A stretch of DNA of 64,000 nucleotides from assembly GCA_943355005.1 (NCBI GenBank), contig CALRDV010000001.1, forward strand, positions 15,410-79,409, in the 5' to 3' direction. The notes under the pieces were generated by a model that searched no databases, had not been told where the DNA came from, and saw only the letters and a list, made by a program, of their open reading frames with translations. This stretch comes from Patescibacteria group bacterium. GTDB taxonomy: Bacteria; Patescibacteriota; Microgenomatia; UBA1400; MFAQ01. The translations under genes were made by a program, and so were the position numbers. How positions within the stretch are numbered: position 1 is the first letter of the stretch; each line of letters opens with the position of its first letter. Positions 1 to 64,000 of this stretch are shown one piece after another.

Positions 1-353
1 ACAAAAAGAAAAAGGAGATGGTAGATAAGAGGAATGAAGCCGACTCTTTAATCATTCAAACTCGAAAAGTTCTTAAAGATGCAGGGGATAAATTTGGAGC
101 CGATGCTGCAAAGGAAATGTCTAACTCTCTAGATGAGCTGGAAAAAGAAGTTAAAAATGAGGCAGCTACTTTGGAGTCTCTCGATGCCAAATTAAAAGTC
201 TCAACTGAATTAGTTCAGAAACACGCCGAAGCCCTTTACAAGGCTGCTGCCGAAAAAGACAAAACAACTGAAGCGAAAACCGATTCATCACAGCCAGCGG
301 ACTCGTCCGCCGAAGCCTCTGCGAAGGCGGAAGAAGGAGAGGTTGTCGAATAA
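1..353 (+). CDS. dnaK: Hsp70 chaperone DnaK, C-terminal fragment (gene begins upstream of window)
   Basis: Frame is open from nt 1 (KKKKE precedes the listed Met). ...NEADSLIIQTRKVL...ELVQKH... plus an Ala/Glu-rich acidic tail matches the DnaK lid/C-terminus. A J-domain gene follows. Confidence 0.8.
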   Translation, partial: KKKKEMVDKRNEADSLIIQTRKVLKDAGDKFGADAAKEMSNSLDELEKEVKNEAATLESLDAKLKVSTELVQKHAEALYKAAAEKDKTTEAKTDSSQPADSSAEASAKAEEGEVVE

Positions 354-364
354 TTAATTCCTTG

Positions 365-390
365 TAGGGGCATTGCGCACAATGCCCCTA
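365..390 (+). other. GC-rich hairpin (11-bp stem TAGGGGCATTG/CAATGCCCCTA) in the dnaK-dnaJ spacer, no U-tract
   Basis: Perfect inverted repeat 365-375/380-390 with a 4-nt loop, directly after the dnaK stop. Confidence 0.5.
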
Positions 391-450
391 CAATAGACAA
401 TATCCTTTGTCTCCCGCCATGGCTGGACCATCTCAATCAAAACAAACACC

Positions 451-1311
451 ATGTCCACTACAAGAGATCTCTACGATATTTTAGGATTACAGAAAACCGC
501 TAGCGCGGCGGAGATTAAATCTGCCTATCGTAAGCTGGCTCTCAAGTGGCACCCGGACAGAAATAAAGAGAAGGACGCCACCGAAAAATTTAAGGAAATC
601 AACGAAGCTTACGAGATTTTAAGTAGTCCAGAGAAGAAATCTAAATACGACCAATTTGGTCACGCCGCCTTCGGCGGCGGTACCGGCTACAATCCGAATG
701 GTGGGGCTTCCGGTAATCCTTTTTCTTCATATTATTCCACCGGTGGCAATATAAATTTTGAGGATCTCTTTGGTGGTCAAGGAGGTTTCTCCGACCCTTT
801 TGATATTTTCAGCTCTTTCTTTGGAGGAAATGCCGGCGGTGGTCGAAGGCCGGCAAAGCCTCACTACACTTTGAAGCTTGAGTTTATGGACGCAGTCAAC
901 GGTATCGAGAAAACTATAGTTCACGAAGGTAAACAATATACAGTCAAAGTCCCCGCCGGTATCGAAGAGGGGAACCGTATTCGTTATAACGAGTTCGACG
1001 TTAGTTTTCAGATTAAAACTAGCCCAATTTTCAAGAGACAGGGCTACGATGTCATAGTTAATCACGAAATACCTTTTACCTTGGCTATTTTGGGTGGAGA
1101 GATTGAGGTGCCAACATTGGAAGGAAACACCAAACTTCGCATCCGCCCCGGGACTCAGCCCGAATCAGTTCTCAGGTTGACCGGTAAAGGGATTAAACAT
1201 CTTCAGACCAATCGCCACGGCGATCTCTACATCCGATTCGTCATCAAAATCCCATCAAAAATTTCCTCTAAGCAAAAAGACCTCCTCCAAAAATTCGAAG
1301 AACTCTCCTGA
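451..1311 (+). CDS. dnaJ: DnaJ-family co-chaperone (J domain + G/F region + C-terminal domains, no CxxCxGxG zinc-finger domain; CbpA-like type II)
   Basis: N-terminal DLYDILGL...YRKLALKWHPDRN...KFKEINEAYEILS J-domain with HPD motif. Gly/Phe-rich linker. No Cys-repeat zinc finger. Confidence 0.85.
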   Translation: MSTTRDLYDILGLQKTASAAEIKSAYRKLALKWHPDRNKEKDATEKFKEINEAYEILSSPEKKSKYDQFGHAAFGGGTGYNPNGGASGNPFSSYYSTGGNINFEDLFGGQGGFSDPFDIFSSFFGGNAGGGRRPAKPHYTLKLEFMDAVNGIEKTIVHEGKQYTVKVPAGIEEGNRIRYNEFDVSFQIKTSPIFKRQGYDVIVNHEIPFTLAILGGEIEVPTLEGNTKLRIRPGTQPESVLRLTGKGIKHLQTNRHGDLYIRFVIKIPSKISSKQKDLLQKFEELS

Positions 1312-1330
1312 CAATTTATAAATTTTTTGC

Positions 1331-1362
1331 CATAAAAAATCCTCGAACAAAAGTTCGAGGAT
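1331..1362 (-). terminator. Rho-independent terminator for the minus-strand gene 1375-1800
   Basis: Hairpin ATCCTCGAAC-aaaa-GTTCGAGGAT (1339-1362) followed on the minus strand by a U-run (plus-strand AAAAA 1334-1338). Confidence 0.6.
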
Positions 1363-1374
1363 TCACTTCTCTGG

Positions 1375-1800
1375 TTATTGCTTGTCTTTGAGGGTAAAAA
1401 AGAACGGAACCAGACACATCAATTCCCACACGGTCATCTTATCTGTCCAGTCGCTCAATACAGTATCGCGCACGATTGTTGCCAGTTTCTCACCTCGTAG
1501 ACCAAGACATGCCATGCTCATGAACATTGCCATGCCAATATTCGCGGGTAGTCCTGGAGTATACATCTTTACCCATTCTCGAACTGAATCTCGAGCAAAG
1601 TTTGGACCATATCGAGTCTTCATTGCCGCGGTCATAAAAGCGACTACATTGTCATCGTTGGCTGGCAAATCTATGGTATTTTCACCTGCAGCCACAAAAT
1701 CCTCGATGCAAGCAAGCACCTTCGTGCGCGACGCGATGTCAATGTCAGGGAATTGAAGATCGAAACGTTCCATGAATTTTGAAATATGTTCTTGTGCCAT
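1375..1800 (-). CDS. hypothetical protein (141 aa)
   Basis: Clean ORF convergent with dnaJ. No recognisable motif. Confidence 0.5.
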   Translation of the reverse strand: MAQEHISKFMERFDLQFPDIDIASRTKVLACIEDFVAAGENTIDLPANDDNVVAFMTAAMKTRYGPNFARDSVREWVKMYTPGLPANIGMAMFMSMACLGLRGEKLATIVRDTVLSDWTDKMTVWELMCLVPFFFTLKDKQ

Positions 1801-1991
1801 TGTTTCCTCCGGGAAGCGTTAGATTTGATGTATATTCTACCACACCCAAGCCCAAAAGTCAAACATTATAGGGTTCAGACAGGTTCTTGGGCAAAAGCCA
1901 TAGTTTTGTACTATAATAAGCAAGAATTAGTAAAGTTATTTATGGGCGGCGTAGGTCGTCCTTTTTACTAAATACTATAATTAAAATTATT

Positions 1992-2025
1992 GTCATTCCC
2001 GACCTGATCGGGAATCTATAAAAAT
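1992..2025 (+). repeat. Hairpin repeat GTCATTCCCGACCTGATCGGGAATC + TATAAAAAT box, 13 bp upstream of nusA ATG
   Basis: 8-bp stem ATTCCCGA/TCGGGAAT, loop CCTGA. Same element recurs upstream of rnj, rpoC, rpsG, rplX, adk. Confidence 0.9.
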
Positions 2026-2037
2026 AAGTTCAACAAA

Positions 2038-3243
2038 ATGGATACACAAACCCTTACCGCCCGTACCGAATTTGCCGCTGCTATCAATCAAATCTGCTCC
2101 GAACGTGGCATTTCCCCTGAAATCGTTTTAAACGCTATTAACGGTGCCTTGGTAGCCTCATTCAAGAAGGATTACCCTGAGCAAGCTCTCAAATTTGAGG
2201 AAGAGGAGCTCATTGTCTCCGCCGATGTAGACTCAGAAAACGGTCAATTCCGCCTCTTTGTTGGCAAGGAAGACGCAAAGAAGAAAGATCTGAAGGAAAT
2301 TACCCCTCCAGGATTTGGACGAATCGCCGCCCAAGCCGCCAAGCAAGTCATCCTCCAAACCATCCGCGAAGCCGAGCGTGAGGCTGTTCTCTCTGAATAC
2401 ACCGACCACTTGGGTGAAGTTATGACCGGTATGGTCCAGCGTATGGACGGTCGCAGTGTCGTCATCGATCTTGGCCGTGGTCAAGCAGTCATGCCTCCCG
2501 AAGAGCAAGTTCGCACCGAATTCTATCGTCTTAACTCTCGTGTCAGTGTCTATCTAAAAGAAATTACCGAAACGGTCAAAGGCAAGCAGATTATCTGTTC
2601 CAGAGCCGACGACAGATTACTCGCTGGACTTTTCCAGAGAGAAGTTCCTGAAGTTAGTTCCGGCGCCGTCCTCATCAAAGCCATTGCTCGCGAGCCGGGT
2701 TCCCGCTCAAAAGTTGCCGTTGAGTCCACTCAAGCAGGTGTTGATCCTGTCGGTTCTTGTGTCGGCCAAAAAGGCGTCCGCGTCCAAGCCGTCATCAATG
2801 ATCTAAACAACGAAAAAATCGACATTATTCAATGGTCTGAAGATAAAGATAAATTTATTAAATCTGCCTTAGCTCCCGCAGAAGGACTAAGTATCTCCTT
2901 CGATCGCAGATCCGGCGAAACTACCATTACTGTTCCTGCAGATCAGCTTTCTTTAGCAATTGGCCGAGGTGGTCAAAACGTCAAGCTTGCTGCTAAGCTC
3001 ACAGGCACTAAACTTCGTATTGTTTCCGAACAAGCTTCTCCTGAGTCGGCCATCGTCGTCACAGGCACCGAAGAATACGAAATCGATCAGCTCGACTTGG
3101 AAACCAAAGCCAGAAACACTTTGGTCGAAGCCGGACTCACTCACATTGAAGATCTTACAGAAGAAAAGTTGGACTCGGTCAAAGGCATCGGCCCCAAAAC
3201 TCTTGAGAAAATCAAGATCCAGCTCGCTTCATACAAAAGCTAA
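2038..3243 (+). CDS. nusA: transcription termination/antitermination factor NusA
   Basis: 401 aa, N-terminal NusA domain, S1 and KH regions (…GQKGVRVQAV…), followed by infB. Confidence 0.9.
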   Translation: MDTQTLTARTEFAAAINQICSERGISPEIVLNAINGALVASFKKDYPEQALKFEEEELIVSADVDSENGQFRLFVGKEDAKKKDLKEITPPGFGRIAAQAAKQVILQTIREAEREAVLSEYTDHLGEVMTGMVQRMDGRSVVIDLGRGQAVMPPEEQVRTEFYRLNSRVSVYLKEITETVKGKQIICSRADDRLLAGLFQREVPEVSSGAVLIKAIAREPGSRSKVAVESTQAGVDPVGSCVGQKGVRVQAVINDLNNEKIDIIQWSEDKDKFIKSALAPAEGLSISFDRRSGETTITVPADQLSLAIGRGGQNVKLAAKLTGTKLRIVSEQASPESAIVVTGTEEYEIDQLDLETKARNTLVEAGLTHIEDLTEEKLDSVKGIGPKTLEKIKIQLASYKS

Positions 3244-3252
3244 TTAAATCCT

Positions 3253-4728
3253 ATGTCAGAAAACATTTCGGCCACAAGACCGCCTGTGGTTACTATTCTT
3301 GGGCATGTAGACCATGGCAAGACATCACTTTTGGATCGTATCCGCCACGCTCAAGTAGCCGCCGGTGAAATTGGTGGTATCACTCAAGCCATAGGTGCAT
3401 ATCAAATCGAGCATAAAGGTCAAAAAATTACATTTATTGACACTCCTGGTCATGCCGCTTTTTCTGCCATGCGACGTCGAGGTGGTCAGGCAGCTGATGT
3501 TGCCATTCTTCTTGTCGCCGCCGACGACTCGGTCATGCCCCAAACAATTGAATCCATTGAACATATAAAAGCCGCCGGTATTCCTTTTGTCGTTGCTGTT
3601 AATAAGGTTGATTTGCCTGGGGTAAATCCCGATCGAGTTAAAACGGATTTGGCCAATAATGGCGTCTATGTCGAGGGCTACGGCGGTAATATTCCTTTGA
3701 TAAACATTTCTGCGAAGTCAGGTTCTGGCGTGGATGACCTTCTTGAAATTATTTTACTTTTAGCTGAACTTGAAGAGTTAAAAGATAATTCATCTGAATC
3801 TCCATCAACCGCTCTGGTTATCGAATCTTCCTTACACCCACAAATTGGTCCTCTTGCTACTCTTTTGGTTAAGTCCGGAGTCTTCAAAAAAAACAGCAAC
3901 TTATTTTTTGGAAAAAAAAATATCGGAAAAATTCGTTCCATGATCGATTACACTGGTAAAGCTATTCCTCAAGCCGGTCCATCCACTCCATTCCAGGTGA
4001 TTGGGCTCTCCGATGTTCCTAGTGTGGGAGATATTCTTACCGACATTTCTGTCATCCCGAGCGTAGTCGAGGGATCTCACTCCACCCCGTCATTGCGAGG
4101 AGGCGAAGGCGACGTGGCAATCCAGGATAACTCGGAAGTAACTCCGGGAGTAGTGATTGAGACCAAGCCAATGTCCGAAAGACCAACCATTTTATTAAAA
4201 GCCGACGTCCAAGGTTCTTTGGAAGCTATCTTGGGAGCCATCAAAGATCAAGCCAATATTGTTTACTCTGCAGTCGGAAATATTTCCGACACAGATATTC
4301 AGACAGCTTACGCCGCAGGTGCCGAGATTCTTGGTTTTAATGTCCGCATTTCCAGCTCAGTTACCAAGCTAGCCGAAATTGAAAAGGTTAAATTCACCAA
4401 TTTCCGTATCATCTATCAGCTCTTTGATTATTTAAAGGATCTTCAGGCGAAAAAAACCATTGCCCAAGGTCCAAAAATTATAGAAACCGGTCAAGCTACA
4501 GTTCTTAAAGTATTCAATTTTGGCGGGACAATGGTTTATGGTTGTTTGGTTACTTCGGGCAAAATAAAATTTGGAGACAAAATTCAAAACTCTCGAATTT
4601 CTACCCTAAAAATAAATAAAGCCGATGTTTCCGAAGCCAAAAAGGATCAAGAGTTTGGGGCCACTTTGACACCCTCTATTGACTTTAAGCCCGGTGATAT
4701 AATGACGGCTACTACTATAGAAGCCTAA
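3253..4728 (+). CDS. infB: translation initiation factor IF-2 (short form lacking the N-terminal domains)
   Basis: [17 protein letters not shown]1 motif, DTPGH, NKVD. 491 aa, so the N-terminal region typical of bacterial IF2 is absent. Confidence 0.92.
   Translation: MSENISATRPPVVTILGHVDHGKTSLLDRIRHAQVAAGEIGGITQAIGAYQIEHKGQKITFIDTPGHAAFSAMRRRGGQAADVAILLVAADDSVMPQTIESIEHIKAAGIPFVVAVNKVDLPGVNPDRVKTDLANNGVYVEGYGGNIPLINISAKSGSGVDDLLEIILLLAELEELKDNSSESPSTALVIESSLHPQIGPLATLLVKSGVFKKNSNLFFGKKNIGKIRSMIDYTGKAIPQAGPSTPFQVIGLSDVPSVGDILTDISVIPSVVEGSHSTPSLRGGEGDVAIQDNSEVTPGVVIETKPMSERPTILLKADVQGSLEAILGAIKDQANIVYSAVGNISDTDIQTAYAAGAEILGFNVRISSSVTKLAEIEKVKFTNFRIIYQLFDYLKDLQAKKTIAQGPKIIETGQATVLKVFNFGGTMVYGCLVTSGKIKFGDKIQNSRISTLKINKADVSEAKKDQEFGATLTPSIDFKPGDIMTATTIEA
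4051..4126 (+). repeat. Two adjacent hairpin-repeat elements embedded in-frame in infB (encode SVIPSVVEGSHSTPSLRGGEGDVAIQ)
   Basis: GTCATCCCGAGCGTAGTCGAGGGATCTCACTCC + CCCCGTCATTGCGAGG...GTGGCAATCCAGG. The same modules occur intergenically elsewhere. The insertion lies in the IF2 linker preceding the conserved ILLKADVQGS. Confidence 0.8.
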
Positions 4729-4730
4729 CT

Positions 4731-5696
4731 ATGGACGATCAAAATCAATTTTCCTCATCCAAAAAACTGATCCAGTCAGCCAGCTCGTTAATTGTTGCTC
4801 TTCCGCCGGATCCTTCTTCTGATATTGTTTCTGCTGGACTAAGTCTTCATCTTTCTTTTATCGCTTCAGGTAAGAAATCTCAAATCGGCTGCGGTACTCA
4901 AGTTCATGTCGATCCTAAACTGGTCGGAGCTCAGGAGATTGCTGATAGTATCGGAGCCAAAAATCTAGTCATTTCCTTTGATTATCACGAAGATGATTTG
5001 GAAAAAGTGGACTACGATGTCCGCCCCGATGGTAAGTTCTATCTTATGATCAAGCCAAAAGCCGGTGCCCCCACCCCTGATGTCAGCAACGTCAAATATT
5101 CCTACTCCGGCGCCTCAGCAGACCTGGTCATAACTCTAGGCATTAATTCTCTTGAAGAACTCGGCAAGATTTATGCCGATGAAAAAAACTTCTTAGATGA
5201 AGCCAAAATCCTTAGTTTAAATATCACTCCTAGGCCGGTGCAATTCACCAAAAATCTCCTTCATCAGTCAGCCAATTCTTTTTCCGAGCTGGTTTCCGAA
5301 CTCGTTGAGAAAACAGAGCTGAAAATTTCCGGAGATTCAGCCAAAAATCTACTTAGCTCTATTTACGAAGAAACCAAAAGTTTGACCAGTCCAAAGATGA
5401 CCGCTAACACTTTTTCTTCCATTTCCTTCCTTATGAGGAATGGAGCCAGGCTTCCAAATCAGCAAGCCTTTGTTCCTAGATTTTCCCAACCAACTTTCTT
5501 TGAAGCCCCTCACGCCCCCTCTGTCATTCCGACCGAAGTGGAGGAATCTCAAACCACCAACATAAGTGACGACGACAACGTTCCCATGCCCCAGGAGGAG
5601 AACAAGCCCTACGTCATTCCTCCATCGAACCTGCCAAACCAGAACGTCCCAAATGACTGGACCAAGCCCAAAATCTTCCGCGCTGGCGACCTCTAA
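4731..5696 (+). CDS. hypothetical protein, possibly degenerate DHH/NrnA-like phosphoesterase (catalytic DHH motif not conserved)
   Basis: N-terminal LIVALPPDPSSDIVSAGL resembles DHH motif I (hxxPDxDxxGS). Later DLVITLG and LMIKPKAG sit where DHH would be. Pro-rich C-terminus. Occupies the rbfA/nrnA slot after infB. Confidence 0.35.
   Translation: MDDQNQFSSSKKLIQSASSLIVALPPDPSSDIVSAGLSLHLSFIASGKKSQIGCGTQVHVDPKLVGAQEIADSIGAKNLVISFDYHEDDLEKVDYDVRPDGKFYLMIKPKAGAPTPDVSNVKYSYSGASADLVITLGINSLEELGKIYADEKNFLDEAKILSLNITPRPVQFTKNLLHQSANSFSELVSELVEKTELKISGDSAKNLLSSIYEETKSLTSPKMTANTFSSISFLMRNGARLPNQQAFVPRFSQPTFFEAPHAPSVIPTEVEESQTTNISDDDNVPMPQEENKPYVIPPSNLPNQNVPNDWTKPKIFRAGDL
5523..5550 (+). repeat. Hairpin repeat (GTCATTCCGACCGAAGTGGAGGAATCTC) in-frame inside CDS 4731-5696 (encodes VIPTEVEES)
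   Basis: Same family termini GTCATTCC...GGAATC. Read in the same frame (GTC ATT CCG = VIP) as the infB copy. Confidence 0.7.
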
Positions 5697-5713
5697 GTGC
5701 TAATATGTAGTAT

Positions 5714-6703
5714 ATGCCATTTACAGAACCTGTTCCATCTACAGAAATACCAGCAGACGATTCTCTAGAAATTCTCCATGAAAGAGGTAGTCTAGATGAA
5801 CGCAAGATAGTATTCAACGGTTTTGGTTCTCTGGATGCTCCATTTCATGGACTACCTAAAACAGAAAGATTGGAAGTAACTCTTGCCGCAAATGCAATCG
5901 TAGAGCTAGCTACATTTTTTACTGAAAAATCCTTTGAGGTTACCCCTGCCATGATTATGTCCAGAAATACACTTCCTTCAGGCGAGGTGGAAAACTGGGA
6001 CAGTTTGACCAAACAACTTGAGACTATAGATCCCCAGAAACGTGTAATTCCTGAAATTGTAGCTTCGATGAAGAGCAAGATGGCACAACTGTTATCCTCC
6101 CAGCCAGCCACCAGTGGAAGTGAAATTTCTAAGCTATTGATGGATAGGGATAAGATTGTAGAGACCCAGAGGACATCTTCTGTTATTACTCCGGATATGT
6201 GTCGTTTGGTAGGTGATACTATGGCTCTAATCACCTTTGGGCGTTTACCTCAAGAAAGTCTAAGAGATATCATACAATCAGATTCTCCAAAAGATTCTGA
6301 AGAACAAATACTTGAGATTATGGACATCATTGAAAATGTCAACTTTGAGGATTCAAATGAAGTTTATTTGAAATTATTAATAAACGGTCGCTTGCCAAAA
6401 ACCTTAAAATCTATTCAAGAAAGTGCAGATTCTGTTGACTTAAACACAACGCCGGACTTTCGTGCTGCCTCCTGGTTTCTCGCCGAAGTAAGGCTAAAAT
6501 ACAAAGATAAACAGTTTACCCCGAAGCAGTGGTCGGATTATCTAGGTGAGGTAAATAAGGCCGTTATGGATGCCAGATTAGCCCGCATGAGTAAGCCATT
6601 AATTATTTGCGGTGATGTTTCACAAAAAATGAGTCTAGACGAGGGATATGCCTTCTTAATGGCCAACTATCTCTATGGCAAAGAGCAAAAACTAGTTAAT
6701 TAG
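5714..6703 (+). CDS. hypothetical protein (329 aa) occupying the truB/ribF position before rpsO
   Basis: Clean ORF. Only weak local resemblance (GFGSLDAPFHGL) to the TruB GHxGTLDPxAxG motif. Not a confident assignment. Confidence 0.5.
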   Translation: MPFTEPVPSTEIPADDSLEILHERGSLDERKIVFNGFGSLDAPFHGLPKTERLEVTLAANAIVELATFFTEKSFEVTPAMIMSRNTLPSGEVENWDSLTKQLETIDPQKRVIPEIVASMKSKMAQLLSSQPATSGSEISKLLMDRDKIVETQRTSSVITPDMCRLVGDTMALITFGRLPQESLRDIIQSDSPKDSEEQILEIMDIIENVNFEDSNEVYLKLLINGRLPKTLKSIQESADSVDLNTTPDFRAASWFLAEVRLKYKDKQFTPKQWSDYLGEVNKAVMDARLARMSKPLIICGDVSQKMSLDEGYAFLMANYLYGKEQKLVN

Positions 6704-6761
6704 CCCTTCTCAGTTATGCCTGTTGGCAAATCTGCTCCTATCTGCTACAATACCGATTGAT

Positions 6762-7049
6762 ATGGCTCTTAAATCAGACAAAAAAATCGACATCATTAAG
6801 AAATTCTCCGCCAGTCCAAAAGACACTGGTTCTCCTCGTGTGCAGGTAGCACTCCTAACTTCTCAAATCGAGGAGCTCACCGGCCACCTTAAGGTCCACA
6901 AGAAGGATCACCACTCCCGCCGAGGTCTTCTCAAGATCATCTCCAAGCGCCGACGCCTTCTCAACTACCTCAGTAAATCCAATCCTACCGACTATTTAGA
7001 CATCACCAAGTCACTTAAAATTACAAGCCAGTTGCGCTCAGCCGAATAA
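6762..7049 (+). CDS. rpsO: 30S ribosomal protein S15
   Basis: MALKSDKK...VQVALLTSQIEELTGHLKVHKKDHHSRRGLLK. ATG at 6762 is preferred over the TTG at 6723. TACAAT lies about 16 nt upstream. Confidence 0.9.
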   Translation: MALKSDKKIDIIKKFSASPKDTGSPRVQVALLTSQIEELTGHLKVHKKDHHSRRGLLKIISKRRRLLNYLSKSNPTDYLDITKSLKITSQLRSAE

Positions 7050-7179
7050 TTGTCTCTCGTATTAAGCGGGGATATATAGACATTTGAGGAGTAAATAGAG
7101 CACATCCCGAGCGTGGGGTATCTTCTCTTTTCTTCTCAAGTCACGGTGGAGCCAGCTATATTCAGAAAGGAAACCGGAT

Positions 7180-9396
7180 ATGACCTATCCATCCACCACC
7201 ATTGTTCTCAATGGTAAAACCATTATTATCGAGACCGGCCATTTTGGCGCTCAAGCTTCAGGTTCCGTCACTGTTCGTTGCGGAGACACTGTCGTTATCG
7301 CTTCCGTCGTTGCTTCCAAAAAGATCAAAGAAGGTATTGATTACTTCCCTTTATCTCTTGAATACCAGGAGAAATTTTATGCGGGTGGAGTCATCAGTTC
7401 CAGCCGCTTCATCAAACGTGAAGGTCGACCTTCCGAAAACGAAATTCTTACCGGCCGCGTCATAGACCGTTCGTTAAGACCTCTTTTTGACCAAGGCTCC
7501 AGAAATGAAGTCCAAATCATGGTTTCTCCGCTTTCCTACGATGGATCCGAAGAGCCTGAAATCTTGGCTGTCATTGCTGCTTCCGCTGCTGTTTCTGTCT
7601 CTGATTACCCATGGGCCGGTCCTGTCGGTGCTGTCCGAGTCGGAATGGACGCCAATGGTGAGTACATAGTGAACCCCACCGTTGAACAGAAAAAAGCTTC
7701 TCCTCTAGATTTGGTAATTTCCGGTCCTAAGGGTGGTATTTCCATGGTCGAGTCCGGAGCCAACGAAGTTTCCGAAGAAAAAATGATTGGTGCTTTGAGA
7801 TTTGCCGCGGAACATGTAGACACAATTGCCGATGCCATTGCTACTTTTGCCAAAGAGAATGGTAAAAAGAAACGTGAAATCGTCATTGCAGGTGTCGATG
7901 AAGCCGTCAAAAAGATTGTTGAAGAAGAATTTAAAAATGTTGAAGAAATATTAGTCAACGAAGCCAAGAAAACCGGAACTCAAGTTTCCGAAATCACCAG
8001 AGCTATTGCTACTAAATATCCCGACCTCGACCCTAATCAAATCAATGAAGTCGCCGATAGTATGCTTCGTGTCTTGGCCAGATCACAAATATTAGATAAA
8101 AATATTCGTGCCGATGGTCGCGAAGTCGAAGAAATCCGCAAGGTCAATATTGAAGTTGGTCTTCTTCCTCGTACTCACGGTTCTGCATTCTTCCAGCGAG
8201 GTCTTACCCATGTACTGTCTGTCGTCACTTTAGCTTCACCTGCCAGAGCTATGACTATCGATGGTATGAAAGGTGAAGAAATTCGCCGCTACTTCCATCA
8301 CTACAATATGCCTGGCTTCGCTTCCGGAGAAACAGGACGCCCAGGTACCGGCCGACGTGAAATTGGTCACGGCGCTTTAGCCGAAAGAGCTATCGTCCCC
8401 ATGCTTCCTGACGCTGCCACTTTCCCTTACACTATCCGTGTCGTTTCCGAAGTCATGTCCAGTAATGGTTCCACTTCTCAAGCTTCCGTCTGCGGTTCCA
8501 CTCTTTCATTGATGGACGCCGGAGTTCCTCTCAAGAAACCAGTTGCCGGAGTTGCCATGGGTCTTATTACCGAAGGTGATAAATACGTTACTCTTACTGA
8601 CATCAGTGGTTTTGAAGATCACTTTGGTGACATGGACTTCAAAGTTGCCGGCACTGTCGACGGTATTACCGCTCTTCAGATGGACTGTAAAGTCACTGGT
8701 GTTAACGCAGAAATTCTTGTCAAAGCTTTGGATCAAGCCAAACGTGGCCGTCTAAAACTTCTGGACATCATGAACGAAACACTTTCGGCACCACGTCCTA
8801 AACTTTCTCAATATGCTCCAAGAATTACTTCTACGAAGATTCCTCAGCTAAAGATTGGTGAAATAATTGGACCGGGGGGCAAGATGATCCGCCAAATTCA
8901 AGAAGATTTTGAATGTGAAATTGACATCCAAGAAGATGGCACTGTCACTGTCACCGGCAATGATCAAGCCAAAGTTGATGGAGCCATTGCTTACATCGAT
9001 TCTATGGTTGCCGAAGCTGAAGTTGGCAAGACTTACAACGGAACCGTTGTTCGTATCGAAGCCTTTGGTGCTTTTGTAAATATTATCCCCGGTAAAGATG
9101 GTCTTGTTCATGTTAGCCAAGTCCACCCTGATACTTTCCGAGCCATGAAAATGGGGGACAAAGTCAAAGTCAAATGCTACGAAATCGATTCCATGGGCAG
9201 AGTCAATCTGACGATGCTGGAAGAAGGTGAGTCCCCAATCAGAGCCGAAAGACCCGCAGGTGGTTCAGGCTTTGGTGGTGGTCAGCCTTCCGGCGGTCGA
9301 AGTTTCGGGGGTGGCGATAGAGATGGTAGAGGTGGCGACAGCCGTCCTCCTCGCGCTGGTCGTCCAACCTTCAGCAAATTCCGCGACACCCGCTAA
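7180..9396 (+). CDS. pnp: polyribonucleotide nucleotidyltransferase (PNPase) with Gly/Arg-rich C-terminal tail
   Basis: Two RNase-PH domains, KH and S1 (…GKMIRQIQEDFECEIDI…; …GTVVRIEAFGAFVNI…). Tail GGSGFGGGQPSGGRSFGGGDRDGRGGDSR. Confidence 0.95.
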   Translation: MTYPSTTIVLNGKTIIIETGHFGAQASGSVTVRCGDTVVIASVVASKKIKEGIDYFPLSLEYQEKFYAGGVISSSRFIKREGRPSENEILTGRVIDRSLRPLFDQGSRNEVQIMVSPLSYDGSEEPEILAVIAASAAVSVSDYPWAGPVGAVRVGMDANGEYIVNPTVEQKKASPLDLVISGPKGGISMVESGANEVSEEKMIGALRFAAEHVDTIADAIATFAKENGKKKREIVIAGVDEAVKKIVEEEFKNVEEILVNEAKKTGTQVSEITRAIATKYPDLDPNQINEVADSMLRVLARSQILDKNIRADGREVEEIRKVNIEVGLLPRTHGSAFFQRGLTHVLSVVTLASPARAMTIDGMKGEEIRRYFHHYNMPGFASGETGRPGTGRREIGHGALAERAIVPMLPDAATFPYTIRVVSEVMSSNGSTSQASVCGSTLSLMDAGVPLKKPVAGVAMGLITEGDKYVTLTDISGFEDHFGDMDFKVAGTVDGITALQMDCKVTGVNAEILVKALDQAKRGRLKLLDIMNETLSAPRPKLSQYAPRITSTKIPQLKIGEIIGPGGKMIRQIQEDFECEIDIQEDGTVTVTGNDQAKVDGAIAYIDSMVAEAEVGKTYNGTVVRIEAFGAFVNIIPGKDGLVHVSQVHPDTFRAMKMGDKVKVKCYEIDSMGRVNLTMLEEGESPIRAERPAGGSGFGGGQPSGGRSFGGGDRDGRGGDSRPPRAGRPTFSKFRDTR

Positions 9397-9420
9397 CCGC
9401 CGTCATTGCAAAAGCCGTAT

Positions 9421-9449
9421 AAAATCCCCATAACCGGGGATTTTTTTAT
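9421..9449 (+). terminator. Rho-independent terminator after pnp
   Basis: AATCCCC-ataacc-GGGGATT followed by TTTTTTT. Confidence 0.8.
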
Positions 9450-9451
9450 TT

Positions 9452-9766
9452 ATGTTATATTTATTTATGGCCAAAAAAACATCGATACTTAACAAGAAAG
9501 TAAACAATGGATTGTTTGTATTAATTGTTTCATTTGTTATCATTCTTGGTATACTTTTGGTCGCCATGAAAGCGTCGGCTCCGGGGTCAATCACTCCAAA
9601 TGCACCTGAAAGTCAGCCGAAGGCCTATGAGAGAAAGTCTGTAGGGAAACCAACACCACCTAAGAGCACTTACAAATGCACTCCTCAAAACTGCCCAGCA
9701 CCTCAGTTCTATTGTTACAATTCAACAAATTGTTTAAGTAGTACTCCGGTAAAAGTTCTTAAATAA
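9452..9766 (+). CDS. small membrane-anchored/secreted Cys-rich protein (start may be the ATG at 9467)
   Basis: Hydrophobic segment LFVLIVSFVIILGILLVAM, then a Pro/Thr-rich region with 5 Cys (KCTPQNCPAPQFYCYNSTNC). Own terminator downstream. Confidence 0.5.
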   Translation: MLYLFMAKKTSILNKKVNNGLFVLIVSFVIILGILLVAMKASAPGSITPNAPESQPKAYERKSVGKPTPPKSTYKCTPQNCPAPQFYCYNSTNCLSSTPVKVLK

Positions 9767-9791
9767 AATAGCCTCGCTAATTAAGTAAAAA

Positions 9792-9822
9792 ATAATCCCA
9801 CAAACTGTGGGATTATTTTTTA
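9792..9822 (+). terminator. Rho-independent terminator
   Basis: AATCCCACA-aact-GTGGGATT + TTTTTT. Confidence 0.8.
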
Positions 9823-9824
9823 TA

Positions 9825-9830
9825 TATAAT
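9825..9830 (+). promoter_or_regulatory. -10 box TATAAT 8 nt upstream of the ATG at 9839 (near-leaderless transcript)
   Basis: Terminator T-tract abuts TATATATAAT. No SD. Downstream ATCCAGA resembles the cassette-promoter consensus. Confidence 0.5.
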
Positions 9831-9838
9831 GAATCCAG

Positions 9839-10912
9839 ATGGATAACTCTGCCCCCGCCCAAACAACAAATTCTGCCGCCAAAAGCGATCTGGAAGTCCT
9901 GACAAAAAAACTTGAAGGTGTAGAGATGCCACCGGAACTGAAGGAGAAAGCTTTATCTATGATTGCTCGTTTGGAAAGAATGTTTTCTCAGGGTTTTTAT
10001 TCAGAAGAATTCGAAAAGGTTTCTCATTATATCGAGTGGATTGTAAAAGTCCCTTGGAGCAAGCGTGTAGATAAGCCAATCGATTTGGTTGCCATTAAAG
10101 ATTCCATGGATAAGAGTCACTACGGTATGGATATAGTTAAAGAAAGAATCATCGAATACATGGCCGTTCTCAAACTCCGCCAATCTCGCAATCTTGGTGT
10201 TGCTCGCGCTCCCATCATTTGTCTAGTAGGTCTTGTCGGTACCGGGAAAACCACCTTTGCTTACGCTCTCTCGGAAGCTCTAGGCCGCCCCATCGCCCGT
10301 ATTCCTTTTGGAGGTCTAGGTAGTGCTCGCGATCTTCGTGGTGAGTCCCGTCTCCACATCGAAGCTGAGCCGGGCTACATTGCTCGTGCTCTGTGCGACT
10401 CAGGTGTCAAAAATCCCATTATACTTCTGGATGAAATCGACCGTGTTACGGAAGAAGCACGCATGGATATCATGGGTGTGCTTGTCGAAGTTCTAGATCC
10501 AAGTCAAAACAATCGCTATCTGGATCACTTTATCGACTATCCCATCGATCTCTCCGAAGTCATGTTCATCGCCACGGCTAATAACACAGGCAACCTTGCA
10601 ACTGCTGTTATGGACCGTCTTGAGCCCATTCAAATGCCTTCTTACACAGATGAGGAAAAAACTCACATTGCTCAGAACTACCTACTACCCAAGGCTCTTG
10701 AGGCTGCCGGCATGGATCCTGCGACCATTTCCATCGACCCTTCTCTCTGGCCCACCCTTATCCGCCCTCTCGGTTACGATGCGGGTATTCGTACTCTAAA
10801 TCGTACGATTGAGGGAGCAGTCCGTAAGGTTGCCTCCATGATTGTTACCGGACAAGCTCAAACCGTCCACCTCACCCCGGACAACATCAAAGGCTTCCTC
10901 CCCAAGTGGTAA
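9839..10912 (+). CDS. Lon-like AAA+ ATPase module without N-terminal LON domain and without S16 protease domain
   Basis: Colinear with the Lon helical linker + AAA+ region: ...HYGMDIVKERIIEYMAV..., Walker A GLVGTGKTT, Walker B ILLDEIDR, sensor/lid ...AGIRTLNR.... Ends right after the AAA+ lid. No DGPSAG/Ser-Lys dyad region downstream. Confidence 0.75.
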   Translation: MDNSAPAQTTNSAAKSDLEVLTKKLEGVEMPPELKEKALSMIARLERMFSQGFYSEEFEKVSHYIEWIVKVPWSKRVDKPIDLVAIKDSMDKSHYGMDIVKERIIEYMAVLKLRQSRNLGVARAPIICLVGLVGTGKTTFAYALSEALGRPIARIPFGGLGSARDLRGESRLHIEAEPGYIARALCDSGVKNPIILLDEIDRVTEEARMDIMGVLVEVLDPSQNNRYLDHFIDYPIDLSEVMFIATANNTGNLATAVMDRLEPIQMPSYTDEEKTHIAQNYLLPKALEAAGMDPATISIDPSLWPTLIRPLGYDAGIRTLNRTIEGAVRKVASMIVTGQAQTVHLTPDNIKGFLPKW

Positions 10913-11062
10913 GGAGATATTTCTGGTAAATTAAAATATCCTTTCAGGAGATTTTAATTTACAATATTAAAAATATCTCCGATTGCCGAGCATGTTTCGT
11001 AACGAACCATGCACAGGCGGGACTGTGTTTGAGATAGAGAAAAAAATAAATATGCATTACCT

Positions 11063-11398
11063 ATGAACCGATTTTTCATCTATTTAGTCATTCTCGGGCT
11101 TACTCTTTTCACCTCTATTGGAGACTCCTTTCTCAAGCGGGCAGGAAGTGGAAATACTTTCATCAACTGGAGATTGTTTATATCAGGCTTTATCATCTAC
11201 ACAATTACCACTTTTGTGTGGTTCTTTATTTACAAAAACGTCAAGTTCTCTATCGCCGGCTCGGCATACGGCGTTTTTACTGCACTTGTCTTTGCTGTTA
11301 TTGGCGTTTTTTATTTTAAAGAGTCTATTACTTCTATAGAAATAGTCGGTATCTTCTTAGCCATCACTTCCATTCTCATCCTCGGACGCTTCAACTAA
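11063..11398 (+). CDS. 4-TM SMR/EamA(ArnE)-like small membrane transporter
   Basis: 111 aa, four hydrophobic helices, general SMR/EamA-like hydrophobic architecture. Confidence 0.6.
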   Translation: MNRFFIYLVILGLTLFTSIGDSFLKRAGSGNTFINWRLFISGFIIYTITTFVWFFIYKNVKFSIAGSAYGVFTALVFAVIGVFYFKESITSIEIVGIFLAITSILILGRFN

Positions 11399-11414
11399 TT
11401 TCCTAACCACGAAT

Positions 11415-11442
11415 GTCATTCCGGGCTTGACCCGGAATCCAG
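11415..11442 (+). repeat. Hairpin repeat variant GTCATTCCGGGCTTGACCCGGAATCCAG
   Basis: Stem ATTCCGGG/CCCGGAAT with compensatory changes relative to the ATTCCCGA/TCGGGAAT copies. Confidence 0.85.
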
Positions 11443-11447
11443 AGTCA

Positions 11448-12845
11448 CTAAATACTCTCCAAGAACTCCAACATTTTTCTCTCCAGAACTTCAGCTCGCT
11501 TTTTATTCTTGCCAAAAATGATGTAAGACAAATATCCATCATGGAGCAGATTGGAAGAACAAATTACCAGACCTTCTCTTGTCTTTCTCGAGAACAATAT
11601 TGGCTCCATTAGCTTATGTAGTTTTTTGAAAGTCGTATTCTTCTTATTCGGCAAGGTATGCATGTTCTCACAAAGAACATACGACTTCTTAGTAAAATCT
11701 CTTCCGGCCAGCTCAATCGCCGCGTTATACATATGCGTTCCGCCTGTTACACGGACATTGGACTCATTTACAAATATCTCTCCATTTTTTCCGGCAATGT
11801 AATCAATATCAAAATATCCCCGGTAACCATCTGCCGAATACTGTTCGCCGATTAAATACCCAATATCTGTAATTCTTGAAGCTACTCTCTTTGGTAGAGT
11901 TTCTTCTCCTATCTCTATTCCGGCAAAAACTCCCTGCCTGTCTACTCTCATTCCACAGTAATACAAGAATTTTACTTCGCCATTTTTCTTAATCATGAAC
12001 TCGGAGTTTGGAAAGCCACCTCCGATTCTTGGATTCGGCTGAACCAGTGACTCAACCACAATCGGAAATTTTTCCCAATATGCATCTCTGCGTAATATCT
12101 CAATTATTTTTTTCTCGCACTCGGCAAACTTTTTTGGCAGCTCGCCCTTTCTGAATATTAGAACTCCTGCTCCTGAATGCCCTTTGTTTGTCTTGATTAC
12201 CACTCCACCTTCCTTGATATATTTATTGGCAGCTATGCCGGCAGTATCGATAATTCCGGAACTGATGACTCCGTTTGGCATTTTCATATCAGACCTCATT
12301 GCTCCATTTATCTGAGTTAGTTGTCTGATCCCCGACTTACTCCCGTAAAAATTTACCGTCCAAGCATCGGACTCTTCCGGCGCCAAAGGTGTCCGCACCT
12401 CCACTCCCTTATCTCTAAGTGTCTTGATTAGGTACAAGAATTCCGGCGAGGTTGAATAGGAAGTAATCGAAAGTCTTTTGTATTTTTTCTTCATCCCCAC
12501 CAGTTTCGCCATAATATCCTCATCTTCCAAAATATCTTCACATAGTTTTCCGGTGTGGTTCTTGGTCACAAAGATTTCCAAGTCTCGGACTTCACAGAGC
12601 TTCTTGAAATATTCCACGAAGAGGGGATCGATGGGTTTGGGGGCAATGAAAGTAAATTCAAACTCTTCCGCCATGGAGAACAAATCTTTGTCGGTCAGAT
12701 TAGCATTCTCATCTATCTCCCATTTTTGCAGTTTCTTGTCTCCGTAAGCTTCGATAAAAGGCCACACATCCTCCGAACAGTTAAATATTCGGATTACTCT
12801 TTCTCTCTTCTTTCCTCCAGGCTTATCAGTTTTTATGTTTTTCAT
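11448..12845 (-). CDS. ATP-grasp superfamily ligase with ~190-aa N-terminal Rossmann-like pre-ATP-grasp region
   Basis: C-terminal half: GGVVIKTNKGHSGAGV (ATP-binding Lys), ...GYFDIDYI...VNESNVRVTGGTH (Mg-binding E/N). Confidence 0.6.
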   Translation of the reverse strand: MKNIKTDKPGGKKRERVIRIFNCSEDVWPFIEAYGDKKLQKWEIDENANLTDKDLFSMAEEFEFTFIAPKPIDPLFVEYFKKLCEVRDLEIFVTKNHTGKLCEDILEDEDIMAKLVGMKKKYKRLSITSYSTSPEFLYLIKTLRDKGVEVRTPLAPEESDAWTVNFYGSKSGIRQLTQINGAMRSDMKMPNGVISSGIIDTAGIAANKYIKEGGVVIKTNKGHSGAGVLIFRKGELPKKFAECEKKIIEILRRDAYWEKFPIVVESLVQPNPRIGGGFPNSEFMIKKNGEVKFLYYCGMRVDRQGVFAGIEIGEETLPKRVASRITDIGYLIGEQYSADGYRGYFDIDYIAGKNGEIFVNESNVRVTGGTHMYNAAIELAGRDFTKKSYVLCENMHTLPNKKNTTFKKLHKLMEPILFSRKTREGLVICSSNLLHDGYLSYIIFGKNKKRAEVLERKMLEFLESI

Positions 12846-12853
12846 TTTATCTT

Positions 12854-12887
12854 GTCATTCCCGACCTGATCGGGAATCTATATAAAT
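12854..12887 (+). repeat. Hairpin repeat GTCATTCCCGACCTGATCGGGAATC + TATATAAAT
   Basis: Identical core to the 1992 copy. Confidence 0.9.
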
Positions 12888-12939
12888 TATTCTAATTTCT
12901 CTATAAGTGTACTCGTCTCATCTCATTTGTAAAGTCACA

Positions 12940-12975
12940 AATTAAACCAAATAAAAACCCCGCCTTTCGGCGGGG
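12940..12975 (-). terminator. Rho-independent terminator ending the minus-strand 3-gene unit (14355 to 12985)
   Basis: CCCCGCC-tttc-GGCGGGG. On the minus strand it is followed by TTTTTATTTGGTTT. Confidence 0.75.
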
Positions 12976-12984
12976 TTTGTAAAA

Positions 12985-13239
12985 CTAAATCATAGCTATG
13001 AGATTGAGTACGACGAGGAATGCGAGGAAAAACCCCGCTCCACCTTTTGCTTCCGGATCTGCGGGAAGAAGTAGAATCACTACGGCAACGACTATCGCCG
13101 CAGTATATCCCATTCCCAGCGGAAGTAACCAGCACATGGCAATAAGTACACCGTAGACTGTTACTCCTGTTTTCCCTCCAATCGCCGCAGCCGCCCCGAA
13201 TATCACTAAAAGTAATATCACTACGATAGTCAAGTCCAT
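12985..13239 (-). CDS. small hydrophobic membrane protein (84 aa)
   Basis: Almost entirely hydrophobic, 2-3 TM. Preferred over the overlapping 12935-13261 frame. Confidence 0.5.
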   Translation of the reverse strand: MDLTIVVILLLVIFGAAAAIGGKTGVTVYGVLIAMCWLLPLGMGYTAAIVVAVVILLLPADPEAKGGAGFFLAFLVVLNLIAMI

Positions 13240-13271
13240 GTTTACCTCCTTTGTTTTTCACATAGCTATTT

Positions 13272-13904
13272 CTAACGATATGAGTATGAGTGAATGGTCG
13301 TGAACACTGGATTAGTTACCAGTTGCAGATCAGGATTGGCCAGCAAATTGGTCTCAAAGGAATAAAGTGTCAAACCATACTCAGCCGCTTTGATCTTTGC
13401 CTCTTTTGCGAACGCTTGAAAAACCTCCTCAGAAGTGAAAGTGCTCTCGCAGAAATCTTGGTCAATTGAGGCAATTCCAAGCTCGGCAAGAGAGCTACAT
13501 TTATAAGCGACCAGATCTCCTTTGACGGGAACGAGAAGAACACTTCTGTACACACCAGACACCGCAACGTTCATCCTCGCCACCGTGGTAATGGTGATAG
13601 ATACACCGTCTTCACTTCTGGATACAATCTCGCCTATACGCACAGAATACCCATCTCCATCGTAAGTTGTACCGATGCCGAAGGAGTACTTGTAGGCTTC
13701 TCCACCGACAGTGAAGATACTAATGGATTCTGTATTGTAGTAAGAACTGTCCAGAGGCCAGACAACCTCGCTCTGTACGTGCTGGAATGTTCTTGTCTGA
13801 GGAACTATATTTGCCGAAATTAGTAAATAAAGTGCAAGTATAAGTCCCAGCACAATCACTAAAAAGAATGTGCTTAGTAAAGCATTCTGTTTCTTAGTCA
13901 TCAT
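13272..13904 (-). CDS. hypothetical signal-anchored protein (210 aa)
   Basis: N-terminal TM LLSTFFLVIVLGLILALYLLI, then a soluble domain. Confidence 0.55.
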   Translation of the reverse strand: MMTKKQNALLSTFFLVIVLGLILALYLLISANIVPQTRTFQHVQSEVVWPLDSSYYNTESISIFTVGGEAYKYSFGIGTTYDGDGYSVRIGEIVSRSEDGVSITITTVARMNVAVSGVYRSVLLVPVKGDLVAYKCSSLAELGIASIDQDFCESTFTSEEVFQAFAKEAKIKAAEYGLTLYSFETNLLANPDLQLVTNPVFTTIHSYSYR

Positions 13905-13923
13905 ATCTCCACTTCTGTTGAAC

Positions 13924-14355
13924 TTATTTTGTATTTCTGATCACAATGGTGAAATCACTTTTGCTATCAACGCTAAACCACCAAGTGTTTTCACAACTGG
14001 TAGCCAATATATCTGCAGGTACCTCTTCAAGGAATTCGGCTTCAATATTGTCTCCCAAAGCAATTCCAACATAGTATTCCCCAGCAGACTGAGTTTCTTC
14101 TCTGCTGGAACGCTCAGGTATGAAGCCTGAAATAGGCGGTGTCACAGAAAAGTTATCAAGCGAGTAGTACACAAGCTTGAAATCTCCAGGATTTTGCTCC
14201 GGAAAACAAGGCAAACTATCGGACTCCGACGGCTCACTCGTTTCAGTGAGGGTGATTGACTCTCTTCTGTCTTGCCATCGCTGAAGAAACATTCCAGCAA
14301 GCATGGAAAACGTGATAACCAGCAACAAACCAAAAATACGATCAGATTTAGACAT
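13924..14355 (-). CDS. hypothetical signal-anchored protein (143 aa)
   Basis: N-terminal TM IFGLLLVITFSMLAGMFL, then an acidic domain. Confidence 0.55.
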   Translation of the reverse strand: MSKSDRIFGLLLVITFSMLAGMFLQRWQDRRESITLTETSEPSESDSLPCFPEQNPGDFKLVYYSLDNFSVTPPISGFIPERSSREETQSAGEYYVGIALGDNIEAEFLEEVPADILATSCENTWWFSVDSKSDFTIVIRNTK

Positions 14356-14430
14356 TTTATCTCCTCTTGAATTTGATGTGAACGTACTAAAAACTTAGGA
14401 GTATTATCCTATAGCTAATCAATGTTTGCT

Positions 14431-14483
14431 GGACAAATGGTGGACAGTTTTAGGACAGAACTTGGGCTCATCGACCACCATTT
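14431..14483. promoter_or_regulatory. Candidate operator: three direct repeats GGACA(A/G) at 11-bp spacing (14431, 14442, 14453) plus inverted repeat AAATGGTGG/CCACCATTT (14435-14443 / 14475-14483)
   Basis: In the divergent intergenic region between the membrane-protein unit and the wHTH-containing gene at 14516. Helical phasing is typical of OmpR/PhoB-family binding sites. Confidence 0.45.
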
Positions 14484-14515
14484 CCTCCACTCTTCGGACG
14501 TGCTAACATCCATAT

Positions 14516-15493
14516 ATGGATTTAGAACAGCACCCTCTTTATCAGGAATTTGTCTTGGCACTAGAGAATAGCTACAAGAAGAACAGCAATCTCCTAATTG
14601 TTACCGTGCCAGGAATAGGTACCTCCCACTTTATTAAAAAGTTCATTGAAGGCGATACTTCAGGAAAATTTCAGCATATCAAAGACGACTCTTCCGAACT
14701 TAAAGAATTTAACATTCTCGATCTCAATTTTGAGAAAAATCATGAAGCATTTCAGTTGGCTACCCAATATTTCAAAAAAGCAAAGCTCTCACAAAAATTT
14801 GCCTTAGTTGTAAACACCCCCTCTATTTTAAAAACCGATTCTTACCTTCAATCTAATCTGGCTAATCATATTTACAACACCTATTACTTTAAAACATTAG
14901 GTAAAAATATTATTAAAGTCATATCAAAATTGACAGGTATGAATCTAAGTTTAGACCAGGAGGCTAAAATCTACTCGTACTCAGGTGGACTAAGTCACCT
15001 TACCAAGAGTCTTATTATTAACTCCGATTTGTTGAATAAGTCGGTCGCTGAACTTATCGACGAACCTGTTATTATTAACCCTCTTCTTCCGACTATTAGG
15101 GTAATTTCTCAGTGCAACACAGAGGTCCTAAACAAACTTGAAATCACCCAAAACAGTATTTTTATAAGCGAGATTCTTAAAACATATTTTTCCCTTCACC
15201 CTATCAACTTGCCACCACAAATTGTAGTAAACAAAGATCTATCTTTTACTGAGGATGGAATTCCATCAGAACATAAGTTGATTAAAATTGAAAAACAAAT
15301 AATCGAGATGGCATCTAAAGATGATGGTGTAATTCTTAAGGAGAAAATTGCTGATCTAAAATGGGGTGATGGTAGTTATGATGATTTTTCAGATCAAGCA
15401 ATAGGTAAAACCATGCAAAGACTCGGTAGGAAACTTAAAAAGCATCAGCTAATTATCTTGCCAAAAGTTGGCTATAAGATTGTAAAAATATGA
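14516..15493 (+). CDS. HprK-like pseudo-P-loop domain protein with C-terminal OmpR/PhoB-type winged-helix DNA-binding domain
   Basis: N-terminal LLIVTVPGIGTSHFIKKFIEG aligns to the HprK Walker A (vLitGeSGvGKSEtAleLikrG) but Lys is replaced by Thr. C-terminal ...WGDGSYDDFSDQAIGKTMQRLGRKLKK..ILPKVGYKIV matches Trans_reg_C. Confidence 0.5.
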   Translation: MDLEQHPLYQEFVLALENSYKKNSNLLIVTVPGIGTSHFIKKFIEGDTSGKFQHIKDDSSELKEFNILDLNFEKNHEAFQLATQYFKKAKLSQKFALVVNTPSILKTDSYLQSNLANHIYNTYYFKTLGKNIIKVISKLTGMNLSLDQEAKIYSYSGGLSHLTKSLIINSDLLNKSVAELIDEPVIINPLLPTIRVISQCNTEVLNKLEITQNSIFISEILKTYFSLHPINLPPQIVVNKDLSFTEDGIPSEHKLIKIEKQIIEMASKDDGVILKEKIADLKWGDGSYDDFSDQAIGKTMQRLGRKLKKHQLIILPKVGYKIVKI

Positions 15494-16542
15494 GCCCCGG
15501 CGCTGAACCTCAGTTCCAATTGGTAAAGAGTGGTCTTGGTGAAGGTTTTATTCATCCGGATACAGTTCTCGGAGAAAAATCCATTCAAATGCTTGATTAT
15601 GGTGAGATAGCCAAAGGAATTAATTTTCAGTTGACACAATATCCTGACGGTGACAATCTTGTATGGATAGCCAGAATGTACGAAGGAGAGGATGAGCTAA
15701 AAAATCAGCTTGGAAAAATTGGAAGCAACATTGAAAAACAATCCCTCACTGAAATTCAAAATGAAAGATTGGTTTACTGTCTTTCCGAGCTGAACCTACC
15801 ATTATTCTTGGCAGTACATCTTGCTTTAAATCGCCCAAATATCGATGTTAGAAAATTCTCCAATCCAAACAAAACAGATTTTATTATTGTCACTGGGGAT
15901 TCGAGGTCCGGAAAATCAACTCTCGTGTCTGCTATGTCTCTCAAGTTTCCTGACAAAGTAGAGGGTTATTCCTTGGAATTTTTTACTTCAAATTCTGGAT
16001 TAACATATTCGAATTATTTCAAATCAGAAGGACTTAATGAAGATTCTGAGCCGGCCGAAATTTTATCAGCTGTAAGCCGTTTTAGGTCCATGACTAAAGA
16101 GGAAAGGAGTTCATACAACTCTCAAGACGAAGCTGTCGAAAACGCCAATCTCTCTCAAATATTAGATGGTCTACTCGAAAAATGTTTGCGAGGAGATTCA
16201 AAGTTAATTCTAATTGAAAGTCCCGGAGCCAGAGACGATACCACAGTACAAATAACTCACCTCATTAGAGAATCCCTCGAAGTCGAGCTTCGAATTTTTC
16301 AAGCGAAACCAACAGTAGATTCTTTATTATTGTCGACCCAAGGTGACACTTTTGAGATTTTGACTGACGAAAATGGTCAGGTTTCTCCTCGCCCTTGTTT
16401 GTGGTTACAAACTGAAGGACCCGGCCTGGATATATACAATTTGGATGATGTTACTAATTTGATTCATGAGTACAACGATAAGGTTCAGATCGAGGCTAAA
16501 AAGCTCAGAGAGAGTATCGTAAATAAGCTTCAAAATCCCTAG
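15490..16542 (+). CDS. P-loop NTPase/kinase, HprK-like Walker A (GDSRSGKST)
   Basis: FIIVTGDSRSGKSTLVSAM. 4-bp ATGA overlap with the upstream gene (translationally coupled pair). Confidence 0.5.
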   Translation: MSPGAEPQFQLVKSGLGEGFIHPDTVLGEKSIQMLDYGEIAKGINFQLTQYPDGDNLVWIARMYEGEDELKNQLGKIGSNIEKQSLTEIQNERLVYCLSELNLPLFLAVHLALNRPNIDVRKFSNPNKTDFIIVTGDSRSGKSTLVSAMSLKFPDKVEGYSLEFFTSNSGLTYSNYFKSEGLNEDSEPAEILSAVSRFRSMTKEERSSYNSQDEAVENANLSQILDGLLEKCLRGDSKLILIESPGARDDTTVQITHLIRESLEVELRIFQAKPTVDSLLLSTQGDTFEILTDENGQVSPRPCLWLQTEGPGLDIYNLDDVTNLIHEYNDKVQIEAKKLRESIVNKLQNP

Positions 16543-16695
16543 CATGCTATAATTACCACCAGTCCACGGAATCGTTGTCCAGTGATATGAGAGTTTATAT
16601 AGAATCAGTTAGATTTTAACCTCCAGTCAGAGAAACTTTACCCGTAAATTAGGATTTTGGCGCCTTTCCTCGCCCAAACTGAATAAGACAATCAT

Positions 16696-16729
16696 GTCAT
16701 TCCCGACCTGATCGGGAATCTATAAAAAT
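16696..16729 (+). repeat. Hairpin repeat GTCATTCCCGACCTGATCGGGAATC + TATAAAAAT, ~60 bp upstream of rnj
   Basis: Identical core. Confidence 0.9.
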
Positions 16730-16788
16730 AGTTACTGTTGATTCTCATTCAGTTACAATATTATTAGGAAAATTAATTACAAAAAATT

Positions 16789-18444
16789 ATGTCTCAACTT
16801 AAGTTGATTCCTCTCGGTGGTGTTGGTAGTGCAACTAAAAACATGTACGTTTACGAATTTGGTGATGACCAGCTGGTCATCGACTGCGGTATGGGTTTCC
16901 CTCAAAGCAGTGATCTGGGTGTGGATTCCGTCATTCCCGATATTAGTTATCTGGAAAAATCCGGTAAACATTTACTCGGTATTGTCCTTACCCATCCTCA
17001 CATGGATCATATTGGCGGTCTTCCTTACATCCTTCCTCGTCTCAAAGACGTCGAAGTTTTTGGTGGCAAGCTTGCTATCGCCATGGCCGAGCTCCGAGTT
17101 CGCGAATTTGGAATTACCAATCGTATGACCCCGGTCGAAGGCTCACTAGACCTTGGACCCTTCCATATCGAATTCATACACTCCACTCATTCGGTTCCAA
17201 ACTGTTTTCATTTAGTCATCAAGACTCCGGCCGGTACCGTTTATCATGGTGCTGACTACAAGTTCGATCTAACCCCTATCGATAATCTTCCACCCGATAT
17301 GGCCGGAATGGCCGCTGCCGGAACTGCCGGTGTCGATCTTATGTTCACCGACTGTTTGGGAATTGAGAAATCGGGCTACTGTCCATCAGAAAGAACTTTA
17401 ATGAAAGCTATAGACGATGAAATTAGAAATACTCAAGGTAAGGTTATCTTTACCGGCATGTCTTCTTCAATTTCTCGTTTCCAGATTGCCATCGAGGCTT
17501 CTATTAAGCATCACCGTCGAGTCGCCATTATTGGTCGCTCGGTAGAACAGAATATCGAAGCCGCCATTAAAACCGGTTTCTTAAAAGTTCCCGCCGGAAC
17601 TTTTATCAAGCCGCAGCAAATCGCCGGACTTCAGGCCAAAGAAGTTACGATGCTTGTTTCCGGTTCACAAGGTCAGTCTGGTTCCGCTATGCATCGCTTG
17701 GCTAACAATGAACACCGCTTGGCTCGTCTGAAGAAAGGTGACAAAGTCATCATTAGTTCGAATGCAATTCCGGGTACCGGCAACGATGCCGATATCTTTG
17801 ATCTCATGGACACTCTCTACAAAAATAGTATCGATGTTATCTACTCAGGCACTTCAGAGAACCTTCACGTTTCCGGCCACGGCTATCGAGGTGATATGGC
17901 TCTCTTGGCTCGCTTAGTTCGTCCCAAATACATTATCCCAATTGGTGGAGATCTCCGTCACATGATGCTTTACAAAAATAGTTTGGCCAAAGATCTTAAT
18001 CACAACAGAGATAACGTCTTTGTCCTCTCAGAAGGACAGTCTGTCATTCTTGAAGATCACGTCGTCAAAGAAGGTCCCAAGTTCGAGACCAAAAATATTT
18101 ATGTTGATGGTCTGGGTATTGGAGATGTCGGTACTGTCGTTCTCCGTGATCGTCAGGTTATGTCCGAAGACGGTATTCTTATCGCCATCGTTCCTGTCAA
18201 ACGGGAAAACTCTCAAGTCACCGGTGACGTCGAAGTTATTTCTCGAGGCTTTGTCTACCAGAAAGAATCTCAAGATCTTATTCGCGACGCCCGCAATCAA
18301 GTCCAGCTTTGTTTCAAAGACAACAAGGGACCTGTCACTGACTGGGGCTTCTTACGCAAGAAGATAGAAGGCCAGCTGGAGAAGTTCGCTTTCGAACACA
18401 CCCAGCGCAGGCCACTTGTTATAGCGATTTTGATCGAGGTATAA
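16789..18444 (+). CDS. rnj: ribonuclease J (metallo-beta-lactamase/beta-CASP)
   Basis: HPHMDHIGG motif. 551 aa with beta-CASP and C-terminal domain. Confidence 0.9.
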   Translation: MSQLKLIPLGGVGSATKNMYVYEFGDDQLVIDCGMGFPQSSDLGVDSVIPDISYLEKSGKHLLGIVLTHPHMDHIGGLPYILPRLKDVEVFGGKLAIAMAELRVREFGITNRMTPVEGSLDLGPFHIEFIHSTHSVPNCFHLVIKTPAGTVYHGADYKFDLTPIDNLPPDMAGMAAAGTAGVDLMFTDCLGIEKSGYCPSERTLMKAIDDEIRNTQGKVIFTGMSSSISRFQIAIEASIKHHRRVAIIGRSVEQNIEAAIKTGFLKVPAGTFIKPQQIAGLQAKEVTMLVSGSQGQSGSAMHRLANNEHRLARLKKGDKVIISSNAIPGTGNDADIFDLMDTLYKNSIDVIYSGTSENLHVSGHGYRGDMALLARLVRPKYIIPIGGDLRHMMLYKNSLAKDLNHNRDNVFVLSEGQSVILEDHVVKEGPKFETKNIYVDGLGIGDVGTVVLRDRQVMSEDGILIAIVPVKRENSQVTGDVEVISRGFVYQKESQDLIRDARNQVQLCFKDNKGPVTDWGFLRKKIEGQLEKFAFEHTQRRPLVIAILIEV

Positions 18445-18467
18445 AACAAATAAATCCCTCAAAATTT

Positions 18468-18728
18468 GTGATTAATTTTATTTTTTCATTTATTTTAGGG
18501 GTTTTATCAGCGATTGTTTACGAACTCGTTGCGAGAATAATAGGAATCTATATTTTTCGGAAGGAAGCATTGGTAATAAATGGGTACAAGCTTCACCACT
18601 CTTTGTATGGATTGCTATCGTTTGCGTTGTTGGGAATAACAAAAAAACCATTCTATTTTGGTTTTGGATTAGGAATAATATTCCAACATACAATTACTGA
18701 CGGATTTTTCTTTATTAGTAGGGTTTAA
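18468..18728 (+). CDS. small membrane protein (86 aa)
   Basis: Three hydrophobic helices. Confidence 0.45.
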   Translation: MINFIFSFILGVLSAIVYELVARIIGIYIFRKEALVINGYKLHHSLYGLLSFALLGITKKPFYFGFGLGIIFQHTITDGFFFISRV

Positions 18729-18732
18729 TGGT

Positions 18733-18760
18733 GTCATTCCGGACCTGATCCGGAATCCAG
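18733..18760 (+). repeat. Hairpin repeat variant GTCATTCCGGACCTGATCCGGAATCCAG
   Basis: Stem ATTCCGGA/TCCGGAAT (compensatory). Confidence 0.85.
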
Positions 18761-18762
18761 TA

Positions 18763-19023
18763 CTACATAAATTCAGATAAATCATCCCATTCTGGATTCA
18801 TCTTTTCAATTGCATCTAGCTTCCATTTTCTCTTCCAATTCTTCAATTGTTTTTCTCTCGCAATTGCCTCCATTGCTGATTCATACTCCTCAAAATATAC
18901 CAAGTCGTGTACAGAATATCTTTTAGTAAAACCATCAACGATATCAGACTTATGTATGGAAATTCTAGTAGCTAAGTTATATGTAACTCCCACATAAAGT
19001 GTTCCATTTCTATGATTCGTCAA
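18763..19023 (-). CDS. GIY-YIG nuclease-domain protein. The annotated start is TTG; the conserved KKYFVYILTN N-terminus lies in-frame upstream (to 19053) with no ATG/GTG
   Basis: ...NGTLYVGVTYNLATRISIHKS...REKQLKNWKRKWK. The upstream in-frame codons encode DINTKKYFVYI. Either a nonstandard start or a decaying gene. Confidence 0.6.
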   Translation of the reverse strand: MTNHRNGTLYVGVTYNLATRISIHKSDIVDGFTKRYSVHDLVYFEEYESAMEAIAREKQLKNWKRKWKLDAIEKMNPEWDDLSEFM

Positions 19024-19064
19024 TATGTATACAAAATATTTCTTCGTGTTTATATCTTATTATT

Positions 19065-19340
19065 TTTTCTGGATTCCGGGTCAAGCCCGGAATGACAATT
19101 AGAATTTGTTTGTTCAAAATATTACCCGTCATGCCGGACCTGATCCGGCATCCAGTAGTTTAAGTATTCAATACGAACTTACGTTTTCTGGATTCCGGGT
19201 CAAGCCCGGTATGACAATTAGAATTTGTTTGTTCAAAATATTACCCGTCATGCCGGACCTGATCCGGCATCCAGTAGGTTAAGTATTCAATACTAACTTA
19301 CGTTTTCTGGATTCCGGGTCAAGCCCGGAATGACAATGAG
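19065..19340. mobile_element. MITE-like composite element, 119-bp unit tandemly repeated 2.3 times
   Basis: Each unit holds CTGGATTCCGGGTCAAGCCCGGAATGAC ... GTCATGCCGGACCTGATCCGGCATCCAG, i.e. 28-bp imperfect terminal inverted repeats that are themselves members of the hairpin family. Units are ~97% identical (period 19065/19184/19303). Confidence 0.8.
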
Positions 19341-19367
19341 CACATTAGATATATAATGAATTCACAT

Positions 19368-21518
19368 ATGGCTCGTAAAAAAGGTCGCCGCTCCAAACCA
19401 TACTCAGTAAGTCTTAAGAAAGACACAATCAATTCCATTCTGGCTGTCGTCCTCATGGGCATTGGTGGGCTCATTGCTATCTCTTTTTCTCAGCAAGGCG
19501 ACATCCTTATTAAGATAAACGAAATTGGCAGTCAGCTCATGGGCTGGCCGTTACTTTTTTTACCCTTCATCTTTATCGTAGGTGGCTTGATCATTACTCA
19601 TGTCAAACTTGCCATTGCCTCCACCAATGTCTTACTTGGCAGTGTTATCACAATGATTTCTCTAGAGGGTTTATTTGGCGCCGGCTCCATAGGGGCAGGG
19701 CTGAAAGATTCCCTCGTCTCTCTCGTTTCACTTCCGGGAGCCATCCTCTTTTATTTCATCGGTGTCGTCATTGGTTTGTTTGTCCTCTTTGAAACTTCCA
19801 TTGAAGATCTGCTGGTTCTGATCCAAAATCTTTTTGGAGGAATTACCGGTACTTTGGGTAAGATAAAAGGCTTTCCTCTTAAGGGTGGCGCTCCTTCGTT
19901 TCTCAATAAATCGACTGGAGGAGTCAAGATCACCGGTGGTGATCAGCTTCTTACTCCCGCTCCCCTGGCGACAGCTATGGCTGCTCCCGTAAAAATAATC
20001 AACAAAGAATTAAATTCGAACCGCAATGCTCAAACTGCTATGGAGACGAAGAAGCTTCCGGATGGTGCCACTTCCGGTATTTGGCATTTCCCTCCCGTCA
20101 GTTTGTTATCCGACCAGAAAATCGGCAAAGCCGATCGTGGTGATATCAAAAAGAATATTGAAGTTATCCAAAACACCTTGGGTTCATTTGGTATTCAGTG
20201 TAAGGTTACCGAAGTTCATCAAGGTCCTGCCGTTACACAATACGCCTTAGCCATTACTGCCGGTACCAAGCTTTCCAAAATCAGTGCTCTTCAATCAGAC
20301 TTGGCTCTGGCTCTCGCTGCTCCTCAAGGTCAAATTCGTATCGAAGCTCCTATCCCGGGTCGTGATCTTGTCGGTGTCGAAATTCCGAACCGTTCGCTGG
20401 AATTTGTTTCTCTTCGCGACATGCTTACCGACAAAGCCATGCAAGAAAGTCGCTCAAAGACAGCCATTTCTCTTGGTCTGGACGTTTCCGGTCAGCCCGT
20501 AATTGCAGATATCAACAAAATGCCTCACTTACTCATCGCCGGTACTACCGGTTCAGGAAAATCTGTTTTGATCAATGCAATTATTTCCTCCATTCTTTTT
20601 CGCGCTTCTCCGGAAGAAGTTAAATTTATCATGGTCGATCCAAAGCGTGTCGAACTCACTCCATACAACGATATTCCTCATTTATTGACTCCCGTCATTA
20701 CTGATGTAGGTAAAGTGGTCAATGCTTTGAAATGGGCCGCCGCCGAAATGGATCGCCGATATCGATTGTTCGAAGAAATGTCCGTCAAAAATATTGCCGG
20801 TTACAACGAGCTCAGCGGATTCCAAGCTATGCCATACATCATTATCATTGTGGATGAGATGGCGGACATCATGATGTCCAAGAATGCCGGCGAAGTAGAA
20901 GAAAATATTGTCCGCTTGGCTCAGATGGCTCGAGCCGTAGGTATACATCTTGTACTGGCTACCCAGAGGCCTTCAGTAAATGTCTTGACCGGTATTATCA
21001 AAGCCAATATCCCGGCCCGTATTTCTTTCCAGGTTACTTCGATGATTGATTCTCGCGTTATTATCGATACTCCGGGTGCAGAGAAACTTCTGGGAAAGGG
21101 AGACATGCTTTACATTCCTCCAGATACCGCCAAACCTAAACGTATTCAAGGTGCTTTTGTATCAGACAAAGAAATCAAAAATCTTATCGACTACATCCGA
21201 AGTTCGGGAGTTCAACCTCAGTTGGATGAATCCATTGTCAAAGATAAAGGTGGAAAACAGACTTTAAGCTCCGGGGGTACTAACATGGGACCCGTCGATG
21301 AAAAATTTGAAGAAGCCGCACACCTTTGTATTGCTGAAGGAAAAGGATCTGCTTCCCTGCTTCAGCGCCGTTTGGAAATCGGTTATGCTCGTGCAGCTCG
21401 CATACTAGATCAGTTGGAAGAGGCCGGTGTTCTTGCTCACGCCGAAGGGAATAAGCCTCGTGAAGTCGTTGTCGGAAGTTTGAGTGAAATCTTTCCGGAC
21501 GGCGAAGAAAATTCATAA
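19368..21518 (+). CDS. ftsK: DNA translocase FtsK/SpoIIIE (probable leaderless start at 19368; alternative ATG at 19356 overlaps the -10)
   Basis: N-terminal TM helices, motor domain AGTTGSGKSV / IIIVDEMAD, C-terminal gamma winged helix. TATAAT at 19352-19357. Confidence 0.9.
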   Translation: MARKKGRRSKPYSVSLKKDTINSILAVVLMGIGGLIAISFSQQGDILIKINEIGSQLMGWPLLFLPFIFIVGGLIITHVKLAIASTNVLLGSVITMISLEGLFGAGSIGAGLKDSLVSLVSLPGAILFYFIGVVIGLFVLFETSIEDLLVLIQNLFGGITGTLGKIKGFPLKGGAPSFLNKSTGGVKITGGDQLLTPAPLATAMAAPVKIINKELNSNRNAQTAMETKKLPDGATSGIWHFPPVSLLSDQKIGKADRGDIKKNIEVIQNTLGSFGIQCKVTEVHQGPAVTQYALAITAGTKLSKISALQSDLALALAAPQGQIRIEAPIPGRDLVGVEIPNRSLEFVSLRDMLTDKAMQESRSKTAISLGLDVSGQPVIADINKMPHLLIAGTTGSGKSVLINAIISSILFRASPEEVKFIMVDPKRVELTPYNDIPHLLTPVITDVGKVVNALKWAAAEMDRRYRLFEEMSVKNIAGYNELSGFQAMPYIIIIVDEMADIMMSKNAGEVEENIVRLAQMARAVGIHLVLATQRPSVNVLTGIIKANIPARISFQVTSMIDSRVIIDTPGAEKLLGKGDMLYIPPDTAKPKRIQGAFVSDKEIKNLIDYIRSSGVQPQLDESIVKDKGGKQTLSSGGTNMGPVDEKFEEAAHLCIAEGKGSASLLQRRLEIGYARAARILDQLEEAGVLAHAEGNKPREVVVGSLSEIFPDGEENS

Positions 21519-21521
21519 GCC

Positions 21522-22139
21522 ATGAAGACCGTTGGTCAGATTATCAAAGGAGCCCGTCAAAAGAGAAGTCTTTCTGTAGACCAGCTATCATCTCTGACCA
21601 AAATTGATTCCAAATACATAGATGCTCTGGAGCTAGACCGTTACGACGATCTTCCATCGGAAACTTTTGCCAAAGGTTTTATTAGAAATCTGAGTCTTAG
21701 ACTAGACTTGAACCCAAATGAATTAATCGCCATATTCAGACGGGATTTTCGTCAGCCGGACCGAGCAGGTGTAAAAGTAATTCATCGAAAAACACTTTCC
21801 GGTATTCCTTCTCAGGTTCTTCCTTTTGTTATTGGAGGTCTGGTTTTTGTGATTTATCTAATTTTCCAATTCCGAGCCATTCTTACTCCACCAAAACTGG
21901 AAATCCTCAAACCATCAAGTGGCTCTGTCTTAGTTTCACCCATTGAGATCGAAGGAGATACCTCTATAGACGCCAATATTTTTATTGGCGAAGATACTCA
22001 AGTAAAGCCGGACACGGAAGGTCATTTCTTTGCCAGAATAAATCTGCCGGTAGGGGAGACAACTTTAGACATCAAAGCCACCAACCGTTTCTCTCGTACC
22101 ACCGAGAAAAAAATCTCCGTCACCATCATCTCTAAGTAA
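21522..22139 (+). CDS. rodZ: RodZ-like protein (N-terminal XRE-type HTH, TM, C-terminal DUF4115-like domain)
   Basis: MKTVGQIIKGARQKRSLSVDQLSSLTKI (HTH), TM VLPFVIGGLVFVIYLIF, C-terminal beta-rich domain. Confidence 0.6.
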   Translation: MKTVGQIIKGARQKRSLSVDQLSSLTKIDSKYIDALELDRYDDLPSETFAKGFIRNLSLRLDLNPNELIAIFRRDFRQPDRAGVKVIHRKTLSGIPSQVLPFVIGGLVFVIYLIFQFRAILTPPKLEILKPSSGSVLVSPIEIEGDTSIDANIFIGEDTQVKPDTEGHFFARINLPVGETTLDIKATNRFSRTTEKKISVTIISK

Positions 22140-22157
22140 ATCTGCTATATTTACTTA

Positions 22158-22460
22158 ATGACCCTTCCTCAAATTATTTCCATGATTTCTACCATTCTTC
22201 TGACCTCAGTTGCTTTCATCATTGGAATCCAGCTAATTTACATTCTTAAAGAAATAAAATACTCCCTAACTAAAGTTAACCAAACCATCGACACCGTCTC
22301 CGACACTGTCGAGAAGATTTCCCAGCCTGCCATTGGCTTCTTCGCAATCCTAGAAGGATTTAAAGAGAGTGGCAAAATTATCGACGCCATTTCTGGATTA
22401 CTAGGCAAAGACAAACCAAAACCACCGGTCGATATCGACGCATATGACAACTCCATCTGA
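22158..22460 (+). CDS. small membrane protein (TM + coiled region)
   Basis: 100 aa, N-terminal TM. Confidence 0.45.
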   Translation: MTLPQIISMISTILLTSVAFIIGIQLIYILKEIKYSLTKVNQTIDTVSDTVEKISQPAIGFFAILEGFKESGKIIDAISGLLGKDKPKPPVDIDAYDNSI

Positions 22461-22836
22461 TAAACCAAAGCAAGACGGTTCTTTTTCTTCCTTTACTGTG
22501 GGAGTAGCTCTTGGTGTCATGGGAGCCTTACTCTTTGGCACTGAGGAGGGTCGCAGCATCGTCAAAAAAGTCATCAGCGCCGTACCGGAGAAGTATAAAC
22601 GCCCCATTCCCACTTCCCTTCGCAATTTAGTCAACCCTCCCACACCGTCATTGCGAGGTACTCCGTGGCAATCTAGCTTATCAACCACCCCCGTCATCCC
22701 CACAGAAGAAACTCAGCACCACACCACTTTCGCATACAGCAGTCCCTTTGGCGAAGCAATCGCTGGCGAAGCTCCGCCTCCTCCTGCTCCCCACGTCCGG
22801 CCCACCCTCTCCGAACCCTTCCACCCGAATTCCTAA
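22444..22836 (+). CDS. YtxH/DUF948-like membrane protein with Pro-rich tail containing an in-frame hairpin repeat
   Basis: FTVGVALGVMGALLFGTEEGRSIVKK resembles the YtxH motif. The tail carries PSLRGTPWQSSL, encoded by a repeat element. Confidence 0.45.
   Translation: MTTPSDKPKQDGSFSSFTVGVALGVMGALLFGTEEGRSIVKKVISAVPEKYKRPIPTSLRNLVNPPTPSLRGTPWQSSLSTTPVIPTEETQHHTTFAYSSPFGEAIAGEAPPPPAPHVRPTLSEPFHPNS
22647..22677 (+). repeat. Hairpin repeat GTCATTGCGAGGTACTCCGTGGCAATCTAGC inside CDS 22444-22836
   Basis: Encodes PSLRG..., the same peptide as the infB-embedded copy (TPSLRGGEG). Confidence 0.75.
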
Positions 22837-22841
22837 TAATC

Positions 22842-22903
22842 GTCATTCCGACCGAACGAAGTGAGTGGAGAAATCTCCCTCCACCCGTCATTGCGGGGTT
22901 TGG
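22842..22903 (+). repeat. Two adjacent hairpin-family elements (GTCATTCCGACCGAACGAAGTGAGTGGAGAAATCTCCCTCC; CCGTCATTGCGGGG...)
   Basis: Shared modules CTCCCTCCACCC + CGTCATTGCG seen at 4078, 43815, 44706. Confidence 0.75.
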
Positions 22904-23044
22904 ATATTTTTACGTTTAACGATTCATCCCTCGAGGATTAATTGTTAAACAAAGTTATAAAAAATATCCAAACATGCCGTAGCCAATTTCGTAACGAACT
23001 TGGCTAGGCCGGGTATACATCGGCCGTGGCAATCCAGGCAATCT

Positions 23045-23072
23045 GTCATTCCGGGCTTGACCCGGAATCCAT
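23045..23072 (+). repeat. Hairpin repeat GTCATTCCGGGCTTGACCCGGAATCCAT
   Basis: Same as the 11415 copy. Preceded by CCGTGGCAATCCAGGCAATCT fragments. Confidence 0.85.
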
Positions 23073-23090
23073 CCCCGCATTCACGCCAAC

Positions 23091-23125
23091 AAAAAGTCCC
23101 GCCTCACGGCGGGACTGTTTTTTTA
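23091..23125. terminator. Bidirectional rho-independent terminator
   Basis: AAAAA-GTCCCGCC-tcac-GGCGGGAC-TGTTTTTTT, with A/T runs on both sides. Sits between a plus-strand region and the minus-strand gene ending at 23123. Confidence 0.8.
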
Positions 23126-23578
23126 TCTGACTTCCCAAATTTGACCTTCCGGCCAAACAATTTCGAAACCTTTCTTTTCTCTCACGACCCAGAAGGATCC
23201 TGCTTCCAGTTTGACGGAGATACCTTGTCCGGCACTCACTTTTCTGTTGATATTCTGATGCCGATCGTTGATTGAAAGTAATCTATCTGGGGTAATCTTA
23301 AGATCCACAATTCTGCCGTTTCTCCAGATTTCAAGCGGCATACTATCCAGATGGATCTTAATCCCTCTTGCTGGGTCATACCCGCTCCACCGTCTTCGCA
23401 GCGCCATGGAATTACTCGCGTGGACAGCAATGGCCATAGCAATAATTCCAAATAATACTACCGTTGTCCAATCCAGCCAGGCCAATGCCTTAACGGGCTG
23501 TAGCCACGCCATCAAAAAAGGAAAACCGGTTCCCAATACCAAAATCAAGGGGATCAGGATTTGTCGATATTTGCTCAT
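23123..23578 (-). CDS. membrane protein, possibly bacterial PH-domain (YdbS-like)
   Basis: Two N-terminal TM helices then a ~90-aa soluble beta-rich domain. Fold assignment is a guess. Confidence 0.4.
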   Translation of the reverse strand: MSKYRQILIPLILVLGTGFPFLMAWLQPVKALAWLDWTTVVLFGIIAMAIAVHASNSMALRRRWSGYDPARGIKIHLDSMPLEIWRNGRIVDLKITPDRLLSINDRHQNINRKVSAGQGISVKLEAGSFWVVREKKGFEIVWPEGQIWEVR

Positions 23579-23646
23579 TCTAGCCTCCAGTTCAAATTTG
23601 AATTTACCCCATAATTATATCACCCCGTGCCTGAAGGAATTTTTTT

Positions 23647-23844
23647 ATGAAACTAGTTGCTGGAACGTATGCCTTCGTCTTTATGATCGTTGTTTTGCTT
23701 GCCTTTGCTTTTGTTGTGCCATCCATAAAGGCTCAACAGATCGCAGGTTGCCAAACTTTGCAATCCGGGCTCAGCCAGTTTAACCCACAGCAAAACATGC
23801 AATATCCACCAATGACCGCACGACTCCGTATCCTTGCTATATAA
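23647..23844 (+). CDS. small secreted peptide (signal peptide + ~40-aa mature region)
   Basis: MKLVAGTYAFVFMIVVLLAFAFVVPSIKA | QQ... Confidence 0.35.
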   Translation: MKLVAGTYAFVFMIVVLLAFAFVVPSIKAQQIAGCQTLQSGLSQFNPQQNMQYPPMTARLRILAI

Positions 23845-23855
23845 TTTGACTGAAC

Positions 23856-25691
23856 ATGACCATCAACGAAATTAGACAAAAATATTTTGACTTTATGGTG
23901 GCGCGCGGCCATCAAATAATCCCCTCCAGCCCACTTGTGCCCGAAGGCGACGCCACTACTCTTTTTACTTCCGCTGGCATGCAGCCCATGATGCCGTATT
24001 TGTTGGGCCAAAAACACCCCCTAGGCACTCGTCTAGCCGATAGTCAAAAGTGTTTCCGTTCTCAAGATATAGAAGAAGTTGGGGACAACCGTCATACCAC
24101 TTTTTTTGAAATGCTGGGCAACTGGTCACTCGGTGATTATTTCAAGAAAGAACAGCTAGAATATTTCTTCCGTTTTCTGACGGACAAGAAAGACGGTCTC
24201 GGGCTCGACCCTAATCGCTTATCCGTTTCTGTTTTTGCCGGTGGCGATGGTGTAGACAAAGATGAAGAAGCTATCAGTATCTGGAAAAATCTCTTTGCTA
24301 AAACAGGCATCAATGCCAAAGAAGGTCACCAAATCTTCGCTTACCCAGCCAAGAAAAATTGGTGGTCTCGTTCCGGTACCCCGGACAAAATGCCCGTCGG
24401 TGAACCTGGTGGTCCGGACAGTGAAGTTTTTTTTGATTTTGGTGAAGACAGAAAACTACACGAAAACTCTCCTTTCAAAAATGAACCCTGCCACATCAAC
24501 TGTGACTGCGGTCGCTACCTTGAGATTGGGAACTCGGTCTTTATGCAATACGTCAAGCTAGCCGATGGAAGTCTAAAGGAATTACCCCAAAAGAATATTG
24601 ACTTCGGTGGTGGACTCGTCCGTCTCGCTGCTGCCGTAAACGACGATCCCGATATTTTTAAAACCGATATTTATTTCCCCGTCATCAACGAAATAGAAAA
24701 AATTTCCGGACACTCATATGAAATCGCCGATCACCAGCCTTCTATGCGAATCATCGCCGATCACTTAACCGCTGCTACTTTCTTGATTAAAGATAGTGTG
24801 TTCCCCAGCAACAAAGCTCAGGGCTACGTCCTCCGCCGCCTTCTTCGTCGAGCCGCCGTCAAGCTGCACTTCCTCATGGGCAGTCGCGAAGGTATTACTC
24901 AGCTGGCCGGCATCACCACTTCGATTGTCGATATTTATAAATCCATTTATTTTGCCGGTGACGACACTATCTATGTTCAAAGTGCCATTGCTCAAGAAAT
25001 TGGAAAATTTGAAAAATCTCTGGATAAAGGTATCAAAGAACTGGAAAAGAAAGCCGACGTTTCCGGTAAAGACGCTTTTGATCTTTATCAAAACCACGGT
25101 TTTCCTTTGGAAATCACTATCGAGATTTTGGCTCAGCTCGGTAAACAAGTTGATATTCAGGAGTTTCAGAAAGAATTTGAAAAACATCAGAATGTCAGTC
25201 GCACTTCATCCACCGGCATGTTCAAAGGTGGCTTAGCTGATCAATCTGTAATTGTGACGGCTTATCACACGGCCACTCATTTACTTCACGCCGCTCTTCG
25301 GCAGATTTTAGGAAATCATGTTTCTCAAAAAGGCAGCAATATCACCTCACTCCGACTTCGCTTTGATTTCTCTCATCCGGAAAAAATCTCTGACGAGAAG
25401 ATAGAGGAAATCCAAAGTTTAATCAACGAAAAAATTTCCGAAAAATTAAAAGTTACCAAAGAAGAACTACCGAAGGAAAAAGCTTTGGAGCAGGGAGCTC
25501 TCGCTTTCTTTGGTCAGAAATATCCCGATGTTGTTACGGTTTATACCGTTGGAGACCCCAAAAATTACTTTTCCAAAGAACTTTGCGGTGGTCCACATGT
25601 GGAAAGTTTGTCAGAACTTGCTAAGATAAAGATAGTCAAACAGGAAACTCTCGGCTCAGGCGTGCGCCGTCTTTATTTACAATTTGTTTGA
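23856..25691 (+). CDS. alaS: alanine--tRNA ligase lacking the C-terminal C-Ala/oligomerisation domain (611 aa)
   Basis: ...FTSAGMQP...RSQDIEEVGDNRHTTFFEMLGNWSLGDYFK. Editing-domain HTATHLLH and CGGPHV motifs present. Ends shortly after editing. Confidence 0.9.
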   Translation: MTINEIRQKYFDFMVARGHQIIPSSPLVPEGDATTLFTSAGMQPMMPYLLGQKHPLGTRLADSQKCFRSQDIEEVGDNRHTTFFEMLGNWSLGDYFKKEQLEYFFRFLTDKKDGLGLDPNRLSVSVFAGGDGVDKDEEAISIWKNLFAKTGINAKEGHQIFAYPAKKNWWSRSGTPDKMPVGEPGGPDSEVFFDFGEDRKLHENSPFKNEPCHINCDCGRYLEIGNSVFMQYVKLADGSLKELPQKNIDFGGGLVRLAAAVNDDPDIFKTDIYFPVINEIEKISGHSYEIADHQPSMRIIADHLTAATFLIKDSVFPSNKAQGYVLRRLLRRAAVKLHFLMGSREGITQLAGITTSIVDIYKSIYFAGDDTIYVQSAIAQEIGKFEKSLDKGIKELEKKADVSGKDAFDLYQNHGFPLEITIEILAQLGKQVDIQEFQKEFEKHQNVSRTSSTGMFKGGLADQSVIVTAYHTATHLLHAALRQILGNHVSQKGSNITSLRLRFDFSHPEKISDEKIEEIQSLINEKISEKLKVTKEELPKEKALEQGALAFFGQKYPDVVTVYTVGDPKNYFSKELCGGPHVESLSELAKIKIVKQETLGSGVRRLYLQFV

Positions 25692-25703
25692 CATGCTTAT
25701 CGT

Positions 25704-27875
25704 GTGAACTTAGTAAATTTATTTGGAAATAAAAACAAAACTCCTGAGCCGGAATATTTTCTGGCTCTAGAGATACATGAATCTCTGATTAAGTCCGCCT
25801 TGTGGGAAATTCTCGAAGGTCAGCCCGAGGTGGTAAATGTCGGCTCCTACGAATCGTGGACGGATGAAGAGTCTCTCATCAACGGTGTAGATTCCTCACT
25901 GGACCAAGCCATCAAAGTCATCAAGAGTCAGCCCAAGCGAATTATCTTTGGTCTTCCCGATTCGTGGATGGAGGCAGACAAAATTCATCAAACAAAAACC
26001 AAACTCATCACCCACCTCTGCAAAGAGCTTGGCTTAGATCCCATTGGCGTCGTCACTACCAATCGCGCCGTTGCTCACTATCTAAAAAAGAGAGAAGGCA
26101 TGCCTCCTACAGTTATTCTTCTTGAGGTTTATACCTCCAAGGTTGCTGTCTCTTATGTTTATCTTGGTGAAGTAAAAAATACCGAAGAAGTCGCTCGCTC
26201 GGGAGACTTGGCTCACGATGTCGAAGAAGGTCTCACTCGGATGGACTTACCCAATTATCCCGCCCGTTTTATTCTTACGAATGGCAACAGTCTGGAAGAA
26301 GAATCTCAGCAAATTACCGCTTTTCCTTGGACAGAACGTTTACCGTTTAAACACATCCCCAAAGTCGAAGTTCTTCCAATAGATTTTTCCATTAAATCCA
26401 TCGCTCTCACCGGTGGTGTTGAAGCTGTCCAATTCTTGGGTGTTCCGGTAGTAGACGATGATGTTCCTGTCGCCAGACCCCTGGCCACTGATGATTCAAA
26501 TTTAGTTGTTCCTGTCGAAGCTCCATCTACTATTGAAGAGCTTGGATTTTCTTATGAAGAGACCGACGCCCCCAGGGATATTCCTGCTGCCACACCGATA
26601 GAGGAAGTGCTGGAAGAAAGTAATTTTGAAACAGTAGATAATACCGAGCCGGAATTCGCTTTTTCTGACGATGTTGTCGAGACCGCCCCGAAACCCAAAA
26701 TTGCCATCAAGCTTCCACCTATTCCAAAATTTTCTTTTCCAAAGTTACCCAAATTTCAAGTTTCTTGGCTGGCATTACTAATCCTTCCTGTTTTGTTAGG
26801 TGCAGGATTTGCTACATATTTATTTTTTGGCCAAGCCATGGTTACTATTCATTTTCTTCCTCAGAAAATTAGTAGCCAGATTGGAATTGCCATTGCCGAG
26901 ACTCCCCAGGCCGGCATTCCTACTTTAATCGCTACCAAGAAAACTTTCTCCGGGACAGCCAATGAATCTGTTTCTACCACCGGTACCGCCACCGTAGGTG
27001 ACAAGGCTACGGGTACTATTACGATAGCCAACAAATCCATCGCCCCCATTATTCTAAAGGCGGGAGCTACGATAACCAACGATACAGGAAAATATATTTA
27101 TACCCTCATCAATCCCGTTACTGTTGCTTCAGCCAGCTCCGACCCCATCGATCCTGTCTCCGGCAAAGCCACTGGTGTGCAAGTGACGGCTGTCAAAATT
27201 GGTGCCGAATACAATCTGACAAAGAGCACAATTTTTTCTGTCGACAATTTTTCCAAATCAATCGCCGCCGCCATCGCCGAAACAGACTTTACGGGTGGCA
27301 CTTCTCGCACTGTTAACGCTGTATCCAAGTCAGACCAAGATAAAGTTCTTGGGGTGGCAACGGACAAAATCAAATCACAAGTGAAGACGGATTCTGAAGC
27401 TCAAACCCCGGGTTACATCACTCTACCGCTATCCGATATTCAGTTCACCAAAAAAACTTTCGATCACAACTTAAATGAAGAGGCCACTACTGTTGGTTTA
27501 AATCTAGAAGGCTCCCTCGATGCCTTGGTTTATTCGGAAGACAGTTTGTATACCTTGGTCGCAGAGCAAATCAAAGACCAAATTCCCACAGGCTCCTACA
27601 CTACCAAAGAATCCACTACCATTACTGTCGAGAATCCCACCAAAGCAAACGGACAATATCAGGCTAAGATTACGATTGCCGCTTCCTTATTCCCAAAGAT
27701 AGACGAGGTAAAACTAGCCGGATACATCAAAGGCAAACAAACAAGTAAAGTTAGGCACTTTTTTGAACCCATTGGTGGCTTCCAGTCAGCCGATATTAAG
27801 ATTTATCCACCCATTCCTTTGATTACACAAATTCTCCCCTTGAACAATATTAATTTCGAACTCGTCAGTAATTAA
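25704..27875 (+). CDS. membrane protein: N-terminal FtsA/PilM-like (actin-fold-like, degenerate) cytoplasmic domain, acidic linker, one TM, ~350-aa Thr/Ser-rich extracellular domain (GTG start)
   Basis: YFLALEIHESLIKSALWEI..PEVVNVGSYE and ...IALTGGVEAVQFLG resemble FtsA/PilM phosphate/adenosine motifs. TM VSWLALLILPVLLGAGFATYLFF. Confidence 0.4.
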   Translation: MNLVNLFGNKNKTPEPEYFLALEIHESLIKSALWEILEGQPEVVNVGSYESWTDEESLINGVDSSLDQAIKVIKSQPKRIIFGLPDSWMEADKIHQTKTKLITHLCKELGLDPIGVVTTNRAVAHYLKKREGMPPTVILLEVYTSKVAVSYVYLGEVKNTEEVARSGDLAHDVEEGLTRMDLPNYPARFILTNGNSLEEESQQITAFPWTERLPFKHIPKVEVLPIDFSIKSIALTGGVEAVQFLGVPVVDDDVPVARPLATDDSNLVVPVEAPSTIEELGFSYEETDAPRDIPAATPIEEVLEESNFETVDNTEPEFAFSDDVVETAPKPKIAIKLPPIPKFSFPKLPKFQVSWLALLILPVLLGAGFATYLFFGQAMVTIHFLPQKISSQIGIAIAETPQAGIPTLIATKKTFSGTANESVSTTGTATVGDKATGTITIANKSIAPIILKAGATITNDTGKYIYTLINPVTVASASSDPIDPVSGKATGVQVTAVKIGAEYNLTKSTIFSVDNFSKSIAAAIAETDFTGGTSRTVNAVSKSDQDKVLGVATDKIKSQVKTDSEAQTPGYITLPLSDIQFTKKTFDHNLNEEATTVGLNLEGSLDALVYSEDSLYTLVAEQIKDQIPTGSYTTKESTTITVENPTKANGQYQAKITIAASLFPKIDEVKLAGYIKGKQTSKVRHFFEPIGGFQSADIKIYPPIPLITQILPLNNINFELVSN

Positions 27876-28631
27876 ATGCTCTACAGTTACCGCAAAGCGA
27901 CTCCGGATAATCCACATCCCGGTAGACGCATTCCTAGATATCTAAAAACAATCCCAACTTTGGTTTCTGCGTTGGGCATGGCTATCTTGGCAGGGGTTGC
28001 TTATCCTGTCGTCAGTTATCAGTTCAAAGATTTTAAATTTTTTGATTCCATGGATTCTGGTCTTCTTTCTCCCGTTTATTATGAATCAAAAGCAAGTGAG
28101 AGCGATGGTCCCATCGTCATTAATGGATTGGATTACACCAAAGCCAGTAGCTGGTTCCCCGGTAGTGTCCAAAATGAATTATTTTCTGTACCCAAGCAAG
28201 CTGTTCCCGAAAATGCTCCCAGTCTTTACACAATTTCTATTCCTTCTTTAGGAATTTTTGACGCCGAAGTTGCTCTTAGAGACGAAGACCTTATAAAGCA
28301 TTTAGTTCAGTATCCTCAAACTGCTCTTCCTGGGCAGATTGGAGCGCCTGTCATTTTTGGCCACTCAACCCTTCCTCAGCTTTATGACTCCAAGAATTAT
28401 AAAACTATTTTTTCGACCCTTCCAAAAGTCAAAGAAGGTGCCGATATTTTGGTGAAATATGACAACGTAGAATATACCTACCGTATAAACAAAAAGTTTG
28501 AAGTCAAGCCAAACGAGCTTTGGGTGCTTCGCCAAGACTACTCCAATAAAACAATCAAAGTTATTACCTGCGTCCCACCCGGGACCACCATCCGCCGTCT
28601 CGTAGTCGAAGCCACCCTAATTAAAAATTAA
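27876..28631 (+). CDS. sortase (Cys transpeptidase)
   Basis: N-terminal TM. His in VIFGHST, Cys in KVITCVPPGT (TLxTC), Arg in TTIRRLVVEA. Confidence 0.85.
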   Translation: MLYSYRKATPDNPHPGRRIPRYLKTIPTLVSALGMAILAGVAYPVVSYQFKDFKFFDSMDSGLLSPVYYESKASESDGPIVINGLDYTKASSWFPGSVQNELFSVPKQAVPENAPSLYTISIPSLGIFDAEVALRDEDLIKHLVQYPQTALPGQIGAPVIFGHSTLPQLYDSKNYKTIFSTLPKVKEGADILVKYDNVEYTYRINKKFEVKPNELWVLRQDYSNKTIKVITCVPPGTTIRRLVVEATLIKN

Positions 28632-28636
28632 AAAAT

Positions 28637-29473
28637 ATGAAAACCAAAAAGAAGTCCACACTTTGGGTCGCCTCAGCCGTTCTAGTTATATCGCTTTTTC
28701 TGCTTATTTTTGCAAGTCAAATCCCTCCAAAAAAATCCAGTACCGGTGACGCTCTTTGTCCAGACATCGATTCGTTTGCAGAGAATATAAAAAATAGTCT
28801 AGGTGATAATTACGATATAACTATAAGTGATCCTCCGATTTACGTATCCCAAGTTTTCTTATGGCGAAGAAATAACTCGGAGCCCAAAATTGGCTATCCC
28901 GTTCAACGCTCTCGTACCGTAACTATTTTGTCTCAGAACTCAAAATTGATTTCTTCTTTGTTTGAAAAAGATACAATTAAAGATTTATCAGATTTTGGAT
29001 ATTTATTGCATAGCTTAAACTTTTCGCCTTTTTCAGAATCTGATTTTGTCTCTGGAGGATTGGGAATCTACGGCTTTACCAAAAGGGATCAATATTTTTC
29101 TGTGGAACTCTACGATCAGCCGAATGATGATCGAAGAACTGAAATCTCCGGTACTCTGGTTATCAATTGTGGTGTAGCAAACTCTGAGTACGATCTGCTG
29201 TACGACAAGATCATAAAAACCAAAAAGTACACAACAAACGACACTATCGCCATTTATGAAGTAAAAGATGGAGTTGTAATGCTTAGTGTTGGACTCGTCA
29301 ACTCTGCCGGTGGACATGCCTCCTTTTGGCTGATTACCGACACACAGACAAAACAGTTGATTAAAGGCACCCAAGAAGGACCTATTTGTAGTATTTTTGA
29401 GGATATAAAAGTTGGCAGAGGTTTAGATTGTTTCGACAATAAAACAGAAACTAGTAGGGTCGTCGACTATTAA
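28637..29473 (+). CDS. hypothetical signal-anchored/secreted protein (278 aa)
   Basis: N-terminal hydrophobic anchor. No LPxTG. Confidence 0.55.
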   Translation: MKTKKKSTLWVASAVLVISLFLLIFASQIPPKKSSTGDALCPDIDSFAENIKNSLGDNYDITISDPPIYVSQVFLWRRNNSEPKIGYPVQRSRTVTILSQNSKLISSLFEKDTIKDLSDFGYLLHSLNFSPFSESDFVSGGLGIYGFTKRDQYFSVELYDQPNDDRRTEISGTLVINCGVANSEYDLLYDKIIKTKKYTTNDTIAIYEVKDGVVMLSVGLVNSAGGHASFWLITDTQTKQLIKGTQEGPICSIFEDIKVGRGLDCFDNKTETSRVVDY

Positions 29474-30000
29474 ATTCTGGAGTAAATCCCCGTACTCTGT
29501 CTGACAAAGTTCAGAGTCACTCTTTCCACGGGCATTCCTAACTCTTTGCCATAATTTTCCAGTGAATCAAACCAGTTAATATTGGACTTTATTTCAATAG
29601 GCTCGTCTATAACACAGCAGGGGAATAGGACAAAGTTCTTCTTATATTTATTACACGAATTAATTATTTTTATATTTGACCCGTGAGTATGAAGTCCAAT
29701 TAATAAATCATAATCTTTTGTCATTTCTTCCTGAAAGGGTTCATCAATCCTCTTGACGCTATCCCTATCAGAAATCAACACTCGTTTATCCAGCGAAATA
29801 TCCTTGTATTTTGGGGGTAAAGATTGATGTACCGGATCAATCACTGTTACGTCCCACCCGGCTTGATTAAGTAAGTAGGCAAGCAATCCTTTGCCACCGC
29901 CCACATCGGCCGTTTTACACGGAGCATACGTCTCAGTTAGCCACTTGGCTATGAGCTGAAATCTAAACTGATGAGGATACCTTCGAACTTGCATGGCCAC
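29470..30000 (-). CDS. class I SAM-dependent methyltransferase
   Basis: Motif I DVGGGKGLLAYLL, motif II-like DLLIGLHTHG. Convergent with a 4-bp overlap. Confidence 0.7.
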   Translation of the reverse strand: MAMQVRRYPHQFRFQLIAKWLTETYAPCKTADVGGGKGLLAYLLNQAGWDVTVIDPVHQSLPPKYKDISLDKRVLISDRDSVKRIDEPFQEEMTKDYDLLIGLHTHGSNIKIINSCNKYKKNFVLFPCCVIDEPIEIKSNINWFDSLENYGKELGMPVERVTLNFVRQSTGIYSRI

Positions 30001-30016
30001 TATTTTATATCACTCG

Positions 30017-30116
30017 TCATTGCGAGCGGTAGCGTGGCAATCCAGGTATTGTCATTCCCGACCTGATCGGGAATCCATCCCCTCCAGTCATTCGAGCGGT
30101 AGCGTGGCAATCTACC
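30017..30116 (+). repeat. Cluster of three hairpin-family elements (GTCATTGCGAGCGGTAGCGTGGCAATCCAG / GTCATTCCCGACCTGATCGGGAATC / GTCATTCGAGCGGTAGCGTGGCAATCTACC)
   Basis: Between divergent genes. Copies a and c are ~90% identical. Confidence 0.9.
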
Positions 30117-30122
30117 TGCGAC

Positions 30123-30128
30123 TATAAT
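30123..30128 (+). promoter_or_regulatory. -10 box TATAAT 6 nt upstream of the ruvX ATG (leaderless mRNA), contributed by the repeat flank ...CAATCTACCTGCGACTATAATATCCCC
   Basis: TSS predicted at or next to the A of the ATG at 30135. No SD. Confidence 0.55.
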
Positions 30129-30134
30129 ATCCCC

Positions 30135-30527
30135 ATGCCCATCATTCTCTGTCTCGACCCCGGCACCGCTCACACCGGCATTGCTATCTCCCAAGAGGGG
30201 ATACTCGCCACACCCGTTGCCACTGTCTACGAAAAAGATGTAGACCAGCTAGTCACCAAACTCCTGCCATATTTAAATAAATATAATCCGGACAAAATTG
30301 TCATGGGAGTGCCGGAATATGGTCCCATCGTCAAATTCTCAACGGACCTGAGCGAAAAAATCTACGCGGTTTATCCAAAGGAAATAGTATTCTTCAGAGA
30401 AGACCTCAGCTCTCACACAGCTAGGAATGTGATGAAGGCTCAAGGTAAGACACTTCTGAGGCGCAAGAAAGAAGAACACCAAACCGCCGCCGCCCTCATC
30501 CTCCAAGAATACCTCGACTCTCTCTAG
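30135..30527 (+). CDS. ruvX: YqgF/RuvX-like Holliday-junction resolvase / pre-16S rRNA nuclease
   Basis: ILCLDPGTAHTGIAIS..GILATP. 130 aa. Followed by mltG (conserved yqgF-mltG pairing). Confidence 0.8.
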   Translation: MPIILCLDPGTAHTGIAISQEGILATPVATVYEKDVDQLVTKLLPYLNKYNPDKIVMGVPEYGPIVKFSTDLSEKIYAVYPKEIVFFREDLSSHTARNVMKAQGKTLLRRKKEEHQTAAALILQEYLDSL

Positions 30528-30563
30528 AAATTCCCATTCAGTATAGTTTGATACAATCTAGTT

Positions 30564-30770
30564 ATGTTCAAGAATATAATTGCACCGGTTCAAGCTTGGT
30601 TACTTTCACGAGGCATATGTGTCGGCTGCGGTACACCACTCACTGAAGGCCAAAGTAAATCTTCTCCTAAAGTAAAGGATTGTGATCAAGTCTCCTGTAA
30701 ATGTGGTCGTGTCTTTGTCCACAACCCAAAGACAAACACCTACAGAAGAGCCTTGCTCAGTGAAATATAA
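30564..30770 (+). CDS. small zinc-ribbon-like protein (68 aa)
   Basis: CVGCG ... CKCG Cys pairs. Confidence 0.4.
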   Translation: MFKNIIAPVQAWLLSRGICVGCGTPLTEGQSKSSPKVKDCDQVSCKCGRVFVHNPKTNTYRRALLSEI

Positions 30771-30787
30771 AAAAAATAATTTGAGGT

Positions 30788-31774
30788 ATGTTTAAAAGAC
30801 TATTTACCGCTCTAACCATTCTTGGCATCCTCTTTTTCGCTTGGTACTTCCAGTCTATTCAGCCAGTAACCCGCCTTGATGTGCCCGTTATGGATTTTGA
30901 GATTCAAACCGGTTCCCGTACAGATAAGATTGCCAACGACTTAAGTTCTGCTCGCTTAATCAGGTCTAGAGTCGCCTTTAAACTTACCGTCATCCGAATG
31001 GGTATCGCAAATCGAATCCAGGCCGGCTACTTCAAGTTATCGCCGAGTATGAGCACCACTGAGCTTGCCGAAACTCTCACCCATGCCTATGCCAAACAAG
31101 TCCGTGTCACCATCCCTGAGGGTCTAAGAAGTGAAGAGATAAACTCTATTTTAGAAAAATCATTTGGCCAAGTAAAAGATAATCAATATAATTCTGCCGA
31201 TTTTGCCCAGCTTACCAAGGGTCAGGATGGAAATTTATTTCCCGATACTTATGATTTTTCACCCAAGACAACAGCTAGTACAGTTATCAGTCGAATGCAG
31301 TCACGTTTTCATGACGTAATTGTCGATTTGGGCATTATGGAGGATCAGCTTTCCAAAACAATGATAATTGCTTCACTTCTCGAGAGGGAGGCTGCCAATT
31401 CATCAGAAATGCCACTGGTTGCCGGTGTTATAAAAAACCGTCTCGAAATCGGGATGGGTTTGCAAATAGACGCCACTGTTCAATATGCTTTGGGCAGTCA
31501 GCAGTGCAAAAAACTCGATTGTGAGTGGTGGAAAAAGAATTTGACCAGGGAAGATTTAAAGTTGAACTCTCCATTTAATACATATCTGCATGTAGGACTT
31601 CCCCCGGCACCCATTTCAAACCCCGGTAAGGATGCTTTATCTGCTGCCAAAAATCCGGCCAAAACCACTGCAATTTACTACTTGCACGATACCAGTGGCA
31701 AGATTCATCTAGCCGATACTCTCGAACAGCACAACCAGAACGTCTGCACCTACCTCAAAAAAGACTGCAAATAA
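30788..31774 (+). CDS. mltG: endolytic murein transglycosylase MltG (YceG family)
   Basis: N-terminal TM, ...LLEREAANSSEMPLVAGVIKNRLEIGMGLQIDATVQYAL..., FNTYLHVGLPPAPISNPG. Confidence 0.85.
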   Translation: MFKRLFTALTILGILFFAWYFQSIQPVTRLDVPVMDFEIQTGSRTDKIANDLSSARLIRSRVAFKLTVIRMGIANRIQAGYFKLSPSMSTTELAETLTHAYAKQVRVTIPEGLRSEEINSILEKSFGQVKDNQYNSADFAQLTKGQDGNLFPDTYDFSPKTTASTVISRMQSRFHDVIVDLGIMEDQLSKTMIIASLLEREAANSSEMPLVAGVIKNRLEIGMGLQIDATVQYALGSQQCKKLDCEWWKKNLTREDLKLNSPFNTYLHVGLPPAPISNPGKDALSAAKNPAKTTAIYYLHDTSGKIHLADTLEQHNQNVCTYLKKDCK

Positions 31775-31780
31775 AAAAAT

Positions 31781-31808
31781 AAGCAGCACAATGCTGCTTA
31801 TTATTTAT
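31781..31808 (+). terminator. Rho-independent terminator after mltG
   Basis: AAGCAGC-acaat-GCTGCTT + ATTATTTAT. Confidence 0.75.
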
Positions 31809-32051
31809 GACTTCTTTGAAGCTTCTCGCGTGCAAATTCCACAAAATCAGGTGTACATATTAGCAGCGTCAATACAATTAAAGCTGCTATTGGATCAATA
31901 CCCTTGGCTACAAAAAAAAGGACAACACTGGTTTGTCAAAGACAAACATCAGCACCATCCCGGTTCTAAGGATAATTGATAACCAAAAACGATGTTTTTT
32001 ACTCAAAGTAACCTCCTATGGTCCAATCGTCCGATTATACCAAACTCCGAG

Positions 32052-32080
32052 TTGACACACGCGTAATCAGCCATTATACT
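32052..32080 (+). promoter_or_regulatory. sigma70-type promoter TTGACA-N17-TATACT upstream of rpoB
   Basis: Perfect -35 (32052-32057), 17-bp spacer, -10 TATACT (32075-32080). ~95-nt leader to the rpoB ATG at 32179. Confidence 0.65.
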
Positions 32081-32178
32081 TACAGAACTGCTTGAAACTT
32101 GGCTGGGCCTTTTGCCAGTCAGGTTTTTGTATGTTGTCCATTGTTATTTACTCCTGCCTAAAAATTCAAAAAAACCGG

Positions 32179-35100
32179 ATGATTAAACAAAAAAAACGCG
32201 AAGATTGGGGTAACATTACCTCAAAGTTACCAGAATCTAACTTAGCCAAAACTCAGCTAGACTCATACAAACAATTTCTCGAAGAAGGCATCCGTGAATC
32301 ACTACTAGAACTTAACCCCATCAGAGACTTTACCGGTAAGGTTTTTGAATTCGAATTTTTAAGTAATCGTGTTGGACTTCCTAAGTTCTCCCCCAAGCTC
32401 GCCATCGAAAAAGGTGTTACTTTTGAAGCTCCTCTTTGGGCTACCGTCAAACTTACCAACCTCCACACCAAAGCCACTCAACAGCAAGAAATTTTCCTTG
32501 GGGATATTCCCATGATGACCTCCATTGGTACTTTTATCATCAATGGTGTTGAGCGCGTCGTCGTCAACCAGCTCGTCCGTTCTCCGGGAGCCTACTTTAC
32601 CCGTGAAGTCGATCCGCACTCCGGTCGAGCTCTTCACCAGGCCGAAGTTCGTCCCATGCGAGGTTCCTGGCTCGAATTTATCGTTAGTCGCAATGACTAT
32701 ATTTCCGTCCGCATCGACCGTCACCGCAAAGTTTCCGCTACCACCCTTATCCGCGCCCTCGGCTACTCGACCAACGAAGAGATTTTGGCTTTATTTGCCG
32801 ATGTTGATACCGACAAAGAACACCGATACATCGCTTCTACTTTACTAAAAGACAACAGTACTACTACCGAAGAAGCTATTCTCGATTTCTACCAGAAAGT
32901 TCGTCCGGGAGAGCCTGCTGTTTTAGATAACGCCAAAGCTCTGCTTCATCAGATGTTTTTTGATGCCCGTCGCTACAATTTAGGCTTAGTCGGTCGCTAC
33001 AAGATGAACCGCAAGCTCAGTATCTCTACTCCGATAGACAAACAGCACATCACTTTAAGTAACGATGACTTCATTGGTTCTATCAAATATTTAATTGGTT
33101 TACAAAATGGATTGGGAAAAGTCGACGATATTGATCACTTGGCCAACCGCCGTCTTCGCTGTGTTGGTGAGCTGGTAAATCAGACCTCATTCAAAGCCGG
33201 GCTTCTACGTTTAGAGCGCTCTATCAAGGAAAAAATGTCATTGGCTAAGCCGGACGAGCTTCCAACGCCCGCCGCTTTCGTAAATCCTAGACCTATTATT
33301 TCTGCCATTACTGAATTCTTCCGCCGAAATAGACTTTCTTCCATCTTGGATCAAGTCAATCCTCTCTCTGAGGTCGACAACTTAAGACGTATTTCCGTTA
33401 TGGGACCTGGTGGCATTACTCGAGAGCGCGCCAGTTTCTCCATGCGTGATATTCATTCTTCTCAATACTCCCGTATCTGTCCGGTTAGAAGTCCTGAGGG
33501 TCCAAACATTGGTTTGGTTACTTATCTGGCTCTCTATTCTCAAATTAATCCTTACGGTTTCTTGGAAGCTCCTTATCTCAGAGTCACCAAAGTCGAAAAA
33601 GGTGGCAAGACTACCTTTAAGATCGGTGATGAAGTTGTTTATCTAGCCGCTGATGATGAAGAAGATGCTTACATTACCCACGCCGGTATTGGCCGAGATG
33701 GTGATGTCATTACTCAGGCCTGGGTTCCTGTCCGCTATCGTGGTAAATTCAGTGAAGTTGATATTGATAAAGTTCAATACATCGACGTAATTCCAAGACA
33801 GGTCATTGGTACTTCTGCAGCCTTAATTCCTTTTGTTCAGCAAGACGAAGGTACTCGTGCTCTCATGGGTACCCACCATCTTACTCAAGCCCTTCCTTTG
33901 GTCAGACCTGAAGCTCCTATTGTTGGTACTGGTATGGAAGATGTCACAGCTCGAGGCATGGGTTGGGTTGTTAGTTCTGCTTTCGACGGAGAAGTTATCT
34001 CTGTAGACGGTAATCACATCAGTCTTAAGCTTTCAGCCAAAGACGCTGCTACCGCTGTTCACGAGATTTCCCCTTACGACTACGGTTTTGTCGAACTAAA
34101 CAAAGATATTGTTACTTACAATCTACGTAAATATCACAACTCTTCCCAAGATACCTGTTACAACCAGCATCCTATGGTCGACGTCGGAGATAAAATCCAC
34201 AAAGGTGATGTCATCATCAATGGACCTGCTTCCGAAAATGGCGAACTGGCACTCGGTCAAAATCTTTTAATTGCCTACGCCGCTTTTGAAGGTCTTGGTT
34301 ACGAAGATGCTATCGTCGTTTCCGATCGCTGTGTCCGCGAAGATCTTTTATCTTCTGTGCATATTCATGAACACACTTGTGATGTCATGGACACCAAACT
34401 CGGTGCCGAAGAACTTACTCGAGATATCCCGAATGTTGCTGAAGCCGATCTGAGAAATCTAGGTCAAGACGGTGTTATCGCTATTGGCTCAGTCGTAGGA
34501 CCCAATGATATTCTTATCGGTAAAATCGCTCCTAAGGGAGAGACAGAGCTCACTGCCGAAGAAAGACTCTTGAGAGCTATCTTTGGAGAGAAAGCCCGCG
34601 AAGTTCGAGATACCTCACTACGTATGCCTCATGGTGACCAAGGTGTCGTCGTTTCTGTCCGCATGCTCAGTCGAGAAGCCGGGGACGAGCTTGATGCAGG
34701 TGTCATTACCCAAATCAAGATCAAAGTCGCTCAGCTCCGCAAAATCACTGTCGGTGATAAAGTAGCCGGACGTCATGGTAACAAAGGTGTTATCTCCAAG
34801 ATCGTTTCCGATGCTGACATGCCTCACTTGGCCGATGGACGCCCAATTGACATCATCATTTCCCCACTTTCGGTTCTGGCTCGTATGAACTTAGGTCAGC
34901 TCTTGGAAGCTCAGCTGGCTTTAGCCGGTGAGAAGCTAAATCGCCGCTACTCTGTTCCTGTCTTTGAAAACGTTTCCGAAGAGCAAATTGCCGCCGAGCT
35001 TACCTCAGCCGGTCTTCCTATCACAGGCAAGGCCCAGCTCTTTGATGGACGCACAGGTGAACCTTTCGACCAAGAAACTGCCGTTGGCGTCGGTTACATC

Positions 35101-35628
35101 ATCAAGCTCAATCACATGGTTGAGGACAAGACCCATGCCCGCTCAATTGGACCTTACAGTTTAGTTACCCAGCAGCCTCTTGGAGGCAAGGCTCAAATGG
35201 GAGGTCAGCGTTTGGGAGAAATGGAAGTTTGGGCTCTCGAAGCACACAAAGCCGCCTACTCACTCCAGGAAATGCTTACGCTTAAATCAGACGACGTCGT
35301 GGGACGTTCCAAAGCTTTTGAAGCCATTGTAAAGGGTGAAACCATCCCAATGTCCTCAATTCCTGAATCTTTCAAGGTTTTGGTCAAGGAGTTAAATTCA
35401 CTTTGTCTAGCCGTCGTTCCTACCGGACAAGTCATAGCCGCTGTTGAAGAGCCGATGCCGGTCAAACCCGAAATCGCCGCTGAGATTGACGCCGCTACTT
35501 CGATGTCAGACGAACTCAAAGCTTCTACTTTTGAAGAAGAAGACGAGAATGGTGAAGAAATCGTCGAAGAGATGACTGAGGAATCAGCCGAAGCAGGAGA
35601 TTTAGCACCGGATTTAGAAAATCAGTAA
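32179..35628 (+). CDS. rpoB: DNA-directed RNA polymerase subunit beta
   Basis: MIKQKKREDWG... onward. Conserved blocks throughout. Start chosen at the internal Met of the longer ORF. Confidence 0.95.
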   Translation: MIKQKKREDWGNITSKLPESNLAKTQLDSYKQFLEEGIRESLLELNPIRDFTGKVFEFEFLSNRVGLPKFSPKLAIEKGVTFEAPLWATVKLTNLHTKATQQQEIFLGDIPMMTSIGTFIINGVERVVVNQLVRSPGAYFTREVDPHSGRALHQAEVRPMRGSWLEFIVSRNDYISVRIDRHRKVSATTLIRALGYSTNEEILALFADVDTDKEHRYIASTLLKDNSTTTEEAILDFYQKVRPGEPAVLDNAKALLHQMFFDARRYNLGLVGRYKMNRKLSISTPIDKQHITLSNDDFIGSIKYLIGLQNGLGKVDDIDHLANRRLRCVGELVNQTSFKAGLLRLERSIKEKMSLAKPDELPTPAAFVNPRPIISAITEFFRRNRLSSILDQVNPLSEVDNLRRISVMGPGGITRERASFSMRDIHSSQYSRICPVRSPEGPNIGLVTYLALYSQINPYGFLEAPYLRVTKVEKGGKTTFKIGDEVVYLAADDEEDAYITHAGIGRDGDVITQAWVPVRYRGKFSEVDIDKVQYIDVIPRQVIGTSAALIPFVQQDEGTRALMGTHHLTQALPLVRPEAPIVGTGMEDVTARGMGWVVSSAFDGEVISVDGNHISLKLSAKDAATAVHEISPYDYGFVELNKDIVTYNLRKYHNSSQDTCYNQHPMVDVGDKIHKGDVIINGPASENGELALGQNLLIAYAAFEGLGYEDAIVVSDRCVREDLLSSVHIHEHTCDVMDTKLGAEELTRDIPNVAEADLRNLGQDGVIAIGSVVGPNDILIGKIAPKGETELTAEERLLRAIFGEKAREVRDTSLRMPHGDQGVVVSVRMLSREAGDELDAGVITQIKIKVAQLRKITVGDKVAGRHGNKGVISKIVSDADMPHLADGRPIDIIISPLSVLARMNLGQLLEAQLALAGEKLNRRYSVPVFENVSEEQIAAELTSAGLPITGKAQLFDGRTGEPFDQETAVGVGYIIKLNHMVEDKTHARSIGPYSLVTQQPLGGKAQMGGQRLGEMEVWALEAHKAAYSLQEMLTLKSDDVVGRSKAFEAIVKGETIPMSSIPESFKVLVKELNSLCLAVVPTGQVIAAVEEPMPVKPEIAAEIDAATSMSDELKASTFEEEDENGEEIVEEMTEESAEAGDLAPDLENQ

Positions 35629-35642
35629 TCATATTAACCACT

Positions 35643-35667
35643 GTCATTCCCGACCTGATCGGGAACC
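35643..35667 (+). repeat. Hairpin repeat GTCATTCCCGACCTGATCGGGAACC + TATACAAAT, 28 bp upstream of rpoC
   Basis: Same family. Confidence 0.9.
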
Positions 35668-35695
35668 TATACAAATAACCTAACAACACCCAAAC

Positions 35696-38600
35696 ATGAA
35701 CAACATTGTCGATTTCTCAGGTTTGCAGATCAGACTCGCCAGTCCCGAGGATATTCGTAGCTGGTCATATGGTCTGGTAACCAAGCCGGAAACTATTAAC
35801 TACCGTACACAGAAACCTGAAAAAGATGGTTTGTTCTGCGAGCGCATTTTCGGACCTACCAAGGACTGGGAATGTTACTGCGGCAAATACAAACGAGTCC
35901 GTTTCAAAGGTATTGTTTGTGACAAGTGTGGAGTCGAAGTTACCCTTAGTCGTGTCCGCCGAGAACGCATGGGTCACATCGAACTTTCTGCTCCGGTTGC
36001 TCATGTTTGGTTCTTTAAAGGTGCTCCGAGCAAGCTTTCTCTTCTCTTGGATATTTCTCCCAAAGCTCTTACCTCAGTCATTTACTTCAGTAAATACTTA
36101 GTCATGGGTGTCAACGAAGAAGGTCGCGAAGTTGCCTTGGAAAACGTCAAGACTCAAATGGAAACCAAGATGAATGATGTTCGTACCAATTTTGACAAAC
36201 AAATTGAGGACATTAAGTCTCAAGGAGAAAAAGAAGTTGCTGACATCAAAAAGAAAGTTAAAGTCAAAGATGAGCTAGAACTAAAAACAGAAGATATTAA
36301 AGTTCAATATAAACAAAAAGTCGCTTCACTCCGTGAACAAATGGTTGTTGAGTTGGCTTTTACCGAAGAAATCTACGGCAAGCTCGGTACCTTGGTAGAA
36401 AAAATTCAAGTGAACTCTCTCGTCTCCGATTCCGAATTTGCCAAGTTGGAGGAATACAGACTTACCGATTGGATTGAAGCCGGCATGGGCTCCGAAGCTT
36501 TACTAGAGGCCCTTGGAAAAGTTAATCTCGAAGAGTTGGCAGCCAAGCTCAAAGTTGATCTTAATAGTCCCTCTGAAGCCAAGAAGCTTCGTGCTACCAA
36601 ACGACTTCAAGTCGTCCGTGGTTTAGCCGATTCCAAAATTAAACCTGAATGGATGATTGTGAAGACTCTTCCTGTAATCCCCCCAGATCTCCGTCCTATG
36701 GTTCAGCTTTCCGGTGGCCGTTTCGCCGCCTCTGACCTAAATGATCTTTATCGCCGTGTCATCAACCGCAACAATCGTCTAAAACATCTTATCGATCTTG
36801 GTGCTCCTGAGATTATTTTGAGAAATGAAAAACGCATGCTTCAAGAAGCTGTCGATTCTTTGATCGATTCTTCCCAAGCCCGTTCCACTCGCAGATCCAG
36901 AACCGGTAAAACTCTTAAATCTCTCTCGGACATGCTTCGAGGCAAACAAGGACGTTTCCGCCAAAATCTTCTTGGAAAACGCGTTGACTACTCCGGTCGT
37001 TCCGTTATCGTCGTCGGACCCGAGCTTAAACTTAATCAATGTGGTCTTCCGAAAGATATGGCTCTTGAAATGTTCAAACCATTCGTTCTTCACGAGCTTA
37101 TAAAGCAGGACATGGCTCCCAATGTTAAAGCCGCCAAAGCTTTAATTGAAAAGAGACAGCCCGAAGTTTTCGATATTCTCGAAAAAATCACCAAGAAGCA
37201 TCCTGTTCTTCTAAACCGCGCTCCGACCCTACACAAACTTTCTATTCAAGCTTTCTGGCCAGTTCTTGTCGACGGCGCTGCTATTAGATTGCATCCGGTT
37301 GTCTGTGGAGGTTTCAATGCTGACTTCGATGGAGATCAGATGGCTGTTCACGTCCCGCTTACCAAGAAAGCCATTATGGAAGCCAAGAAACACATGCTTC
37401 CTATGTACAACTTGGTCAAGCCTTCAGCCGGTAATCCTGTCTCCATTCCGGATTCCAAAGAAATGGCTATCGGTGTTTACTACTTAACTTCCATCGACAC
37501 CAAGCTATCCATGTACCCGAGTCCATTCTCTTCACCCACCGAAGCCATTACGGCTCATGGTGCCGGTCTTTTGAATGCTCGTCAGCCCATCATGGTTCGC
37601 ATGCTCCCAACCGATACCAAATTATTCGAAACGACTGTTGGTCGTATTATCTTCAATAAAATCCTTCCTAAGAAGTGGGGTTTTGTGAACCACAATCTTC
37701 CTCGTAAAGAAATCTCCGCCATGTTCCATCGCGCTATTAAAGAGCTCGATTTACGACGTGTTGTTAGATTAATCGACGCTGTCAAAGATATTGGTTTTGA
37801 TTACTCCACTACTTCCGGTCTGTCTTTCGCTATCTCCGATAACGAAATGTATTCAGGCAAAGATGCTTTCATCGAAGCAGGAAACGTCAAGGCAAAAGAA
37901 ATCGAAGAAAACTACAACTCAGGTCTAATCACCAACGAAGAAAGACGTAAGCTGACTATCCAAATGTGGATGGACACTGCCGATGAGCTCGCTGAACTAA
38001 CCTGGCAAGAATTCTCCGAAGATAATCCGGTCCGCTTGATTATCGACACAGGCATGGGACGTATTACGAAGAACACCATCAAACAGCTCTCTGCTATGAG
38101 AGGTATCGGTGTGGATCCTCTCGGTAACATGGTCGAATTACCTACCAAAGGAAACTTCCGCCAAGGACTTTCTATCTTCGAATATGTAAACTCAATTCGA
38201 GGTTCCAGAAAAGGTCTTACTGATACTGCTCTTCGTACCGCTGATGCGGGTTACCTTACTCGTCGCTTAGTCGATGTCAGTCATGATGCTATTTTGAGAG
38301 CCGAAGACTGCGGAACCGACGAATTTGTAACCATCGCTGTCGATGATAGTCGTGGCAAAATCTTCGAAAAGAGAATTAATTCTCGCTACGCCGCCAAGAA
38401 AGTCATGAATCCTGAAACTCACAAGATGATTGTCGATGCCGGTGAAGTAATTACCGAAGAAATCGCCGCCGAAATCACCAAAGTAGGTGTCAAAGAAGTC
38501 GAAGTCCGCTCACCTCTTACTTGTAAGATGAGATTTGGTCTTTGTATCAAGTGTTACGGCAACAGTATGGCCTCAAACGCTCCCGCTGTTATCGGAGACC

Positions 38601-39403
38601 CTGTTGGTGTTACCGCCGCTCAATCCATTGGAGAGCCTGGTACACAGCTAACCATGCGTACCAAACACTCTGGAGGTGTCGCCGGTGTTGACGTTACTCA
38701 AGGTCTGCCTCGTGTTACCGAACTTTTCGAAGTTCGTCAGCCGAAGCTTGTTGCTCCTATAGCCGAGATTTCAGGCAAGGTTAAAGTTGTCGAAACCGAC
38801 AATGGAAACTTAGTCACCATTACTCCTACAGGCAAGAAAGAAGATCGCAAAGAGTATCTAATTGCTCTGGCTATGCCTCTCAAGGTCGAAGATGGCGATG
38901 TTATCGCTGTTGGAACTCAATTAGCTGCCGGTGGAGTCGATATCAAGGAACTTCTCAAGATCAAAGGCTTAAGAGCTGCTCAGAACTACCTCATTGGAGA
39001 GATTCAGGCCATCTACGAGTCCCAAGGTATTGGTATTCACGACAAACACTTTGAAGTCATCGTCCGCAAGATGTGTGACTACGTCCGCATTGACTCTCTC
39101 GGAGACTCTAGTTTGGTCGCCGGTGATGTCATTAGTCGAGGCAGTTACGAAATGGCTAACGAAGGTGTTATTGCTCAAGGAGGCGAACCTGCTACCGCTA
39201 CAAACCTCATCTTGGGTACCATCCGTGCCGCTTTGCACACTGATTCGTGGCTCTCTGCTGCATCCTTCCAAGATACCACCAGTGTCCTCACCGACGCTGC
39301 TACACAAGGTAAGATCGATCACTTGGTAGGCATGAAAGAGAACGTTATTATTGGTCGCTTGGTTCCTACTAGTAAGTTGCGTGCCAGAATAGAGAATATC
39401 TGA
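35696..39403 (+). CDS. rpoC: DNA-directed RNA polymerase subunit beta'
   Basis: Zn-binding [30 protein letters not shown] catalytic motif. 1235 aa. Confidence 0.95.
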
Positions 39404-39422
39404 TAAAATACACGAGCTAACT

Positions 39423-39845
39423 ATGCCTACAACTAACCAACTAATCAAAAACGGCCGACACAACAGTGTTCGCAAAATTAAAACTACAGCTTTACGCAAA
39501 AGTTTTAACTCCGTCAAACGTCACATGGTCGCTACCATGAGTCCACAAAAAGCCGGTGTCTGTCTTCAAGTAAAGACTATGACTCCCAAGAAGCCTAACT
39601 CCGCTCTGCGTAAGATTGCCCGTGTGCGTCTTTCTAACAAGCAGGAAGTTACCGCTTACATCATGGGTGAAGGTCACAATCTTGCTGAGCACAGCATCGT
39701 CATGATTCGTGGCGGTCGTGTCCGAGATCTTCCTGGTGTTAAGTATCACATTGTTCGAGGTAAGCTCGATACCGGTGGTATCGATAAACGCCGCACTTCC
39801 AGAAGTAAATACGGTACCAAACGTCCTTCAAAAGCTAAAAAGTAA
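39423..39845 (+). CDS. rpsL: 30S ribosomal protein S12
   Basis: [12 protein letters not shown]...[10 protein letters not shown]. Confidence 0.95.
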
Positions 39846-39865
39846 AGAAAAAAACAACCTAACAT

Positions 39866-39899
39866 GTCATTCCCGACCTGATCGGGAATCCATAAAAAT
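39866..39899 (+). repeat. Hairpin repeat GTCATTCCCGACCTGATCGGGAATC + CATAAAAAT, between rpsL and rpsG
   Basis: Same family. Confidence 0.9.
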
Positions 39900-39907
39900 A
39901 AAACAAT

Positions 39908-40384
39908 ATGAGATCAAAGAAAACCCCAGCCAAAACTATTAAACTCGACGCAGTCTTCGGTGACGCTCTTGTTCACAAGATGATCACTGGTGTTATGCAA
40001 GACGGACGCAAGTCGGTCGCTGCCAAACAAGTTTACAAAGCAATTGATCTCGTTGCAGAGCAATCCAAGAAAGACGGTATTGAATTCTTAAACGAAGCTT
40101 TGAATAACATTAAGCCAACCATCGAAGTCCGTTCCCGCCGAGTCGGAGGTGCCTCTTACCAGGTTCCTACCCCTATCCGTCCGGAAAGACGTGATTCCCT
40201 CGCTATCCGTTGGCTCATCAATGCCGCCAAGGCTCGAGGCTCCAATCCTTACCGAACTTTAGCTGACAAGCTCGCTGCCGAAATCATGGAAGCTCATGAA
40301 AATGCCGGAAATGCCATCAAAAAGAAACTAGACACTCACAAAATGGCCGAAGCCAATAAAGCCTTTGCACACTTCCGCTGGTAG
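39908..40384 (+). CDS. rpsG: 30S ribosomal protein S7
   Basis: 158 aa, ...EVRSRRVGGASYQVP..., KMAEANKAFAHFRW. Confidence 0.95.
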   Translation: MRSKKTPAKTIKLDAVFGDALVHKMITGVMQDGRKSVAAKQVYKAIDLVAEQSKKDGIEFLNEALNNIKPTIEVRSRRVGGASYQVPTPIRPERRDSLAIRWLINAAKARGSNPYRTLADKLAAEIMEAHENAGNAIKKKLDTHKMAEANKAFAHFRW

Positions 40385-40391
40385 TCCCTCC

Positions 40392-40433
40392 CAGAGGAGT
40401 CTCCTTGTAGGTAATCCTGCGAGGAGACTCCTC
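40392..40433 (+). other. Long hairpin (11-bp stem GAGGAGTCTCC / GGAGACTCCTC) directly after the rpsG stop
   Basis: No U-tract. Followed 20 nt later by a canonical terminator. Confidence 0.5.
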
Positions 40434-40450
40434 ACATTGGTCCCTATCCC

Positions 40451-40480
40451 AAAAACTCCCGCTTCAGGCGGGATTTTTGG
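40451..40480 (+). terminator. Rho-independent terminator after rpsG (start of island A)
   Basis: CTCCCGC-ttca-GGCGGGA-TTTTTGG. Confidence 0.8.
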
Positions 40481-40497
40481 TATTATAAGACAATATG

Positions 40498-40506
40498 TGA
40501 TATAAT
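40498..40506 (+). promoter_or_regulatory. extended -10 TGaTATAAT + ATCTCC (cassette promoter)
   Basis: T-tract of the upstream terminator abuts the -10. Consensus with other cassettes: TATAATATCCCAGAAC. Confidence 0.5.
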
Positions 40507-40547
40507 ATCTCCAAAGCACATTATCTTAATCTCGATTGGAGGCTATT

Positions 40548-40817
40548 TTGGAAAATAAATTGATTCTTATGCTGGACGAGGGCACTATTGGTCTTATTCT
40601 GCCCGGAGATAAGTTGTTGGTAATCGAATGCAACACAGTTGCCAGCATGGGAAGAATTCCTGAAGATAAGTACTTTATTCACCCCAAAGATTTGGCAAGT
40701 CTCCCTGCGGAAGTTAAAATAGCCATCAACGCCGTATGTGTATCGCATGGCATAACTTCACCTTTTGAGAGGTTTGTCGCAGAATCTTCCGTCAGAAGTC
40801 CAGGATCCTACGATTGA
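40548..40817 (+). CDS. cassette A1: hypothetical small protein (start TTG 40548 after GGAGG; alternatives 40536/40569)
   Basis: GGAGG at 40538-40542, 5 nt before the TTG. Confidence 0.45.
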   Translation: MENKLILMLDEGTIGLILPGDKLLVIECNTVASMGRIPEDKYFIHPKDLASLPAEVKIAINAVCVSHGITSPFERFVAESSVRSPGSYD

Positions 40818-40823
40818 TAAAAT

Positions 40824-40850
40824 AGCACCCTCATCTAGAGGGTGTTTTTA
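40824..40850 (+). terminator. Rho-independent terminator
   Basis: CACCCTC-atcta-GAGGGTG-TTTTT. Immediately followed by TATAAT 40855-40860 + ATCCCAT. Confidence 0.8.
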
Positions 40851-40907
40851 TTGGTATAATATCCCATATAAGTATTGCACGTTCATTCTAAAACCAAGGA
40901 GGTTTCC

Positions 40908-41474
40908 ATGGGAATATTTCAAGGTCATCAAGTTTTGGCTCTTGTTGTTGATATTTTTTGGCCGCTCATTACGGCCATTTCAATTAGGTTTTTAACGAAA
41001 GCTCATACAAGACCAAATCGTAGATTGATGTATTGGGAGCTACCCATTATTTACATTATCATTTTGTTTCTTCCCAACTCGGTATACGCCATGTTGGAAT
41101 TGAAACATTTGTTGATGGTAGATACGGTAGCGGATATTCCAAACATCTGGTCCTTTATTGTTTTTGGCGGAATCTCTCTATTTGGATATCTGGTGACTCT
41201 TTATCAGAATATTCTAATTGCGAATTTTTTTACCAAAACTAAAACAGGCCACATGAAAGCATTTGCTCTTCTATCGATTGTCGGTGGTTTTGGTGGTGTT
41301 GCGGGTCTGTTAAATTTTAATAGTTACGAGGGAATTCTGACCCCACAGGTTTTGTATCTCATTACTAAGATGATTTTTCACCACCCGGTACTGATCGTTC
41401 TTGGAATTGGTGTTTCGGTGTTTATCTTTTTATCTACAGTTTTAGTGCGTCGCATTCAAAAGCCTTCCTCTTAA
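40908..41474 (+). CDS. cassette A2: polytopic membrane protein (188 aa, ~6 TM)
   Basis: SD AAGGAGG at 40896-40902, 5 nt before the ATG. The ORF-track N-extension is discarded. Confidence 0.6.
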   Translation: MGIFQGHQVLALVVDIFWPLITAISIRFLTKAHTRPNRRLMYWELPIIYIIILFLPNSVYAMLELKHLLMVDTVADIPNIWSFIVFGGISLFGYLVTLYQNILIANFFTKTKTGHMKAFALLSIVGGFGGVAGLLNFNSYEGILTPQVLYLITKMIFHHPVLIVLGIGVSVFIFLSTVLVRRIQKPSS

Positions 41475-41491
41475 CAGGAAGGTTTTTTTAT
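41463..41491 (+). terminator. Rho-independent terminator (stop codon in loop)
   Basis: CCTTCC-tcttaaca-GGAAGG-TTTTTTT. Confidence 0.8.
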
Positions 41492-41611
41492 TCCAAGATA
41501 TATCTATACTACAAATAAAATAGGTAGTATATTAATGTCTCTGGAGGAAAAATATAGAATCTACTTGTGTAGTTAAACTTTGTTTCCAAATGTTCTTTAA
41601 AAAGGAGATTA

Positions 41612-42184
41612 ATGAAAAAGACATTTTCTTTTGTGATGATTTCTGTATGTGCAACTCTGCTCATTTCCTGTACCGCAGTATTTTCTTCACTTGGCTACGT
41701 TCCCAGAGCAGATCTGGACGCCGCCACTAAGCAAGTTAGTGATTTAAATACCAAGCTGACTACGGCAAATACCGAGATCGAGAAGTTGAAGACCGGTAAT
41801 GCCGAGAAAGATGTAAAACTCACGGACTATCAAAGCCAAATAACCGAAGCCCAGTCCGACCTTACCAAGATTAAAAATCAGCTTTCTCAATCGGACCTCA
41901 CGCTCGAAGATTGGAAATCACTTCAGTGCGAACAAGACTGGGATATGCTTTGGTACAAAGCCATTTTCAGCTGGCCTCTCACGGATTATTCCAACCTGCC
42001 GGACTACTTTCATTACTATATTGCAGTGACTCAGTGGTCCACCGATCCAAAATGGCAATTGGACGATTCGAAGGCTTTTTCGGTTGTCCTTTTCGATCGG
42101 GATAACGATCAATCCATGGCGATTGACACGGTCAATGACTGTGTGATCTTGAATCCGGATGTGTTCGATTTTTTAGAAAAATAG
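41612..42184 (+). CDS. cassette A3: lipoprotein (lipobox LLISC) with coiled-coil region
   Basis: MKKTFSFVMISVCATLLISC. SD AAGGAG 5 nt upstream. Confidence 0.65.
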   Translation: MKKTFSFVMISVCATLLISCTAVFSSLGYVPRADLDAATKQVSDLNTKLTTANTEIEKLKTGNAEKDVKLTDYQSQITEAQSDLTKIKNQLSQSDLTLEDWKSLQCEQDWDMLWYKAIFSWPLTDYSNLPDYFHYYIAVTQWSTDPKWQLDDSKAFSVVLFDRDNDQSMAIDTVNDCVILNPDVFDFLEK

Positions 42185-42223
42185 ACACGGTGCAAGCCAA
42201 AGCTCCTTCACCCTAATCCATTA

Positions 42224-42250
42224 TCGGCCGCTCACGCGGCCGGTTTTTTA
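42224..42250 (+). terminator. Rho-independent terminator
   Basis: GGCCGC-tcac-GCGGCC-GGTTTTTT. Followed by GAGATAATCACCCCAG, a promoter-like sequence. Confidence 0.8.
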
Positions 42251-42304
42251 TATGAGATAATCACCCCAGTACTTTGACTAAATCTTTTTGTTTAAGGAGA
42301 TCTC

Positions 42305-43765
42305 ATGAAACCCAGTCTCAAATTGCTAGATCACGATCTTGTATTGCGGGTTGTTCGCGAAGCCTTTTCGTTGCTTATGAAGCCGGGAATTAAAGTTCAG
42401 AACTTGGAAGCCCGCCAATTACTTACCTCTGCCGGTGCCACAGTAAACGAAGAAACTCAGGTTGTTCAAATTCCTGAATATGTCGTTCGTCTGGCGCTGA
42501 ACTCGGTTCCTTCAGAATTTTGGCTTTATGATCTGGCCGGGAAACCTACTGTTCACTACGGTGGAGACTCAGTCCACTTTGATCCGGGTTCTTCCGGCAT
42601 CAATATTCTGGATCCGGAAACTCTTGAACATCGTGAAGCTACAACTGCTGACTTGATTCGAATTATCAAAGTCGCCGAAGGTATTCCTCAGTACGACGCC
42701 CAGTCCACTGCCGTCGTCTGTAGCGATGTCCCCCAGGAGATTCAGGATTTGTATCGACTTTATCTCGTCCTTCTTCACTCATCCAAGCCAATTGTTACCG
42801 GCGCATTTTCTAACAAGAACATCGGCAACATGATTGAGATGCTCGCTATCATGTCCGGCAGTGCCGGAAATCTTCGGCGTTATCCTCGAGCTGTCTTTGA
42901 TGTTTGTCCGTCTCCTCCTCTCATCTGGTCAAACTTTGGTGCCGGCAATCTCATGGCTCTCGCTCGAGCCGGTGTTCCGGCCGAAATGATTTCGATGCCC
43001 ATCGCCGGTGCCGCTGCTCCCGTAACCCTTATCGGTTCCGTTGTTCAGCACACGGCCGAGTCGCTCGCCGGCATCGTCATTCATCAGCTGGCCTATCCCG
43101 GTTCTCCCATTGTCTGGGGCGGAGCTCCTGCCATTATGGACATGCGCAAGGGTAGCACTCCCATGGGTGCCATCGAGACTGCCATGATCGATTGTTCATA
43201 CGCCCAGGTTGGTAAATATCTTGGTGTTCCTACCCACACTTATTTGGGAGGAAGTGACGCCAAGTCGGTCGACGCTCAAGCCGGGCTCGAAGGAGCCATG
43301 TCCATTCTCATCGGCGCCCTCAGTGGTGTCAATATGATTTCCGGCGCCGGCATGATCGACTCACTTCTTTGCATGAGTCCGGAAAAGCTGGTTATTGATG
43401 CCGAATCCATTGCTATGGCTCGTCGCATGCTAGTAGGAATGAAAACACCCACAGACACTTTGGCTACCGGATTTTACGAAGGAGTCAATTTTAAAGGCGG
43501 AGATTTCCTTAAGCAGCGCATCACCATGCAACTTTTCCAGCAGGAGCAAAATCTTCCCGGTCGCGTCATCGATCGAGGCTCCACTCGCGAATGGAAAAAT
43601 TCGGGTAAATTGGACACATTTGGCCGGGCCAAGCTCGAAGTCAAAAAGCTTGTGGCTTCGTACCAATATCCAGACCTAAATCTCGCTCGCGAAGCTGCCT
43701 TGCACCACTTTGTCCGCAATCTGGCCAAAAAAGCCGGCGTGACCAATCTCCCGACTCTCGAATAA
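42305..43765 (+). CDS. cassette A4: MttB-superfamily (trimethylamine/glycine-betaine:corrinoid) methyltransferase homolog, no in-frame amber
   Basis: 486 aa. Matches MttB-family blocks: ...HTAESLAGIVIHQLAYPGSPIVWGGAP...GSDAKSVDAQAGLEGAMS...SGAGMIDS...SPEKLVIDAE... SD AAGGAGA. Confidence 0.65.
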   Translation: MKPSLKLLDHDLVLRVVREAFSLLMKPGIKVQNLEARQLLTSAGATVNEETQVVQIPEYVVRLALNSVPSEFWLYDLAGKPTVHYGGDSVHFDPGSSGINILDPETLEHREATTADLIRIIKVAEGIPQYDAQSTAVVCSDVPQEIQDLYRLYLVLLHSSKPIVTGAFSNKNIGNMIEMLAIMSGSAGNLRRYPRAVFDVCPSPPLIWSNFGAGNLMALARAGVPAEMISMPIAGAAAPVTLIGSVVQHTAESLAGIVIHQLAYPGSPIVWGGAPAIMDMRKGSTPMGAIETAMIDCSYAQVGKYLGVPTHTYLGGSDAKSVDAQAGLEGAMSILIGALSGVNMISGAGMIDSLLCMSPEKLVIDAESIAMARRMLVGMKTPTDTLATGFYEGVNFKGGDFLKQRITMQLFQQEQNLPGRVIDRGSTREWKNSGKLDTFGRAKLEVKKLVASYQYPDLNLAREAALHHFVRNLAKKAGVTNLPTLE

Positions 43766-43771
43766 TCATCT

Positions 43772-43804
43772 GTCATTGCGAGCGCTGCGCGGCAATCTAC
43801 CTGC
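43772..43804 (+). repeat. Hairpin repeat GTCATTGCGAGCGCTGCGCGGCAATCTACCTGC
   Basis: Same GTCATTGCGAG...GGCAATCTACCTGC family as 30017/30087. Confidence 0.85.
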
Positions 43805-43821
43805 TATAAAACTTCTCCCTC

Positions 43822-43850
43822 CACCCCGTCTAAACAGCGGGGTTTTTATT
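43822..43850 (+). terminator. Rho-independent terminator
   Basis: CCCCG-tctaaacag-CGGGG-TTTTTATT. Confidence 0.75.
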
Positions 43851-43930
43851 GGCCTATAGTTGATTTACACCCCAGTTTTTGATAGAATACCCCAAAGTTT
43901 AACTCTTTAATAACTAAATGGAGGTGACCC

Positions 43931-44296
43931 GTGTGGCACTCGATTATGCGCTTTTTTAAGTCTTTCGGGAAAAAACCGGTTCAAAAAAAAGATAACGTAG
44001 TTCTTGTGAACATCGATTATCAGCCGGATTTTTTCTTCCTTCCCACTCATTTTTCCGGCAACGACCCGATCAGACAAATTTCAGAACGGGATCTGGATCT
44101 TTTGCTCAGATGGTACTCAGGTGTTCCCTCAACTCCCGATCCGATTTGGGATGCAATTATGCGAGGTGATGAGGAGCGCCCTTTACCGGCAGTTACCGAC
44201 CTGAACCAAGCTATACAAGACATGGAGACAATGTGGCTGAACAAGGGAAATCTCCCTGACGCAGAAATATTCAAAGCCTTCAAACCGGAGATCTAA
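43931..44296 (+). CDS. cassette A5: hypothetical protein (121 aa, GTG start after GGAGGTGA)
   Basis: SD GGAGGT 6 nt upstream. Confidence 0.5.
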   Translation: MWHSIMRFFKSFGKKPVQKKDNVVLVNIDYQPDFFFLPTHFSGNDPIRQISERDLDLLLRWYSGVPSTPDPIWDAIMRGDEERPLPAVTDLNQAIQDMETMWLNKGNLPDAEIFKAFKPEI

Positions 44297-44297
44297 A

Positions 44298-44648
44298 ATG
44301 GATACCGAAGATGTTCTTATACTTCTGGCATTATTATTACTGCTCGTTATCGTTTTCTTGGTAATTGGATTGGGGACCCAAAGTTCCCCCGGTGTAGAAA
44401 AGCTTCCTAATGGACAAATTTTTGTCCCTGACGGTGCAACTCTTCGAGAGTATAACTCCCTGTCAAAAATGTTTTACTCAATCACCCCTCAAGGGGACAC
44501 TGTCACTATCAATCTTATAGTTGATATGAAAGTTAAGCTCTGTGACCCCAATTGCACTAAAGAAGTTTGGACAGGCTTTATTAGTTGGACCTTCGAAAAA
44601 GTCCCGGGAGGCATAAACGTCACCCCTCCATTTGCTTCTGTTCCCTAG
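44298..44648 (+). CDS. cassette A6: signal-anchored small protein (116 aa)
   Basis: Starts 1 nt after the A5 stop. TM LILLALLLLLVIVFLVIGL. Confidence 0.5.
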   Translation: MDTEDVLILLALLLLLVIVFLVIGLGTQSSPGVEKLPNGQIFVPDGATLREYNSLSKMFYSITPQGDTVTINLIVDMKVKLCDPNCTKEVWTGFISWTFEKVPGGINVTPPFASVP

Positions 44649-44671
44649 CTTTAGCCTCGCCTTCACCATCC

Positions 44672-44713
44672 GTCATTGCGAATCTCGTACTCGAGCTGTG
44701 GCAATCTCACTCC
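44672..44713 (+). repeat. Hairpin repeat GTCATTGCGAATCTCGTACTCGAGCTGTGGCAATCTCACTCC
   Basis: Near-identical to the 62948 copy. Contains the nested palindrome CTCGtaCTCGAG. Confidence 0.85.
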
Positions 44714-44716
44714 ACC

Positions 44717-44746
44717 CACCCCGTCTAACCAACGGGGTTTTATTTT
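44717..44746 (+). terminator. Rho-independent terminator
   Basis: CCCCG-tctaaccaa-CGGGG-TTTTATTTTATT. Confidence 0.75.
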
Positions 44747-44747
44747 A

Positions 44748-45041
44748 TTAACACATATCGGCCACCATCGGCATCACCTCAATGCACGGCGTTCCCCAGC
44801 TATGATTCTTCAGAATAAATTCATGTATATCTGTCAATTTAATTTTGGTCGTCTTCAAACTAATCAAAACCACTTCTTCCCCCGAAGCCCCCTTCGGTCC
44901 CGGATACATAAGGAATGTGGGTGTAATCTTCGCCGTGCCACACAGTTCTTTATCCAGCATCTCTTTACAAAGTTTCTCTGCCTCTTTCTTGGTCGGGCAG
45001 GGGATATTGATAACCACCGGATCCATATCACTTATATTCAT
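44748..45041 (-). CDS. cutA: CutA1-like divalent-cation tolerance protein (PII-like fold)
   Basis: ...CGTAKITPTFLMYPGP..EEVVLISLKTT....HSWGTPCIEVMPM parallels the CutA pattern (C..i.p.i.siY.WkG...EeevllllKT...HpYEvPEiialpi). Confidence 0.55.
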   Translation of the reverse strand: MNISDMDPVVINIPCPTKKEAEKLCKEMLDKELCGTAKITPTFLMYPGPKGASGEEVVLISLKTTKIKLTDIHEFILKNHSWGTPCIEVMPMVADMC

Positions 45042-45193
45042 ACCTGTATTTTTTCACCAAGGTCTTTAATAAGCAATCTTTTTATACATGGCGTCATTCG
45101 AGTGATTATGGTAAAATTAGCCTCGTGAATAACTCTCCTTCAGTGGGGAGGTTTAATTCGTCAAAATAATTAATCAATAACCAATAACCAAAA

Positions 45194-47317
45194 ATGGCCG
45201 CTCCTACAGGAAAAAAAGTCCCTCTAGACCGTGTTAGAAACACCGGTATTATCGCTCATATCGACGCAGGTAAAACCACAACCACAGAACGAATTCTTTT
45301 TTACACCGGTAAGTCCTACAAAATTGGTGATATTGACGAAGGCAACACCCAGATGGACTGGATGGAGCAAGAGAAGGAACGCGGCATAACCATCGTTTCC
45401 GCTGCTACCACCGCTTTCTGGACTCCTGTACTTCCTAATGCCCGCTTCAAAGAAGAGCACCGCTTCAACATCATCGATACTCCGGGTCACGTCGACTTTA
45501 CCGCCGAAGTTGAGCGCTCTCTCCGCGTTCTAGATGGGGGAGTCATCGTCTTGGATGCCGGTTCAGGTGTTCAGTCTCAAACTGAAACTGTCTGGCGCCA
45601 AGCAGACAAGTACAAAGTTCCTCGTATTGCTTTCATCAATAAAATGGACGTTTTGGGTGCCGACTACATGGCTACCATCAATGACGTTCATGAGAAGCTA
45701 GGTGCCAAGACTGCTGTCATGGCTCTACCTCTCGGTGTCGAAAACACTTTCCGTGGCATTATTATGCTTTTGGAAAGACAGACCATCATTTGGAAAGGTG
45801 ATGAGACAGGCGCTCTCTACGAAGTTACCGAAGGCTTCCCTGAAGACATGAAAGACGAATGCGAGCTCGAGCGCGCTAAGCTCATCGAGTCCATCGTTGA
45901 ATTTGACGAAGTTCTGATGGGTGAGTACCTCGAAGGCAAAGAGCCTTCTATGGACGCTCTCAAAGCCGCTCTCCGCGTCGCTACCTGTGCCAATCAAATC
46001 GTGCCTGTCTTCCCTGGTTCCTCACTCCGCAACAAAGGTGTTCAGCCTCTTCTTGATGCTGTCGTCGACTTCCTCCCTTCACCTCTCGACAAGCCAACCA
46101 TCACCGGTACCGATCCTGAAACCAACGAAGAAGTCACCCGCAAGGCTGATCCTTCTGAGCCTTTTTCAGGCTTAGCTTTCAAAATTCAAGCCGATCCTCA
46201 TGTGGGTAAGCTCACCTACGTCCGTGTATACTCCGGCAAAATTGCTTCAGGCTCATTTGTCTACAACGCCAGTAAAGGCGAAAGAGAGCGTTTGGGACGC
46301 CTCATGCTTATGCATGCGAACACCCGAGAAGAAGTCGCCGAGGCTACCGCGGGTGAAATCGTCGGTGTCGTAGGTTTAAAAATGACCAAAACAGGTGATA
46401 CTCTCTGTGACGAAAACCATCAGCTGGTTCTCGAATCCATCAACTTCCCTGATCCTGTTATCTCTCTGGCTATCGAGCCGAAGACCAAAGCCGATCAAGA
46501 AAAGCTTGATCTCGCTCTAAGTCGTTTAGCCGAAGAAGATCCTACCTTCAGAATCAAAACCGACCACGAAACCGGTCAAACTGTCATCTCAGGCATGGGT
46601 GAGCTTCACCTTGAAATCTTGGTTGATCGTTTACGCCGTGAATTCAAAGTCGATGCTTCTACCGGTGCTCCTCAGGTCGCTTACCGTGAAACCGTTACCA
46701 AAACCGCTCAAGGCGAAGGTAAATTCATCCGTCAGTCGGGTGGACGCGGTCAATACGGTCACTGTATTCTTATTGTTACTCCCAAGTCTAGAGGCGAAGG
46801 GTTTACCTTCACCAACAAGGTCGTTGGAGGCTCTATTCCTAAAGAATTCATCGGACCTATCGAAAAAGGTGTCCGCGAAGCTTTGGACAATGGCTTAATT
46901 GCCGGTTTCCCCATGGTTGATCTCGATGTCGCTGTTATAGATGGAAGTTACCACGACGTTGACTCTTCCGAAATGTCCTTCAAGATTGCCGGTTCTATGG
47001 CTCTTCAAGACGCCGTCAAGAATGCTTCACCTGTCATCCTCGAGCCCATTATGAAGGTTGAAGTCACTACTCCTGAAGCCAACATGGGTGACATCATTGG
47101 TGATCTTTCCAGTCGCAGAGCTCAAATTGGTGGCACCGCCCAGCGTGGAAATGCCCGCGTTATAACTGCTACAGTGCCCCTTTCCGAGCTTTCCGCTTAC
47201 TCGACTGCTATCCGTTCTCTCACCGCGGGACGTGCCAACTACTATATGGAGCCTTCCCATTATCAAGACCTTCCTGCTAGCTTGGCCGCAAAGCTATTGA
47301 AATCTCCGACGAACTAG
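45194..47317 (+). CDS. fusA: elongation factor G
   Basis: [24 protein letters not shown]...[13 protein letters not shown]. Confidence 0.95.
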
Positions 47318-47384
47318 CGTAAAATCTGCTAAAATAAATAGTCCCAAAAAAGCAATTACAAAATAATTATAAAAATAAAATAAA

Positions 47385-48560
47385 ATGGCAACATTCCAAA
47401 GAACCAAGCCCCACGTTAATATTGGCACCATCGGTCACGTCGATCACGGCAAGACCACATTAACCGCCGCTATTACCACCACTTTAGCTGGACAAGGTCT
47501 AGCCGAAGCTCTTCCTTTTGATCAAATCGATAAATCTCCTGAAGAGAGAGAGCGCGGAGTTACAATTCAAATTTCCCACGTTCCTTACGAAACCAAGAAA
47601 CGTCACTACGCTCACATCGACTGTCCGGGTCACCGCGATTACATCAAGAACATGATTACTGGTGCCGCCCAGATGGATGGTGCTATTCTAGTCGTCGCCG
47701 CTACCGATGGTCCTATGCCTCAAACCAACGAGCACTTGCTCTTGGCCAAACAGGTCAACGTTCCTCGCTTAGTCGTCGCTTTAAACAAATGTGACGCTGT
47801 TTCAGATCCTGAGCTCATTGAGCTCGTCGAGATGGAAATTCGCGAGAAATTGGTTAAATACGGTTTTGAAGAGAACACTCCTATTGTCCGCGTCTCCGCT
47901 CTAAAAGCTCTCGAAGGCGACAAAGAAGCCCAAGCTCAAATCATGACTCTCATGGACACAGTTGACGAATGGATTCCAGATCCAGTTCGCGAACTCGACA
48001 AGCCTTTCCTTATGCCTGTTGAAGATGTTTTCTCAATCAAAGGTCGCGGCACTGTCGTTACCGGACGTATTGAGACCGGAGTCATCAAGGTTGGTGAAGA
48101 AATCGAAATTGTCGGTATCAAAGACACTGCTAAATCAGTTGTCACCGGAGTCGAGATGTTCCACCAGCAGCTAGAACAAGGTCAAGCAGGCGACAACGTC
48201 GGTCTACTTCTCCGCGGAATTGAAAAAGATGACGTCCAAAGAGGACAAGTCTTAGCCAAAACCGGTTCCATCAAACCTCACACCAAGTTCGAAGCCGAAG
48301 CTTATATCTTAGGCAAAGACGAAGGTGGTCGCCACACTCCTATGTTCACTGGTTACAAACCTCAGTTCTTCATCCGAACCACTGACGTTACCGGAGAAGT
48401 GAAGCTCGCCGAAGGTGTAGAGATGATCATGCCTGGTGACAACGCCAAAATGACCGTTGAACTCATTCAACCAATTGCTATGACTGAAGGCCAGAAATTC
48501 GCTATCCGCGAAGGTGGACTCACAGTTGGAGCAGGTGTTATTACCAAGATTATCGCTTAA
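47385..48560 (+). CDS. tuf: elongation factor Tu
   Basis: [20 protein letters not shown]...[26 protein letters not shown]. Confidence 0.97.
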
Positions 48561-48602
48561 AGTTTCAATAGAAATTAGCACCTTTATTCTTCTTAACAAT
48601 AT

Positions 48603-48914
48603 ATGACAGACCAACCACGCATTCGCGTCAAGCTAAAATCATTTGACCATCGTGTCATTGACGAGGCCGCCAAGAAAATTATTCAGGCCGCATTGGTCTC
48701 AGGCGCCCAGGTGGTTGGTCCTGTCCCATTGCCAACAAAGAAGAAGGTTATCATTGTGACGGCTTCGCCTCACACCGATAAAGATTCTCGTGAACAATTC
48801 GCCATTCTTACACACAAGAGGTTGATTGATATCGTTAATCCAACTAACAAAACCATTGACTCACTTCAGCATCTGGATCTTCCTGCCGGTGTCGGCATCG
48901 AGATTAAGATGTAA
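48603..48914 (+). CDS. rpsJ: 30S ribosomal protein S10
   Basis: [14 protein letters not shown]... 103 aa. Confidence 0.95.
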
Positions 48915-49092
48915 TTTATGTCGAAAACTTTAAATTATTAAAAAACTGCCCTACCGATTTTCGATAACTCGAATTTCGCAAGGCATTTTTTATAGGGATA
49001 AACCCCTTTATTAACAAGCGAAGCGAGAGAAGTGAAAAAACAAATTTTCATTTCCGAGCAAGCGAAGTAAATACAAAGTATTAAAAAACAAC

Positions 49093-49656
49093 ATGTTAAA
49101 TCAAGTATACGCAAACAAAAAGAGCATGACTCAAGCCTTCGTCCAAGGCAAGCGGATCCCCTTGACCGTCCTCACGGTTTCTCCTCACGTGGTCGTTACC
49201 AACAAAACCGTCGATAGAGATGGCTACTCCGCTGTAGTACTTTCTGTTGGCCCCAAAAAACTTCACGAGGTTCTTACCGAAGAAGTTTTAGATCCAAAAT
49301 CAGAAATAAATCTTTCCGAACTTTTGGTTCCAGGCACCATCATTGACGCCATGTCCAAATCCAAAGGTAAAGGTACGTCCGGTGTTATGAAACGCTGGGG
49401 TTTCTCAGGTGGTCCTCGTACTCATGGTCAGTCCGACAGAGGCCGTGCTCCTGGTTCCATTGGTAGAGGTACTACTCCGGGTCGTGTTCTTCCCGGTAAA
49501 CACATGGCAGGTCGCATGGGAAACGCCAACACTTACATCAAAAATCTTAAAGTTCATTCCTACGATCCAGCTACCGGCATTCTTCAAATCACCGGATGCA
49601 TCCCTGGTGGACGCAATGCTGTTACTTTGATTACCATCAGTAAGCTCAATAAATAA
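49093..49656 (+). CDS. rplC: 50S ribosomal protein L3
   Basis: Position and conserved ...GKGTSGVMKRWGFSGGPRTHGQS.... 178-bp spacer after rpsJ. Confidence 0.93.
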   Translation: MLNQVYANKKSMTQAFVQGKRIPLTVLTVSPHVVVTNKTVDRDGYSAVVLSVGPKKLHEVLTEEVLDPKSEINLSELLVPGTIIDAMSKSKGKGTSGVMKRWGFSGGPRTHGQSDRGRAPGSIGRGTTPGRVLPGKHMAGRMGNANTYIKNLKVHSYDPATGILQITGCIPGGRNAVTLITISKLNK

Positions 49657-49657
49657 T

Positions 49658-50257
49658 ATGGCTACCAAAAAAGTAACAACCACTACCACTCAGGATCTCT
49701 CCGTCTTCAATATCGAAGTCAGTCCTTCTTTAATTGCTCAAGCTATTCATGTCTATCAGGAAAACGCCCACCGTGGAGTTTCCAAAGTTAAGACTCGAGG
49801 CGAGATCAACAAGACCAAGAAAAAAGTTTACAAACAAAAAGGTACCGGTGGCGCCCGCCACGGTGCTCGCTCCGCCCCGATTTACGTTGGTGGAGGTGTT
49901 GTGTTTGGACCATCCGGTATCAAATCTGCTCCTAAATCCTTAAATCAAAAGATGAAAGTGAAAGCTTTAATCGGCACTCTTTCTCTCTATCAGAAAGAAA
50001 ATCGTTTGGCCATGGTCGACACTTCCGAGATCAAAGACATGTCCACTAAATCTGCTTTGAAAGTTCTAGGAAAAGAAAACTCCGCCTTTGTTTACTACTC
50101 CGAGTCCCCAGACTTCTTAAAAGCTATCAGCAATCTTGAAAATGTTATCTTACTTTCTGCCAGAAGACTCAATGCCTTCAGTGTAGCCAGTTCACCAAAG
50201 CTTTTCTTGACTTCATCTGCTTACGAACATTTAGTAAGTCGCCTAAAACTCAAATAA
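49658..50257 (+). CDS. rplD: 50S ribosomal protein L4
   Basis: ...KGTGGARHGARSAPIYVGGGVVFGP... Confidence 0.93.
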   Translation: MATKKVTTTTTQDLSVFNIEVSPSLIAQAIHVYQENAHRGVSKVKTRGEINKTKKKVYKQKGTGGARHGARSAPIYVGGGVVFGPSGIKSAPKSLNQKMKVKALIGTLSLYQKENRLAMVDTSEIKDMSTKSALKVLGKENSAFVYYSESPDFLKAISNLENVILLSARRLNAFSVASSPKLFLTSSAYEHLVSRLKLK

Positions 50258-50258
50258 C

Positions 50259-50567
50259 ATGTCTACACCATTAATCCACCAAAACACCATCATCAAGCCG
50301 GTCGTCACCGAAAAAAGTTATGCCTTGGCTGCTATGGATAAATATGTTTTTCAAGTTGCTCCTTCGGCCAGCAAATATCAAATCAAGAAGGCTATCCAAG
50401 ATCTTTTTAAAGTTGACGTCCTTTCTATCAACACTATCAAGCATGCCGCACGTAAGATTCGTTCGACCAAGACTGGTCGTCACATCACTTTACCTGTCAG
50501 CAAAAAAGCGATCGTTCACATCAAAAAGGGTCAAAAAATTGAAATTTTTAACGCTCTGAAAGCATAA
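50259..50567 (+). CDS. rplW: 50S ribosomal protein L23
   Basis: IIKPVVTEKSY...YVFQVAPSASKYQIKKAIQDLFKVDV. Confidence 0.93.
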   Translation: MSTPLIHQNTIIKPVVTEKSYALAAMDKYVFQVAPSASKYQIKKAIQDLFKVDVLSINTIKHAARKIRSTKTGRHITLPVSKKAIVHIKKGQKIEIFNALKA

Positions 50568-50572
50568 TCACT

Positions 50573-51328
50573 ATGAAAACTACACCTAAACGACTCTTAT
50601 CTCACAATCCAAAGTCCTCAGGACGCAACTTTTCTGGTAAAATAACGGTTCGACATCAAGGTGGCCGCGAGAAGAGATTTCTCCGTCACATCGATTGGAA
50701 ACGTAGCTCAGCTCTCACTGCCAAGGTTGACTCTATTCAGTACGATCCCAATCGTACCGCCGATATTGCCCTTTTAGTCTACGCCAATGGAGTCAAGGAT
50801 TTTATCCTCGCCCCACAAAATTTGAAAGTTGGAGATGTTATTGTTTCTTCGGAAACTGCCGAAATTAAAATCGGTAACTGTCTTCCTCTCAAAAATATTC
50901 CTATCGGCATTGAAATTCACAACTTGGAAATCACTCCCGGAAAAGGAGCTCAGATGGTTCGCAGTGCCGGCAATACCGCTACTGTCCAAAGTAAAGAAGG
51001 TAACGTTGTTATCGTCAAGCTTCCATCCGGCGAAATCCGTCAGTTCGACGGCAAATGCCGAGCCACCATTGGTGCCTTGAGTAATCCTCATCACAAAGAA
51101 GAAATTCTAGGAAAAGCAGGCCGCGCCCGTCACAAAGGTATTCGACCCACTGTTCGAGGTGTCGCTCAGGATCCACGTTCACACCCACACGGTGGTGGAG
51201 AAGGTCGTTCCGGTATTGGTATGAAATCACCGAAATCTCCTTGGGGTAAACGCACTCTCGGTAAGCGTACTCGAGATCGCAAAAAATACAGTAATAAAAC
51301 TATTATCAAACACCGTTACGCAAAATAA
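50573..51328 (+). CDS. rplB: 50S ribosomal protein L2
   Basis: ...RGVAQDPRSHPHGGGEGRSGIG... Confidence 0.95.
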   Translation: MKTTPKRLLSHNPKSSGRNFSGKITVRHQGGREKRFLRHIDWKRSSALTAKVDSIQYDPNRTADIALLVYANGVKDFILAPQNLKVGDVIVSSETAEIKIGNCLPLKNIPIGIEIHNLEITPGKGAQMVRSAGNTATVQSKEGNVVIVKLPSGEIRQFDGKCRATIGALSNPHHKEEILGKAGRARHKGIRPTVRGVAQDPRSHPHGGGEGRSGIGMKSPKSPWGKRTLGKRTRDRKKYSNKTIIKHRYAK

Positions 51329-51343
51329 TTTAATTAAATCATC

Positions 51344-51628
51344 ATGTCCAGAAGTTCAATCAAAGGACCATACGTCTACGAGAAGCTCATCGCTAAGATC
51401 GAGAAGCTCAAGGCTGCCGGTAAAAAAGAACCCATCAAAACTTGGGCTCGTAACAGTCAAATTCCCCCGGAATTTGTTGGCTACACTTTCGCTATTCACA
51501 ATGGCAAAGTCTTTAAAGAAGTTTTTATTACCGAAGACATGGTTGGTCACCGCTTGGGAGAGTTTTCCCTTACCCGCACCTTCCGTGGACATGGACGTAT
51601 CGTTAAGAGAACTCTAACCAAAACCTAA
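51344..51628 (+). CDS. rpsS: 30S ribosomal protein S19
   Basis: [11 protein letters not shown]...[33 protein letters not shown]. Confidence 0.95.
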
Positions 51629-51634
51629 AGCACT

Positions 51635-52078
51635 ATGGCCACTAAAAACACAAAACAACTCGTCATCGCCAAAGCTCAACACGTTCTTTCTTCACCGAGA
51701 AAAACGAACTTGGTTCTCAAAGCCATTGTTGGCCGTAATGCTCAATTGGCCATCAAACAGCTCACTGTTACTTCCAAAAGAGCTGCCAAGCCTATCATTC
51801 AATTGATTAAGCAAGCCATTGGTAATGCTGTTTCACAGTTCCAAGCTTCACCCGACAAACTAATTATTGATTCCGCTTTTGCTACCAAAGGTCGTGTTCT
51901 CAAACGCGCTCACATCGGAGGTCGAGGCAAAACCAAACCTTACGAAAGAACCACTTCTCATTTAACCCTCACTGTCCGCATTCCAGCTGCTAAGGTCGTC
52001 GCTCTCCCGAAACCTGCTGAGGCCAAAGTTGAAGAAGTCGCTAAAAAAGTTGTCAAAACTACCAAAAAATCTAAATAA
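51635..52078 (+). CDS. rplV: 50S ribosomal protein L22 with ~35-aa Lys/Ala-rich C-terminal extension
   Basis: ...SPRKTNLVLKAIVGRNAQLAIKQL... 147 aa vs ~110 typical. Confidence 0.9.
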   Translation: MATKNTKQLVIAKAQHVLSSPRKTNLVLKAIVGRNAQLAIKQLTVTSKRAAKPIIQLIKQAIGNAVSQFQASPDKLIIDSAFATKGRVLKRAHIGGRGKTKPYERTTSHLTLTVRIPAAKVVALPKPAEAKVEEVAKKVVKTTKKSK

Positions 52079-52080
52079 TC

Positions 52081-52734
52081 ATGGGAAAAAAAGTCAATCC
52101 AATAGCCTTCAGAACCGGTTACATCTTCCCAACCAAGTCAATCTGGTTTGCGAATTTCAGAACCTACGCTAAGTTTGTCCTCGAGGACAATACTATTCGA
52201 CGTTTCTTGGAGAACAAGCTAAAACTTGCCGGTATTACCAGTATTGAGATCAAACGCTCCATCAATTCTGTTGATATCTTTATGAACGTTTCCCGTCCCG
52301 GTGTTGTCATCGGTCGAGGTGGTTCTTCACTTGAAATACTCAAAAAAGATCTTGAAAAATTACTCAAAATTAATCCTAAGGCCAAAAACGCCGTCAAGAT
52401 TAATCTTCACCCCCTAGAAATCAAGAATCCCGAAATGAACTCCGCCATTATCGCCGATCGTCTCGCCGGTCAGCTCGAACACCGTTATCCTTTCCGCCGC
52501 GCTGCCAACCAGGCTATCGAAAAAGTCATGGCTGCCGGAGCCAAGGGTGTCAAACTCGTCTTCGCCGGTCGTATTGATGGAGCCGAAATTGCCAGAGTTG
52601 AAAAATTCAAACAAGGTCGAATCCCTACTCAAACATTACGCGCCAACATTGACTACGTCGAGAAGAGAGCTCTTACTCGCTCAGGCTATGTCGGTATTAA
52701 AGTTTGGATTTATTCAGGCGATATCATCAGTTAA
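52081..52734 (+). CDS. rpsC: 30S ribosomal protein S3
   Basis: MGKKVNPIAFR... KH domain ...VVIGRGGSSLEIL... Confidence 0.95.
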   Translation: MGKKVNPIAFRTGYIFPTKSIWFANFRTYAKFVLEDNTIRRFLENKLKLAGITSIEIKRSINSVDIFMNVSRPGVVIGRGGSSLEILKKDLEKLLKINPKAKNAVKINLHPLEIKNPEMNSAIIADRLAGQLEHRYPFRRAANQAIEKVMAAGAKGVKLVFAGRIDGAEIARVEKFKQGRIPTQTLRANIDYVEKRALTRSGYVGIKVWIYSGDIIS

Positions 52735-52755
52735 TCCAAAAAATACAAAAAGAAT

Positions 52756-53169
52756 ATGTTACAACCAGCTAGACGCAAATATAGAAAAGAATTTAGAGGT
52801 AGTATGGGTGGAGTTGCTACTCGCACCAACGAGCTTTCTTATGGAGAATTCGGCATCAAAACCCTAGAGAGTGGTTGGCTTTCCGCCAACGAAATTGAAT
52901 CCGCCCGTCGTACTATTACTCACCACACGAAACGTGTCGGAAAATTCTTCTTAAGAGTCTTCCCTCACAAGCCAATTGGTCACAAGACCCCTGGTGCTCG
53001 TATGGGTTCGGGCAAATCCGACGTCAGTGGTTACGTAGCGGTTGCCAAACCGGGTCAAATTCTCATGGAGCTCTCAGGAGTTACTAGAGAAGTCGCCATG
53101 GAAGCCATTCGTTTAGCTGGACACAAACTCTCTGTTAAAACTAAGTTTATCGAAAAAGAAAATGCCTAA
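52756..53169 (+). CDS. rplP: 50S ribosomal protein L16
   Basis: MLQPARRKYRKEFRG...FPHKPIGHKTPGARMGSGKS. Confidence 0.95.
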   Translation: MLQPARRKYRKEFRGSMGGVATRTNELSYGEFGIKTLESGWLSANEIESARRTITHHTKRVGKFFLRVFPHKPIGHKTPGARMGSGKSDVSGYVAVAKPGQILMELSGVTREVAMEAIRLAGHKLSVKTKFIEKENA

Positions 53170-53323
53170 AACAAAAACCACCGAAAACACCTTGACTCTT
53201 GATGAGTTAAAAATTAAATTGTCCAACATAAAGTTAAATATCCGTTCCGGACAAGAAAAAAATACCAACGCTCATAAGCAGACCAAAGTTCAAATTGCTC
53301 AATTGTTAAGCAAAACCAAATAA
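53162..53323 (+). CDS. rpmC: 50S ribosomal protein L29 (53 aa, below the ORF-track size cut-off)
   Basis: ATG at 53162 overlapping the rplP stop. MPKTKTTENTLTLDELKIKLSNIKLNIRSGQEKNTNAHKQTKVQIAQLLSKTK. Canonical position between L16 and S17. Confidence 0.8.
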   Translation: MPKTKTTENTLTLDELKIKLSNIKLNIRSGQEKNTNAHKQTKVQIAQLLSKTK

Positions 53324-53324
53324 T

Positions 53325-53549
53325 ATGAAACACCTACTCGGAACAGTCAAAAGTGACAAAAATCTAAAAACAGCGATCGTCGATGTCATTAGTTTTAAAG
53401 TTCACCCTAAATATCTCAAGAGAACCAAGGTCAACAAATCTTTTGCTGCTCACAACGAACTAGGTGCCAAAGTTGGTAACCGCGTCCGCATCGAAGAAAC
53501 CCGACCAATTAGCAAAACCAAACGCTGGATAATCACAAAAATAATATGA
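53325..53549 (+). CDS. rpsQ: 30S ribosomal protein S17
   Basis: [18 protein letters not shown]...[27 protein letters not shown]. Confidence 0.95.
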
Positions 53550-53920
53550 TACAACTACGATCCGTCCTAAAAGTAGCCGATAATTCCGGTGCCAAATTGA
53601 TCAAAGTCATTCTTGTTCATGGTGGTTCACGCCGCCGTTTTGGATACATCGGTGACATCGTCACTGCCGCCGTTGAAGGTTCAGATGCCAGTGGTGCTGT
53701 AAAAGACAAGCAAGTTGTCAAAGCTGTCATCGTCCGTACTCGCAAAGAAACCCGCCGCGACGATGGTACCTACGTCCGTTTCGATGACAATGCTGCCGTT
53801 ATTATTGATTCCATCGCTGGTAAGCAGCCTTTGGGTACTCGTATCTTCGGACCTGTCGCTCGTGAGGTCAAAGATGCCGGGTTTGCCAAAATCGCTTCAT
53901 TAGCACCAGAAGTGGTATAA
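53546..53920 (+). CDS. rplN: 50S ribosomal protein L14
   Basis: [17 protein letters not shown]... ATGA overlap with rpsQ. Confidence 0.95.
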
Positions 53921-53930
53921 CAACAACCTT

Positions 53931-53964
53931 GTCATTCCCGACCTGATCGGGAATCTATATAAAT
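53931..53964 (+). repeat. Hairpin repeat GTCATTCCCGACCTGATCGGGAATC + TATATAAAT inside the spc operon, 20 bp upstream of rplX
   Basis: Identical core. Confidence 0.9.
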
Positions 53965-53974
53965 AAAAAAGACC

Positions 53975-54298
53975 ATGTTTAAATTTAAAACCAACGACAC
54001 AGTTCAAATCACCGCCGGCAAAGACAAAGGTCGTACAGGTAAGGTCATCAAAGTCCTTCCAGCCGATCAAAAAGTCTTAGTCGAAGGTATTAACCTGTAC
54101 AAAAAACACATCAAGCCCAAAGGCAATGAGCCCGGCACCATTTTGACTCTCCCCAGAGCCATTTCCGTCGCCTCCATCGCTCTCGTTTGCCCCTCATGTG
54201 GCAAGCCCACCCGCGTCGGCTTTGATGCATCCCAGACCCCTAAAGTTAGAGTCTGTCACAAATGTCGCCAGATTATCAGTTCTGTATCCACAAAATGA
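53975..54298 (+). CDS. rplX: 50S ribosomal protein L24 with C-terminal 4-Cys (zinc-ribbon-like) segment
   Basis: KFKTNDTVQITAGKDKGRTGKV (KOW), then CPSCGKPTRVGFDASQTPKVRVCHKCRQ. Confidence 0.9.
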   Translation: MFKFKTNDTVQITAGKDKGRTGKVIKVLPADQKVLVEGINLYKKHIKPKGNEPGTILTLPRAISVASIALVCPSCGKPTRVGFDASQTPKVRVCHKCRQIISSVSTK

Positions 54299-54849
54299 CA
54301 CAAACTCTTAAAGAAAAATATCTAAAAGAAATTCGACCTACTCTTCAAAAAGAGTTGAAGATCGATTCTGTAATGGCCGTTCCAAAAATTGAAAAAATTA
54401 CGGTGAACACCAGTTCCCGAGATTTCAAAACCGATAAGGAACTATTAGCGAAGACTAAGGCCTGGTTAGCTACCATCACCGGTCAAGCTCCTTTAGAGAC
54501 CAAGTCTCGTTCCAGTATCGCCGCTTTTAATCTTCGAGAAGGTGAAGTTGTCGGTCTCAAAGTCACTTTGAGAGGCAATCGTATGTACGATTTTCTTCAG
54601 AAATTAACCTCTATCGTCTTACCTCGTCTTAAAGATTTTCAGGGCGTCTCCCGCACTACTTTCGATAAGAATGGTAATTACACCCTCGGTTTCCCCGAAC
54701 AAATAGTGTTTCCTGAAGTGGAATATGATAAAATCGGGAGGATTCAAGGGCTGGAGATAACTATTTCTACGAGCGCGAAGGATCCTCAAACATCGTTTAA
54801 ACTTCTCTTGGCTCTAGGCATGCCTTTTACCAAAGAAGAAACCAAGTAA
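54295..54849 (+). CDS. rplE: 50S ribosomal protein L5
   Basis: MTQTLKEKYLKEIRPTLQKEL... ATGA overlap with rplX. The upstream extension of the ORF track is discarded. Confidence 0.93.
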   Translation: MTQTLKEKYLKEIRPTLQKELKIDSVMAVPKIEKITVNTSSRDFKTDKELLAKTKAWLATITGQAPLETKSRSSIAAFNLREGEVVGLKVTLRGNRMYDFLQKLTSIVLPRLKDFQGVSRTTFDKNGNYTLGFPEQIVFPEVEYDKIGRIQGLEITISTSAKDPQTSFKLLLALGMPFTKEETK

Positions 54850-54855
54850 CAACTA

Positions 54856-55041
54856 ATGGCCAAAAAAAGCAAAATCGCTAAATCATTAAAACTCAAAGGT
54901 CACTCGACCAGAGATCATCGTCGATGCCAGTTATGTGGCCGCCCTCGTGGCGTCATCCGCATTTTTGGACTCTGTCGTCTCTGCTTCCGGGAAATGGCTC
55001 ACAGGGGAGAACTCCCAGGTGTATTTAAAATGTCAAAATAA
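54856..55041 (+). CDS. rpsN: 30S ribosomal protein S14, zinc-binding type Z (61 aa)
   Basis: [20 protein letters not shown]. Confidence 0.95.
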
Positions 55042-55042
55042 T

Positions 55043-55432
55043 ATGGATACTACAGCAGACTTTCTAACCATCATCAGAAACGGCTACATGGCCAAAAAAG
55101 ATACCGTTACCGTTGATTCTTCCAAGATGAGACTTGAATTGGTTAAGATTTTAAAATCCGAAGCCTTCATCCAAGATTACACTATCGAAGAAGCCAAGCC
55201 GGTCAACAAAATCACGATTACTCTTCGTTATTTCGAAAAAGGTCTCGCTGCTGTCACCGGCATCAAGAAAGTCAGTAAATCCAGTGTCCGCATTTATTCT
55301 GCACACAACGAAATCCCTAAGGTTCTATCCGGAGCCGGTACGACAATTATTTCTACTTCCGCTGGTCTTATGACCGGCAAAGCCGCTCGAGAGAAACATC
55401 TCGGAGGCGAAGTTATCTGCCAAATTTGGTAA
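55043..55432 (+). CDS. rpsH: 30S ribosomal protein S8
   Basis: MDTTADFLTIIRNGYMAKKDTV... Start at ATG 55043. Confidence 0.93.
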   Translation: MDTTADFLTIIRNGYMAKKDTVTVDSSKMRLELVKILKSEAFIQDYTIEEAKPVNKITITLRYFEKGLAAVTGIKKVSKSSVRIYSAHNEIPKVLSGAGTTIISTSAGLMTGKAAREKHLGGEVICQIW

Positions 55433-55439
55433 AAAACAT

Positions 55440-55988
55440 ATGAGCCGCATTGGACGCAAACCGCTACATCTACCAACTTCCGTAACTTTCGAGAAAACGG
55501 AAACCACTTTGAAGTTCACTGGACCTAAGGGTACTTTGGAATCAGTTCTTCCTAAAGGAATTGAGATTGAAGTCAAAGACAATGTCATCAGCTTTACCCG
55601 AACCAGCGACGTTCCCTCTGTTCGAGCTCTTCATGGTCTCGCTCGACGCTTGGCACAGAACGCCATTACCGGTGTCACTGAAGGCTTTACCAAAGATTTA
55701 CAGCTTGTAGGTACCGGTTATCGCGTGGCTCCACATGCCGACGGTCTTTCACTTTCGGTTGGCTATTCTCACCCCGTCATCTTCAAAAAAGTTCCCGGAG
55801 TAACCATTACCACTGAAGGTCAAGATAAAATCAAAATCACAGGTATAGACAAACAGCTCGTCGGCCAAGTTTCCGCCAACATCCGCGCCGTCAGAAAACC
55901 TGAACCTTACAAAGGCAAAGGTATCCGCTATTCAGACGAAGTCATCCTTAAGAAACAAGGTAAGACTGCTACTAAGACTGCCGCCTAA
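55440..55988 (+). CDS. rplF: 50S ribosomal protein L6
   Basis: MSRIGRKPLHLPTSVTFEK... Confidence 0.95.
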   Translation: MSRIGRKPLHLPTSVTFEKTETTLKFTGPKGTLESVLPKGIEIEVKDNVISFTRTSDVPSVRALHGLARRLAQNAITGVTEGFTKDLQLVGTGYRVAPHADGLSLSVGYSHPVIFKKVPGVTITTEGQDKIKITGIDKQLVGQVSANIRAVRKPEPYKGKGIRYSDEVILKKQGKTATKTAA

Positions 55989-55993
55989 AACAT

Positions 55994-56338
55994 ATGAACA
56001 AATTTTTAACCGCCCAACAATCCAGAGCCAATCGCATTCGTGCTAAGCTTCTTGCTACCACGACAAGACCACGCTTAACTGTCGATCGTTCCAACTCCAA
56101 CATCTTTGCTCAAATCCTTGATCAAAGTGGCAAGGTCATTGTCGCTCTTGGTTCTCAAGGGATGAAAGATTTCAAAGGCACCAAAACTGAAATGGCAAGT
56201 GTCGTTGGTAAAAAGCTTGGCGAAATGGCAAAAGATAAAAAAGTTTCCACTGTCGTTTTCGATCGTGGTTCCTACCGTTTCCATGGCCGCGTCAAAGCTT
56301 TAGCTGAAGGCGTTCGCGAATCAGGCATTAAATTCTAA
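55994..56338 (+). CDS. rplR: 50S ribosomal protein L18
   Basis: ...RPRLTVDRSNSNIFAQILD... 114 aa. Confidence 0.93.
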   Translation: MNKFLTAQQSRANRIRAKLLATTTRPRLTVDRSNSNIFAQILDQSGKVIVALGSQGMKDFKGTKTEMASVVGKKLGEMAKDKKVSTVVFDRGSYRFHGRVKALAEGVRESGIKF

Positions 56339-56361
56339 TCACTAAACAAAAAACAAAAAAC

Positions 56362-56880
56362 ATGGCATACGCAGGTAACACAAATAATTCTAATAGAGGC
56401 GGCGGTCGACCGGCTCCCGAAGGTTTCGAGCAAGTTCTCGAGATTCGACGTGTGAGTAAGAAGACCCAAGGTGGTACAAATGTGTCATTCTCGGCTCTAG
56501 TTGTTACCGGAGACAAAAAAGGTAAAGTCGGTCTTGGTTTGGCCAAAGCCCCGAACGTTGCCGATGCTATCAAAAAAGCTATCCGTCTTAGTAATCGCGA
56601 TCTGGTCCAGGTTCCTTTAGTTGACGGTACCATTCCTTACGAAACTAAATCCAAATACGGCGCTTCCAAAGTTCTTTTCCGACCCGCTCCCAAAGGCACA
56701 GGCATCATTGCCGGTTCCTCAGTCCGAGCCGTCGTCGAAGCTGCCGGAGTTACCGACATTGTTTGTAAGGTTCTAGGAACCAACAATAAGACCAGTAACG
56801 CCCGTGCTACTTTCAAAGCCCTTAAACAAATCGAAGTTCTAGCCAAGAAATATCAAATGCTTAAAGCCGCCCGCGCTTAA
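56362..56880 (+). CDS. rpsE: 30S ribosomal protein S5
   Basis: ...EIRRVSKKTQGGTNVSFSALVVTGDKKGKVGLGLAKA... Confidence 0.95.
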   Translation: MAYAGNTNNSNRGGGRPAPEGFEQVLEIRRVSKKTQGGTNVSFSALVVTGDKKGKVGLGLAKAPNVADAIKKAIRLSNRDLVQVPLVDGTIPYETKSKYGASKVLFRPAPKGTGIIAGSSVRAVVEAAGVTDIVCKVLGTNNKTSNARATFKALKQIEVLAKKYQMLKAARA

Positions 56881-56894
56881 AACCAATAAAACCT

Positions 56895-57344
56895 ATGATG
56901 TTACTTTCAAACCTCCCCAAGCTTTCCAAAACCCCCAAGAAGAGACTCGGTCGTGGCTTCGGCTCCGGCGTCGGTGGTCACACTGTCGGTCGTGGTCAAA
57001 AAGGTCAAAAGACCCGTGGCGTCATGCCTCTTTGGTTCGAAGGTGGACAGCTCCCTTTGGTTCGACGTACTCCTTTCATCAAAGGTAAACACCGCTTCCA
57101 GGTCATCAAGCTCCAGCCCATTACCGTCAACTTCGATCGTTTGGACAAGTTTGAAGCCAATTCCGTCATTGATCCTCTTTTCTTAGCTACAGCCCTCAAG
57201 GTCAGCGAGAAAGAAGCCAAACGTGGCTTCAAGATCATCGCGACAGGTAAGCTCACCAAAGCCCTTCAGGTGGCCGTTCCAGCCTCTGCAGGCGCCATCA
57301 AAGCCATAGAAGCAGCCGGCGGCAAAGTCCTCACCTCCAAGTAA
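56895..57344 (+). CDS. rplO: 50S ribosomal protein L15 (no rpmD/L30 between rpsE and rplO)
   Basis: LSKTPKKRLGRGFGSGVGGHTVGRGQKGQKTRG. Confidence 0.95.
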   Translation: MMLLSNLPKLSKTPKKRLGRGFGSGVGGHTVGRGQKGQKTRGVMPLWFEGGQLPLVRRTPFIKGKHRFQVIKLQPITVNFDRLDKFEANSVIDPLFLATALKVSEKEAKRGFKIIATGKLTKALQVAVPASAGAIKAIEAAGGKVLTSK

Positions 57345-57396
57345 TTCTAAAAGGCTAGTTGAGCCTGTTTATAGTATTGAACTATAGGAAATTTTG

Positions 57397-57405
57397 TGAT
57401 ATAAT
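57397..57405 (+). promoter_or_regulatory. extended -10 TGaTATAAT (cassette B1 promoter)
   Basis: GTGATATAATCCACG. Same word as the island A promoter at 40498. Confidence 0.5.
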
Positions 57406-57451
57406 CCACGCATCGTTTAGAACGCCCACATTCACAAAAAAGGAGGGCATC

Positions 57452-58168
57452 ATGCCCAGTTATGTCGAAAAATTTCGCTTAGACCATCTAATATCCATGC
57501 TCAGACAGGCTCGTGGAGATATTTTTGCCATCATCTCGGCAATCGCCGAGTATGAGCTTTGGCACCAGGACTACCTTGAGCGCAATGCTCAGGCCGCTTC
57601 CGTACGGAAGCAGTATCTTCAAGGTTTCGAAGAAGATATGGCTCAGTTGACCCGTGCCGACTTTCAGCACCCCACGGCGGGGACTCACGCCGTAGATGGC
57701 CAATTGGCTGTTGGTGGAGAGTCTGAACTTGATGGGTTTGATCTTCTCCAGCCAATTAAGGGTGATCGTGTTCCGAATCCAGATTACCCGGAATCCTGCA
57801 GTATTGGGTCAGATGGATGGACGGCAGCTGCGTTTTCGGGGCGGACTCCTCGTATCGTCCCATTCGATTCCGAGAACGATGATGTGTGGGAGATGGAGGA
57901 GCCAGCTGAAGATGTAGATTGGGACGAGCTTGCCTTTGTCTTTAGGCAGGTTGGTTTCGACACAAGACAGCTGTACGGCATCACCAACATCTCTGATATC
58001 CATATCGATTATCATCGGCGCGGTCTCGCTGTACTCCCAAAGGGCGCACGTCACAATTCACCTCTCGGTCGCGAAACCTGGGAAGATCGGTTTGTCGCTG
58101 AGATACGTGAAAGCGCATCGAAAAACAACTGGCACCCCTGGCTGATCGGCACCAACTTGTTCGAATGA
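57452..58168 (+). CDS. cassette B1: hypothetical acidic protein (238 aa)
   Basis: SD AAGGAGGG 57440-57447, 4 nt before the ATG. The ORF-track N-extension is discarded. Confidence 0.6.
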   Translation: MPSYVEKFRLDHLISMLRQARGDIFAIISAIAEYELWHQDYLERNAQAASVRKQYLQGFEEDMAQLTRADFQHPTAGTHAVDGQLAVGGESELDGFDLLQPIKGDRVPNPDYPESCSIGSDGWTAAAFSGRTPRIVPFDSENDDVWEMEEPAEDVDWDELAFVFRQVGFDTRQLYGITNISDIHIDYHRRGLAVLPKGARHNSPLGRETWEDRFVAEIRESASKNNWHPWLIGTNLFE

Positions 58169-58175
58169 TCCCAAA

Positions 58176-58205
58176 CCACACCCTAACCGGTGTGGTTTTT
58201 ATTTT
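58176..58205 (+). terminator. Rho-independent terminator
   Basis: CCACACC-ctaacc-GGTGTGG-TTTTTATTTT. Followed by TATAAT (58211-58216) ATCCTAGAACATT. Confidence 0.8.
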
Positions 58206-58260
58206 AGTAGTATAATATCCTAGAACATTGTAATTCTATCTATTGCTTAGGAGGCAACTT

Positions 58261-58683
58261 ATGTTTAGTTTAAGTCTGTTGGGAACGGCCACAGACAATC
58301 ATTCGGCTTACCTGGTTCGACCAGGAATGATGAACGGCGCCTTACATTTCTTTCATGAAATTAAGTGGGTCGAGTTCGAAGGGCTGAGGGTGAACGGAGA
58401 TTGGGGACAAGCCAGGTTTGTTTCTTCGAATATTGTCGGCAGTCATATCTATCAGCTGACCGAATTAACATCCGAAGATCCGGAGAAGCTCGAGATGACC
58501 GAGTTCCACATCGCCATCCACTTCTCATCCGCCACCCCCCAAGAAGCCTCTGAGGCTATATTGGACTGGGCAATTCACTCTGGCGCCAGTGAAGGCGCCA
58601 CCATTGAACCGGCCAACGCAGAAGGAACCAAATGGTTCATATGTTTACCGGCATTGTTCAAGTTCAGTCTCGAGATCGTCTAA
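58261..58683 (+). CDS. cassette B2: hypothetical protein (140 aa), possibly VOC/glyoxalase-like fold
   Basis: SD AGGAGG 58249-58254. The VOC resemblance (…GTKWFICLP..FKFSLEIV) is weak. Confidence 0.55.
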   Translation: MFSLSLLGTATDNHSAYLVRPGMMNGALHFFHEIKWVEFEGLRVNGDWGQARFVSSNIVGSHIYQLTELTSEDPEKLEMTEFHIAIHFSSATPQEASEAILDWAIHSGASEGATIEPANAEGTKWFICLPALFKFSLEIV

Positions 58684-58686
58684 TTC

Positions 58687-58718
58687 AAATCCACTCTATA
58701 TAGGGTGGATTTTTATTT
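58687..58718 (+). terminator. Rho-independent terminator
   Basis: ATCCAC-tctatatagg-GTGGAT-TTTTATTTT. Followed by TATAAT (58726-58731) ACCCCAGAACGTT. Confidence 0.8.
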
Positions 58719-58778
58719 TCTGATGTATAATACCCCAGAACGTTTCTAGAAAAACAACACTTTGAAATCGGAGGAAAT

Positions 58779-59162
58779 ATGAGCTTTACACCCCAAAATG
58801 CTTTAGGGAAAGCAAATTCTAATTTACAGGGAACCGAATTTTTTCTTGGAGCCAAAAGAGCACTCGGTGAAAAATTTACTAAAGCCGATGTCTTTATCCT
58901 CCTTATTGCACGAATTAAGGAAATTTTAAGCTTTAAGGATGGTCGGGATGAAAAATGGCTGGGCATGTTAAAAGATGCAATCAATCAAAACATGACCTCG
59001 GCGCTGAAGGAATATTTATCAAATCAGATAGAATATCTTCGAACATCCAATCCTGATTACGAAATATTGATCTTGACTCCTGCACTTGTAAGCCTTTCTT
59101 TTAGTTCAAATTTAGATCCATATCTTCTTCTCGGACTAGAAGAGTTCTACAAAACCCTCTAG
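58779..59162 (+). CDS. cassette B3: hypothetical protein (127 aa)
   Basis: SD GGAGG 6 nt upstream. Confidence 0.55.
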   Translation: MSFTPQNALGKANSNLQGTEFFLGAKRALGEKFTKADVFILLIARIKEILSFKDGRDEKWLGMLKDAINQNMTSALKEYLSNQIEYLRTSNPDYEILILTPALVSLSFSSNLDPYLLLGLEEFYKTL

Positions 59163-59167
59163 GCACT

Positions 59168-59196
59168 CGCCCACCTTCACCGGTGGGTTTTTTATT
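59168..59196 (+). terminator. Rho-independent terminator
   Basis: CCCACC-ttcacc-GGTGGG-TTTTTTATT. Followed by TATAAT (59205-59210) ATCCCAGAACATT. Confidence 0.8.
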
Positions 59197-59242
59197 ATGG
59201 GTGTTATAATATCCCAGAACATTAAATTAAGGAGGTTAGATA

Positions 59243-59611
59243 ATGGAAACCATAGAAACGATCCAATTTGTTATTGAGCTCATTGGCAGTGTATTTAAGA
59301 TTGTTCAGATGGCAATTCATCTGGTTTTTGTCGGCATCGTTACTCTATTCCGTCCCGGTTCCGATAAAGAGTGGCGCCAGGCATGGATGTGGGTTGTCTT
59401 CCCGGTATTTTTTGTGGGAGGCTTCGGCATCCTCGTCTCATGGTTAATCCACTACATATTTGCTTTGCTGGGATTTACTCTTCTGGGTTGGATTCTGATA
59501 TTGATCTGGCTATTTTACTTTTGGGTTGGTGAGCCATTTATGTATATTACCTACCCGGAGTATGAAATTAACCGCGAGGAGAAATCTCATTGGATCGACA
59601 CCGGCGAATAA
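59243..59611 (+). CDS. cassette B4: small membrane protein (122 aa, 3 TM)
   Basis: SD AAGGAGG. Co-transcribed with B5 (no terminator between them). Confidence 0.55.
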   Translation: METIETIQFVIELIGSVFKIVQMAIHLVFVGIVTLFRPGSDKEWRQAWMWVVFPVFFVGGFGILVSWLIHYIFALLGFTLLGWILILIWLFYFWVGEPFMYITYPEYEINREEKSHWIDTGE

Positions 59612-59627
59612 ATCTCTGGAGGTAAAA

Positions 59628-60074
59628 ATGTTCAAATCTCTTAGTGAACAGATCGACGATGCACTTGCAAACCTTACGATACTTGAACTTCGTATCGGTC
59701 ACGCACGTCAATCTGGGACAATGCTTACGAAAGAAAAATTGTTTGAGTACTTGATGGCCTGGGCTAATTATCGTAATTTCTTTGCTCTTTCGCATTACCG
59801 CCATGAATCAAAATGGAGTGGCATTATTCTCGATTGCCAAGCAAAGATCATGACCCAACAGTTAAAGGACTTTCTCAAAGAAATCAAAGATAATCTCGAA
59901 GCTCGCATCCCACCTACCGAAAGAATCGTTTTGGGGTACAAACCAATCGATGTTCTTCACCCTCTCCCGGCCGCCATTTCCGTTAGCAACATACTAGTTG
60001 AAAACGAAAAGCTATTTACGACTTTGCCACTCCTACTGTTGGCACTTATCGAAATATCTGACTCCAACACATAG
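59628..60074 (+). CDS. cassette B5: hypothetical protein (148 aa)
   Basis: SD GGAGGT 59618-59623. Internal start chosen from the longer ORF 59526. Confidence 0.5.
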   Translation: MFKSLSEQIDDALANLTILELRIGHARQSGTMLTKEKLFEYLMAWANYRNFFALSHYRHESKWSGIILDCQAKIMTQQLKDFLKEIKDNLEARIPPTERIVLGYKPIDVLHPLPAAISVSNILVENEKLFTTLPLLLLALIEISDSNT

Positions 60075-60100
60075 CCCACCACCCGGTGGGTTTTTTTGTT
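60073..60100 (+). terminator. Rho-independent terminator
   Basis: CCCACC-accc-GGTGGG-TTTTTTT. Followed by TACAAT (60100-60105). Confidence 0.8.
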
Positions 60101-60138
60101 ACAATTTCAGTGAACTTTCAAATTTAGATTGGAGACAC

Positions 60139-60483
60139 ATGATTACTCATGTCAAAATTAGAGCACCTTTCGACCACGTTGACGGACAGACTTTTTATGT
60201 CACACCGGAATTAAAAGAAAAAATATTTATTCTTGGTGCAACTCTCGTGCTTGATCACAACAATTTTTGTATGATTACGCCTGAGGGTGAAGTGGTAAGA
60301 ACAAAGTGGACCGTAGTCGAAGTTATTTCCGACAGACCTACCGGCTACAATGATCGCAAAATGGTTCGAGATATCGTAGGTGGCTTAATAGCTGTTAGTT
60401 CCATCGGACGAGCTTCTTGGGGACAAATATCTATAAAATTCTTTGAAGGGTTGGTTTTTTTCAACGAAGAAGAGGTTGTTTAG
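60139..60483 (+). CDS. cassette B6: hypothetical protein (114 aa)
   Basis: SD GGAGA 5 nt upstream. Internal start of ORF 59998. Confidence 0.5.
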   Translation: MITHVKIRAPFDHVDGQTFYVTPELKEKIFILGATLVLDHNNFCMITPEGEVVRTKWTVVEVISDRPTGYNDRKMVRDIVGGLIAVSSIGRASWGQISIKFFEGLVFFNEEEVV

Positions 60484-60492
60484 TGAGATTAC

Positions 60493-60521
60493 AAACCCAC
60501 AATTATCTGTGGGTTTTTTTA
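60493..60521 (+). terminator. Rho-independent terminator
   Basis: ACCCACA-attatc-TGTGGGT-TTTTTTT. Followed by TATAAT 60522-60527. Confidence 0.8.
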
Positions 60522-60535
60522 TATAATATCGCCTG

Positions 60536-60859
60536 GTGTTCAAAAACGAAACTATTTTTACCAAAGCGGTACTAACTGCCAAAAATCATATTGCCCGGTC
60601 AGAGGAGGGATTTCTTCTCTTGTCTAAAGATCGGTCATTGTCTGAAATGTCCACTCCCATCACAGGTCTTACATCTGAGGAAACCTTGGAAAGAAGAACT
60701 GACTTTTTAGAATTTATTAATCAAATGAATGAAGATGGTCTCAGAAATCATTTAGCTATGGTTGAACACCAAATAGACGTTGCCCTTAGTCGGCCAATTC
60801 AAGGAACTTCCGAACTGTATTGGCAGAGAATTGTTATACTGGATAGACTAGCCTCTTAA
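60536..60859 (+). CDS. cassette B7: hypothetical protein (107 aa; GTG start 9 nt after the -10, probably leaderless; start uncertain)
   Basis: No SD. TATAAT 60522-60527. Confidence 0.4.
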   Translation: MFKNETIFTKAVLTAKNHIARSEEGFLLLSKDRSLSEMSTPITGLTSEETLERRTDFLEFINQMNEDGLRNHLAMVEHQIDVALSRPIQGTSELYWQRIVILDRLAS

Positions 60860-60907
60860 AGGAAAACTTCTAAAGTAAGTTTGAACTGATAGAATAGTAC
60901 TCACGAT

Positions 60908-62188
60908 ATGAATAATATATTAGCTCCTCTGCGTGCCTTGTTCAAAATTAAAGACCTCCGTAACCGTATTCTTTTTACAGCCGGAGTTATTTTATTATTC
61001 CGTTTGGTCGCCCACATTCCTACACCTGGCATAAATTTAGACGCTCTCAAGAATCTTTTTAATAGTTCTGCTTTTCTTTCTCTTTTGGACGTATTCTCAG
61101 GCGGAACCTTGACGAATTTTTCCGTCATGGCTCTCGGACTGAACCCTTATATCAACGCCTCCATTATCATGCAAATGCTTGGCATGGTAGTTCCGTCTTT
61201 GGAAGCGCTCCAGAAAGAAGGGGACTATGGTCGCCAAAAAATTAATCAATACACACGTCTACTTACCATTCCCCTAAGTTTCCTTCAGGGCATCGCTCTA
61301 ATTTTTCTACTTCGCAACCAGGGGCTTACGACCACAGCAGACCCTCTTAAGCTGGCCTCAATTGTCTTCACTCTAGCCGCCGGCACCTCATTCCTCATTT
61401 GGCTTGGCGAACAGCTAAATGAATACGGTGTTGGAAATGGAATTAGTCTGATTATCTTTGTCGGTATCGTTAGTCGTCTCCCGGTCGCCGCCGCACAGAC
61501 AATTGCCACCATCGATCCTTCCAAAATATTTGTATACCTCATCTTCTTATTCTTTGCCATTGCTTCGATCTACGCTATCGTTCGCGTTGGTGAAGCTGTC
61601 CGCGAAGTTCCCATTCAGTCCGCCCGCCGTGGAGCTTCCTTTACCTCTACTGTCGGCAATCATTTGCCACTCAAGCTCAATCAAGCCGGCGTCATCCCAA
61701 TCATCTTTGCCGTTTCCTTTATGTTAATTCCAAATTTACTAGGTCGGGTCTTTGCCTCATCCACTCAACCATTTTTATCCGGTTTTTCTCACACAGTAAC
61801 TACTTATTTGGCGCCCGATACCATTCTATATAATGCCCTCTATTTTGGCCTTGTTGTTGCCTTCTGTTATTTTTATACCGCCGTTGTCTTCAATCCGGAA
61901 AAAATCGCCAAAGATCTTCGTTCTTCCGGTTCCTTTATTCCCGGAGTCCGTCCTGGTCCCAATACTGTCGACTACTTAAACTTTGTTTTAAATCGCATTA
62001 CTTTAGTCGGAGCTTCCTTCTTAGGTTTAGTCGCCATCTTCCCTTCAATCGTTTCAGGTATGACAGGGATTGCTGGACTAGCTATTGGTGGTACAGGCAT
62101 TCTCATCGTCGTCTCGGTCGTTCTGGAAATTTTGAAAACAGTGAACTCTCAGCTCTACATGTACAGTTACGACAAATTTTTAGATTAA
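60908..62188 (+). CDS. secY: preprotein translocase subunit SecY
   Basis: 10 TM. ...[14 protein letters not shown]..., 426 aa. Confidence 0.95.
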
Positions 62189-62193
62189 CTTTC

Positions 62194-62226
62194 GTCATTC
62201 CGACCGTAGTGGAGGAATCTCACTCC
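62194..62226 (+). repeat. Hairpin repeat GTCATTCCGACCGTAGTGGAGGAATCTCACTCC right after the secY stop
   Basis: Same as the 5523 and 22842 copies. Confidence 0.85.
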
Positions 62227-62249
62227 AAATATTAAAATTTTAATTAAGT

Positions 62250-62283
62250 GTCATTCCCGACCTGATCGGGAATCTATATAAAT
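62250..62283 (+). repeat. Hairpin repeat GTCATTCCCGACCTGATCGGGAATC + TATATAAAT, 10 bp upstream of adk
   Basis: Identical core. Confidence 0.9.
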
Positions 62284-62292
62284 TAATTCACT

Positions 62293-62862
62293 ATGAACAT
62301 AATCATTCTCGGACCCCAAGGGTCAGGCAAAGGCACACAGGCAAAGTTATTAGCCGAAAAATACGGCTTAACGAATATTTCTTCAGGTAAACTCCTCCGT
62401 GAATTTGCCAAAGGCGACTCTGAGAAAGCCAAGCTGATTGCCGATCTTCTCACTACCGGGGCACTTCTTCCTTTCGACACTGTCATGGAAGTCATTGAAC
62501 CCGCTATGGTTGGATCCAAATCTGGCTTTATTCTGGACGGTAGTCCAAGAGATCTTATGCAAGCCGAATATCTTGATTGGTTTTTGGGCGAGCGCCACAT
62601 TACTATTGATAAAGTCATTCATATCGATATTCCTCGTGAGGAAAGTTTAAATCGGCTGGCCAAAAGAGCCATCACTGAAAATCGTTCCGACGATACCCCG
62701 GATGCTATTCACGAAAGATTGGATATTTACGAGAAAGATACTATGCCTGTCATAGACTACTATCGCAAGCAAGGCAAAATGATCGATGTCGACGGCGTTG
62801 GTGAAGTCCCAGAGATTTTTAACGCCATCATCTCCAAGCTCGAAGTGTCATCCCGAGCGTAG
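62293..62862 (+). CDS. adk: adenylate kinase. Last five codons and stop (VSSRA*) are supplied by a hairpin repeat
   Basis: IIILGPQGSGKGTQAK P-loop. No zinc-lid Cys. Element GTCATCCCGAGCGTAG overlaps 62847-62862. Confidence 0.93.
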   Translation: MNIIILGPQGSGKGTQAKLLAEKYGLTNISSGKLLREFAKGDSEKAKLIADLLTTGALLPFDTVMEVIEPAMVGSKSGFILDGSPRDLMQAEYLDWFLGERHITIDKVIHIDIPREESLNRLAKRAITENRSDDTPDAIHERLDIYEKDTMPVIDYYRKQGKMIDVDGVGEVPEIFNAIISKLEVSSRA

Positions 62863-62980
62863 TTCCATAGATACCCCGAAGAGGGTACGAGGGATCTCAC
62901 GCTATTGTCATTCCGGGCTTGACCCGGAATCCAGTCATTAATTATCCGTCATTGCGAATGTACTCATGTGGCAATCTAGG
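62847..62980 (+). repeat. Three contiguous hairpin-family elements (62847-62902, 62907-62934, 62948-62980)
   Basis: GTCATCCCGAGCGTAG...GGGATCTCACGC; GTCATTCCGGGCTTGACCCGGAATCCAG; GTCATTGCGAATGTACTCATGTGGCAATCTAGG. Confidence 0.9.
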
Positions 62981-63004
62981 CAATTTAAGCATAAAATATC
63001 GTCA

Positions 63005-63751
63005 ATGACAAAACTTCAAGCCATGACCGAAGGCGGTGCCCGTTTGGGGTGGATCAAAGGCCAGTTGGAAAAAATGGTTCAGGCCGGAGTTACTCCCTTG
63101 GAAATTGACGCCGAATGTTTCCGATTAATTAAAGAAGGCGGAGACAAGCCTAATTTCTCTATGGAGCCGGGCTATAAACACTCGACTTGTATAAATGTAA
63201 ACGAAGGTATGGTTCACGGCATCCCGGGTAAAACCCCCTTCAAAAAAGGCGACGTCGTCAAGGTCGATCTAGGTCTCATGCACGAAGGTTTTCACTTGGA
63301 CTCTTCTATTACCGTCGCAATCCCACCCGTTAAACCTGAAGTAGCCAGATTCCTCGAAGTCAGCCAACGCTCCCTCGCCGCCGCCATTTTTATGGCGAAC
63401 CCTGGGAACACCGTCTATGACCTTGGTCTAGCTATGCAGACCGTTGTCGAAGCTGAAGGCTACAATGTGGTCCGCGATCTCACCGGCCACGGCATCGGCC
63501 GCAAGCTTCACATGGAGCCATATATTCCTTGTTTTGCGGATAAATCAAGCAAAAAGGATATCTTAGCTGTCGATCAAACCGTAGCTATCGAAGCCATGGT
63601 CTCCATGGGCGATTATCATCTAGTCGAAGACACCGATGGCTGGACGCTCTCTACCCAAGACGGTTCTATCACCGCCATGTACGAGGAAACCGTCTATATC
63701 ACCGCCCAAGGCCCCAAAATCCTCACAGCCACAAATAAAAGAAAGTTATAG
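63005..63751 (+). CDS. map: type I methionine aminopeptidase
   Basis: ...DVVKVDLG...HGIGRKLHMEP..., Asp/His/Glu metal-ligand positions present. Start at ATG 63005 (the ORF-track extension runs through a repeat element). Confidence 0.88.
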   Translation: MTKLQAMTEGGARLGWIKGQLEKMVQAGVTPLEIDAECFRLIKEGGDKPNFSMEPGYKHSTCINVNEGMVHGIPGKTPFKKGDVVKVDLGLMHEGFHLDSSITVAIPPVKPEVARFLEVSQRSLAAAIFMANPGNTVYDLGLAMQTVVEAEGYNVVRDLTGHGIGRKLHMEPYIPCFADKSSKKDILAVDQTVAIEAMVSMGDYHLVEDTDGWTLSTQDGSITAMYEETVYITAQGPKILTATNKRKL

Positions 63752-63850
63752 TACTTGCCCACCGACCACGGCATCGTCCGAAAGTGAAAAGTGCTAGAAT
63801 ATTGCGAATCATTCCTTAAAAATCCAACAATTTTCTCATTGGAGGAGAAA

Positions 63851-64000
63851 TGCTCAAAAATATTAATCTTCGACCCGGAATCTGCGGCAATTGTGGCGCC
63901 AAAACAGAAGGGAGTAATTTAGGCACCCTTTGCGGAAAATGTTCTGATTTTCATCTTTTCAGTCTGGAGAATGTTAAGCTTGTCTACAAACTCCTTCCTA
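63851..64000 (+). CDS. partial ORF (5' end only) with CxxC...CxxC zinc-ribbon motif; not IF-1-like
   Basis: GGAGGA SD then ATG. MLKNINLRPGICGNCGAKTEGSNLGTLCGKCSDF... truncated by the window end. Confidence 0.35.

What the first reader, a model, noticed from the sequence alone, without database searches (positions are those of the whole stretch)
1992..62980. Large family of GTCAT...AATC hairpin repeats with compensatory stem changes (REP/RPE-like)
At least 22 copies in 64 kb share the termini GTCAT[TC][CG]C ... G[GC][GA]AATC. Stem sequences differ between copies but stay complementary: ATTCCCGA/TCGGGAAT, ATTCCGGG/CCCGGAAT, ATTCCGGA/TCCGGAAT, CATGCCGGA/TCCGGCATC, ATTGCGAG.../...GGCAAT. That points to selection on a DNA/RNA secondary structure rather than on a protein-binding sequence. 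Sub-families carry nested internal palindromes and recurrent flanking modules (CTCCCTCCACCCC, CAATCTACCTGC). They occur singly, in clusters of three (30017-30116; 62847-62980) and as a tandem composite (19065-19340).
Basis: seen in the sequence. Interest (0 to 1): 0.75.

Follow-up and report, generated by a model that had tools for sequence, protein, structure and literature searches.

The report
Hairpin target sites of Ssn nuclease
The GTCAT…ATC hairpin repeats are real and belong to a family described in 2025: sites that fold in single-stranded DNA and are recognised by a small GIY-YIG nuclease (Ssn), whose gene lies in this window; here they have multiplied in a Candidatus Collierbacteria (CPR) genome, nearly all on one strand and some in frame inside essential genes.

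Summary
The window holds 30 copies of GTCAT-hairpin-ATC, 27 on the + strand and 3 on the - strand. They are far more frequent than chance, and their stems show true compensatory changes.

They are not a new kind of element. They match the NTS/SRM repeats of Chenal et al. 2025 (Nat Commun 16:2388). Those are oriented ssDNA hairpins bound and cut by SsnA, a 94-aa single-domain GIY-YIG nuclease.

The window encodes an Ssn homologue at 18766-19053 on the - strand. It is 52% identical to the Neisseria gonorrhoeae SsnA orthologue and keeps the catalytic Tyr, Tyr and Glu residues. It sits in the arrangement that is commonest at ssn genes: an SRM upstream in the gene's orientation and an inverted SRM downstream.

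The host is a Candidatus Collierbacteria (Patescibacteria) genome.

Four features go beyond the paper:
- Strand polarity is near-absolute: 29:0 outside the ssn locus, and 24:2 in relatives.
- Copies are inserted in frame in infB, lepA and a hypothetical gene, and one copy supplies the stop codon of adk.
- Orthologous sites are filled in some relatives and empty in others.
- The ssn gene has ACG where its homologues have ATG.

The mechanism (strand-specific ssDNA binding and cleavage) is inferred from homology, not tested here. Verdict: a new member of a known kind, of moderate interest.

The parts
18766..19053 (-). ssn homologue: a single-domain GIY-YIG nuclease of about 95 aa. It has no canonical start codon: ACG sits where homologues have ATG, ATA lies two codons upstream, and an internal TTG at 19023 would remove the first catalytic Tyr.
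   Evidence: Pfam GIY-YIG scores 62.7 bits. The protein is 52% identical (E 3e-31) to the 94-aa N. gonorrhoeae SsnA orthologue, with Y6, Y17 and E64 aligned. An independent assembly has the identical sequence. The gene caller did not call this ORF.
18733..19096 (.). IS-like ssn cassette: SRM (+) 18733-18757, ssn (-), SRM (-) 19072-19096. The GTCAT heads face outward. In the gene's frame this is a co-oriented copy upstream and an inverted copy downstream.
   Evidence: The same arrangement is found in 33 of 46 metagenomic ssn loci that have both flanks (binomial p 4e-11). The RNase J-FtsK spacer is 28 nt in relative L129 but 912 nt here.
19065..19337 (.). Tandem composite: 2.3 copies of a 119-nt unit made of type B (-), a spacer, type A2 (+) and a second spacer. 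Copies are at 19072-19096 (-), 19128-19152 (+), 19191-19215 (-, variant GTCATACC), 19247-19271 (+) and 19310-19334 (-).
   Evidence: A comparable 92-nt composite of two SRM subtypes lies next to ssn in another Collierbacteria genome (L133).
1992..2016 (+). Type A SRM, GTCATTCCCGACCTGATCGGGAATC with a TATAAAAATAA tail, 21 nt upstream of the nusA start.
4051..4076 (+). Type C SRM inside infB, in frame.
   Evidence: IF2 is 491 aa here and mostly 457-476 aa in the Collierbacteria orthologues listed (a few are 484-501 aa).
4089..4122 (+). Type D SRM inside infB. Together with the 4051 copy it adds about 25 codons to the linker between domains.
5523..5548 (+). Type C SRM in frame inside hypothetical gene 4731-5696. 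Relative L128 shares it (44/44 nt identical, flanks about 78%); L129 and L131 lack it.
11415..11439 (+). Type B SRM, GTCATTCCGGGCTTGACCCGGAATCCAG, between convergent genes.
12854..12878 (+). Type A SRM lying between two - strand genes, yet still in + orientation.
16696..16720 (+). Type A SRM 68 nt upstream of the RNase J gene. The site is filled in L128 and empty in L129 and L131.
22647..22673 (+). Type D SRM.
22842..22875 (+). Type C SRM, long form.
22887..23034 (+). Type D SRM arms enclosing about 120 nt of nested palindromic insertions.
   Evidence: the 196-nt stretch 22880-23075, which also holds the neighbouring type B copy, folds at -50.4 kcal/mol, z -8.5
23045..23069 (+). Type B SRM.
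30016..30042 (+). Type D SRM, first of a cluster of three.
30051..30075 (+). Type A SRM, second of the cluster of three.
30087..30112 (+). Degenerate type D SRM (GTCATT-CGAGCGG...GGCAATC), third of the cluster of three.
35643..35667 (+). Type A variant ending GGGAACC, in the rpoB-rpoC spacer.
39866..39890 (+). Type A SRM in the rpsL-rpsG spacer, 17 nt before the S7 start.
43772..43797 (+). Type D SRM.
44672..44706 (+). Type D SRM with a nested CTCGTACTCGAG palindrome.
53931..53955 (+). Type A SRM in the L14-L24 spacer. L135 has a type C copy at the same site and L134 a decayed copy.
62194..62219 (+). Type C SRM just after secY.
62250..62274 (+). Type A SRM 18 nt before the adk start.
62847..62896 (+). 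Type C SRM with a loop insertion. It overlaps the 3' end of adk and supplies its last 5 codons and its stop codon.
62907..62931 (+). Type B SRM.
62948..62976 (+). Type D SRM upstream of the methionine aminopeptidase gene.

Best explanation
These are Ssn-related motifs (SRM, also called NTS-like repeats). Each is a short oriented palindrome that folds into a hairpin when its top strand is single-stranded. The hairpin is then recognised by a small GIY-YIG endonuclease of the Ssn family.

That nuclease is encoded in this window at 18766-19053 on the - strand, in an IS-like cassette flanked by inverted SRMs. By homology with Neisseria SsnA, the protein should bind the hairpin through the palindrome and the C that follows it. 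It should nick the same strand a few nucleotides 5' of the conserved GTC. It should not act on dsDNA, RNA or the complementary strand.

In this Candidatus Collierbacteria lineage the sites have multiplied recently to about 35 copies in 80 kb, in several sub-families that differ by compensatory stem changes. They lie almost only on the strand that carries most genes. They land between cistrons and in variable linkers of proteins, where they are read through in frame.

Shown here: identity with the family, the cognate gene and its cassette architecture, covariation, filled versus empty orthologous sites, and strand polarity. Inferred: the biochemical activity on these variants, how copies spread, and what the system does for the cell. 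The likeliest roles are control of incoming or exposed ssDNA (for example in transformation and recombination) or selfish spread.
For: - Sequence match to the family: the published NTS is CGTCATTCCCGCGMAVGCGGGAATCYRG, and type B here is TGTCATTCCGGGCTTGACCCGGAATCCAG. The two share GTCATTCC, GGAATC and YRG.
- The invariant GTC and 3' C are the positions critical for SsnA cleavage and binding.
- The published degenerate SRM pattern finds 28 sites with one substitution, against 5.5 +/- 2.5 in shuffles. Of those, 17 are curated copies.
- The window ORF is a complete GIY-YIG domain. It is 52% identical to the 94-aa gonococcal SsnA orthologue, which is embedded in 16 NTS copies within 3.3 kb. Y6, Y17 and E64 are conserved.
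- SRMs flank the ORF 8 nt after its stop and 18 nt before its start.
- 64 of 73 metagenomic ssn loci have an SRM within 150 nt. Among loci with both flanks, 33 of 46 have the same arrangement as here, a co-oriented copy upstream and an inverted copy downstream (p 4e-11).
- The exact 25-mer family occurs in at least 120 loci from very diverse phyla.
- The stems covary strongly.
- Presence differs between relatives. The syntenic 21 kb holds 0 copies in L129, 1 in L131, 7 in L128 and about 15 here. The ssn cassette is absent from the RNase J-FtsK spacer of L129, and ssn sits at a different locus in L133.
Against: - No biochemistry was done. Specificity of this Ssn for any of the four sub-types is inferred.
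- In the paper, altered palindromes abolished cleavage by the Neisseria enzyme, so one enzyme may not serve all sub-types.
- The exact published SRM pattern matches no copy in the window.
- The C and D types form weak hairpins, and none was seen as an immediate flank of an ssn gene.
- The ssn gene lacks a canonical start codon in two independent assemblies, so it may be poorly expressed or inactive.
- Only about 80 kb of the genome could be read, so other ssn paralogues may exist.
- The near-absolute strand polarity is not predicted by the published model and is absent in other phyla.
Confidence: 0.8

Rival explanations
1. The repeats act mainly at the RNA level. Because they lie in sense orientation between cistrons of long operons, they would form mRNA hairpins. 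These could protect upstream cistrons from 3' exonucleases, mark processing sites, or tune translation of the next gene, as REP elements do in E. coli. The link to Ssn would then be secondary.
For: - All 29 copies outside the ssn locus are on the strand that carries 84% of the genes.
- Several lie in short spacers inside operons: rpoB-rpoC, S12-S7, L14-L24 and secY-adk.
- Type A carries a conserved A-rich tail, TATAWAAATAA. In four cases the copy ends 17-21 nt before the start codon.
- The copy in the hypothetical gene is identical over 44 nt between two genomes whose flanks are about 78% identical.
Against: - The copy at 12854 lies between two - strand genes and is still in + orientation. Other copies sit between convergent genes.
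- The conserved unpaired GTC and C and the strict sequence of the outer stem are explained by protein recognition of DNA, not by a generic RNA hairpin.
- No SRM is scored as an intrinsic terminator, and promoter-like sites occur at chance level.
- No Rfam family matches.
- In other phyla the same elements show no orientation bias relative to genes.
- SsnA does not bind RNA.
Confidence: 0.12
2. They are REP/REPIN-type or IS200/IS605-type miniature elements mobilised by an HUH Y1 transposase (RAYT or TnpA). The GIY-YIG gene would be a bystander.
For: The anatomy is similar: a short conserved 5' head, a hairpin, solo copies, inverted pairs and mosaics. A one-strand bias is known for ssDNA transposition of the IS200/IS605 family (own knowledge; the Ssn paper draws the same analogy).
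Against: - The head is GTCAT, not GTAG.
- No Y1 transposase domain appears among the Pfam hits of the called genes across about 80 kb.
- The gene that co-occurs with these hairpins and is flanked by them, here and in 64 of 73 other loci, is ssn.
- At the cassette ends the hairpins are inverted relative to each other. In IS200/IS605 both ends lie on one strand.
Confidence: 0.03
3. It is a chance motif or an assembly artefact.
For: Nearly all database hits are metagenome-assembled genomes, and some copies sit at contig ends.
Against: - Enrichment is 4- to 5-fold over shuffles.
- An independent assembly gives identical sequence.
- Copies lie in the interior of closed long-read chromosomes and in an isolate genome.
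- Copies are abundant in N. gonorrhoeae chromosomes.
- Contig breaks at repeats are expected.
Confidence: 0.01

Closest known systems
NTS/SRM repeats with the Ssn (SsnA) GIY-YIG site-specific ssDNA nuclease (Chenal et al. 2025, Nat Commun 16:2388, PMC11893778)
   Same: - Oriented hairpin with the GTCAT head and ATC(YRG) tail.
- Cognate single-domain GIY-YIG gene of about 95 aa, 52% identical to the Neisseria orthologue.
- SRM-ssn-SRM cassette.
- Hundreds of dispersed copies, clusters and mosaics.
- Loops that tolerate insertions.
   Different: - The stem interior and loop differ: an 8-bp stem with a CYTGA loop, so the palindrome is ATTCCC-N9-GGGAAT. The exact published SRM pattern does not match.
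- The host is a CPR bacterium, a group the paper does not mention (the word Patescibacteria is absent from its text).
- Strand polarity is near-absolute.
- About 7 of 35 copies are inside ORFs or overlap them, against 2% reported for N. meningitidis.
- Four sub-families coexist, and two of them (C and D) fold weakly.
- The ssn gene lacks a canonical start codon.
Neisseria dRS3 repeats and NIME mosaic arrays
   Same: The palindrome core is ATTCCC...GGGAAT. Arrays alternate repeats with short spacer modules, as in the 119-nt composite and the C-TCTCACTCCACCCC-D modules.
   Different: dRS3 is defined as ATTCCC-N8-GGGAAT, whereas type A here has N9 and the other types have different cores. In the one Neisseria locus examined both orientations are mixed. 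dRS3 is also a phage integration target, which was not examined here.
REP/BIME elements and REPINs with RAYT transposases; IS200/IS605
   Same: Short extragenic palindromes with a conserved unpaired head. They are recognised as ssDNA hairpins by a small nuclease gene that is itself flanked by the repeats. IS200/IS605 shows strand bias linked to replication.
   Different: The enzyme fold is different (GIY-YIG, not HUH Y1). The head is GTCAT, not GTAG. Transposition by Ssn has never been shown.
Rickettsia palindromic elements (RPE)
   Same: Palindromic repeats inserted in frame into conserved protein genes, adding peptide segments in tolerant loops. The Ssn paper lists Rickettsia among the SRM-rich genera.
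   Different: RPEs are about 100-150 bp. Sequence relationship to the copies here was not tested.

Membership tests
Ssn/SRM system | The repeat is an oriented hairpin with a conserved GTC immediately 5' of the palindrome and a C immediately 3' of it. | tested here: met
   All 30 copies carry GTCAT and all but one (35643, GGGAACC) the 3' ATC; the outer stem pairs A-T and T-A sit next to them. The paper names these positions as critical.
Ssn/SRM system | Match to the published degenerate SRM search pattern HGTCWYN(0-2)YYVSBRHN(0-5)WNVSBRGN(0-2)RNCYNB. | tested here: not met
   There are 0 exact matches. With one substitution there are 28 matches against 5.5 +/- 2.5 expected, including 17 curated copies. 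The copies are therefore close variants just outside the published pattern.
Ssn/SRM system | The genome encodes a single-domain GIY-YIG protein of about 94 aa homologous to SsnA (paper's criterion: E < 1e-10). | tested here: met
   Pfam GIY-YIG scores 62.7 bits, with no other domain. tblastn to an N. gonorrhoeae chromosome gives E 1e-21. Pairwise comparison gives 52% identity, E 3e-31. Assignment to CDD cd10448 itself could not be checked.
Ssn/SRM system | Catalytic residues are conserved (Y6, Y17 and E64 of SsnA). | tested here: met
   They align with Y9, Y20 and E67 of the window protein. R30, H34 and N86 are also invariant among homologues.
Ssn/SRM system | The ssn gene is flanked by its repeats on both sides. 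| tested here: met
   SRMs lie 18 nt upstream and 8 nt downstream. The arrangement matches 33 of 46 other loci.
Ssn/SRM system | The ssn gene is intact and expressed. | tested here: inconclusive
   The ORF is complete, but ACG replaces the ATG of homologues, and the same is true in a second assembly. The gene caller did not call it.
Ssn/SRM system | The protein binds and cuts the repeat only as ssDNA, only on the top strand, a few nucleotides 5' of GTC. | not testable with these tools
   This needs purified protein and oligonucleotides.
Neisseria dRS3 | ATTCCC-N8-GGGAAT | tested here: not met
   Type A is ATTCCC-N9-GGGAAT. Types B, C and D have other cores.
REP/RAYT (REPIN) | A GTAG head and an associated Y1 (HUH) transposase gene. 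| tested here: not met
   The head is GTCAT. No Y1_Tnp domain appears among the Pfam hits of the called genes across about 80 kb, but only part of the genome was visible.
Intrinsic terminators | A G+C-rich hairpin followed by a T run. | tested here: not met
   No SRM is among the 31 terminator-like sites, and the tails are A-rich or CAG.
Known structured RNAs (Rfam) | A match above the gathering score. | tested here: not met
   There are 0 matches in 64 kb.
RPE-like in-frame insertion behaviour | Palindromic repeats read through in frame inside conserved protein genes. | tested here: met
   This is seen in infB, lepA and hyp321, and at the adk stop codon. It is a shared behaviour, not a test of sequence membership.

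The most novel reading that the evidence does not exclude
In Collierbacteria the Ssn-SRM system may be an active ssDNA-based mobile element driven by a GIY-YIG nuclease. Its insertions, or their survival, would be tied to one DNA strand, either of the replication fork or of transcription. That would account for three things: the 53:2 strand polarity; the repeated re-occupation of the same intergenic sites by different sub-types; and the colonisation of linkers in essential proteins. Ssn would then be a transposase-like enzyme of a fold not known to move such elements, with inverted hairpin ends nicked at the 5' side of each strand.
Probability: 0.2. Interest if true: 0.7.

Novelty: new member of a known kind. 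Interest (0 to 1): 0.4.

Why it matters
Ssn nucleases and their hairpin sites were described only in 2025. Their biology outside Neisseria is unknown, and how the repeats multiply is an open question.

This window gives a compact natural example in an ultra-small CPR bacterium. It contains the nuclease cassette, four coexisting site sub-families, and filled and empty orthologous sites in close relatives. It also shows a strand polarity that other phyla lack.

That polarity makes one question directly testable on complete genomes: do the sites follow the replication strand or the direction of transcription?

For annotators, the result explains a common source of spurious or extended ORFs and odd peptide insertions (VIPDLIGN, VIPGLTRN, VIASGSVAI and similar) in genomes assembled from metagenomes.

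Tried and rejected
- Rfam scan of the window: nothing.
- Exact published SRM pattern: no hit. One substitution was needed.
- Promoter idea: type B contains TTGACC and type A ends in TATAAAAAT. Promoter-like sites are at chance level, and no consistent -35/-10 pair falls on the copies. The only strong hit (19330-19357) uses the ATGACA of a reverse copy upstream of ftsK.
- Terminator idea: rejected.
- General polarity of SRMs relative to GC skew or gene direction: 252 copies in 105 loci from other phyla show none (131:121 and 132:120). The polarity is therefore lineage-specific.
- Using GC skew to fix the replication direction: ambiguous. Third-position skew shows the + strand is C-rich whatever the gene strand (replication component -0.29), yet 84% of genes, including the ribosomal operons, are on the + strand.
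- The paper's supplementary files are not held. The Neisseria SsnA sequence had to be recovered from a gonococcal chromosome filed among the plasmids.
- The 326-kb NCBI contig of the same genome could not be fetched. Look-ups returned only the 223-kb contig and a 611-nt contig.
- Target-site duplications: none were evident in the filled versus empty alignments, but at about 78% identity the junctions are fuzzy.
- tblastn of Ssn against the 120 loci found through the repeat: only 2 carry ssn within 8 kb, as expected for dispersed copies.

Full report
**1. The observation**

The motif GTCATYSC occurs 35 times in the window, against 7.9 +/- 2.7 in dinucleotide-preserving shuffles (maximum 14). 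Of the 35 hits, 32 lie on the + strand. Reading every hit with its flanks and scoring hairpins gives 30 genuine copies of GTCAT-palindrome-ATC. The remaining hits are chance matches inside genes.

The copies fall into four sub-types.
- Type A: GTCATTCCCGACCTGATCGGGAATC followed by TATAWAAATAA. Minor forms are A1 (GTCATTCCGGACCTGATCCGGAATC) and A2 (GTCATGCCGGACCTGATCCGGCATC).
- Type B: GTCATTCCGGGCTTGACCCGGAATCCAG.
- Type C: GTCATYCCGASCG.AGTSGAGGRATCTCA, often followed by CTCCACCCC.
- Type D: GTCATTGCGAG...GGCAATCYAG.

The composite has a period of 119 nt, 2.3 copies and 97% match.

The A and B types fold as ssDNA into 8-bp stems with 5-nt loops, at -7.6 to -9.0 kcal/mol and z about -3.5 to -3.8. 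The C and D types have only a 5-bp outer stem and fold no better than shuffled sequence.

The differences among A, A1, A2 and B fall at three stem positions, and all are compensated on the other arm.

For a test less dependent on my own search pattern, I collected every 25-mer matching only GTCAT-N17-ATC from 855 kb of unrelated loci. I left out those that matched the pattern used to fetch the loci. About 26 such 25-mers are expected by chance and remain in the set. The 56 distinct 25-mers found, plus window sub-types, give 59 distinct sequences. Of their stem cells, 82% are paired, against 64% in shuffles. One hundred cells are changed on both sides, against 36 in shuffles, and 0 of 500 shuffles reach the observed values. 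Pairing falls to 21-42% when the partner columns are slid.

**2. What it is**

They come from Campylobacterota, Bacteroidota, Patescibacteria, Chloroflexota, Nitrospirota, Pseudomonadota, Binatia, Armatimonadota and other groups. The same loci hold many further variants, such as GTCATTCCCGCGAAAGCGGGAATC and GTCATCCTGAACTTGTTTCAGGATC.

A full-text search for these strings found Chenal et al. 2025 (Nat Commun 16:2388, PMC11893778). That paper defines the Neisseria Transformation Sequence, CGTCATTCCCGCGMAVGCGGGAATCYRG, which contains the old dRS3 repeat. It also defines the wider class of Ssn-related motifs (SRM). Its main findings are as follows.
- SsnA is a 94-aa single-domain GIY-YIG protein.
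- It binds the hairpin only as ssDNA and only on one strand.
- It cuts a few nucleotides upstream of the hairpin.
- The three nucleotides before the palindrome (GTC) govern cleavage, and the C after the palindrome is the most critical base for binding.
- It does not act on RNA or dsDNA.
- ssnA genes are typically flanked by their repeats, like an insertion sequence.

**3. The cognate gene is in the window**

Between the RNase J and ftsK genes, on the - strand, lies an ORF at 18766-19053. It is a complete GIY-YIG domain and nothing else (Pfam 62.7 bits). The gene caller used for the source contig did not call it.

A tblastn search hit an N. gonorrhoeae chromosome that is filed among the plasmids (E 1e-21). 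The ORF there is 94 aa and has Tyr6, Tyr17 and Glu64, the residues mutated in the paper. It is surrounded by 16 NTS copies in 3.3 kb. The window protein is 52% identical to it (E 3e-31), with all three residues aligned.

The database holds at least 8000 close homologues of 95-98 aa. The nearest ones that carry a name come from Collierbacteria, Gracilibacteria and other Patescibacteria.

The window gene is flanked by an SRM 18 nt upstream in the gene's own orientation and by an inverted SRM 8 nt after the stop. In 73 metagenomic ssn loci with sequence on both sides, 64 have an SRM within 150 nt. Of the 46 with copies on both sides, 33 have exactly this arrangement, where 25% would be expected by chance (p 4e-11).

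One oddity stands out. Where homologues start with ATG, this gene has ACG. The nearest canonical start, an internal TTG, would remove the first catalytic Tyr. An independent assembly from another sample has the identical sequence, so this is not an assembly error.

**4. Host and evolutionary dynamics**

The IF2 and SecY homologues that carry names come mostly from Candidatus Collierbacteria. Ribosomal protein L30 is missing between S5 and L15, and IF2 and AlaRS are short. I know both as typical CPR traits.

Syntenic loci from relatives show filled and empty sites.
- The 21 kb around infB holds 0 copies in L129, 1 in L131, 7 in L128 and about 15 here.
- The RNase J-FtsK spacer is 28 nt in L129 but 912 nt here, where it holds the ssn cassette and its array.
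- In another Collierbacteria genome, ssn lies at a different locus next to a 92-nt tandem composite of two SRM sub-types.
- The site upstream of the RNase J gene is filled here and in L128, and cleanly empty in L129 and L131.
- The same spacers (grpE-dnaK, L14-L24, secY-adk, adk-map) carry different sub-types in different genomes.

**5. Copies inside genes**

- Two copies (types C and D) lie in frame in infB, in the linker between domain II and the IF-2 domain. IF2 is 491 aa here and mostly 457-476 aa in the orthologues listed, a few of which reach 484-501 aa.
- In the 8 kb upstream of the window, two copies add 29 codons to lepA (631 aa against 602 aa).
- One type C copy lies in frame in the acidic C-terminal linker of hypothetical gene 4731-5696. 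L128 shares it, with 44/44 nt identical while the flanks are about 78% identical. L129 and L131 lack it.
- The copy at 62847 supplies the last five codons and the stop codon of adk.
- In L135, copies also lie inside the L22 and L18 genes.

The paper reports only 2% of NTS copies inside genes in N. meningitidis.

**6. Strand polarity**

Outside the ssn locus, all 29 copies in the 80 kb I could assemble are on the + strand. In the relatives the counts are 6:1 (L128), 7:0 (L134) and 11:1 (L135). The ssn locus itself alternates orientations.

Most genes (78 of 93) are on the + strand, so this data set cannot separate polarity relative to transcription from polarity relative to replication. The copy at 12854 lies between two - strand genes and is still in + orientation, which is a single point against a purely transcript-level rule.

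GC skew does not settle the direction of replication. At third codon positions the + strand is C-rich whatever the gene strand. That is the opposite of what the gene-strand bias would suggest.

Across 105 loci from other phyla, SRM copies show no bias relative to skew or gene direction, and 70 of those loci have copies on both strands. The polarity is therefore a property of this lineage. The Ssn paper does not discuss any strand or replication bias.

**7. Mechanism**

The best-supported account is that these are recognition sites for the encoded Ssn nuclease, acting on the top strand when it is single-stranded. The identity of the repeats, the cognate gene, the cassette and the turnover of copies are shown here. 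Three things are inferred: the activity on these variants, the way copies multiply, and the benefit or cost to the cell.

The paper shows that in Neisseria the system restricts incoming ssDNA during transformation. CPR bacteria commonly carry DNA-uptake machinery (my own knowledge), so a similar role is plausible, but it was not tested here.

An RNA-level role in operons may coexist, but it is not needed to explain the conserved features. Terminator and promoter functions are not supported. A REP/RAYT-type system is unlikely: the head sequence differs, and the associated gene is ssn.

The C and D types remain less certain. They share the head and tail and they co-occur with ssn in other contigs. 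However, they fold weakly and were never seen as the immediate flank of an ssn gene.

**8. Verdict**

It is a new member in a CPR host. Its lineage-specific features are strand polarity, frequent in-frame insertions in genes, coexisting sub-families, and a start-less ssn gene. These are worth a targeted follow-up but do not make a new category.

Noticed in passing
window 57452-60483: Six ORFs with no Pfam match sit between the L15 gene and secY, inside the otherwise canonical ribosomal protein operon. Relatives carry different ORFs at the same spot: L134 has three, including a weak Peptidase_M28 hit, and L135 has four, one of them on the opposite strand. The slot appears to be variable.
   Followed up: partly
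whole window plus flanks (about 80 kb): At third codon positions the + strand is strongly C-rich whatever the gene strand (+ genes -0.34; - genes +0.24 on their own coding strand; replication-like component -0.29). Yet 84% of genes, including rpoBC and the ribosomal operons, are on the + strand. The syntenic loci of relatives are also C-rich on that strand (-0.07 to -0.09). Either the skew is reversed in this lineage or the genes are head-on to replication.
   Followed up: partly
window 19045-19053: The ssn homologue has ACG where homologues have the ATG start codon. ATA lies two codons upstream, and there is no Shine-Dalgarno-like sequence. A second sample's assembly has the identical sequence.
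   Followed up: yes
IF2 orthologues P0123, P0126, P0131, P0146 (alignment A2, columns about 270-320): The same IF2 linker in other Collierbacteria contains peptides such as PVGAGLIPPV, VGAIHESP and SSLRGAEDD. These look like translations of other palindromic repeat families, so the linker seems to be a recurrent landing site for repeats.
   Followed up: no
window 22887-23034: A type D copy whose loop holds about 120 nt of further nested palindromes, including a near-perfect hairpin of about 76 nt. The 196-nt stretch 22880-23075 folds at -50.4 kcal/mol (z -8.5). This may be another miniature element inserted into the SRM loop.
   Followed up: partly
window 16600-16790: The leader upstream of the RNase J gene is highly conserved across four Collierbacteria genomes (for example CCCGTAAATTAGGAT-TTTGGCG and CAGTTACAATATTATTAGGAAAATTAATTAC), apart from the SRM insertion. 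It may be a regulatory 5' UTR.
   Followed up: no
window 19330-19357: This is the best sigma-70-like match in the first 20 kb (ATGACA, 16 nt, TATAAT; 11 of 12). Its -35 hexamer is the reverse-complemented GTCAT head of an SRM, and the site ends at the ftsK start codon (19356).
   Followed up: no
window 43820-43860 and 44707-44750: The module CTCCCTCCACCCC (or CTCACTCCACCCACCCC) that follows some SRMs runs into a terminator-like hairpin, CCCCGTCTAA(A/C)CA(G/A)CGGGG followed by a T run, at both places.
   Followed up: no
L078 5493-5705 (Armatimonadota MAG): Five exact type B copies are spaced at a regular 47 nt, forming a tandem array of the SRM itself.
   Followed up: no
P0002 (homologue of the window Ssn): Its called ORF has an N-terminal extension ending in ...LSFPRKRESIQ. 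That is the translation of a reverse-complemented NTS-like repeat, an example of SRMs inflating gene calls.
   Followed up: no

Follow-up and report, generated by a model that had tools for sequence, protein, structure and literature searches.

Within infB (3253-4728) of an uncultured Candidatus Collierbacteria genome, a 64 kb stretch of which was analysed here (the window), two adjacent repeat units lie in-frame at positions 4050-4126. We consider it likely that two CGTC-tagged REP elements, i.e., NTS/SRM-like repeats, lie here head-to-tail in the disordered linker of IF2, and that the window also encodes their SsnA-type partner. While the first-pass annotation had regarded such units as an independent system analogous to the Rickettsia RPEs, the window units have the defining CGTC-REP anatomy and an SsnA homolog is encoded in the window, which makes the RPEs relatives more than an analogue. 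The window repeats, Neisseria dRS3/NTS and Rickettsia RPE-4 and RPE-6 are one superfamily, and a known phenomenon is thereby extended, with no new system. Newly seen here is the CGTC-tagged REP superfamily in Candidate Phyla Radiation (CPR) bacteria, namely Collierbacteria; modestly new are the IF2-linker hot-spot with its turnover between repeat families and a perfectly conserved 43-nt intragenic copy.

Repeat units in the linker of IF2

The first unit, of type C (TGTCATCCCGAGCGTAGTCGAGGGATC+TCACTCCACC; 4050..4086, + strand), is read as (S)VIPSVVEGSHST and supplies IF2 residues 267-278, and the second, of type D (CGTCATTGCGAGG..GTGGCAATCCAGG; 4088..4126, + strand), follows head-to-tail straight after it and is read as PSLRGGEGDVAIQ; together they are read as residues 267-292, VIPSVVEGSHSTPSLRGGEGDVAIQ, with VIPSVVEGSHSTPSLR and GGEGDVAIQDNSEVTPGVVIETK as predicted insert-derived linker peptides. 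None of the other IF2 proteins among 120 orthologs has the type C unit, and the closest ortholog, from L002, is without both units, the baseline linker measuring 25 aa vs 49 aa here. At the same linker site the IF2 of L005 carries a near-identical type D unit, some orthologs hold a D unit within a linker of normal length (27-28 aa), and sister Collierbacteria have GTAG-type REPs (VGAGLIPP, VGAIHESP), i.e., the IF2 linker of close relatives carries unrelated repeat types. In an AlphaFold2 model, residues 264-311 are without secondary structure and pLDDT is <50 at 269-306, which is consistent with the linker placement proposed in the first-pass annotation; on this model, the pair landed in the disordered linker between IF2 domain II and the C1 domain. 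Past the units the reading frame runs on into conserved domains, and the identical IF2 protein is recorded in both the NCBI and ENA collections, on a contig of up to 326-kb.

Further intragenic units

A type C unit (5522..5558, + strand) lies in the C-terminal low-complexity tail of the gene downstream of infB (4731-5696) and is read as SVIPTEVEESQTT. It is common to L002 and absent in L003 and L004, and its presence extends to an independent MAG. Over a 43-nt run it is identical to L002 at 43/43 positions, vs 76% identity for the gene, and the genomes sharing this run are 49% identical at third codon positions. This conservation across diverged genomes hints at a role at the nucleotide level, which a view of the unit as a neutral passenger does not predict. 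Simple within-genome homogenisation was rejected as an explanation, since in both genomes the paralogous type C copies differ from it.

A type D unit (22646..22677, + strand) in the gene of a small membrane-anchored protein (22444-22836) is read as PSLRGTPWQSS; the closest orthologs (P0242-P0244) are without it, and others contain independent SLRGGTPTWQS insertions at different positions. The long type C unit at 62846..62902 (+ strand) extends over the 3' end of adk (62293-62862), for which it encodes VSSRA and the TAG stop (62860-62862), the protein ending ..KLE-VSSRA* with its last five codons and stop taken from the unit. L008, the single close relative in the Adk scan of the genome collection, belongs to the MAG of L002; its orthologous Adk terminates in KLEQE* at a stop of its own, and a different repeat set lies downstream.

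The ortholog alignments of IF2, Adk, the 22646 protein and the protein encoded after infB show the extra segments to be insertions, all four lineage-specific and in predicted disordered linkers or tails. The first-pass annotation was thus borne out in placing in-frame repeat units in infB and in the 5522 and 22646 genes, where they are dispersed-repeat insertions in linkers or tails, and in deriving the C-terminus and stop of adk from an element at 62847. Its 22693 copy (PVIPTEETQHH) has no closing arm and is an ancestral motif, since it is invariant in 18/18 orthologs. The infB and 22647 copies, said to encode the same peptide, share only PSLRG and then diverge because their interiors differ in length, and Pfam gave no support for the labels 'NrnA-like' and 'YtxH-like'.

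Anatomy and distribution of the repeat family

About 30 copies of the family were found in the window, 27 of them on the + strand and ~25 intergenic. The units share a C/TGTC tag (CGTC or TGTC in 29 of ~30, and AGTC in the degenerate D copy at 30086) and a stem starting with AT (AT..AT) that is followed by a C. The degenerate SRM pattern of Chenal 2025, HGTCWYN(0-2)YYVSBRHN(0-5)WNVSBRGN(0-2)RNCYNB, had 0 matches in the window, the mismatch lying in the stem interior while tag, AT start and trailing C all fit, and a generic tag-and-arm signature with simulated controls was therefore adopted. This signature (GTC and a 5-nt arm, then the reverse-complement arm and C) gave 29 matches vs 1.9 expected (max 6 in 100 simulations), and the 36-nt type A unit occurs in 7 copies vs 0 expected. 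The units match the NTS consensus CGTCATTCCCGCGMAVGCGGGAATCYRG, and their invariant positions are those critical for SsnA: for cleavage, the 3 nt preceding the palindrome, and for binding, the C that follows. Two further candidates were rejected as repeat units: 9402 is without a closing arm, and 5613 is conserved in 3 of 4 orthologs compared and absent in L004.

In types A and B, a stem of 8 bp encloses a 5-nt loop and is followed by a CCAG tail, and as ssDNA both fold into strong hairpins compared with shuffled sequences (z=-4.5 and z=-4.0, respectively), whereas types C and D, the intragenic types, keep an AT-initiated closing stem of only 5 bp around a 12-40-nt interior and fold no better than shuffles (z +1.2 to -0.4); the description of the units as strong hairpins holds for the intergenic types A and B and is overstated for the intragenic ones. 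At their 3' ends, types B and D read ..ATCCAG(G), type A ATC(T/C)AT and type C ATCTCAC. Compensatory stem variants (CCCGA/TCGGG, CCGGG/CCCGG, ATGCC/GGCAT) occur among the units. No Rfam family was matched in the window at gathering thresholds, and a tRNA scan of the window found none.

Type A is represented by the unit at 1991..2027 (+ strand; TGTCATTCCCGACCTGATCGGGAATC with the tail TATAWAAATAA) and by further copies starting at 12853, 16695, 30050, 35642, 39865, 53930 and 62249, all intergenic, mostly 18-29 nt ahead of a start codon and always with the conserved AT-rich tail. A reading of type A as a sigma-70 promoter found no support, the spacing from TTGTCA to TATAAA being 21 nt and the promoter scan empty. 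Type B is found at 62906..62935 (+ strand; TGTCATTCCGGGCTTGACCCGGAATCCAG), with further intergenic copies starting at 11414 and 23044, and a type B' unit (18732..18760, + strand) lies directly downstream of the ssn-like gene described below. Between ssn and ftsK, an array at 19060..19340 consists of 119-bp tandem units, which are head-to-head B/B'' pairs: type B units on the minus strand (19069-19097, 19188-19216, 19307-19335) face type B'' units on the + strand (19127-19155, 19246-19274), which carry the compensatory stem change ATGCC/GGCAT. Intergenic type C units lie between secY and adk (62193..62227, + strand) and at 22841-22886, and intergenic type D units upstream of map (62947..62980, + strand) and at 30015-30046, 30086-30117, 43771-43800 and 44671-44716, with a shortened D unit at 22886. 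The only GTAG palindrome of the window is at 364-391.

Reading phase and depletion from genes

Although ~93% of the window is ORF, only ~5 of the ~30 units are inside genes (P ~7e-21 for 5/27). Types A and B contain TGA in one sense phase and neither was seen inside a gene; the type A tail has two stops in the second phase, leaving only phase 1 open. In adk, type C is read in the phase that contains TAG and the gene stops there. The claim that the intragenic copies share one frame is correct for the Collierbacteria cases and does not extend further: on other metagenome contigs the D unit also lies in-frame in LysRS, Mfd, a Mur ligase, SecA and RNase HII, and among these five Pfam-verified proteins a different phase prevails, four giving VIAR and one SLRG. 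The idea of a universal frame preference was discarded, since the phases in a metagenome scan for the D unit were 13/12/12 (ORFs > ~120 codons), a scan in which many ORFs are spurious, the high-GC ones having no Pfam match.

An Ssn-like nuclease among the repeats

The gene at 18763..19053 (minus strand) encodes a 96-aa single-domain GIY-YIG nuclease (Pfam PF01541, E=5.8e-14), which is 52% identical by BLASTP (E=3e-31) to the SsnA ortholog of N. gonorrhoeae. The latter was identified by its length (94 aa), the residues Y6/Y17/E64 and its NTS flanks on a gonococcal chromosome mislabelled as plasmid, where it lies among 16 NTS copies. The window protein falls under the blastp threshold of E<1e-10 applied to homologs by Chenal 2025 (PMC11893778; CDD cd10448), as far as the blastp part of that definition goes. 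Both tyrosines of the GIY-YIG motif are retained in the alignment, as is the glutamate (FVY, LYVG, REKQLK). Searches of the PDB and NCBIfam with the nuclease gave only weak matches, the one in the PDB being to the UPF0213 family (E=0.03). Because no canonical start codon precedes the GIY tyrosine, the in-frame codon being ATA at 19053-19051, the gene may be weakly expressed or inactive.

In the window, ssn is flanked by repeats on one side at 18732 and on the other at 19069-19335, and repeats flank ssn in all three Collierbacteria loci examined (window, L023, L024), while L004 has no ssn at the corresponding site and no true element in 21 kb. In the gonococcus, SsnA cleaves ssDNA beside NTS hairpins and does not bind RNA, and the same paper notes a resemblance to an IS (Chenal 2025, PMC11893778).

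Relation to known repeat families

With the Neisseria NTS/SsnA system (PMC11893778), the window shares the outline CGTCATTCC..GGAATCC(A/G)G with an AT-initiated palindrome invariantly preceded by GTC and followed by C, a small single-domain GIY-YIG partner (96 aa here vs 94 aa, 52% identical), the embedding of the nuclease gene between repeats, and the occurrence of units in clusters and arrays. It differs in its CPR host, a group unmentioned in Chenal 2025 (PMC11893778), in the stem interior and the 5-nt loop, which leave the published SRM pattern unmatched, in the long-interior types C and D, in a strong single-strand orientation bias, in the non-canonical start of ssn, and in the in-frame intragenic copies, a topic absent from that paper.

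CGTC REPs are defined by an unpaired 5' tag CGTC (variants TGTC/CCTC), an 8-9 bp stem that opens with the pairs A-T and T-A, a 4-5 nt loop and a short unpaired 3' tail, mostly CCA; their superfamily includes Rickettsia RPE-4 and RPE-6, assigned to CGTC-4 and CGTC-1, and Neisseria dRS3, and intragenic copies have already been reported (Di Nocera 2013, PMC3733652). Our link from the window units to RPE-4 and RPE-6 follows that published assignment. The window units agree with the CGTC REPs in the CGTC/TGTC tag, the 8-bp AT-starting stem and 5-nt loop (the stem/loop of window types A and B), the CCA-like tail, the head-to-head dimers and the many dispersed copies, which are mostly intergenic, with some adding ~10-30 residues within ORFs and others supplying stop codons or sited at ORF ends (PMC3733652). 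Types C and D, however, fall outside the four described stem/loop formats, and the phylum is new, as the 2013 survey covered Proteobacteria, Chlorobi, Bacteroidetes, Spirochaetes and Thermotogae (PMC3733652).

Like the Rickettsia RPEs (Ogata et al. 2000, as cited in Di Nocera 2013, PMC3733652), the window units are palindromic repeats that sit in-frame within protein-coding genes and are missing from the orthologs. Rickettsia RPE-1 and Wolbachia WPE likewise are selfish palindromes that essential genes tolerate in-frame, in linkers or on the protein surface, yet they are much longer (RPE-1, 100-150 bp), of other sequence and in obligate intracellular hosts. We know of no partner nuclease for RPE-1 or WPE. 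GTAG REPs/REPINs with RAYT are also short, tagged, dispersed hairpins that form dimers, are occasionally intragenic, and in sister Collierbacteria occupy the IF2-linker site used by the window units, whereas the intragenic units of the window are tagged CGTC/TGTC and not GTAG.

Origin and maintenance of the intragenic units

Under the reading of the units as CGTC-tagged REPs with an Ssn partner, exposure of the + strand as ssDNA would let units fold into hairpins, which Ssn would bind and, as demonstrated in Neisseria, nick at a distance of a few bases 5' of the tag, and repair, recombination or template switching at the nicks would copy units elsewhere, preferentially beside existing units. 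Such preferential copying would lead to clusters and to repeated hits on one linker. The mobilisation step of this model we purely infer; to our knowledge, GIY-YIG/Ssn enzymes have no repeat-copying or repeat-inserting activity. Most insertions into genes would be lethal and purged, and the survivors would be sense-strand copies of stop-free subtypes (C, D) in a stop-less phase, at sites where the protein tolerates 10-25 extra hydrophilic residues or an altered C-terminus. Probably these added residues are translated and do not affect function.

It is conceivable, if doubtful, that the intragenic copies are non-inert and that the IF2 linker and similar tails serve as a 'landing pad', at which Ssn nicking beside a resident unit would repeatedly bring in units of new families while the residents are maintained as nucleotide sequence, as the 43/43 identity of the 5522 unit suggests. 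In that case, a natural before/after allele series in Collierbacteria would reveal how CGTC REPs move, and Ssn sites in essential genes might limit allelic replacement by incoming single-stranded DNA.

That the units act chiefly as transcribed RNA (as promoter/leader modules, as sites of processing or pausing, or by stabilising mRNA), with intragenic copies kept for use as RNA or DNA, e.g., as an interdomain translation pause in IF2, appears unlikely to us. Nearly all copies are co-oriented with the window genes (65 of 72 ORFs on the + strand), many REPs have been argued to be transcribed (Di Nocera 2013, PMC3733652), type A with its AT-rich tail sits shortly before start codons, and the perfect identity of the 5522 unit against the third-position divergence of its genomes points the same way. 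However, the units at 11414 and 12853 keep their + orientation within a block of minus-strand genes, and the only minus-strand copies are those flanking the minus-strand ssn; on the strength of just these two units in the minus-strand block, orientation would track the DNA strand and not transcription. Also against an RNA role stand the lack of a significant fold in types C and D, the Rfam result, the spacing of type A, which is unfit for a sigma-70 promoter, the failure of SsnA to bind RNA, and the unrelated repeat types at the IF2 linker of close relatives, which argue against one specific RNA function there.

We regard it as highly unlikely that a transposase encoded elsewhere (RAYT/IS200-IS605-type Y1 or an IS110/Piv-type recombinase) mobilises the units as miniature transposons, with the GIY-YIG gene as passenger or controller. 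RAYT-associated GTAG-type REPs in the same IF2 linker of close relatives, the one GTAG palindrome in the window, a strand-biased orientation typical of ssDNA transposition and the remark on IS resemblance in the Ssn paper would fit such an origin, yet the window units are tagged CGTC, no RAYT or other transposase domain was found in the scanned window ORFs or the gene tables of L001-L006 (the 64 kb and flanks), and no dedicated transposase was found for CGTC REPs (Di Nocera 2013, PMC3733652).

Finally, although hypervariable linkers leave insertion boundaries and target duplications undefinable and some orthologs hold a D unit in a linker of normal length, it is extremely improbable that the segments are ancestral low-complexity residues resembling repeats by chance, or assembly or sequencing artefacts, given that the DNA of the intragenic units agrees with intergenic copies for 26-40 nt, tag and tail included, that the closest orthologs are without units, that the same IF2 protein recurs in two collections and the same 5522 unit in an independent MAG, that the frames run into conserved domains, and that the truly ancestral 22693 motif is easily told apart.

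Significance

The analysis now places CGTC-tagged/NTS-like repeats together with an Ssn-type nuclease in CPR bacteria, whose genomes are tiny and otherwise streamlined, and essential translation, nucleotide and envelope genes in Collierbacteria tolerate repeat-derived peptides. For genome annotation, VIPSxVEGSH or SLRGGTPTWQS peptides in CPR proteins, N- or C-termini that look 'extended' and numerous tiny hypothetical ORFs are repeat by-products. The fast switching of repeat types at the IF2 linker among close relatives offers a compact system for studying repeat movement and the role of Ssn outside Neisseria.

Repeat family and host region

The window is part of a metagenome-assembled contig of Candidatus Collierbacteria (Microgenomates, Candidate Phyla Radiation); its IF2 is present in the NCBI and ENA collections on a contig of up to 326 kb, with Collierbacteria as the best named relatives. 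The gene order is dnaK-dnaJ-nusA-infB-...-pnp ... rpoBC ... ribosomal protein operon-secY-adk-map, ORF content is ~93%, and the + strand holds 65 of the 72 long ORFs. Although it carries these 65 ORFs (ribosomal protein and rpoBC operons included), the + strand shows a negative GC skew over the full 64 kb, the reverse of the G-rich bias normally seen on a leading strand. The closest relative's MAG (GCA_964348455.1, contigs L002 and L008) is syntenic with the window, with proteins 83-87% identical, and on this likeness its record title 'uncultured Pseudomonadales bacterium' is probably wrong.

The repeat family is far above chance. Its signature (GTC, a 5-nt arm, 3-50 nt, the reverse-complement arm and C) gave 29 matches in the window against 1.9 expected, the highest count among 100 simulated sequences being 6, and the 36-nt type A unit occurs in 7 copies at <=2 mismatches against 0 expected. 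With degenerate copies included by eye, the total is ~30 units, all but three on the + strand. Across all four types (A to D), the invariant positions are the tag, the AT that opens the stem and the C after the stem; stem variants within the family are compensatory. The first-pass annotation had described the repeats as hairpins, which holds for types A and B (type B being TGTCATTCCGGGCTTGACCCGGAATCCAG), strong 8-bp hairpins in ssDNA folding against shuffled sequences (z -4.5 and -4.0), but not for types C and D, which have a 5-bp closing stem only and whose ssDNA fold is no better than shuffled (z +1.2 to -0.4). The type A tail, TATAWAAATAA, is AT-rich and conserved; five of the six units at 1991-2027, 16695-16731, 35642-35678, 39865-39901, 53930-53966 and 62249-62285 stop 18-29 nt short of a start codon (nusA, rpoC, adk, others), and the sixth is 69 nt ahead of rnj. 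Type A units may supply leader or promoter sequence; their spacing does not fit the sigma-70 consensus. Between dnaK and dnaJ (364-391) lies a single perfect GTAG-tagged palindrome, GTAGGGGCATTGCGCACAATGCCCCTAC, of another REP superfamily.

Relation to known systems and the ssn-like nuclease

CGTC-tagged REPs combine an unpaired CGTC/TGTC tag with an 8-9 bp stem opening A-T, T-A, a 4-5 nt loop and a CCA-like tail. Head-to-head dimers are frequent; the copies are mainly intergenic and lie at times inside ORFs, and in-frame intragenic ones were described in 2013, at a time when these REPs had no known dedicated transposase (Di Nocera et al. 2013, PMC3733652). Neisseria CGTC-1 is dRS3, and R. conorii CGTC-1 and CGTC-4 are RPE-6 and RPE-4, respectively (PMC3733652). 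Later work extended dRS3 to the 28-nt NTS, CGTCATTCCCGCGMAVGCGGGAATCYRG, whose forward strand is bound as ssDNA and cut a few nt upstream by SsnA, a 94-aa GIY-YIG protein (cd10448); cleavage depends critically on the three bases that precede the palindrome and binding on the C that follows it, and ssnA typically lies between NTS copies (Chenal et al. 2025, PMC11893778). Our units resemble these elements in tag, AT-initiated stem and trailing C, and type B differs from NTS solely in stem interior and loop. The published degenerate SRM pattern, taken literally, has no match in the window.

The ORF at 18763-19053 (minus strand), here called ssn, encodes a single-domain GIY-YIG protein (Pfam E=5.8e-14) with homologs typically of 94-98 aa in many phyla. 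Our SsnA reference was a 94-aa ORF found by tblastn on a gonococcal chromosome filed among plasmids, which has Y6, Y17 and E64 as in the SsnA description and 16 NTS copies around it within 3.3 kb; the window protein is 52% identical to it (BLASTP, E=3e-31). A unit at 18732 lies on one side of the gene and an array of head-to-head pairs at 19060-19340 on the other. Orthologs in two other Collierbacteria (L023, L024) are likewise repeat-flanked, the L024 copy in the same rnj-ftsK neighbourhood, and on L004, where rnj and ftsK are adjacent, there is no ssn at this place and no true unit in 21 kb. Judged from this anatomy and from the SsnA homolog, whose position between repeats is the canonical one, the window repeats belong to the CGTC-REP / NTS-SRM-Ssn superfamily, in which RPE-4 and RPE-6 have been placed, and are not the independent analogue of Rickettsia palindromic elements that had been proposed.

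Upstream of the catalytic GIY tyrosine of the window ssn there is no ATG, GTG or TTG; the in-frame codon opening the conserved stretch is ATA in the window, ATT in L024 (2960-3261) and GTG in L023. Conserved codons upstream without a canonical start suggest a near-cognate start, which may keep the nuclease level low. Because a canonical start is missing, gene callers give truncated proteins of 76-86 aa.

Intragenic units are lineage-specific insertions

Reading frames confirmed the in-frame copies that the first-pass annotation had placed in infB, the following gene and a small ORF, as well as the end of adk inside a repeat. In infB, two adjacent units at 4050-4126, a type C unit (TGTCATCCCGAGCGTAGTCGAGGGATC, then the tail TCACTCCACC) followed by a type D unit (CGTCATTGCGAGGAGGCGAAGGCGACGTGGCAATCCAGG), encode residues 267-292, VIPSVVEGSHSTPSLRGGEGDVAIQ. 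The gene after infB carries a type C unit at 5522-5558 that reads SVIPTEVEESQTT, and the small ORF a type D unit at 22646-22677 that reads PSLRGTPWQSS. A long type C unit at 62846 supplies the TAG stop of adk, whose product ends KLE-VSSRA*. Two related claims fell: the supposed copy at 22693 is PVIPTEETQHH, invariant in 18 orthologs and therefore ancestral, and the two type D copies, in infB and the small ORF, said to encode the same peptide, have only PSLRG in common. The labels 'NrnA-like' and 'YtxH-like' found no support from Pfam. Both genes between infB and rpsO (4731-5696 and 5714-6703), an interval usually occupied by rbfA/truB-type genes, lack a Pfam match at E<=0.01.

Ortholog comparison identifies the units in all four genes as lineage-specific insertions. 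Among the 120 IF2 orthologs compared, the linker from domain II to C1 (PF11987) is a steady 25 aa in wider Microgenomates, 24-49 aa within the Collierbacteria clade and 49 aa in the window, and the closest ortholog, in L002 (83% identity by BLASTP, 86% in the MAFFT alignment), has neither unit. In the AlphaFold2 model, residues 264-311 are without secondary structure and pLDDT is below 50 at 269-306, which places the insert in a disordered interdomain linker. The type C unit of the next gene is common to the window and L002 and missing from L003 and L004; in L005 this tail holds other units, with a type B/C composite (YVIPGLP..AVEGSPSTP) and a type D unit (SSFRGGTPTWQSHS) at 11731-11960. The type D unit of the small protein is missing from its closest orthologs, and distant orthologs have independent SLRGGTPTWQS insertions at at least three other positions. 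The L008 Adk ends KLEQE* with its own stop, and the adk-map spacer there holds a different set of units.

Proposed selection, reading phase and turnover

Units strongly avoid coding DNA: ORFs make up 93% of the window, yet ~5 of the ~30 units lie in genes (P about 7e-21 for 5 of 27). A TGA closes one sense phase of types A and B, and in type A the AT-rich tail brings two stops in a second phase, so that phase 1 alone stays open there; neither type was found inside genes of the window. Type C leaves two sense phases open (adk reads it in the TAG-containing phase and stops there), and type D at least two, all three being open in 3 of 4 tabulated copies. This pattern is most simply read as insertion with subsequent selection, the survivors being stop-free and located in disordered linkers or tails.

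A metagenome scan found the type D unit on at least 120 contigs, including in-frame copies in five Pfam-verified proteins: a LysRS-B3/4 fusion, Mfd, a Mur ligase, the SecA C-terminal tail and RNase HII. The shared reading phase claimed previously holds in Collierbacteria (~10 SLRG readings), but elsewhere VIAR is used in four of these five proteins and SLRG in one, which rules out SLRG as a general rule. The contigs encoding these five proteins (L065, L103, L133, L053, L111) are all low-GC. At 2753-2791 of L006, a relative's contig, the end of grpE falls inside a type D unit in the VIAR phase.

In close relatives, the IF2 linker contains peptides derived from CGTC type D (five proteins) or of GTAG type (VGAGLIPP in six, VGAIHESP in eight, VGADPRVRP in one), the GTAG-tagged hairpins being confirmed by DNA in L003 and L006. 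These states are scattered among sister taxa on a neighbour-joining tree computed without the linker, indicating that turnover at this site is fast and recurrent. Head-to-tail neighbours (C then D) occur in infB and at 22841/22886, triplets of adjoining units at 30015-30117 and 62846-62980, and orthologous intergenic sites hold different unit types in the window and L008. Such clusters and differing types fit insertion of new units beside resident ones, which a nick just 5' of a unit, a step we infer, would favour. Units keep the + orientation in a minus-strand gene block (11414, 12853), and the only minus-strand copies flank the minus-strand ssn. Orientation thus tracks the DNA strand, not transcription, in these small numbers, and is compatible with an ssDNA, replication-linked process.

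A conserved intragenic copy

A stretch of 43 nt, identical throughout in the window (5518-5560) and L002 (12173-12215), covers exactly the intragenic type C unit, in a gene whose overall identity is 76% and whose third codon positions are 49% identical; in both genomes the type C paralogs of this unit differ from it. A purely neutral passenger would not explain this identity, whereas nucleotide-level constraint, recent exchange or same-site re-insertion would each do so.

Within the literature searched, the new elements are the occurrence in a CPR host, types C and D with their long interiors (the types tolerated in genes), the IF2-linker hot spot, which switches between the CGTC and GTAG families, the conserved copy inside a gene and the non-canonical ssn start. 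The repeats also bear on annotation: the mechanical ORF for map begins at an ATG (62966) inside a type D unit (region 62947-63010), comparison with L008 points to the ATG near 63006 as the true start, and the unit before map would thus give a false N-terminal extension in annotations.

Follow-up and report, generated by a model that had tools for sequence, protein, structure and literature searches.

Within the window, by which we mean the whole 64,000-nt stretch of DNA that was analysed, two adjacent plus-strand genes (A and B) lie divergent from an operon of three genes on the minus strand. The intergenic region between the two units carries an AT-rich core element, an array of three GGACA(A/G) boxes and a predicted extended −10 promoter (Table 1). 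Every sequence feature that the earlier note had listed was recovered in the window at its position. The start codon of B overlaps the stop codon of A in a 4-nt ATGA.

The leftward genes had been described as an operon of three membrane proteins, and each of the three minus-strand open reading frames indeed encodes a strongly hydrophobic N-terminal segment. A Shine-Dalgarno sequence, AGAGGAGA, precedes the first of them, a gap of 19 nt separates the first from the second and the product of the third (84 aa) has no match in Pfam. At most orthologous loci, the product of the leftward gene has a signal peptide or a transmembrane (TM) anchor, and eight of these products share an extracytoplasmic Cys-containing domain.

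Table 1. Genes and sequence features of the locus, with positions in the window
Feature	Position (nt)	Strand	Description
Third gene of divergent operon	12985–13239	−	84 aa; hydrophobic, multi-TM-like; hydrophobic 19-mer score of 2.86 at the N terminus
Second gene of divergent operon	13272–13904	−	210 aa; N-terminal membrane anchor; hydrophobicity 2.91 at residues 12–30
First divergent gene	13924–14355	−	143 aa; N-terminal membrane anchor and small Cys-containing extracytoplasmic part
Core element ATTATCCTATA	14403–14413	none	AT-rich, conserved; family consensus ATTATCYTATA, partly palindromic
Three GGACA(A/G) boxes	14431–14458	+	Predicted operator array for protein A; 11-bp spacing
Inverted repeat AAATGGTGG / CCACCATTT	arms 14435–14443 and 14475–14483	none	Perfect, 9 bp
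Fourth box, GGACG	14496–14500	+	Promoter-proximal; read from the sequence; counterparts in L016, L022 and L027
Predicted extended −10 promoter TGcTAACAT	14501–14509	+	Ends 6 nt upstream of the gene A start codon, ATG
Gene A	14516–15493	+	325 aa; domains placed by alignment, profiles, AF2 and Foldseek
Degenerate P-loop of A, PGIGTSHF	14609–14632	+	Residues 32–39; no Lys
Winged helix of A, predicted OmpR/PhoB-type	about 15215–15490	+	Residues about 234–325; profiles and AF2
Gene B	15490–16542	+	350 aa; putative P-loop NTPase; family unannotated
Walker A of B, GDSRSGKS	15895–15918	+	Placed by alignment
Walker B/G3-like motif of B, LILIESPG	ESPG at 16216–16227	+	Placed by alignment

Protein A combines a predicted AAA+ module with a predicted winged helix

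In the AlphaFold (AF2) model of protein A (pLDDT 90.9), residues 1–130 form an AAA+-like α/β core, residues 131–227 form a helical lid-like domain and the order of the secondary structure elements fits the AAA+ fold. Comparing this model with the PDB using Foldseek returned RFC, RuvB, CED-4/Apaf-1, ORC/Cdc6, NSF, MuB and TnsC at probabilities of about 1.0 (best E = 4e-6), with clamp-loader subunits as the top matches and with TM-scores that are modest (0.33–0.39). Sequence profiles of the A family carry almost no AAA signal. Based on the one AlphaFold model and its Foldseek matches, we assign the N-terminal part of A to a predicted AAA+ fold, rather than to the HprK-like class that the earlier note had proposed.

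The missing Walker A lysine turned out to be a property of the whole family and not of the window protein alone. All 29 A sequences lack it; the motif at this position is PGxGx[ST]x[FY], and T, V, A, I, G or M takes the place of the lysine. At the Walker B position (ILDL/NILDLxF), D69 is conserved and the catalytic Glu that would follow it is absent. N100, G157 and G158 are conserved in the alignment as well.

Family profiles and the AF2 model together support an OmpR/PhoB-type winged helix at the C terminus of A (...QRLGRKLKK...VGYKIVKI), in agreement with the earlier reading. The window protein by itself has no Trans_reg_C match, while 20 of the 29 family members match this Pfam domain (PF00486) at E ≤ 0.1 (best E = 1.1e-7) and a precomputed PF00486 match is carried by 9 of 30 relatives. 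Searched against the PDB, the family profile matched the DNA-binding domains of SaeR, CssR, ArlR, DrrD and ToxR (best E = 2e-4), and the UniRef name of one A orthologue is 'OmpR/PhoB-type domain-containing protein'. The modelled topology fits this type, with a β-sheet (strands 236–238, 243–246 and 249–254), three helices (257–268, 275–283 and 293–306) and a β-hairpin wing (310–315/319–324), all at a pLDDT of 80–93.

We found no receiver domain: A has no Response_reg match, none is among the families listed for its relatives and none of the 50 listed Foldseek matches is a response regulator, all of them being AAA+/STAND proteins. A BTAD domain is likewise without a match in A and absent from the families listed for its relatives. 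The winged helix of A is C-terminal, which is not the order found in SARPs, where the winged helix comes first.

Protein B is a putative P-loop NTPase of a small unannotated family

Judged by its sequence, B is a putative P-loop NTPase with kinase-like features, and it belongs to a small family that has not been annotated. The intact P-loop ascribed to it (GDSRSGKST) holds across 26 loci, where K142 of the Walker A motif is invariant, S143 is nearly so and G246 of a later hhhh(D/E)xPG motif is invariant as well. B has both hallmarks of P-loop NTPases, a Walker A motif and, following a hydrophobic strand, the acidic residue of Walker B. Its N-terminal region of about 115 aa contains a conserved LPxLLAVHLAxN motif.

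B has no family-level match in Pfam or NCBIfam. The best matches of its profile in the PDB are uridine kinase, dephospho-CoA kinase, adenylate kinase, PezT and Der, and the kinase-like matches are limited to about 40–50 aligned residues around the P-loop. The hhhhDxPG motif resembles the G3 motif of GTPases, and a few B relatives weakly match MMR_HSR1, Dynamin_N or Der; no conserved NKxD column, the G4 motif of TRAFAC GTPases, is visible in two B alignments. An AF2 model of B made from 4 sequences was unusable (pLDDT 44). An exhaustive representative search found 49 B homologues, compared to 2 proteins in a word-indexed search with B alone and 4 with a 26-sequence profile. We also considered paralogy between A and B and rejected it, as hhalign finds no relation beyond the P-loop.

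A and B form a conserved gene pair

The pairing of A and B is conserved: of 33 loci, 32 have a B homologue as the next gene after A. In nearly all loci, the stop codon of A and the start codon of B overlap, usually as ATGA, or are at most 2–4 nt apart; at locus L021, one A paralogue has no B. Across Woesebacteria and Shapirobacteria, identities form a gradient from about 26 to 81%, and each genome seemingly has one or two copies. Taken together, the graded identities and low copy number suggest that the pair is vertically inherited. From the sequences recovered, the cassette appears to be confined to one group of ultra-small bacteria (CPR/Microgenomates), and our literature search found no description of the A–B family.

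Three other identities for the locus were tried and rejected. A mobile element was discarded as no plasmid, phage or viral relatives were found, a defence system as PADLOC gives marginal P-loop matches only, and a chromosomal origin as there is no switch in GC skew at the locus.

Boxes at 11-bp spacing are conserved upstream of gene A

The three boxes, GGACAA (14431–14436), GGACAG (14442–14447) and GGACAG (14453–14458), follow each other at start-to-start distances of 11 and 11 bp. This pattern of three boxes is found a single time in the window and in none of 100 dinucleotide shuffles. As a look-elsewhere control, we counted any 5-mer present three times at 10–12 bp spacing and compared the count with Markov simulations. 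The window contains 2 such triples, compared to a simulated mean of 0.23, and 4 of 100 simulations reach 2; therefore, the repeat is only moderately unusual within the window alone.

The decisive support for the repeats is their conservation at orthologous loci, and not the statistics of the window. GGACA boxes at the same 11-bp spacing precede the orthologous genes in about 20 Woesebacteria/Shapirobacteria loci from genomes that are only distantly related, where the arrays consist of 2–4 boxes. The earlier note had interpreted the repeats as an operator for the winged-helix protein and had named their absence from orthologous loci as the finding that would speak against it; they are present there, and we retain the interpretation as a prediction.

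A fourth box, GGACG, lies 43 bp (about 4 helical turns) past box 3, 8 nt ahead of the −10 hexamer in the A promoter. This arrangement of the proximal box, GGACATGnTAnnnT, is seen likewise in L016, L022 and L027. The 9-bp inverted repeat previously pointed out (AAATGGTGG / CCACCATTT) is present and perfect; by eye, nothing comparable is evident at L001, the closest orthologous locus, and the repeat is possibly due to chance.

According to the family alignment, residues S292, D293, A295 and R302 in the recognition helix of A are invariant, and Q294 and K298 are nearly so. L012 is the sole subfamily with an altered recognition helix (SDWAINQT), and its boxes are altered too (TAACAA). As a separate observation, the invariance of the recognition helix parallels the conservation of the box.

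The boxes lie between two predicted promoters

The core element has a single exact match in the window. Upstream of A, 19 of 27 loci contain it; these were detected independently, and in 17 of them the first GGACA box detected starts exactly 28 nt downstream of the core, which leaves a 17-nt spacer. Hexamers similar to a −10 element occur on both strands of the core. In minus-strand orientation, box 1 reads TTGTCC (TTGTCA in L013, L024 and L033) and is located 17 bp from TATAGG, a −35-like position for a leftward promoter. The core element is probably the −10 region of this promoter. The assignment is uncertain because the proposed −10 hexamer (TATAGG/TATAAG) is without its final T, a base that is usually essential.

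On the rightward side, a TGnTAnnnT motif occurs 5–12 nt before the start codon of A at all 23 loci displayed, and there is no Shine-Dalgarno sequence at the start of gene A. The extended −10 motif just before the start codon suggests that the transcript of gene A is leaderless. The distances from the last box to this motif fall on an 11-bp lattice (Rayleigh p = 1.7e-5), including after close relatives are dropped (p = 5e-4).

Searching Rfam yielded no match in the intergenic region at E ≤ 10, nor in the whole window, and a tRNA was the only match in 8 related loci. An anti-Shine-Dalgarno hairpin in the leftward 5′ UTR was rejected, as its fold is no better than that of shuffled sequence (z = +1.2).

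Second copies of the composite element were found near A at L001, L014, L025 and L017, and at several loci two copies are within 1–2.5 kb. When metagenomes were scanned with the composite motif, 10 of the 19 matches were directly before an A gene. The element was not found directly upstream of A in L018, L019 and L021, and an nhmmer profile and a PWM found no extra copies in the 64-kb window.

A proposed mechanism for transcriptional control

We consider it probable that this lineage-specific locus of Microgenomates (CPR) is a cassette for transcriptional control, in which A acts on the repeats to regulate its own gene and the divergent envelope genes, with an input from B. This proposal builds on the observed domain folds, the loss of the catalytic lysine, the conservation of the gene pair and the conservation and geometry of the cis-element. 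We infer that A is the protein that binds the boxes. It would then be a transcription factor without a receiver domain, whose winged helices sit head-to-tail on the GGACA(A) boxes, one helical turn (11 bp) apart. With neither a Walker A Lys nor a Walker B Glu, its AAA+-fold module would not carry out canonical ATP hydrolysis, and would instead serve in oligomerisation and regulation.

The box array would lie between two divergent promoters, the extended −10 promoter of A and the leftward promoter; the transcription start sites are predictions from these motifs. A would control its own promoter, as is indicated by the 11-bp phase of the boxes with that promoter. The −10-like core is at a fixed 17 bp from box 1, and box 1 would therefore occupy the −35 position of the leftward promoter, as in PhoB- or SARP-dependent promoters. 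This promoter is predicted to drive genes for membrane-anchored or secreted proteins, and the sign of regulation at either promoter is conjectural. B would be translationally coupled to A and could give it an NTP-dependent signal by binding A, by phosphorylating A or by making a ligand for A; any A–B interaction is postulated here.

A more specific version, which we put forward tentatively and regard as rather doubtful, is that A and B are a CPR-specific, non-canonical 'two-component-like' pair that controls the expression of cell-surface proteins in Microgenomates. The place of the histidine kinase would be taken by B, and that of the receiver domain by the catalytically dead AAA+ module. Through phosphorylation, nucleotide hand-over or complex formation, B would switch the oligomerisation of A on the box array.

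Alternative explanations for the boxes and the gene pair

The boxes and core could be a real, conserved operator for another protein, or box 1 a plain −35 element for RNA polymerase; A would then act on other targets, and its adjacency would be coincidental synteny. The −35-like reading of box 1 on the minus strand, 17 bp from a −10-like element, agrees with this explanation, but arrays of 2–4 boxes at exactly 11 bp go far beyond one −35 element, and the association between boxes and A holds across very different genomic contexts. In addition, the variant recognition helix and the variant boxes co-occur in L012, and direct repeats at one helical turn are typical of OmpR/PhoB-family domains (PMC10936776). 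We therefore judge this explanation unlikely.

It is less likely still that A and B are a type II toxin–antitoxin system resembling PezAT or omega-epsilon-zeta, where B would be a zeta-type kinase toxin and A its autoregulating antitoxin-repressor. The layout would suit such a system, with a DNA-binding gene first, a P-loop kinase-like gene second, a 4-nt overlap and operator repeats in the pair's own promoter. Over the P-loop and the strand after it, the B profile also has weak matches to PezT (E = 4.5e-4 and 1.6e-3) and to zeta toxin (E = 0.0038 and 0.08). However, Zeta_toxin is not among the Pfam families listed for the B relatives, no relatives turned up in PADLOC or among plasmids, phages and viral contigs, and the distribution of the pair (one or two copies, graded identities) suggests vertical inheritance. 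A is a three-domain protein of 325 aa, unlike known antitoxins, and the element is predicted to drive a conserved divergent envelope gene as well and has extra copies at other promoters.

A third explanation, that the repeats are iterons at the origin of a chromosome or integrated element, with A as an Orc1/Cdc6- or DnaA-like initiator and B as a loader-like NTPase, is highly improbable. The order of AAA+ core, lid and winged helix is that of Orc1/Cdc6, ORC/Cdc6 is among the Foldseek matches, and direct repeats adjoining an AT-rich element beside an initiator gene are a classic iteron layout. In opposition to this, A lacks the Walker A lysine family-wide and its winged helix is of the OmpR/PhoB transcription-factor type; GC skew shows no inflection at the locus, and no relatives were found among plasmids, phages or viruses; the AT-rich core spans no more than 11–15 bp; the boxes keep phase with a −10 promoter element; and two copies of the element occur within 1–2.5 kb at several loci.

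Finally, we give almost no credence to a variant of the HprK/HPr-type carbon-control system, with A as an HprK-like pseudokinase joined to a winged helix and B as an HprK/P-like kinase: the Walker A motif of B is superficially like the HprK P-loop (GxSGxGKS) and the degenerate loop of A aligns with the P-loop of B, though not significantly (hhalign probability 0.7%), but neither protein matches Hpr_kinase_N or Hpr_kinase_C at E ≤ 1, HprK is absent from the top families listed for 29 A and 26 B relatives, the fold of A matches AAA+ proteins, and no HprK is among the 60 matches listed in each PDB profile search, in which nucleoside/nucleotide kinases, PezT and Der are best for B, so that the HprK-like label given to both proteins in the earlier note is rejected.

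Significance and comparison with known systems

The genomes of CPR/Patescibacteria are very small and encode few recognisable regulators; to our knowledge, almost nothing is known of how they control gene expression. As a transcriptional control cassette, the locus would be a complete unit, comprising a lineage-specific transcription factor, a coupled NTPase partner and a defined predicted operator. It would have two promoter architectures, one with an extended −10 that is apparently leaderless and the other with a box at the −35 position, and a dead AAA+ fold would provide the input where a receiver domain would be. The predicted targets, membrane-anchored or secreted proteins, are candidates for a role in host or cell-surface interaction. 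If true, this would be among the first defined regulons in Microgenomates, and a new wiring of an OmpR-type DNA-binding domain to a nucleotide-dependent signal.

B shares with P-loop kinases (uridine kinase, CoaE, adenylate kinase and zeta/PezT) strand 1, the GxSGxGKS loop and helix 1, a second strand ending in Asp ('LDxFS') and the later hhhh(D/E)xPG motif. It differs from them by its unique 115-aa N-terminal domain, and the DxPG motif is also typical of GTPases. Inactive AAA+ subunits such as the clamp-loader delta-prime (HolB) have, as is predicted for A, an AAA+ fold in which the P-loop is degenerate, and they serve an active NTPase as a structural or regulatory partner. Unlike A, they have no DNA-sequence-specific winged helix; B has no AAA+ relationship to A detectable by hhalign.

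Orc1/Cdc6, DnaA and archaeal ATPases of the PF01637 type (PAB2304, PDB 2qen) are among the Foldseek matches of A, and they have in common with it an AAA+ core, a helical lid and a C-terminal winged helix or HTH; they also bind arrays of repeated boxes. They are active ATPases with other types of winged helix or HTH and function mainly in replication, whereas the ATPase site of A is degenerate and its winged helix is OmpR/PhoB-type.

Large SARPs and STAND regulators (AfsR, also MalT and GutR) similarly combine an OmpR-type DNA-binding domain and an AAA+/STAND-type module in one polypeptide. SARPs bind repeats with a spacing of 11 or 22 bp that overlap the −35 element, and the NTPase module of AfsR controls its DNA-binding domain, with the kinase AfsK encoded nearby (PMC10936776). 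The array upstream of A likewise has direct repeats at 11 bp that overlap the predicted −35. However, the order of A is reversed, with the NTPase-like module N-terminal and the winged helix C-terminal, and A, at only 325 aa, has neither BTAD nor TPR or other sensor domains. The NOD of AfsR hydrolyses ATP, whereas the module of A has no Walker A lysine; the partner of AfsR is a Hanks-type kinase, whereas that of A is a P-loop protein.

Compared to OmpR/PhoB response regulators, A has the same type of C-terminal winged helix (Trans_reg_C), but neither a receiver domain nor a partner histidine kinase; its input module is instead a predicted degenerate AAA+ fold and its adjacent partner a putative P-loop NTPase. 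At the predicted sites, the arrangement is that of pho-box promoters, with direct repeats 11 bp apart and the promoter-proximal repeat at −35. The pho-box consensus is CTGTCAT, and it has TGTC in common with the minus-strand box TTGTCC.

A composite element upstream of the predicted regulator gene

We found that the upstream regions of orthologues of gene A, which encodes a predicted winged-helix regulator, have in common a composite element made of the core ATTATCYTATA, a 17-nt spacer and two to four GGACA(A/G/T) boxes repeated every 11 bp. With core and boxes each located on its own, 17 of 19 loci showed an offset from core to first box of exactly 28 nt. In the window, an earlier note made from the sequence alone had described three GGACA repeats with 11-bp spacing, an inverted repeat, the motifs of gene A, the P-loop of the overlapping gene B and three divergent membrane-type genes, all of which are present in the sequence at the coordinates in the table. 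The triple GGACA repeat was absent from all 100 shuffles of the window. A look-elsewhere control, which counted any 5-mer occurring three times at 10–12 bp, weakens this in-window rarity (2 in the window versus 0.23 expected; at least 2 in 4 of 100 simulations), and the main support for the repeat is comparative: the GGACA boxes are conserved upstream of A orthologues. The only other such triple is TAAGA, 12 bp apart at 55949-55977, within a Lys/Thr-rich ORF ending at about 55987; it is probably a coding or chance repeat.

Coordinates of features in the window and of second copies of the composite element
Feature	Position	Remarks
Core ATTATCYTATA	14403-14413	
GGACAA, GGACAG, GGACAG boxes	starts 14431, 14442, 14453	exact 11-bp steps
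Perfect 9-bp inverted repeat	arms 14435-14443 and 14475-14483	
Fourth box GGACG	14496-14500	8 nt before -10
Extended -10 of A, TGcTAACAT	14501-14509	
Gene A	14516-15493	325 aa; PGIGTSHF and ...QRLGRKLKK...VGYKIVKI
Gene B	15490-16542	350 aa; GDSRSGKST; start overlaps A stop in ATGA
Divergent genes	13924-14355, 13272-13904, 12985-13239	minus strand; strongly hydrophobic N termini in all three
23-nt palindrome copies	1993, 11416, 12855, 16697, 18734, 19073-19333 (5 copies), 23046, 30052, 35644, 39867, 53932, 62251, 62908	
Second composite-element copies	L001:2355-2410; L014:2892; L025:1914; L017:2096; L018:5911 (minus strand)	1-2.5 kb from A-associated copy

The boxes are phased with the promoter of A. 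An extended -10 motif (TGnTAnnnT) ends 5–12 nt, mostly 5–6 nt, before the A start in all 23 loci displayed, and none of these has a Shine-Dalgarno sequence before A; together, these features predict a leaderless A-B transcript. The distances from the last box to this -10 cluster at 8, 19–20, 27–30, 40–41 and 51–53 nt, an 11-bp lattice (Rayleigh test, period 11: P = 1.7e-5, or 5e-4 without close relatives, values that are indicative only because the loci are phylogenetically related). The fourth-box arrangement of the window matches GGACATGnTAnnnT in three other loci (L016, L022 and L027). Gene calls for A differ, the NCBI start (P0001, 312 aa) lying 13 codons downstream of the ENA start (325 aa); 14516 as the start is supported by the N termini, which are conserved among the orthologues, and by the extended -10 motif, likewise conserved, that lies 6 nt before it.

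Second copies of the composite element lie near A in L001, L014 and L025. In L017 the element is upstream of a three-gene operon whose last genes are A-B, and in L018 it is downstream of B in reverse orientation. These copies hint at a small regulon. They precede other gene pairs, which in L001 include a Cys-rich protein of 117 aa, anchored at its C terminus, and a 223-aa/311-aa pair. The 64-kb window holds a single copy. When metagenomes were scanned for the composite motif, 19 hits were obtained, and in 10 of these an A gene follows directly. In one locus, represented by three contigs, A is 2.3 kb away from the motif; in another, also represented by three contigs, the surroundings of the motif contain no A. 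Two contigs stop too close to the motif to be judged, and one hit, in a high-GC organism, is a clear chance match. The hit L048, with no A gene nearby, is possibly a chance match as well.

In most loci, the gene left of the element encodes a product that begins with a signal peptide or membrane anchor, and a Thr/Pro-rich linker often comes next. Eight of these products share a Cys-containing extracytoplasmic domain; among the others, including the window's 143-aa protein, no relatedness was detectable. In one subfamily (L024, L029 and L033), an inverted box copy follows the last direct box (e.g. TCGGACAgtttTGTCCGA), forming a palindromic site beside the extended -10, about 30–60 nt upstream of A. 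In the Shapirobacteria loci L023-L027, L033 and L035/L049, conserved sequence lies to the left of the core (...CCAATTAAGTTAAGGTTATTATCTTATAAT) and continues for another 100 nt or so. This stretch, 30–130 nt left of the core, holds short hairpins, has no match in Rfam and may be the 5′ leader of the divergent gene.

Proteins A and B are encoded by a conserved gene pair

Searched alone, A matched no Pfam or NCBIfam family. A 5.8-billion-protein collection contained 30 relatives of about 300–330 aa and 31–81% identity, one of them a named Woesebacteria protein and one, the exception, an identical NCBI copy with a later start codon. Trans_reg_C was matched by 20 of 29 aligned members (best E 1.1e-7), the family profile matches the DNA-binding domains of SaeR, CssR, ArlR, DrrD and ToxR, and one orthologue is named 'OmpR/PhoB-type domain-containing protein' in UniRef. 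AlphaFold, run on the family alignment, produced a confident model (pLDDT 90.9, pTM 0.73) that gives the C-terminal 90 residues the beta-sheet, three-helix and hairpin topology of an OmpR/PhoB-type domain. The family matches, profile and topology thus bear out the C-terminal winged helix of the earlier note. Outside it, Foldseek matched the AAA+ and STAND proteins RFC subunits, RuvB, CED-4/Apaf-1, ORC/Cdc6, NSF, MuB and TnsC (probability ~1.0, best E 4e-6), and the 50 matches listed include no response regulator. The Walker A lysine, already reported missing from A, is found in no member of the family alignment (PGxGx[ST] versus the AAA+ GxxGxGK[ST]), and the Walker B position reads ILDL instead of hhhhDE; the alignment conserves Asp D69, Asn N100, which is sensor-1-like, and, in the lid, a GG motif. 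From the fold matches, degenerate motifs and C-terminal domain evidence, A is an AAA+-fold pseudo-ATPase joined to an OmpR/PhoB-type winged helix, the AAA+ part being predicted from one modelled structure.

Family searches with B returned nothing above threshold and generic P-loop families only. Searched exhaustively, a set of 1.84 billion representatives yielded only 49 relatives, nearly all of 270–380 aa. The 26 loci share just two invariant positions, the Walker A Lys K142 and Gly G246 of an hhhh(D/E)xPG motif; in a 42-sequence alignment, K142 is the sole invariant residue. Matches of the B profile to the PDB are limited to strand 1, the P-loop, helix 1 and strand 2, the best being uridine kinase, dephospho-CoA kinase, adenylate kinase and PezT, with GTPase Der also listed; a structure predicted from four sequences reached pLDDT 44. 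We infer that B is a P-loop NTPase of kinase-GTPase type, closer to the kinases. One family member from the representative search (P0059, 785 aa) has about 500 additional N-terminal residues with no Pfam match and, by inspection, no likeness to A.

Scanning a single genome of each species for patterns of conserved A peptides gave 26 A loci, a route by which more divergent relatives may be missed. The loci carry the labels Woesebacteria, Shapirobacteria, Microgenomates or Patescibacteria, and some come from MAGs labelled Gammaproteobacteria. With the loci fetched by exact protein identity added, 32 of 33 loci have a B homologue directly after A. The exception, L021:3935-4936, is an orphan A paralogue beside ruvA/ruvB-like genes, with neither B downstream nor a GGACA/core element upstream; the same genome has a complete pair at L015. 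In most loci the A stop and B start overlap (ATGA or TAATG) or lie 1–2 nt apart, which points to translational coupling. The genes flanking A-B vary from lineage to lineage, and searches of plasmids, phages and viral contigs found no relatives.

Proposed mechanism and alternatives

OmpR/PhoB-type domains typically bind head-to-tail on direct repeats one helical turn apart. On sequence grounds, A is most likely the protein bound at the GGACA boxes: 11-bp box arrays adjoin a gene for such a domain, and a recognition helix in which S292, D293, Q294, A295, K298 and R302 are invariant or nearly so parallels the conserved box. Only one subfamily (L012) departs from this helix (SDWAINQT), and its boxes are altered too (TAACAA). 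Binding of the boxes by some other factor is a less likely reading.

The phase between boxes and promoter argues for autoregulation, in which A would control its own promoter through the boxes. The constant 17-bp distance from box 1 to the core speaks for RNA polymerase and regulator being rigidly arranged at a leftward promoter, which on the minus strand would read TTGTCC-N17-TATAGG with box 1 in the -35 position. PhoB- and SARP-dependent promoters likewise have the binding site there. SARP sites are spaced 11 or 22 bp apart, overlapping the -35 element (PMC10936776). The TATAGG/TATAAG hexamer does not have the usual final T, and -10-like hexamers occur on both strands; the leftward and rightward start sites are therefore only putative. 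Most plausibly, the dead AAA+ module of A would mediate oligomerisation along the box array and receive a signal from B, which might bind A, phosphorylate it or make a ligand for it.

A PezAT-like toxin-antitoxin module would fit the gene layout and the weak PezT matches of the B profile, but a distribution that is conserved and not mobile, together with the presence of a divergent target gene and the length of A, makes it quite improbable. Still less credible is an iteron origin with A as an Orc1/Cdc6-like initiator: the domain order fits, but A has no Walker A lysine and carries an OmpR-type wing, the locus has no GC-skew switch, the element is duplicated within 1–2.5 kb and the boxes are phased with a promoter. 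The HprK-like label of the earlier note for A and B is the least probable of all, as family searches of A, B and their relatives gave it no profile support and the A model matches AAA+/STAND proteins and not HprK.

Protein A, the proposed regulator at the boxes, has the DNA-binding domain and predicted site architecture of the OmpR/PhoB family, and combines a winged helix with an AAA+/STAND-type module as AfsR-type large SARPs do. Unlike those SARPs, A has the reverse domain order, no BTAD or TPR domain, an inactive nucleotide site and a dedicated P-loop partner. The literature searched contained no description of the A/B family; its components are familiar, and its wiring and lineage are new.

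Neighbouring features

A gene at 11448-12845 (minus strand) encodes a 465-aa ATP-grasp-like enzyme with weak matches to BesA, LdmS and PGM1-type amino-acid ligases; such a gene also adjoins the module in its closest relative (L001:60-1442). A 23-nt palindrome, TCATTCC(C/G)G(A/G)C(C/T)TGA(T/C)C(G/C)GGAAT, with an 8-bp stem and a 5-nt loop, occurs 17 times in the window versus 0.01 expected, and looks like a REP-like or terminator-like intergenic repeat. Two copies (12855-12877 and 16697-16719) flank the entire module of divergent operon and A-B, and the cluster at 19.07–19.33 kb gives rise to spurious 'FRVKPGMT' ORFs.
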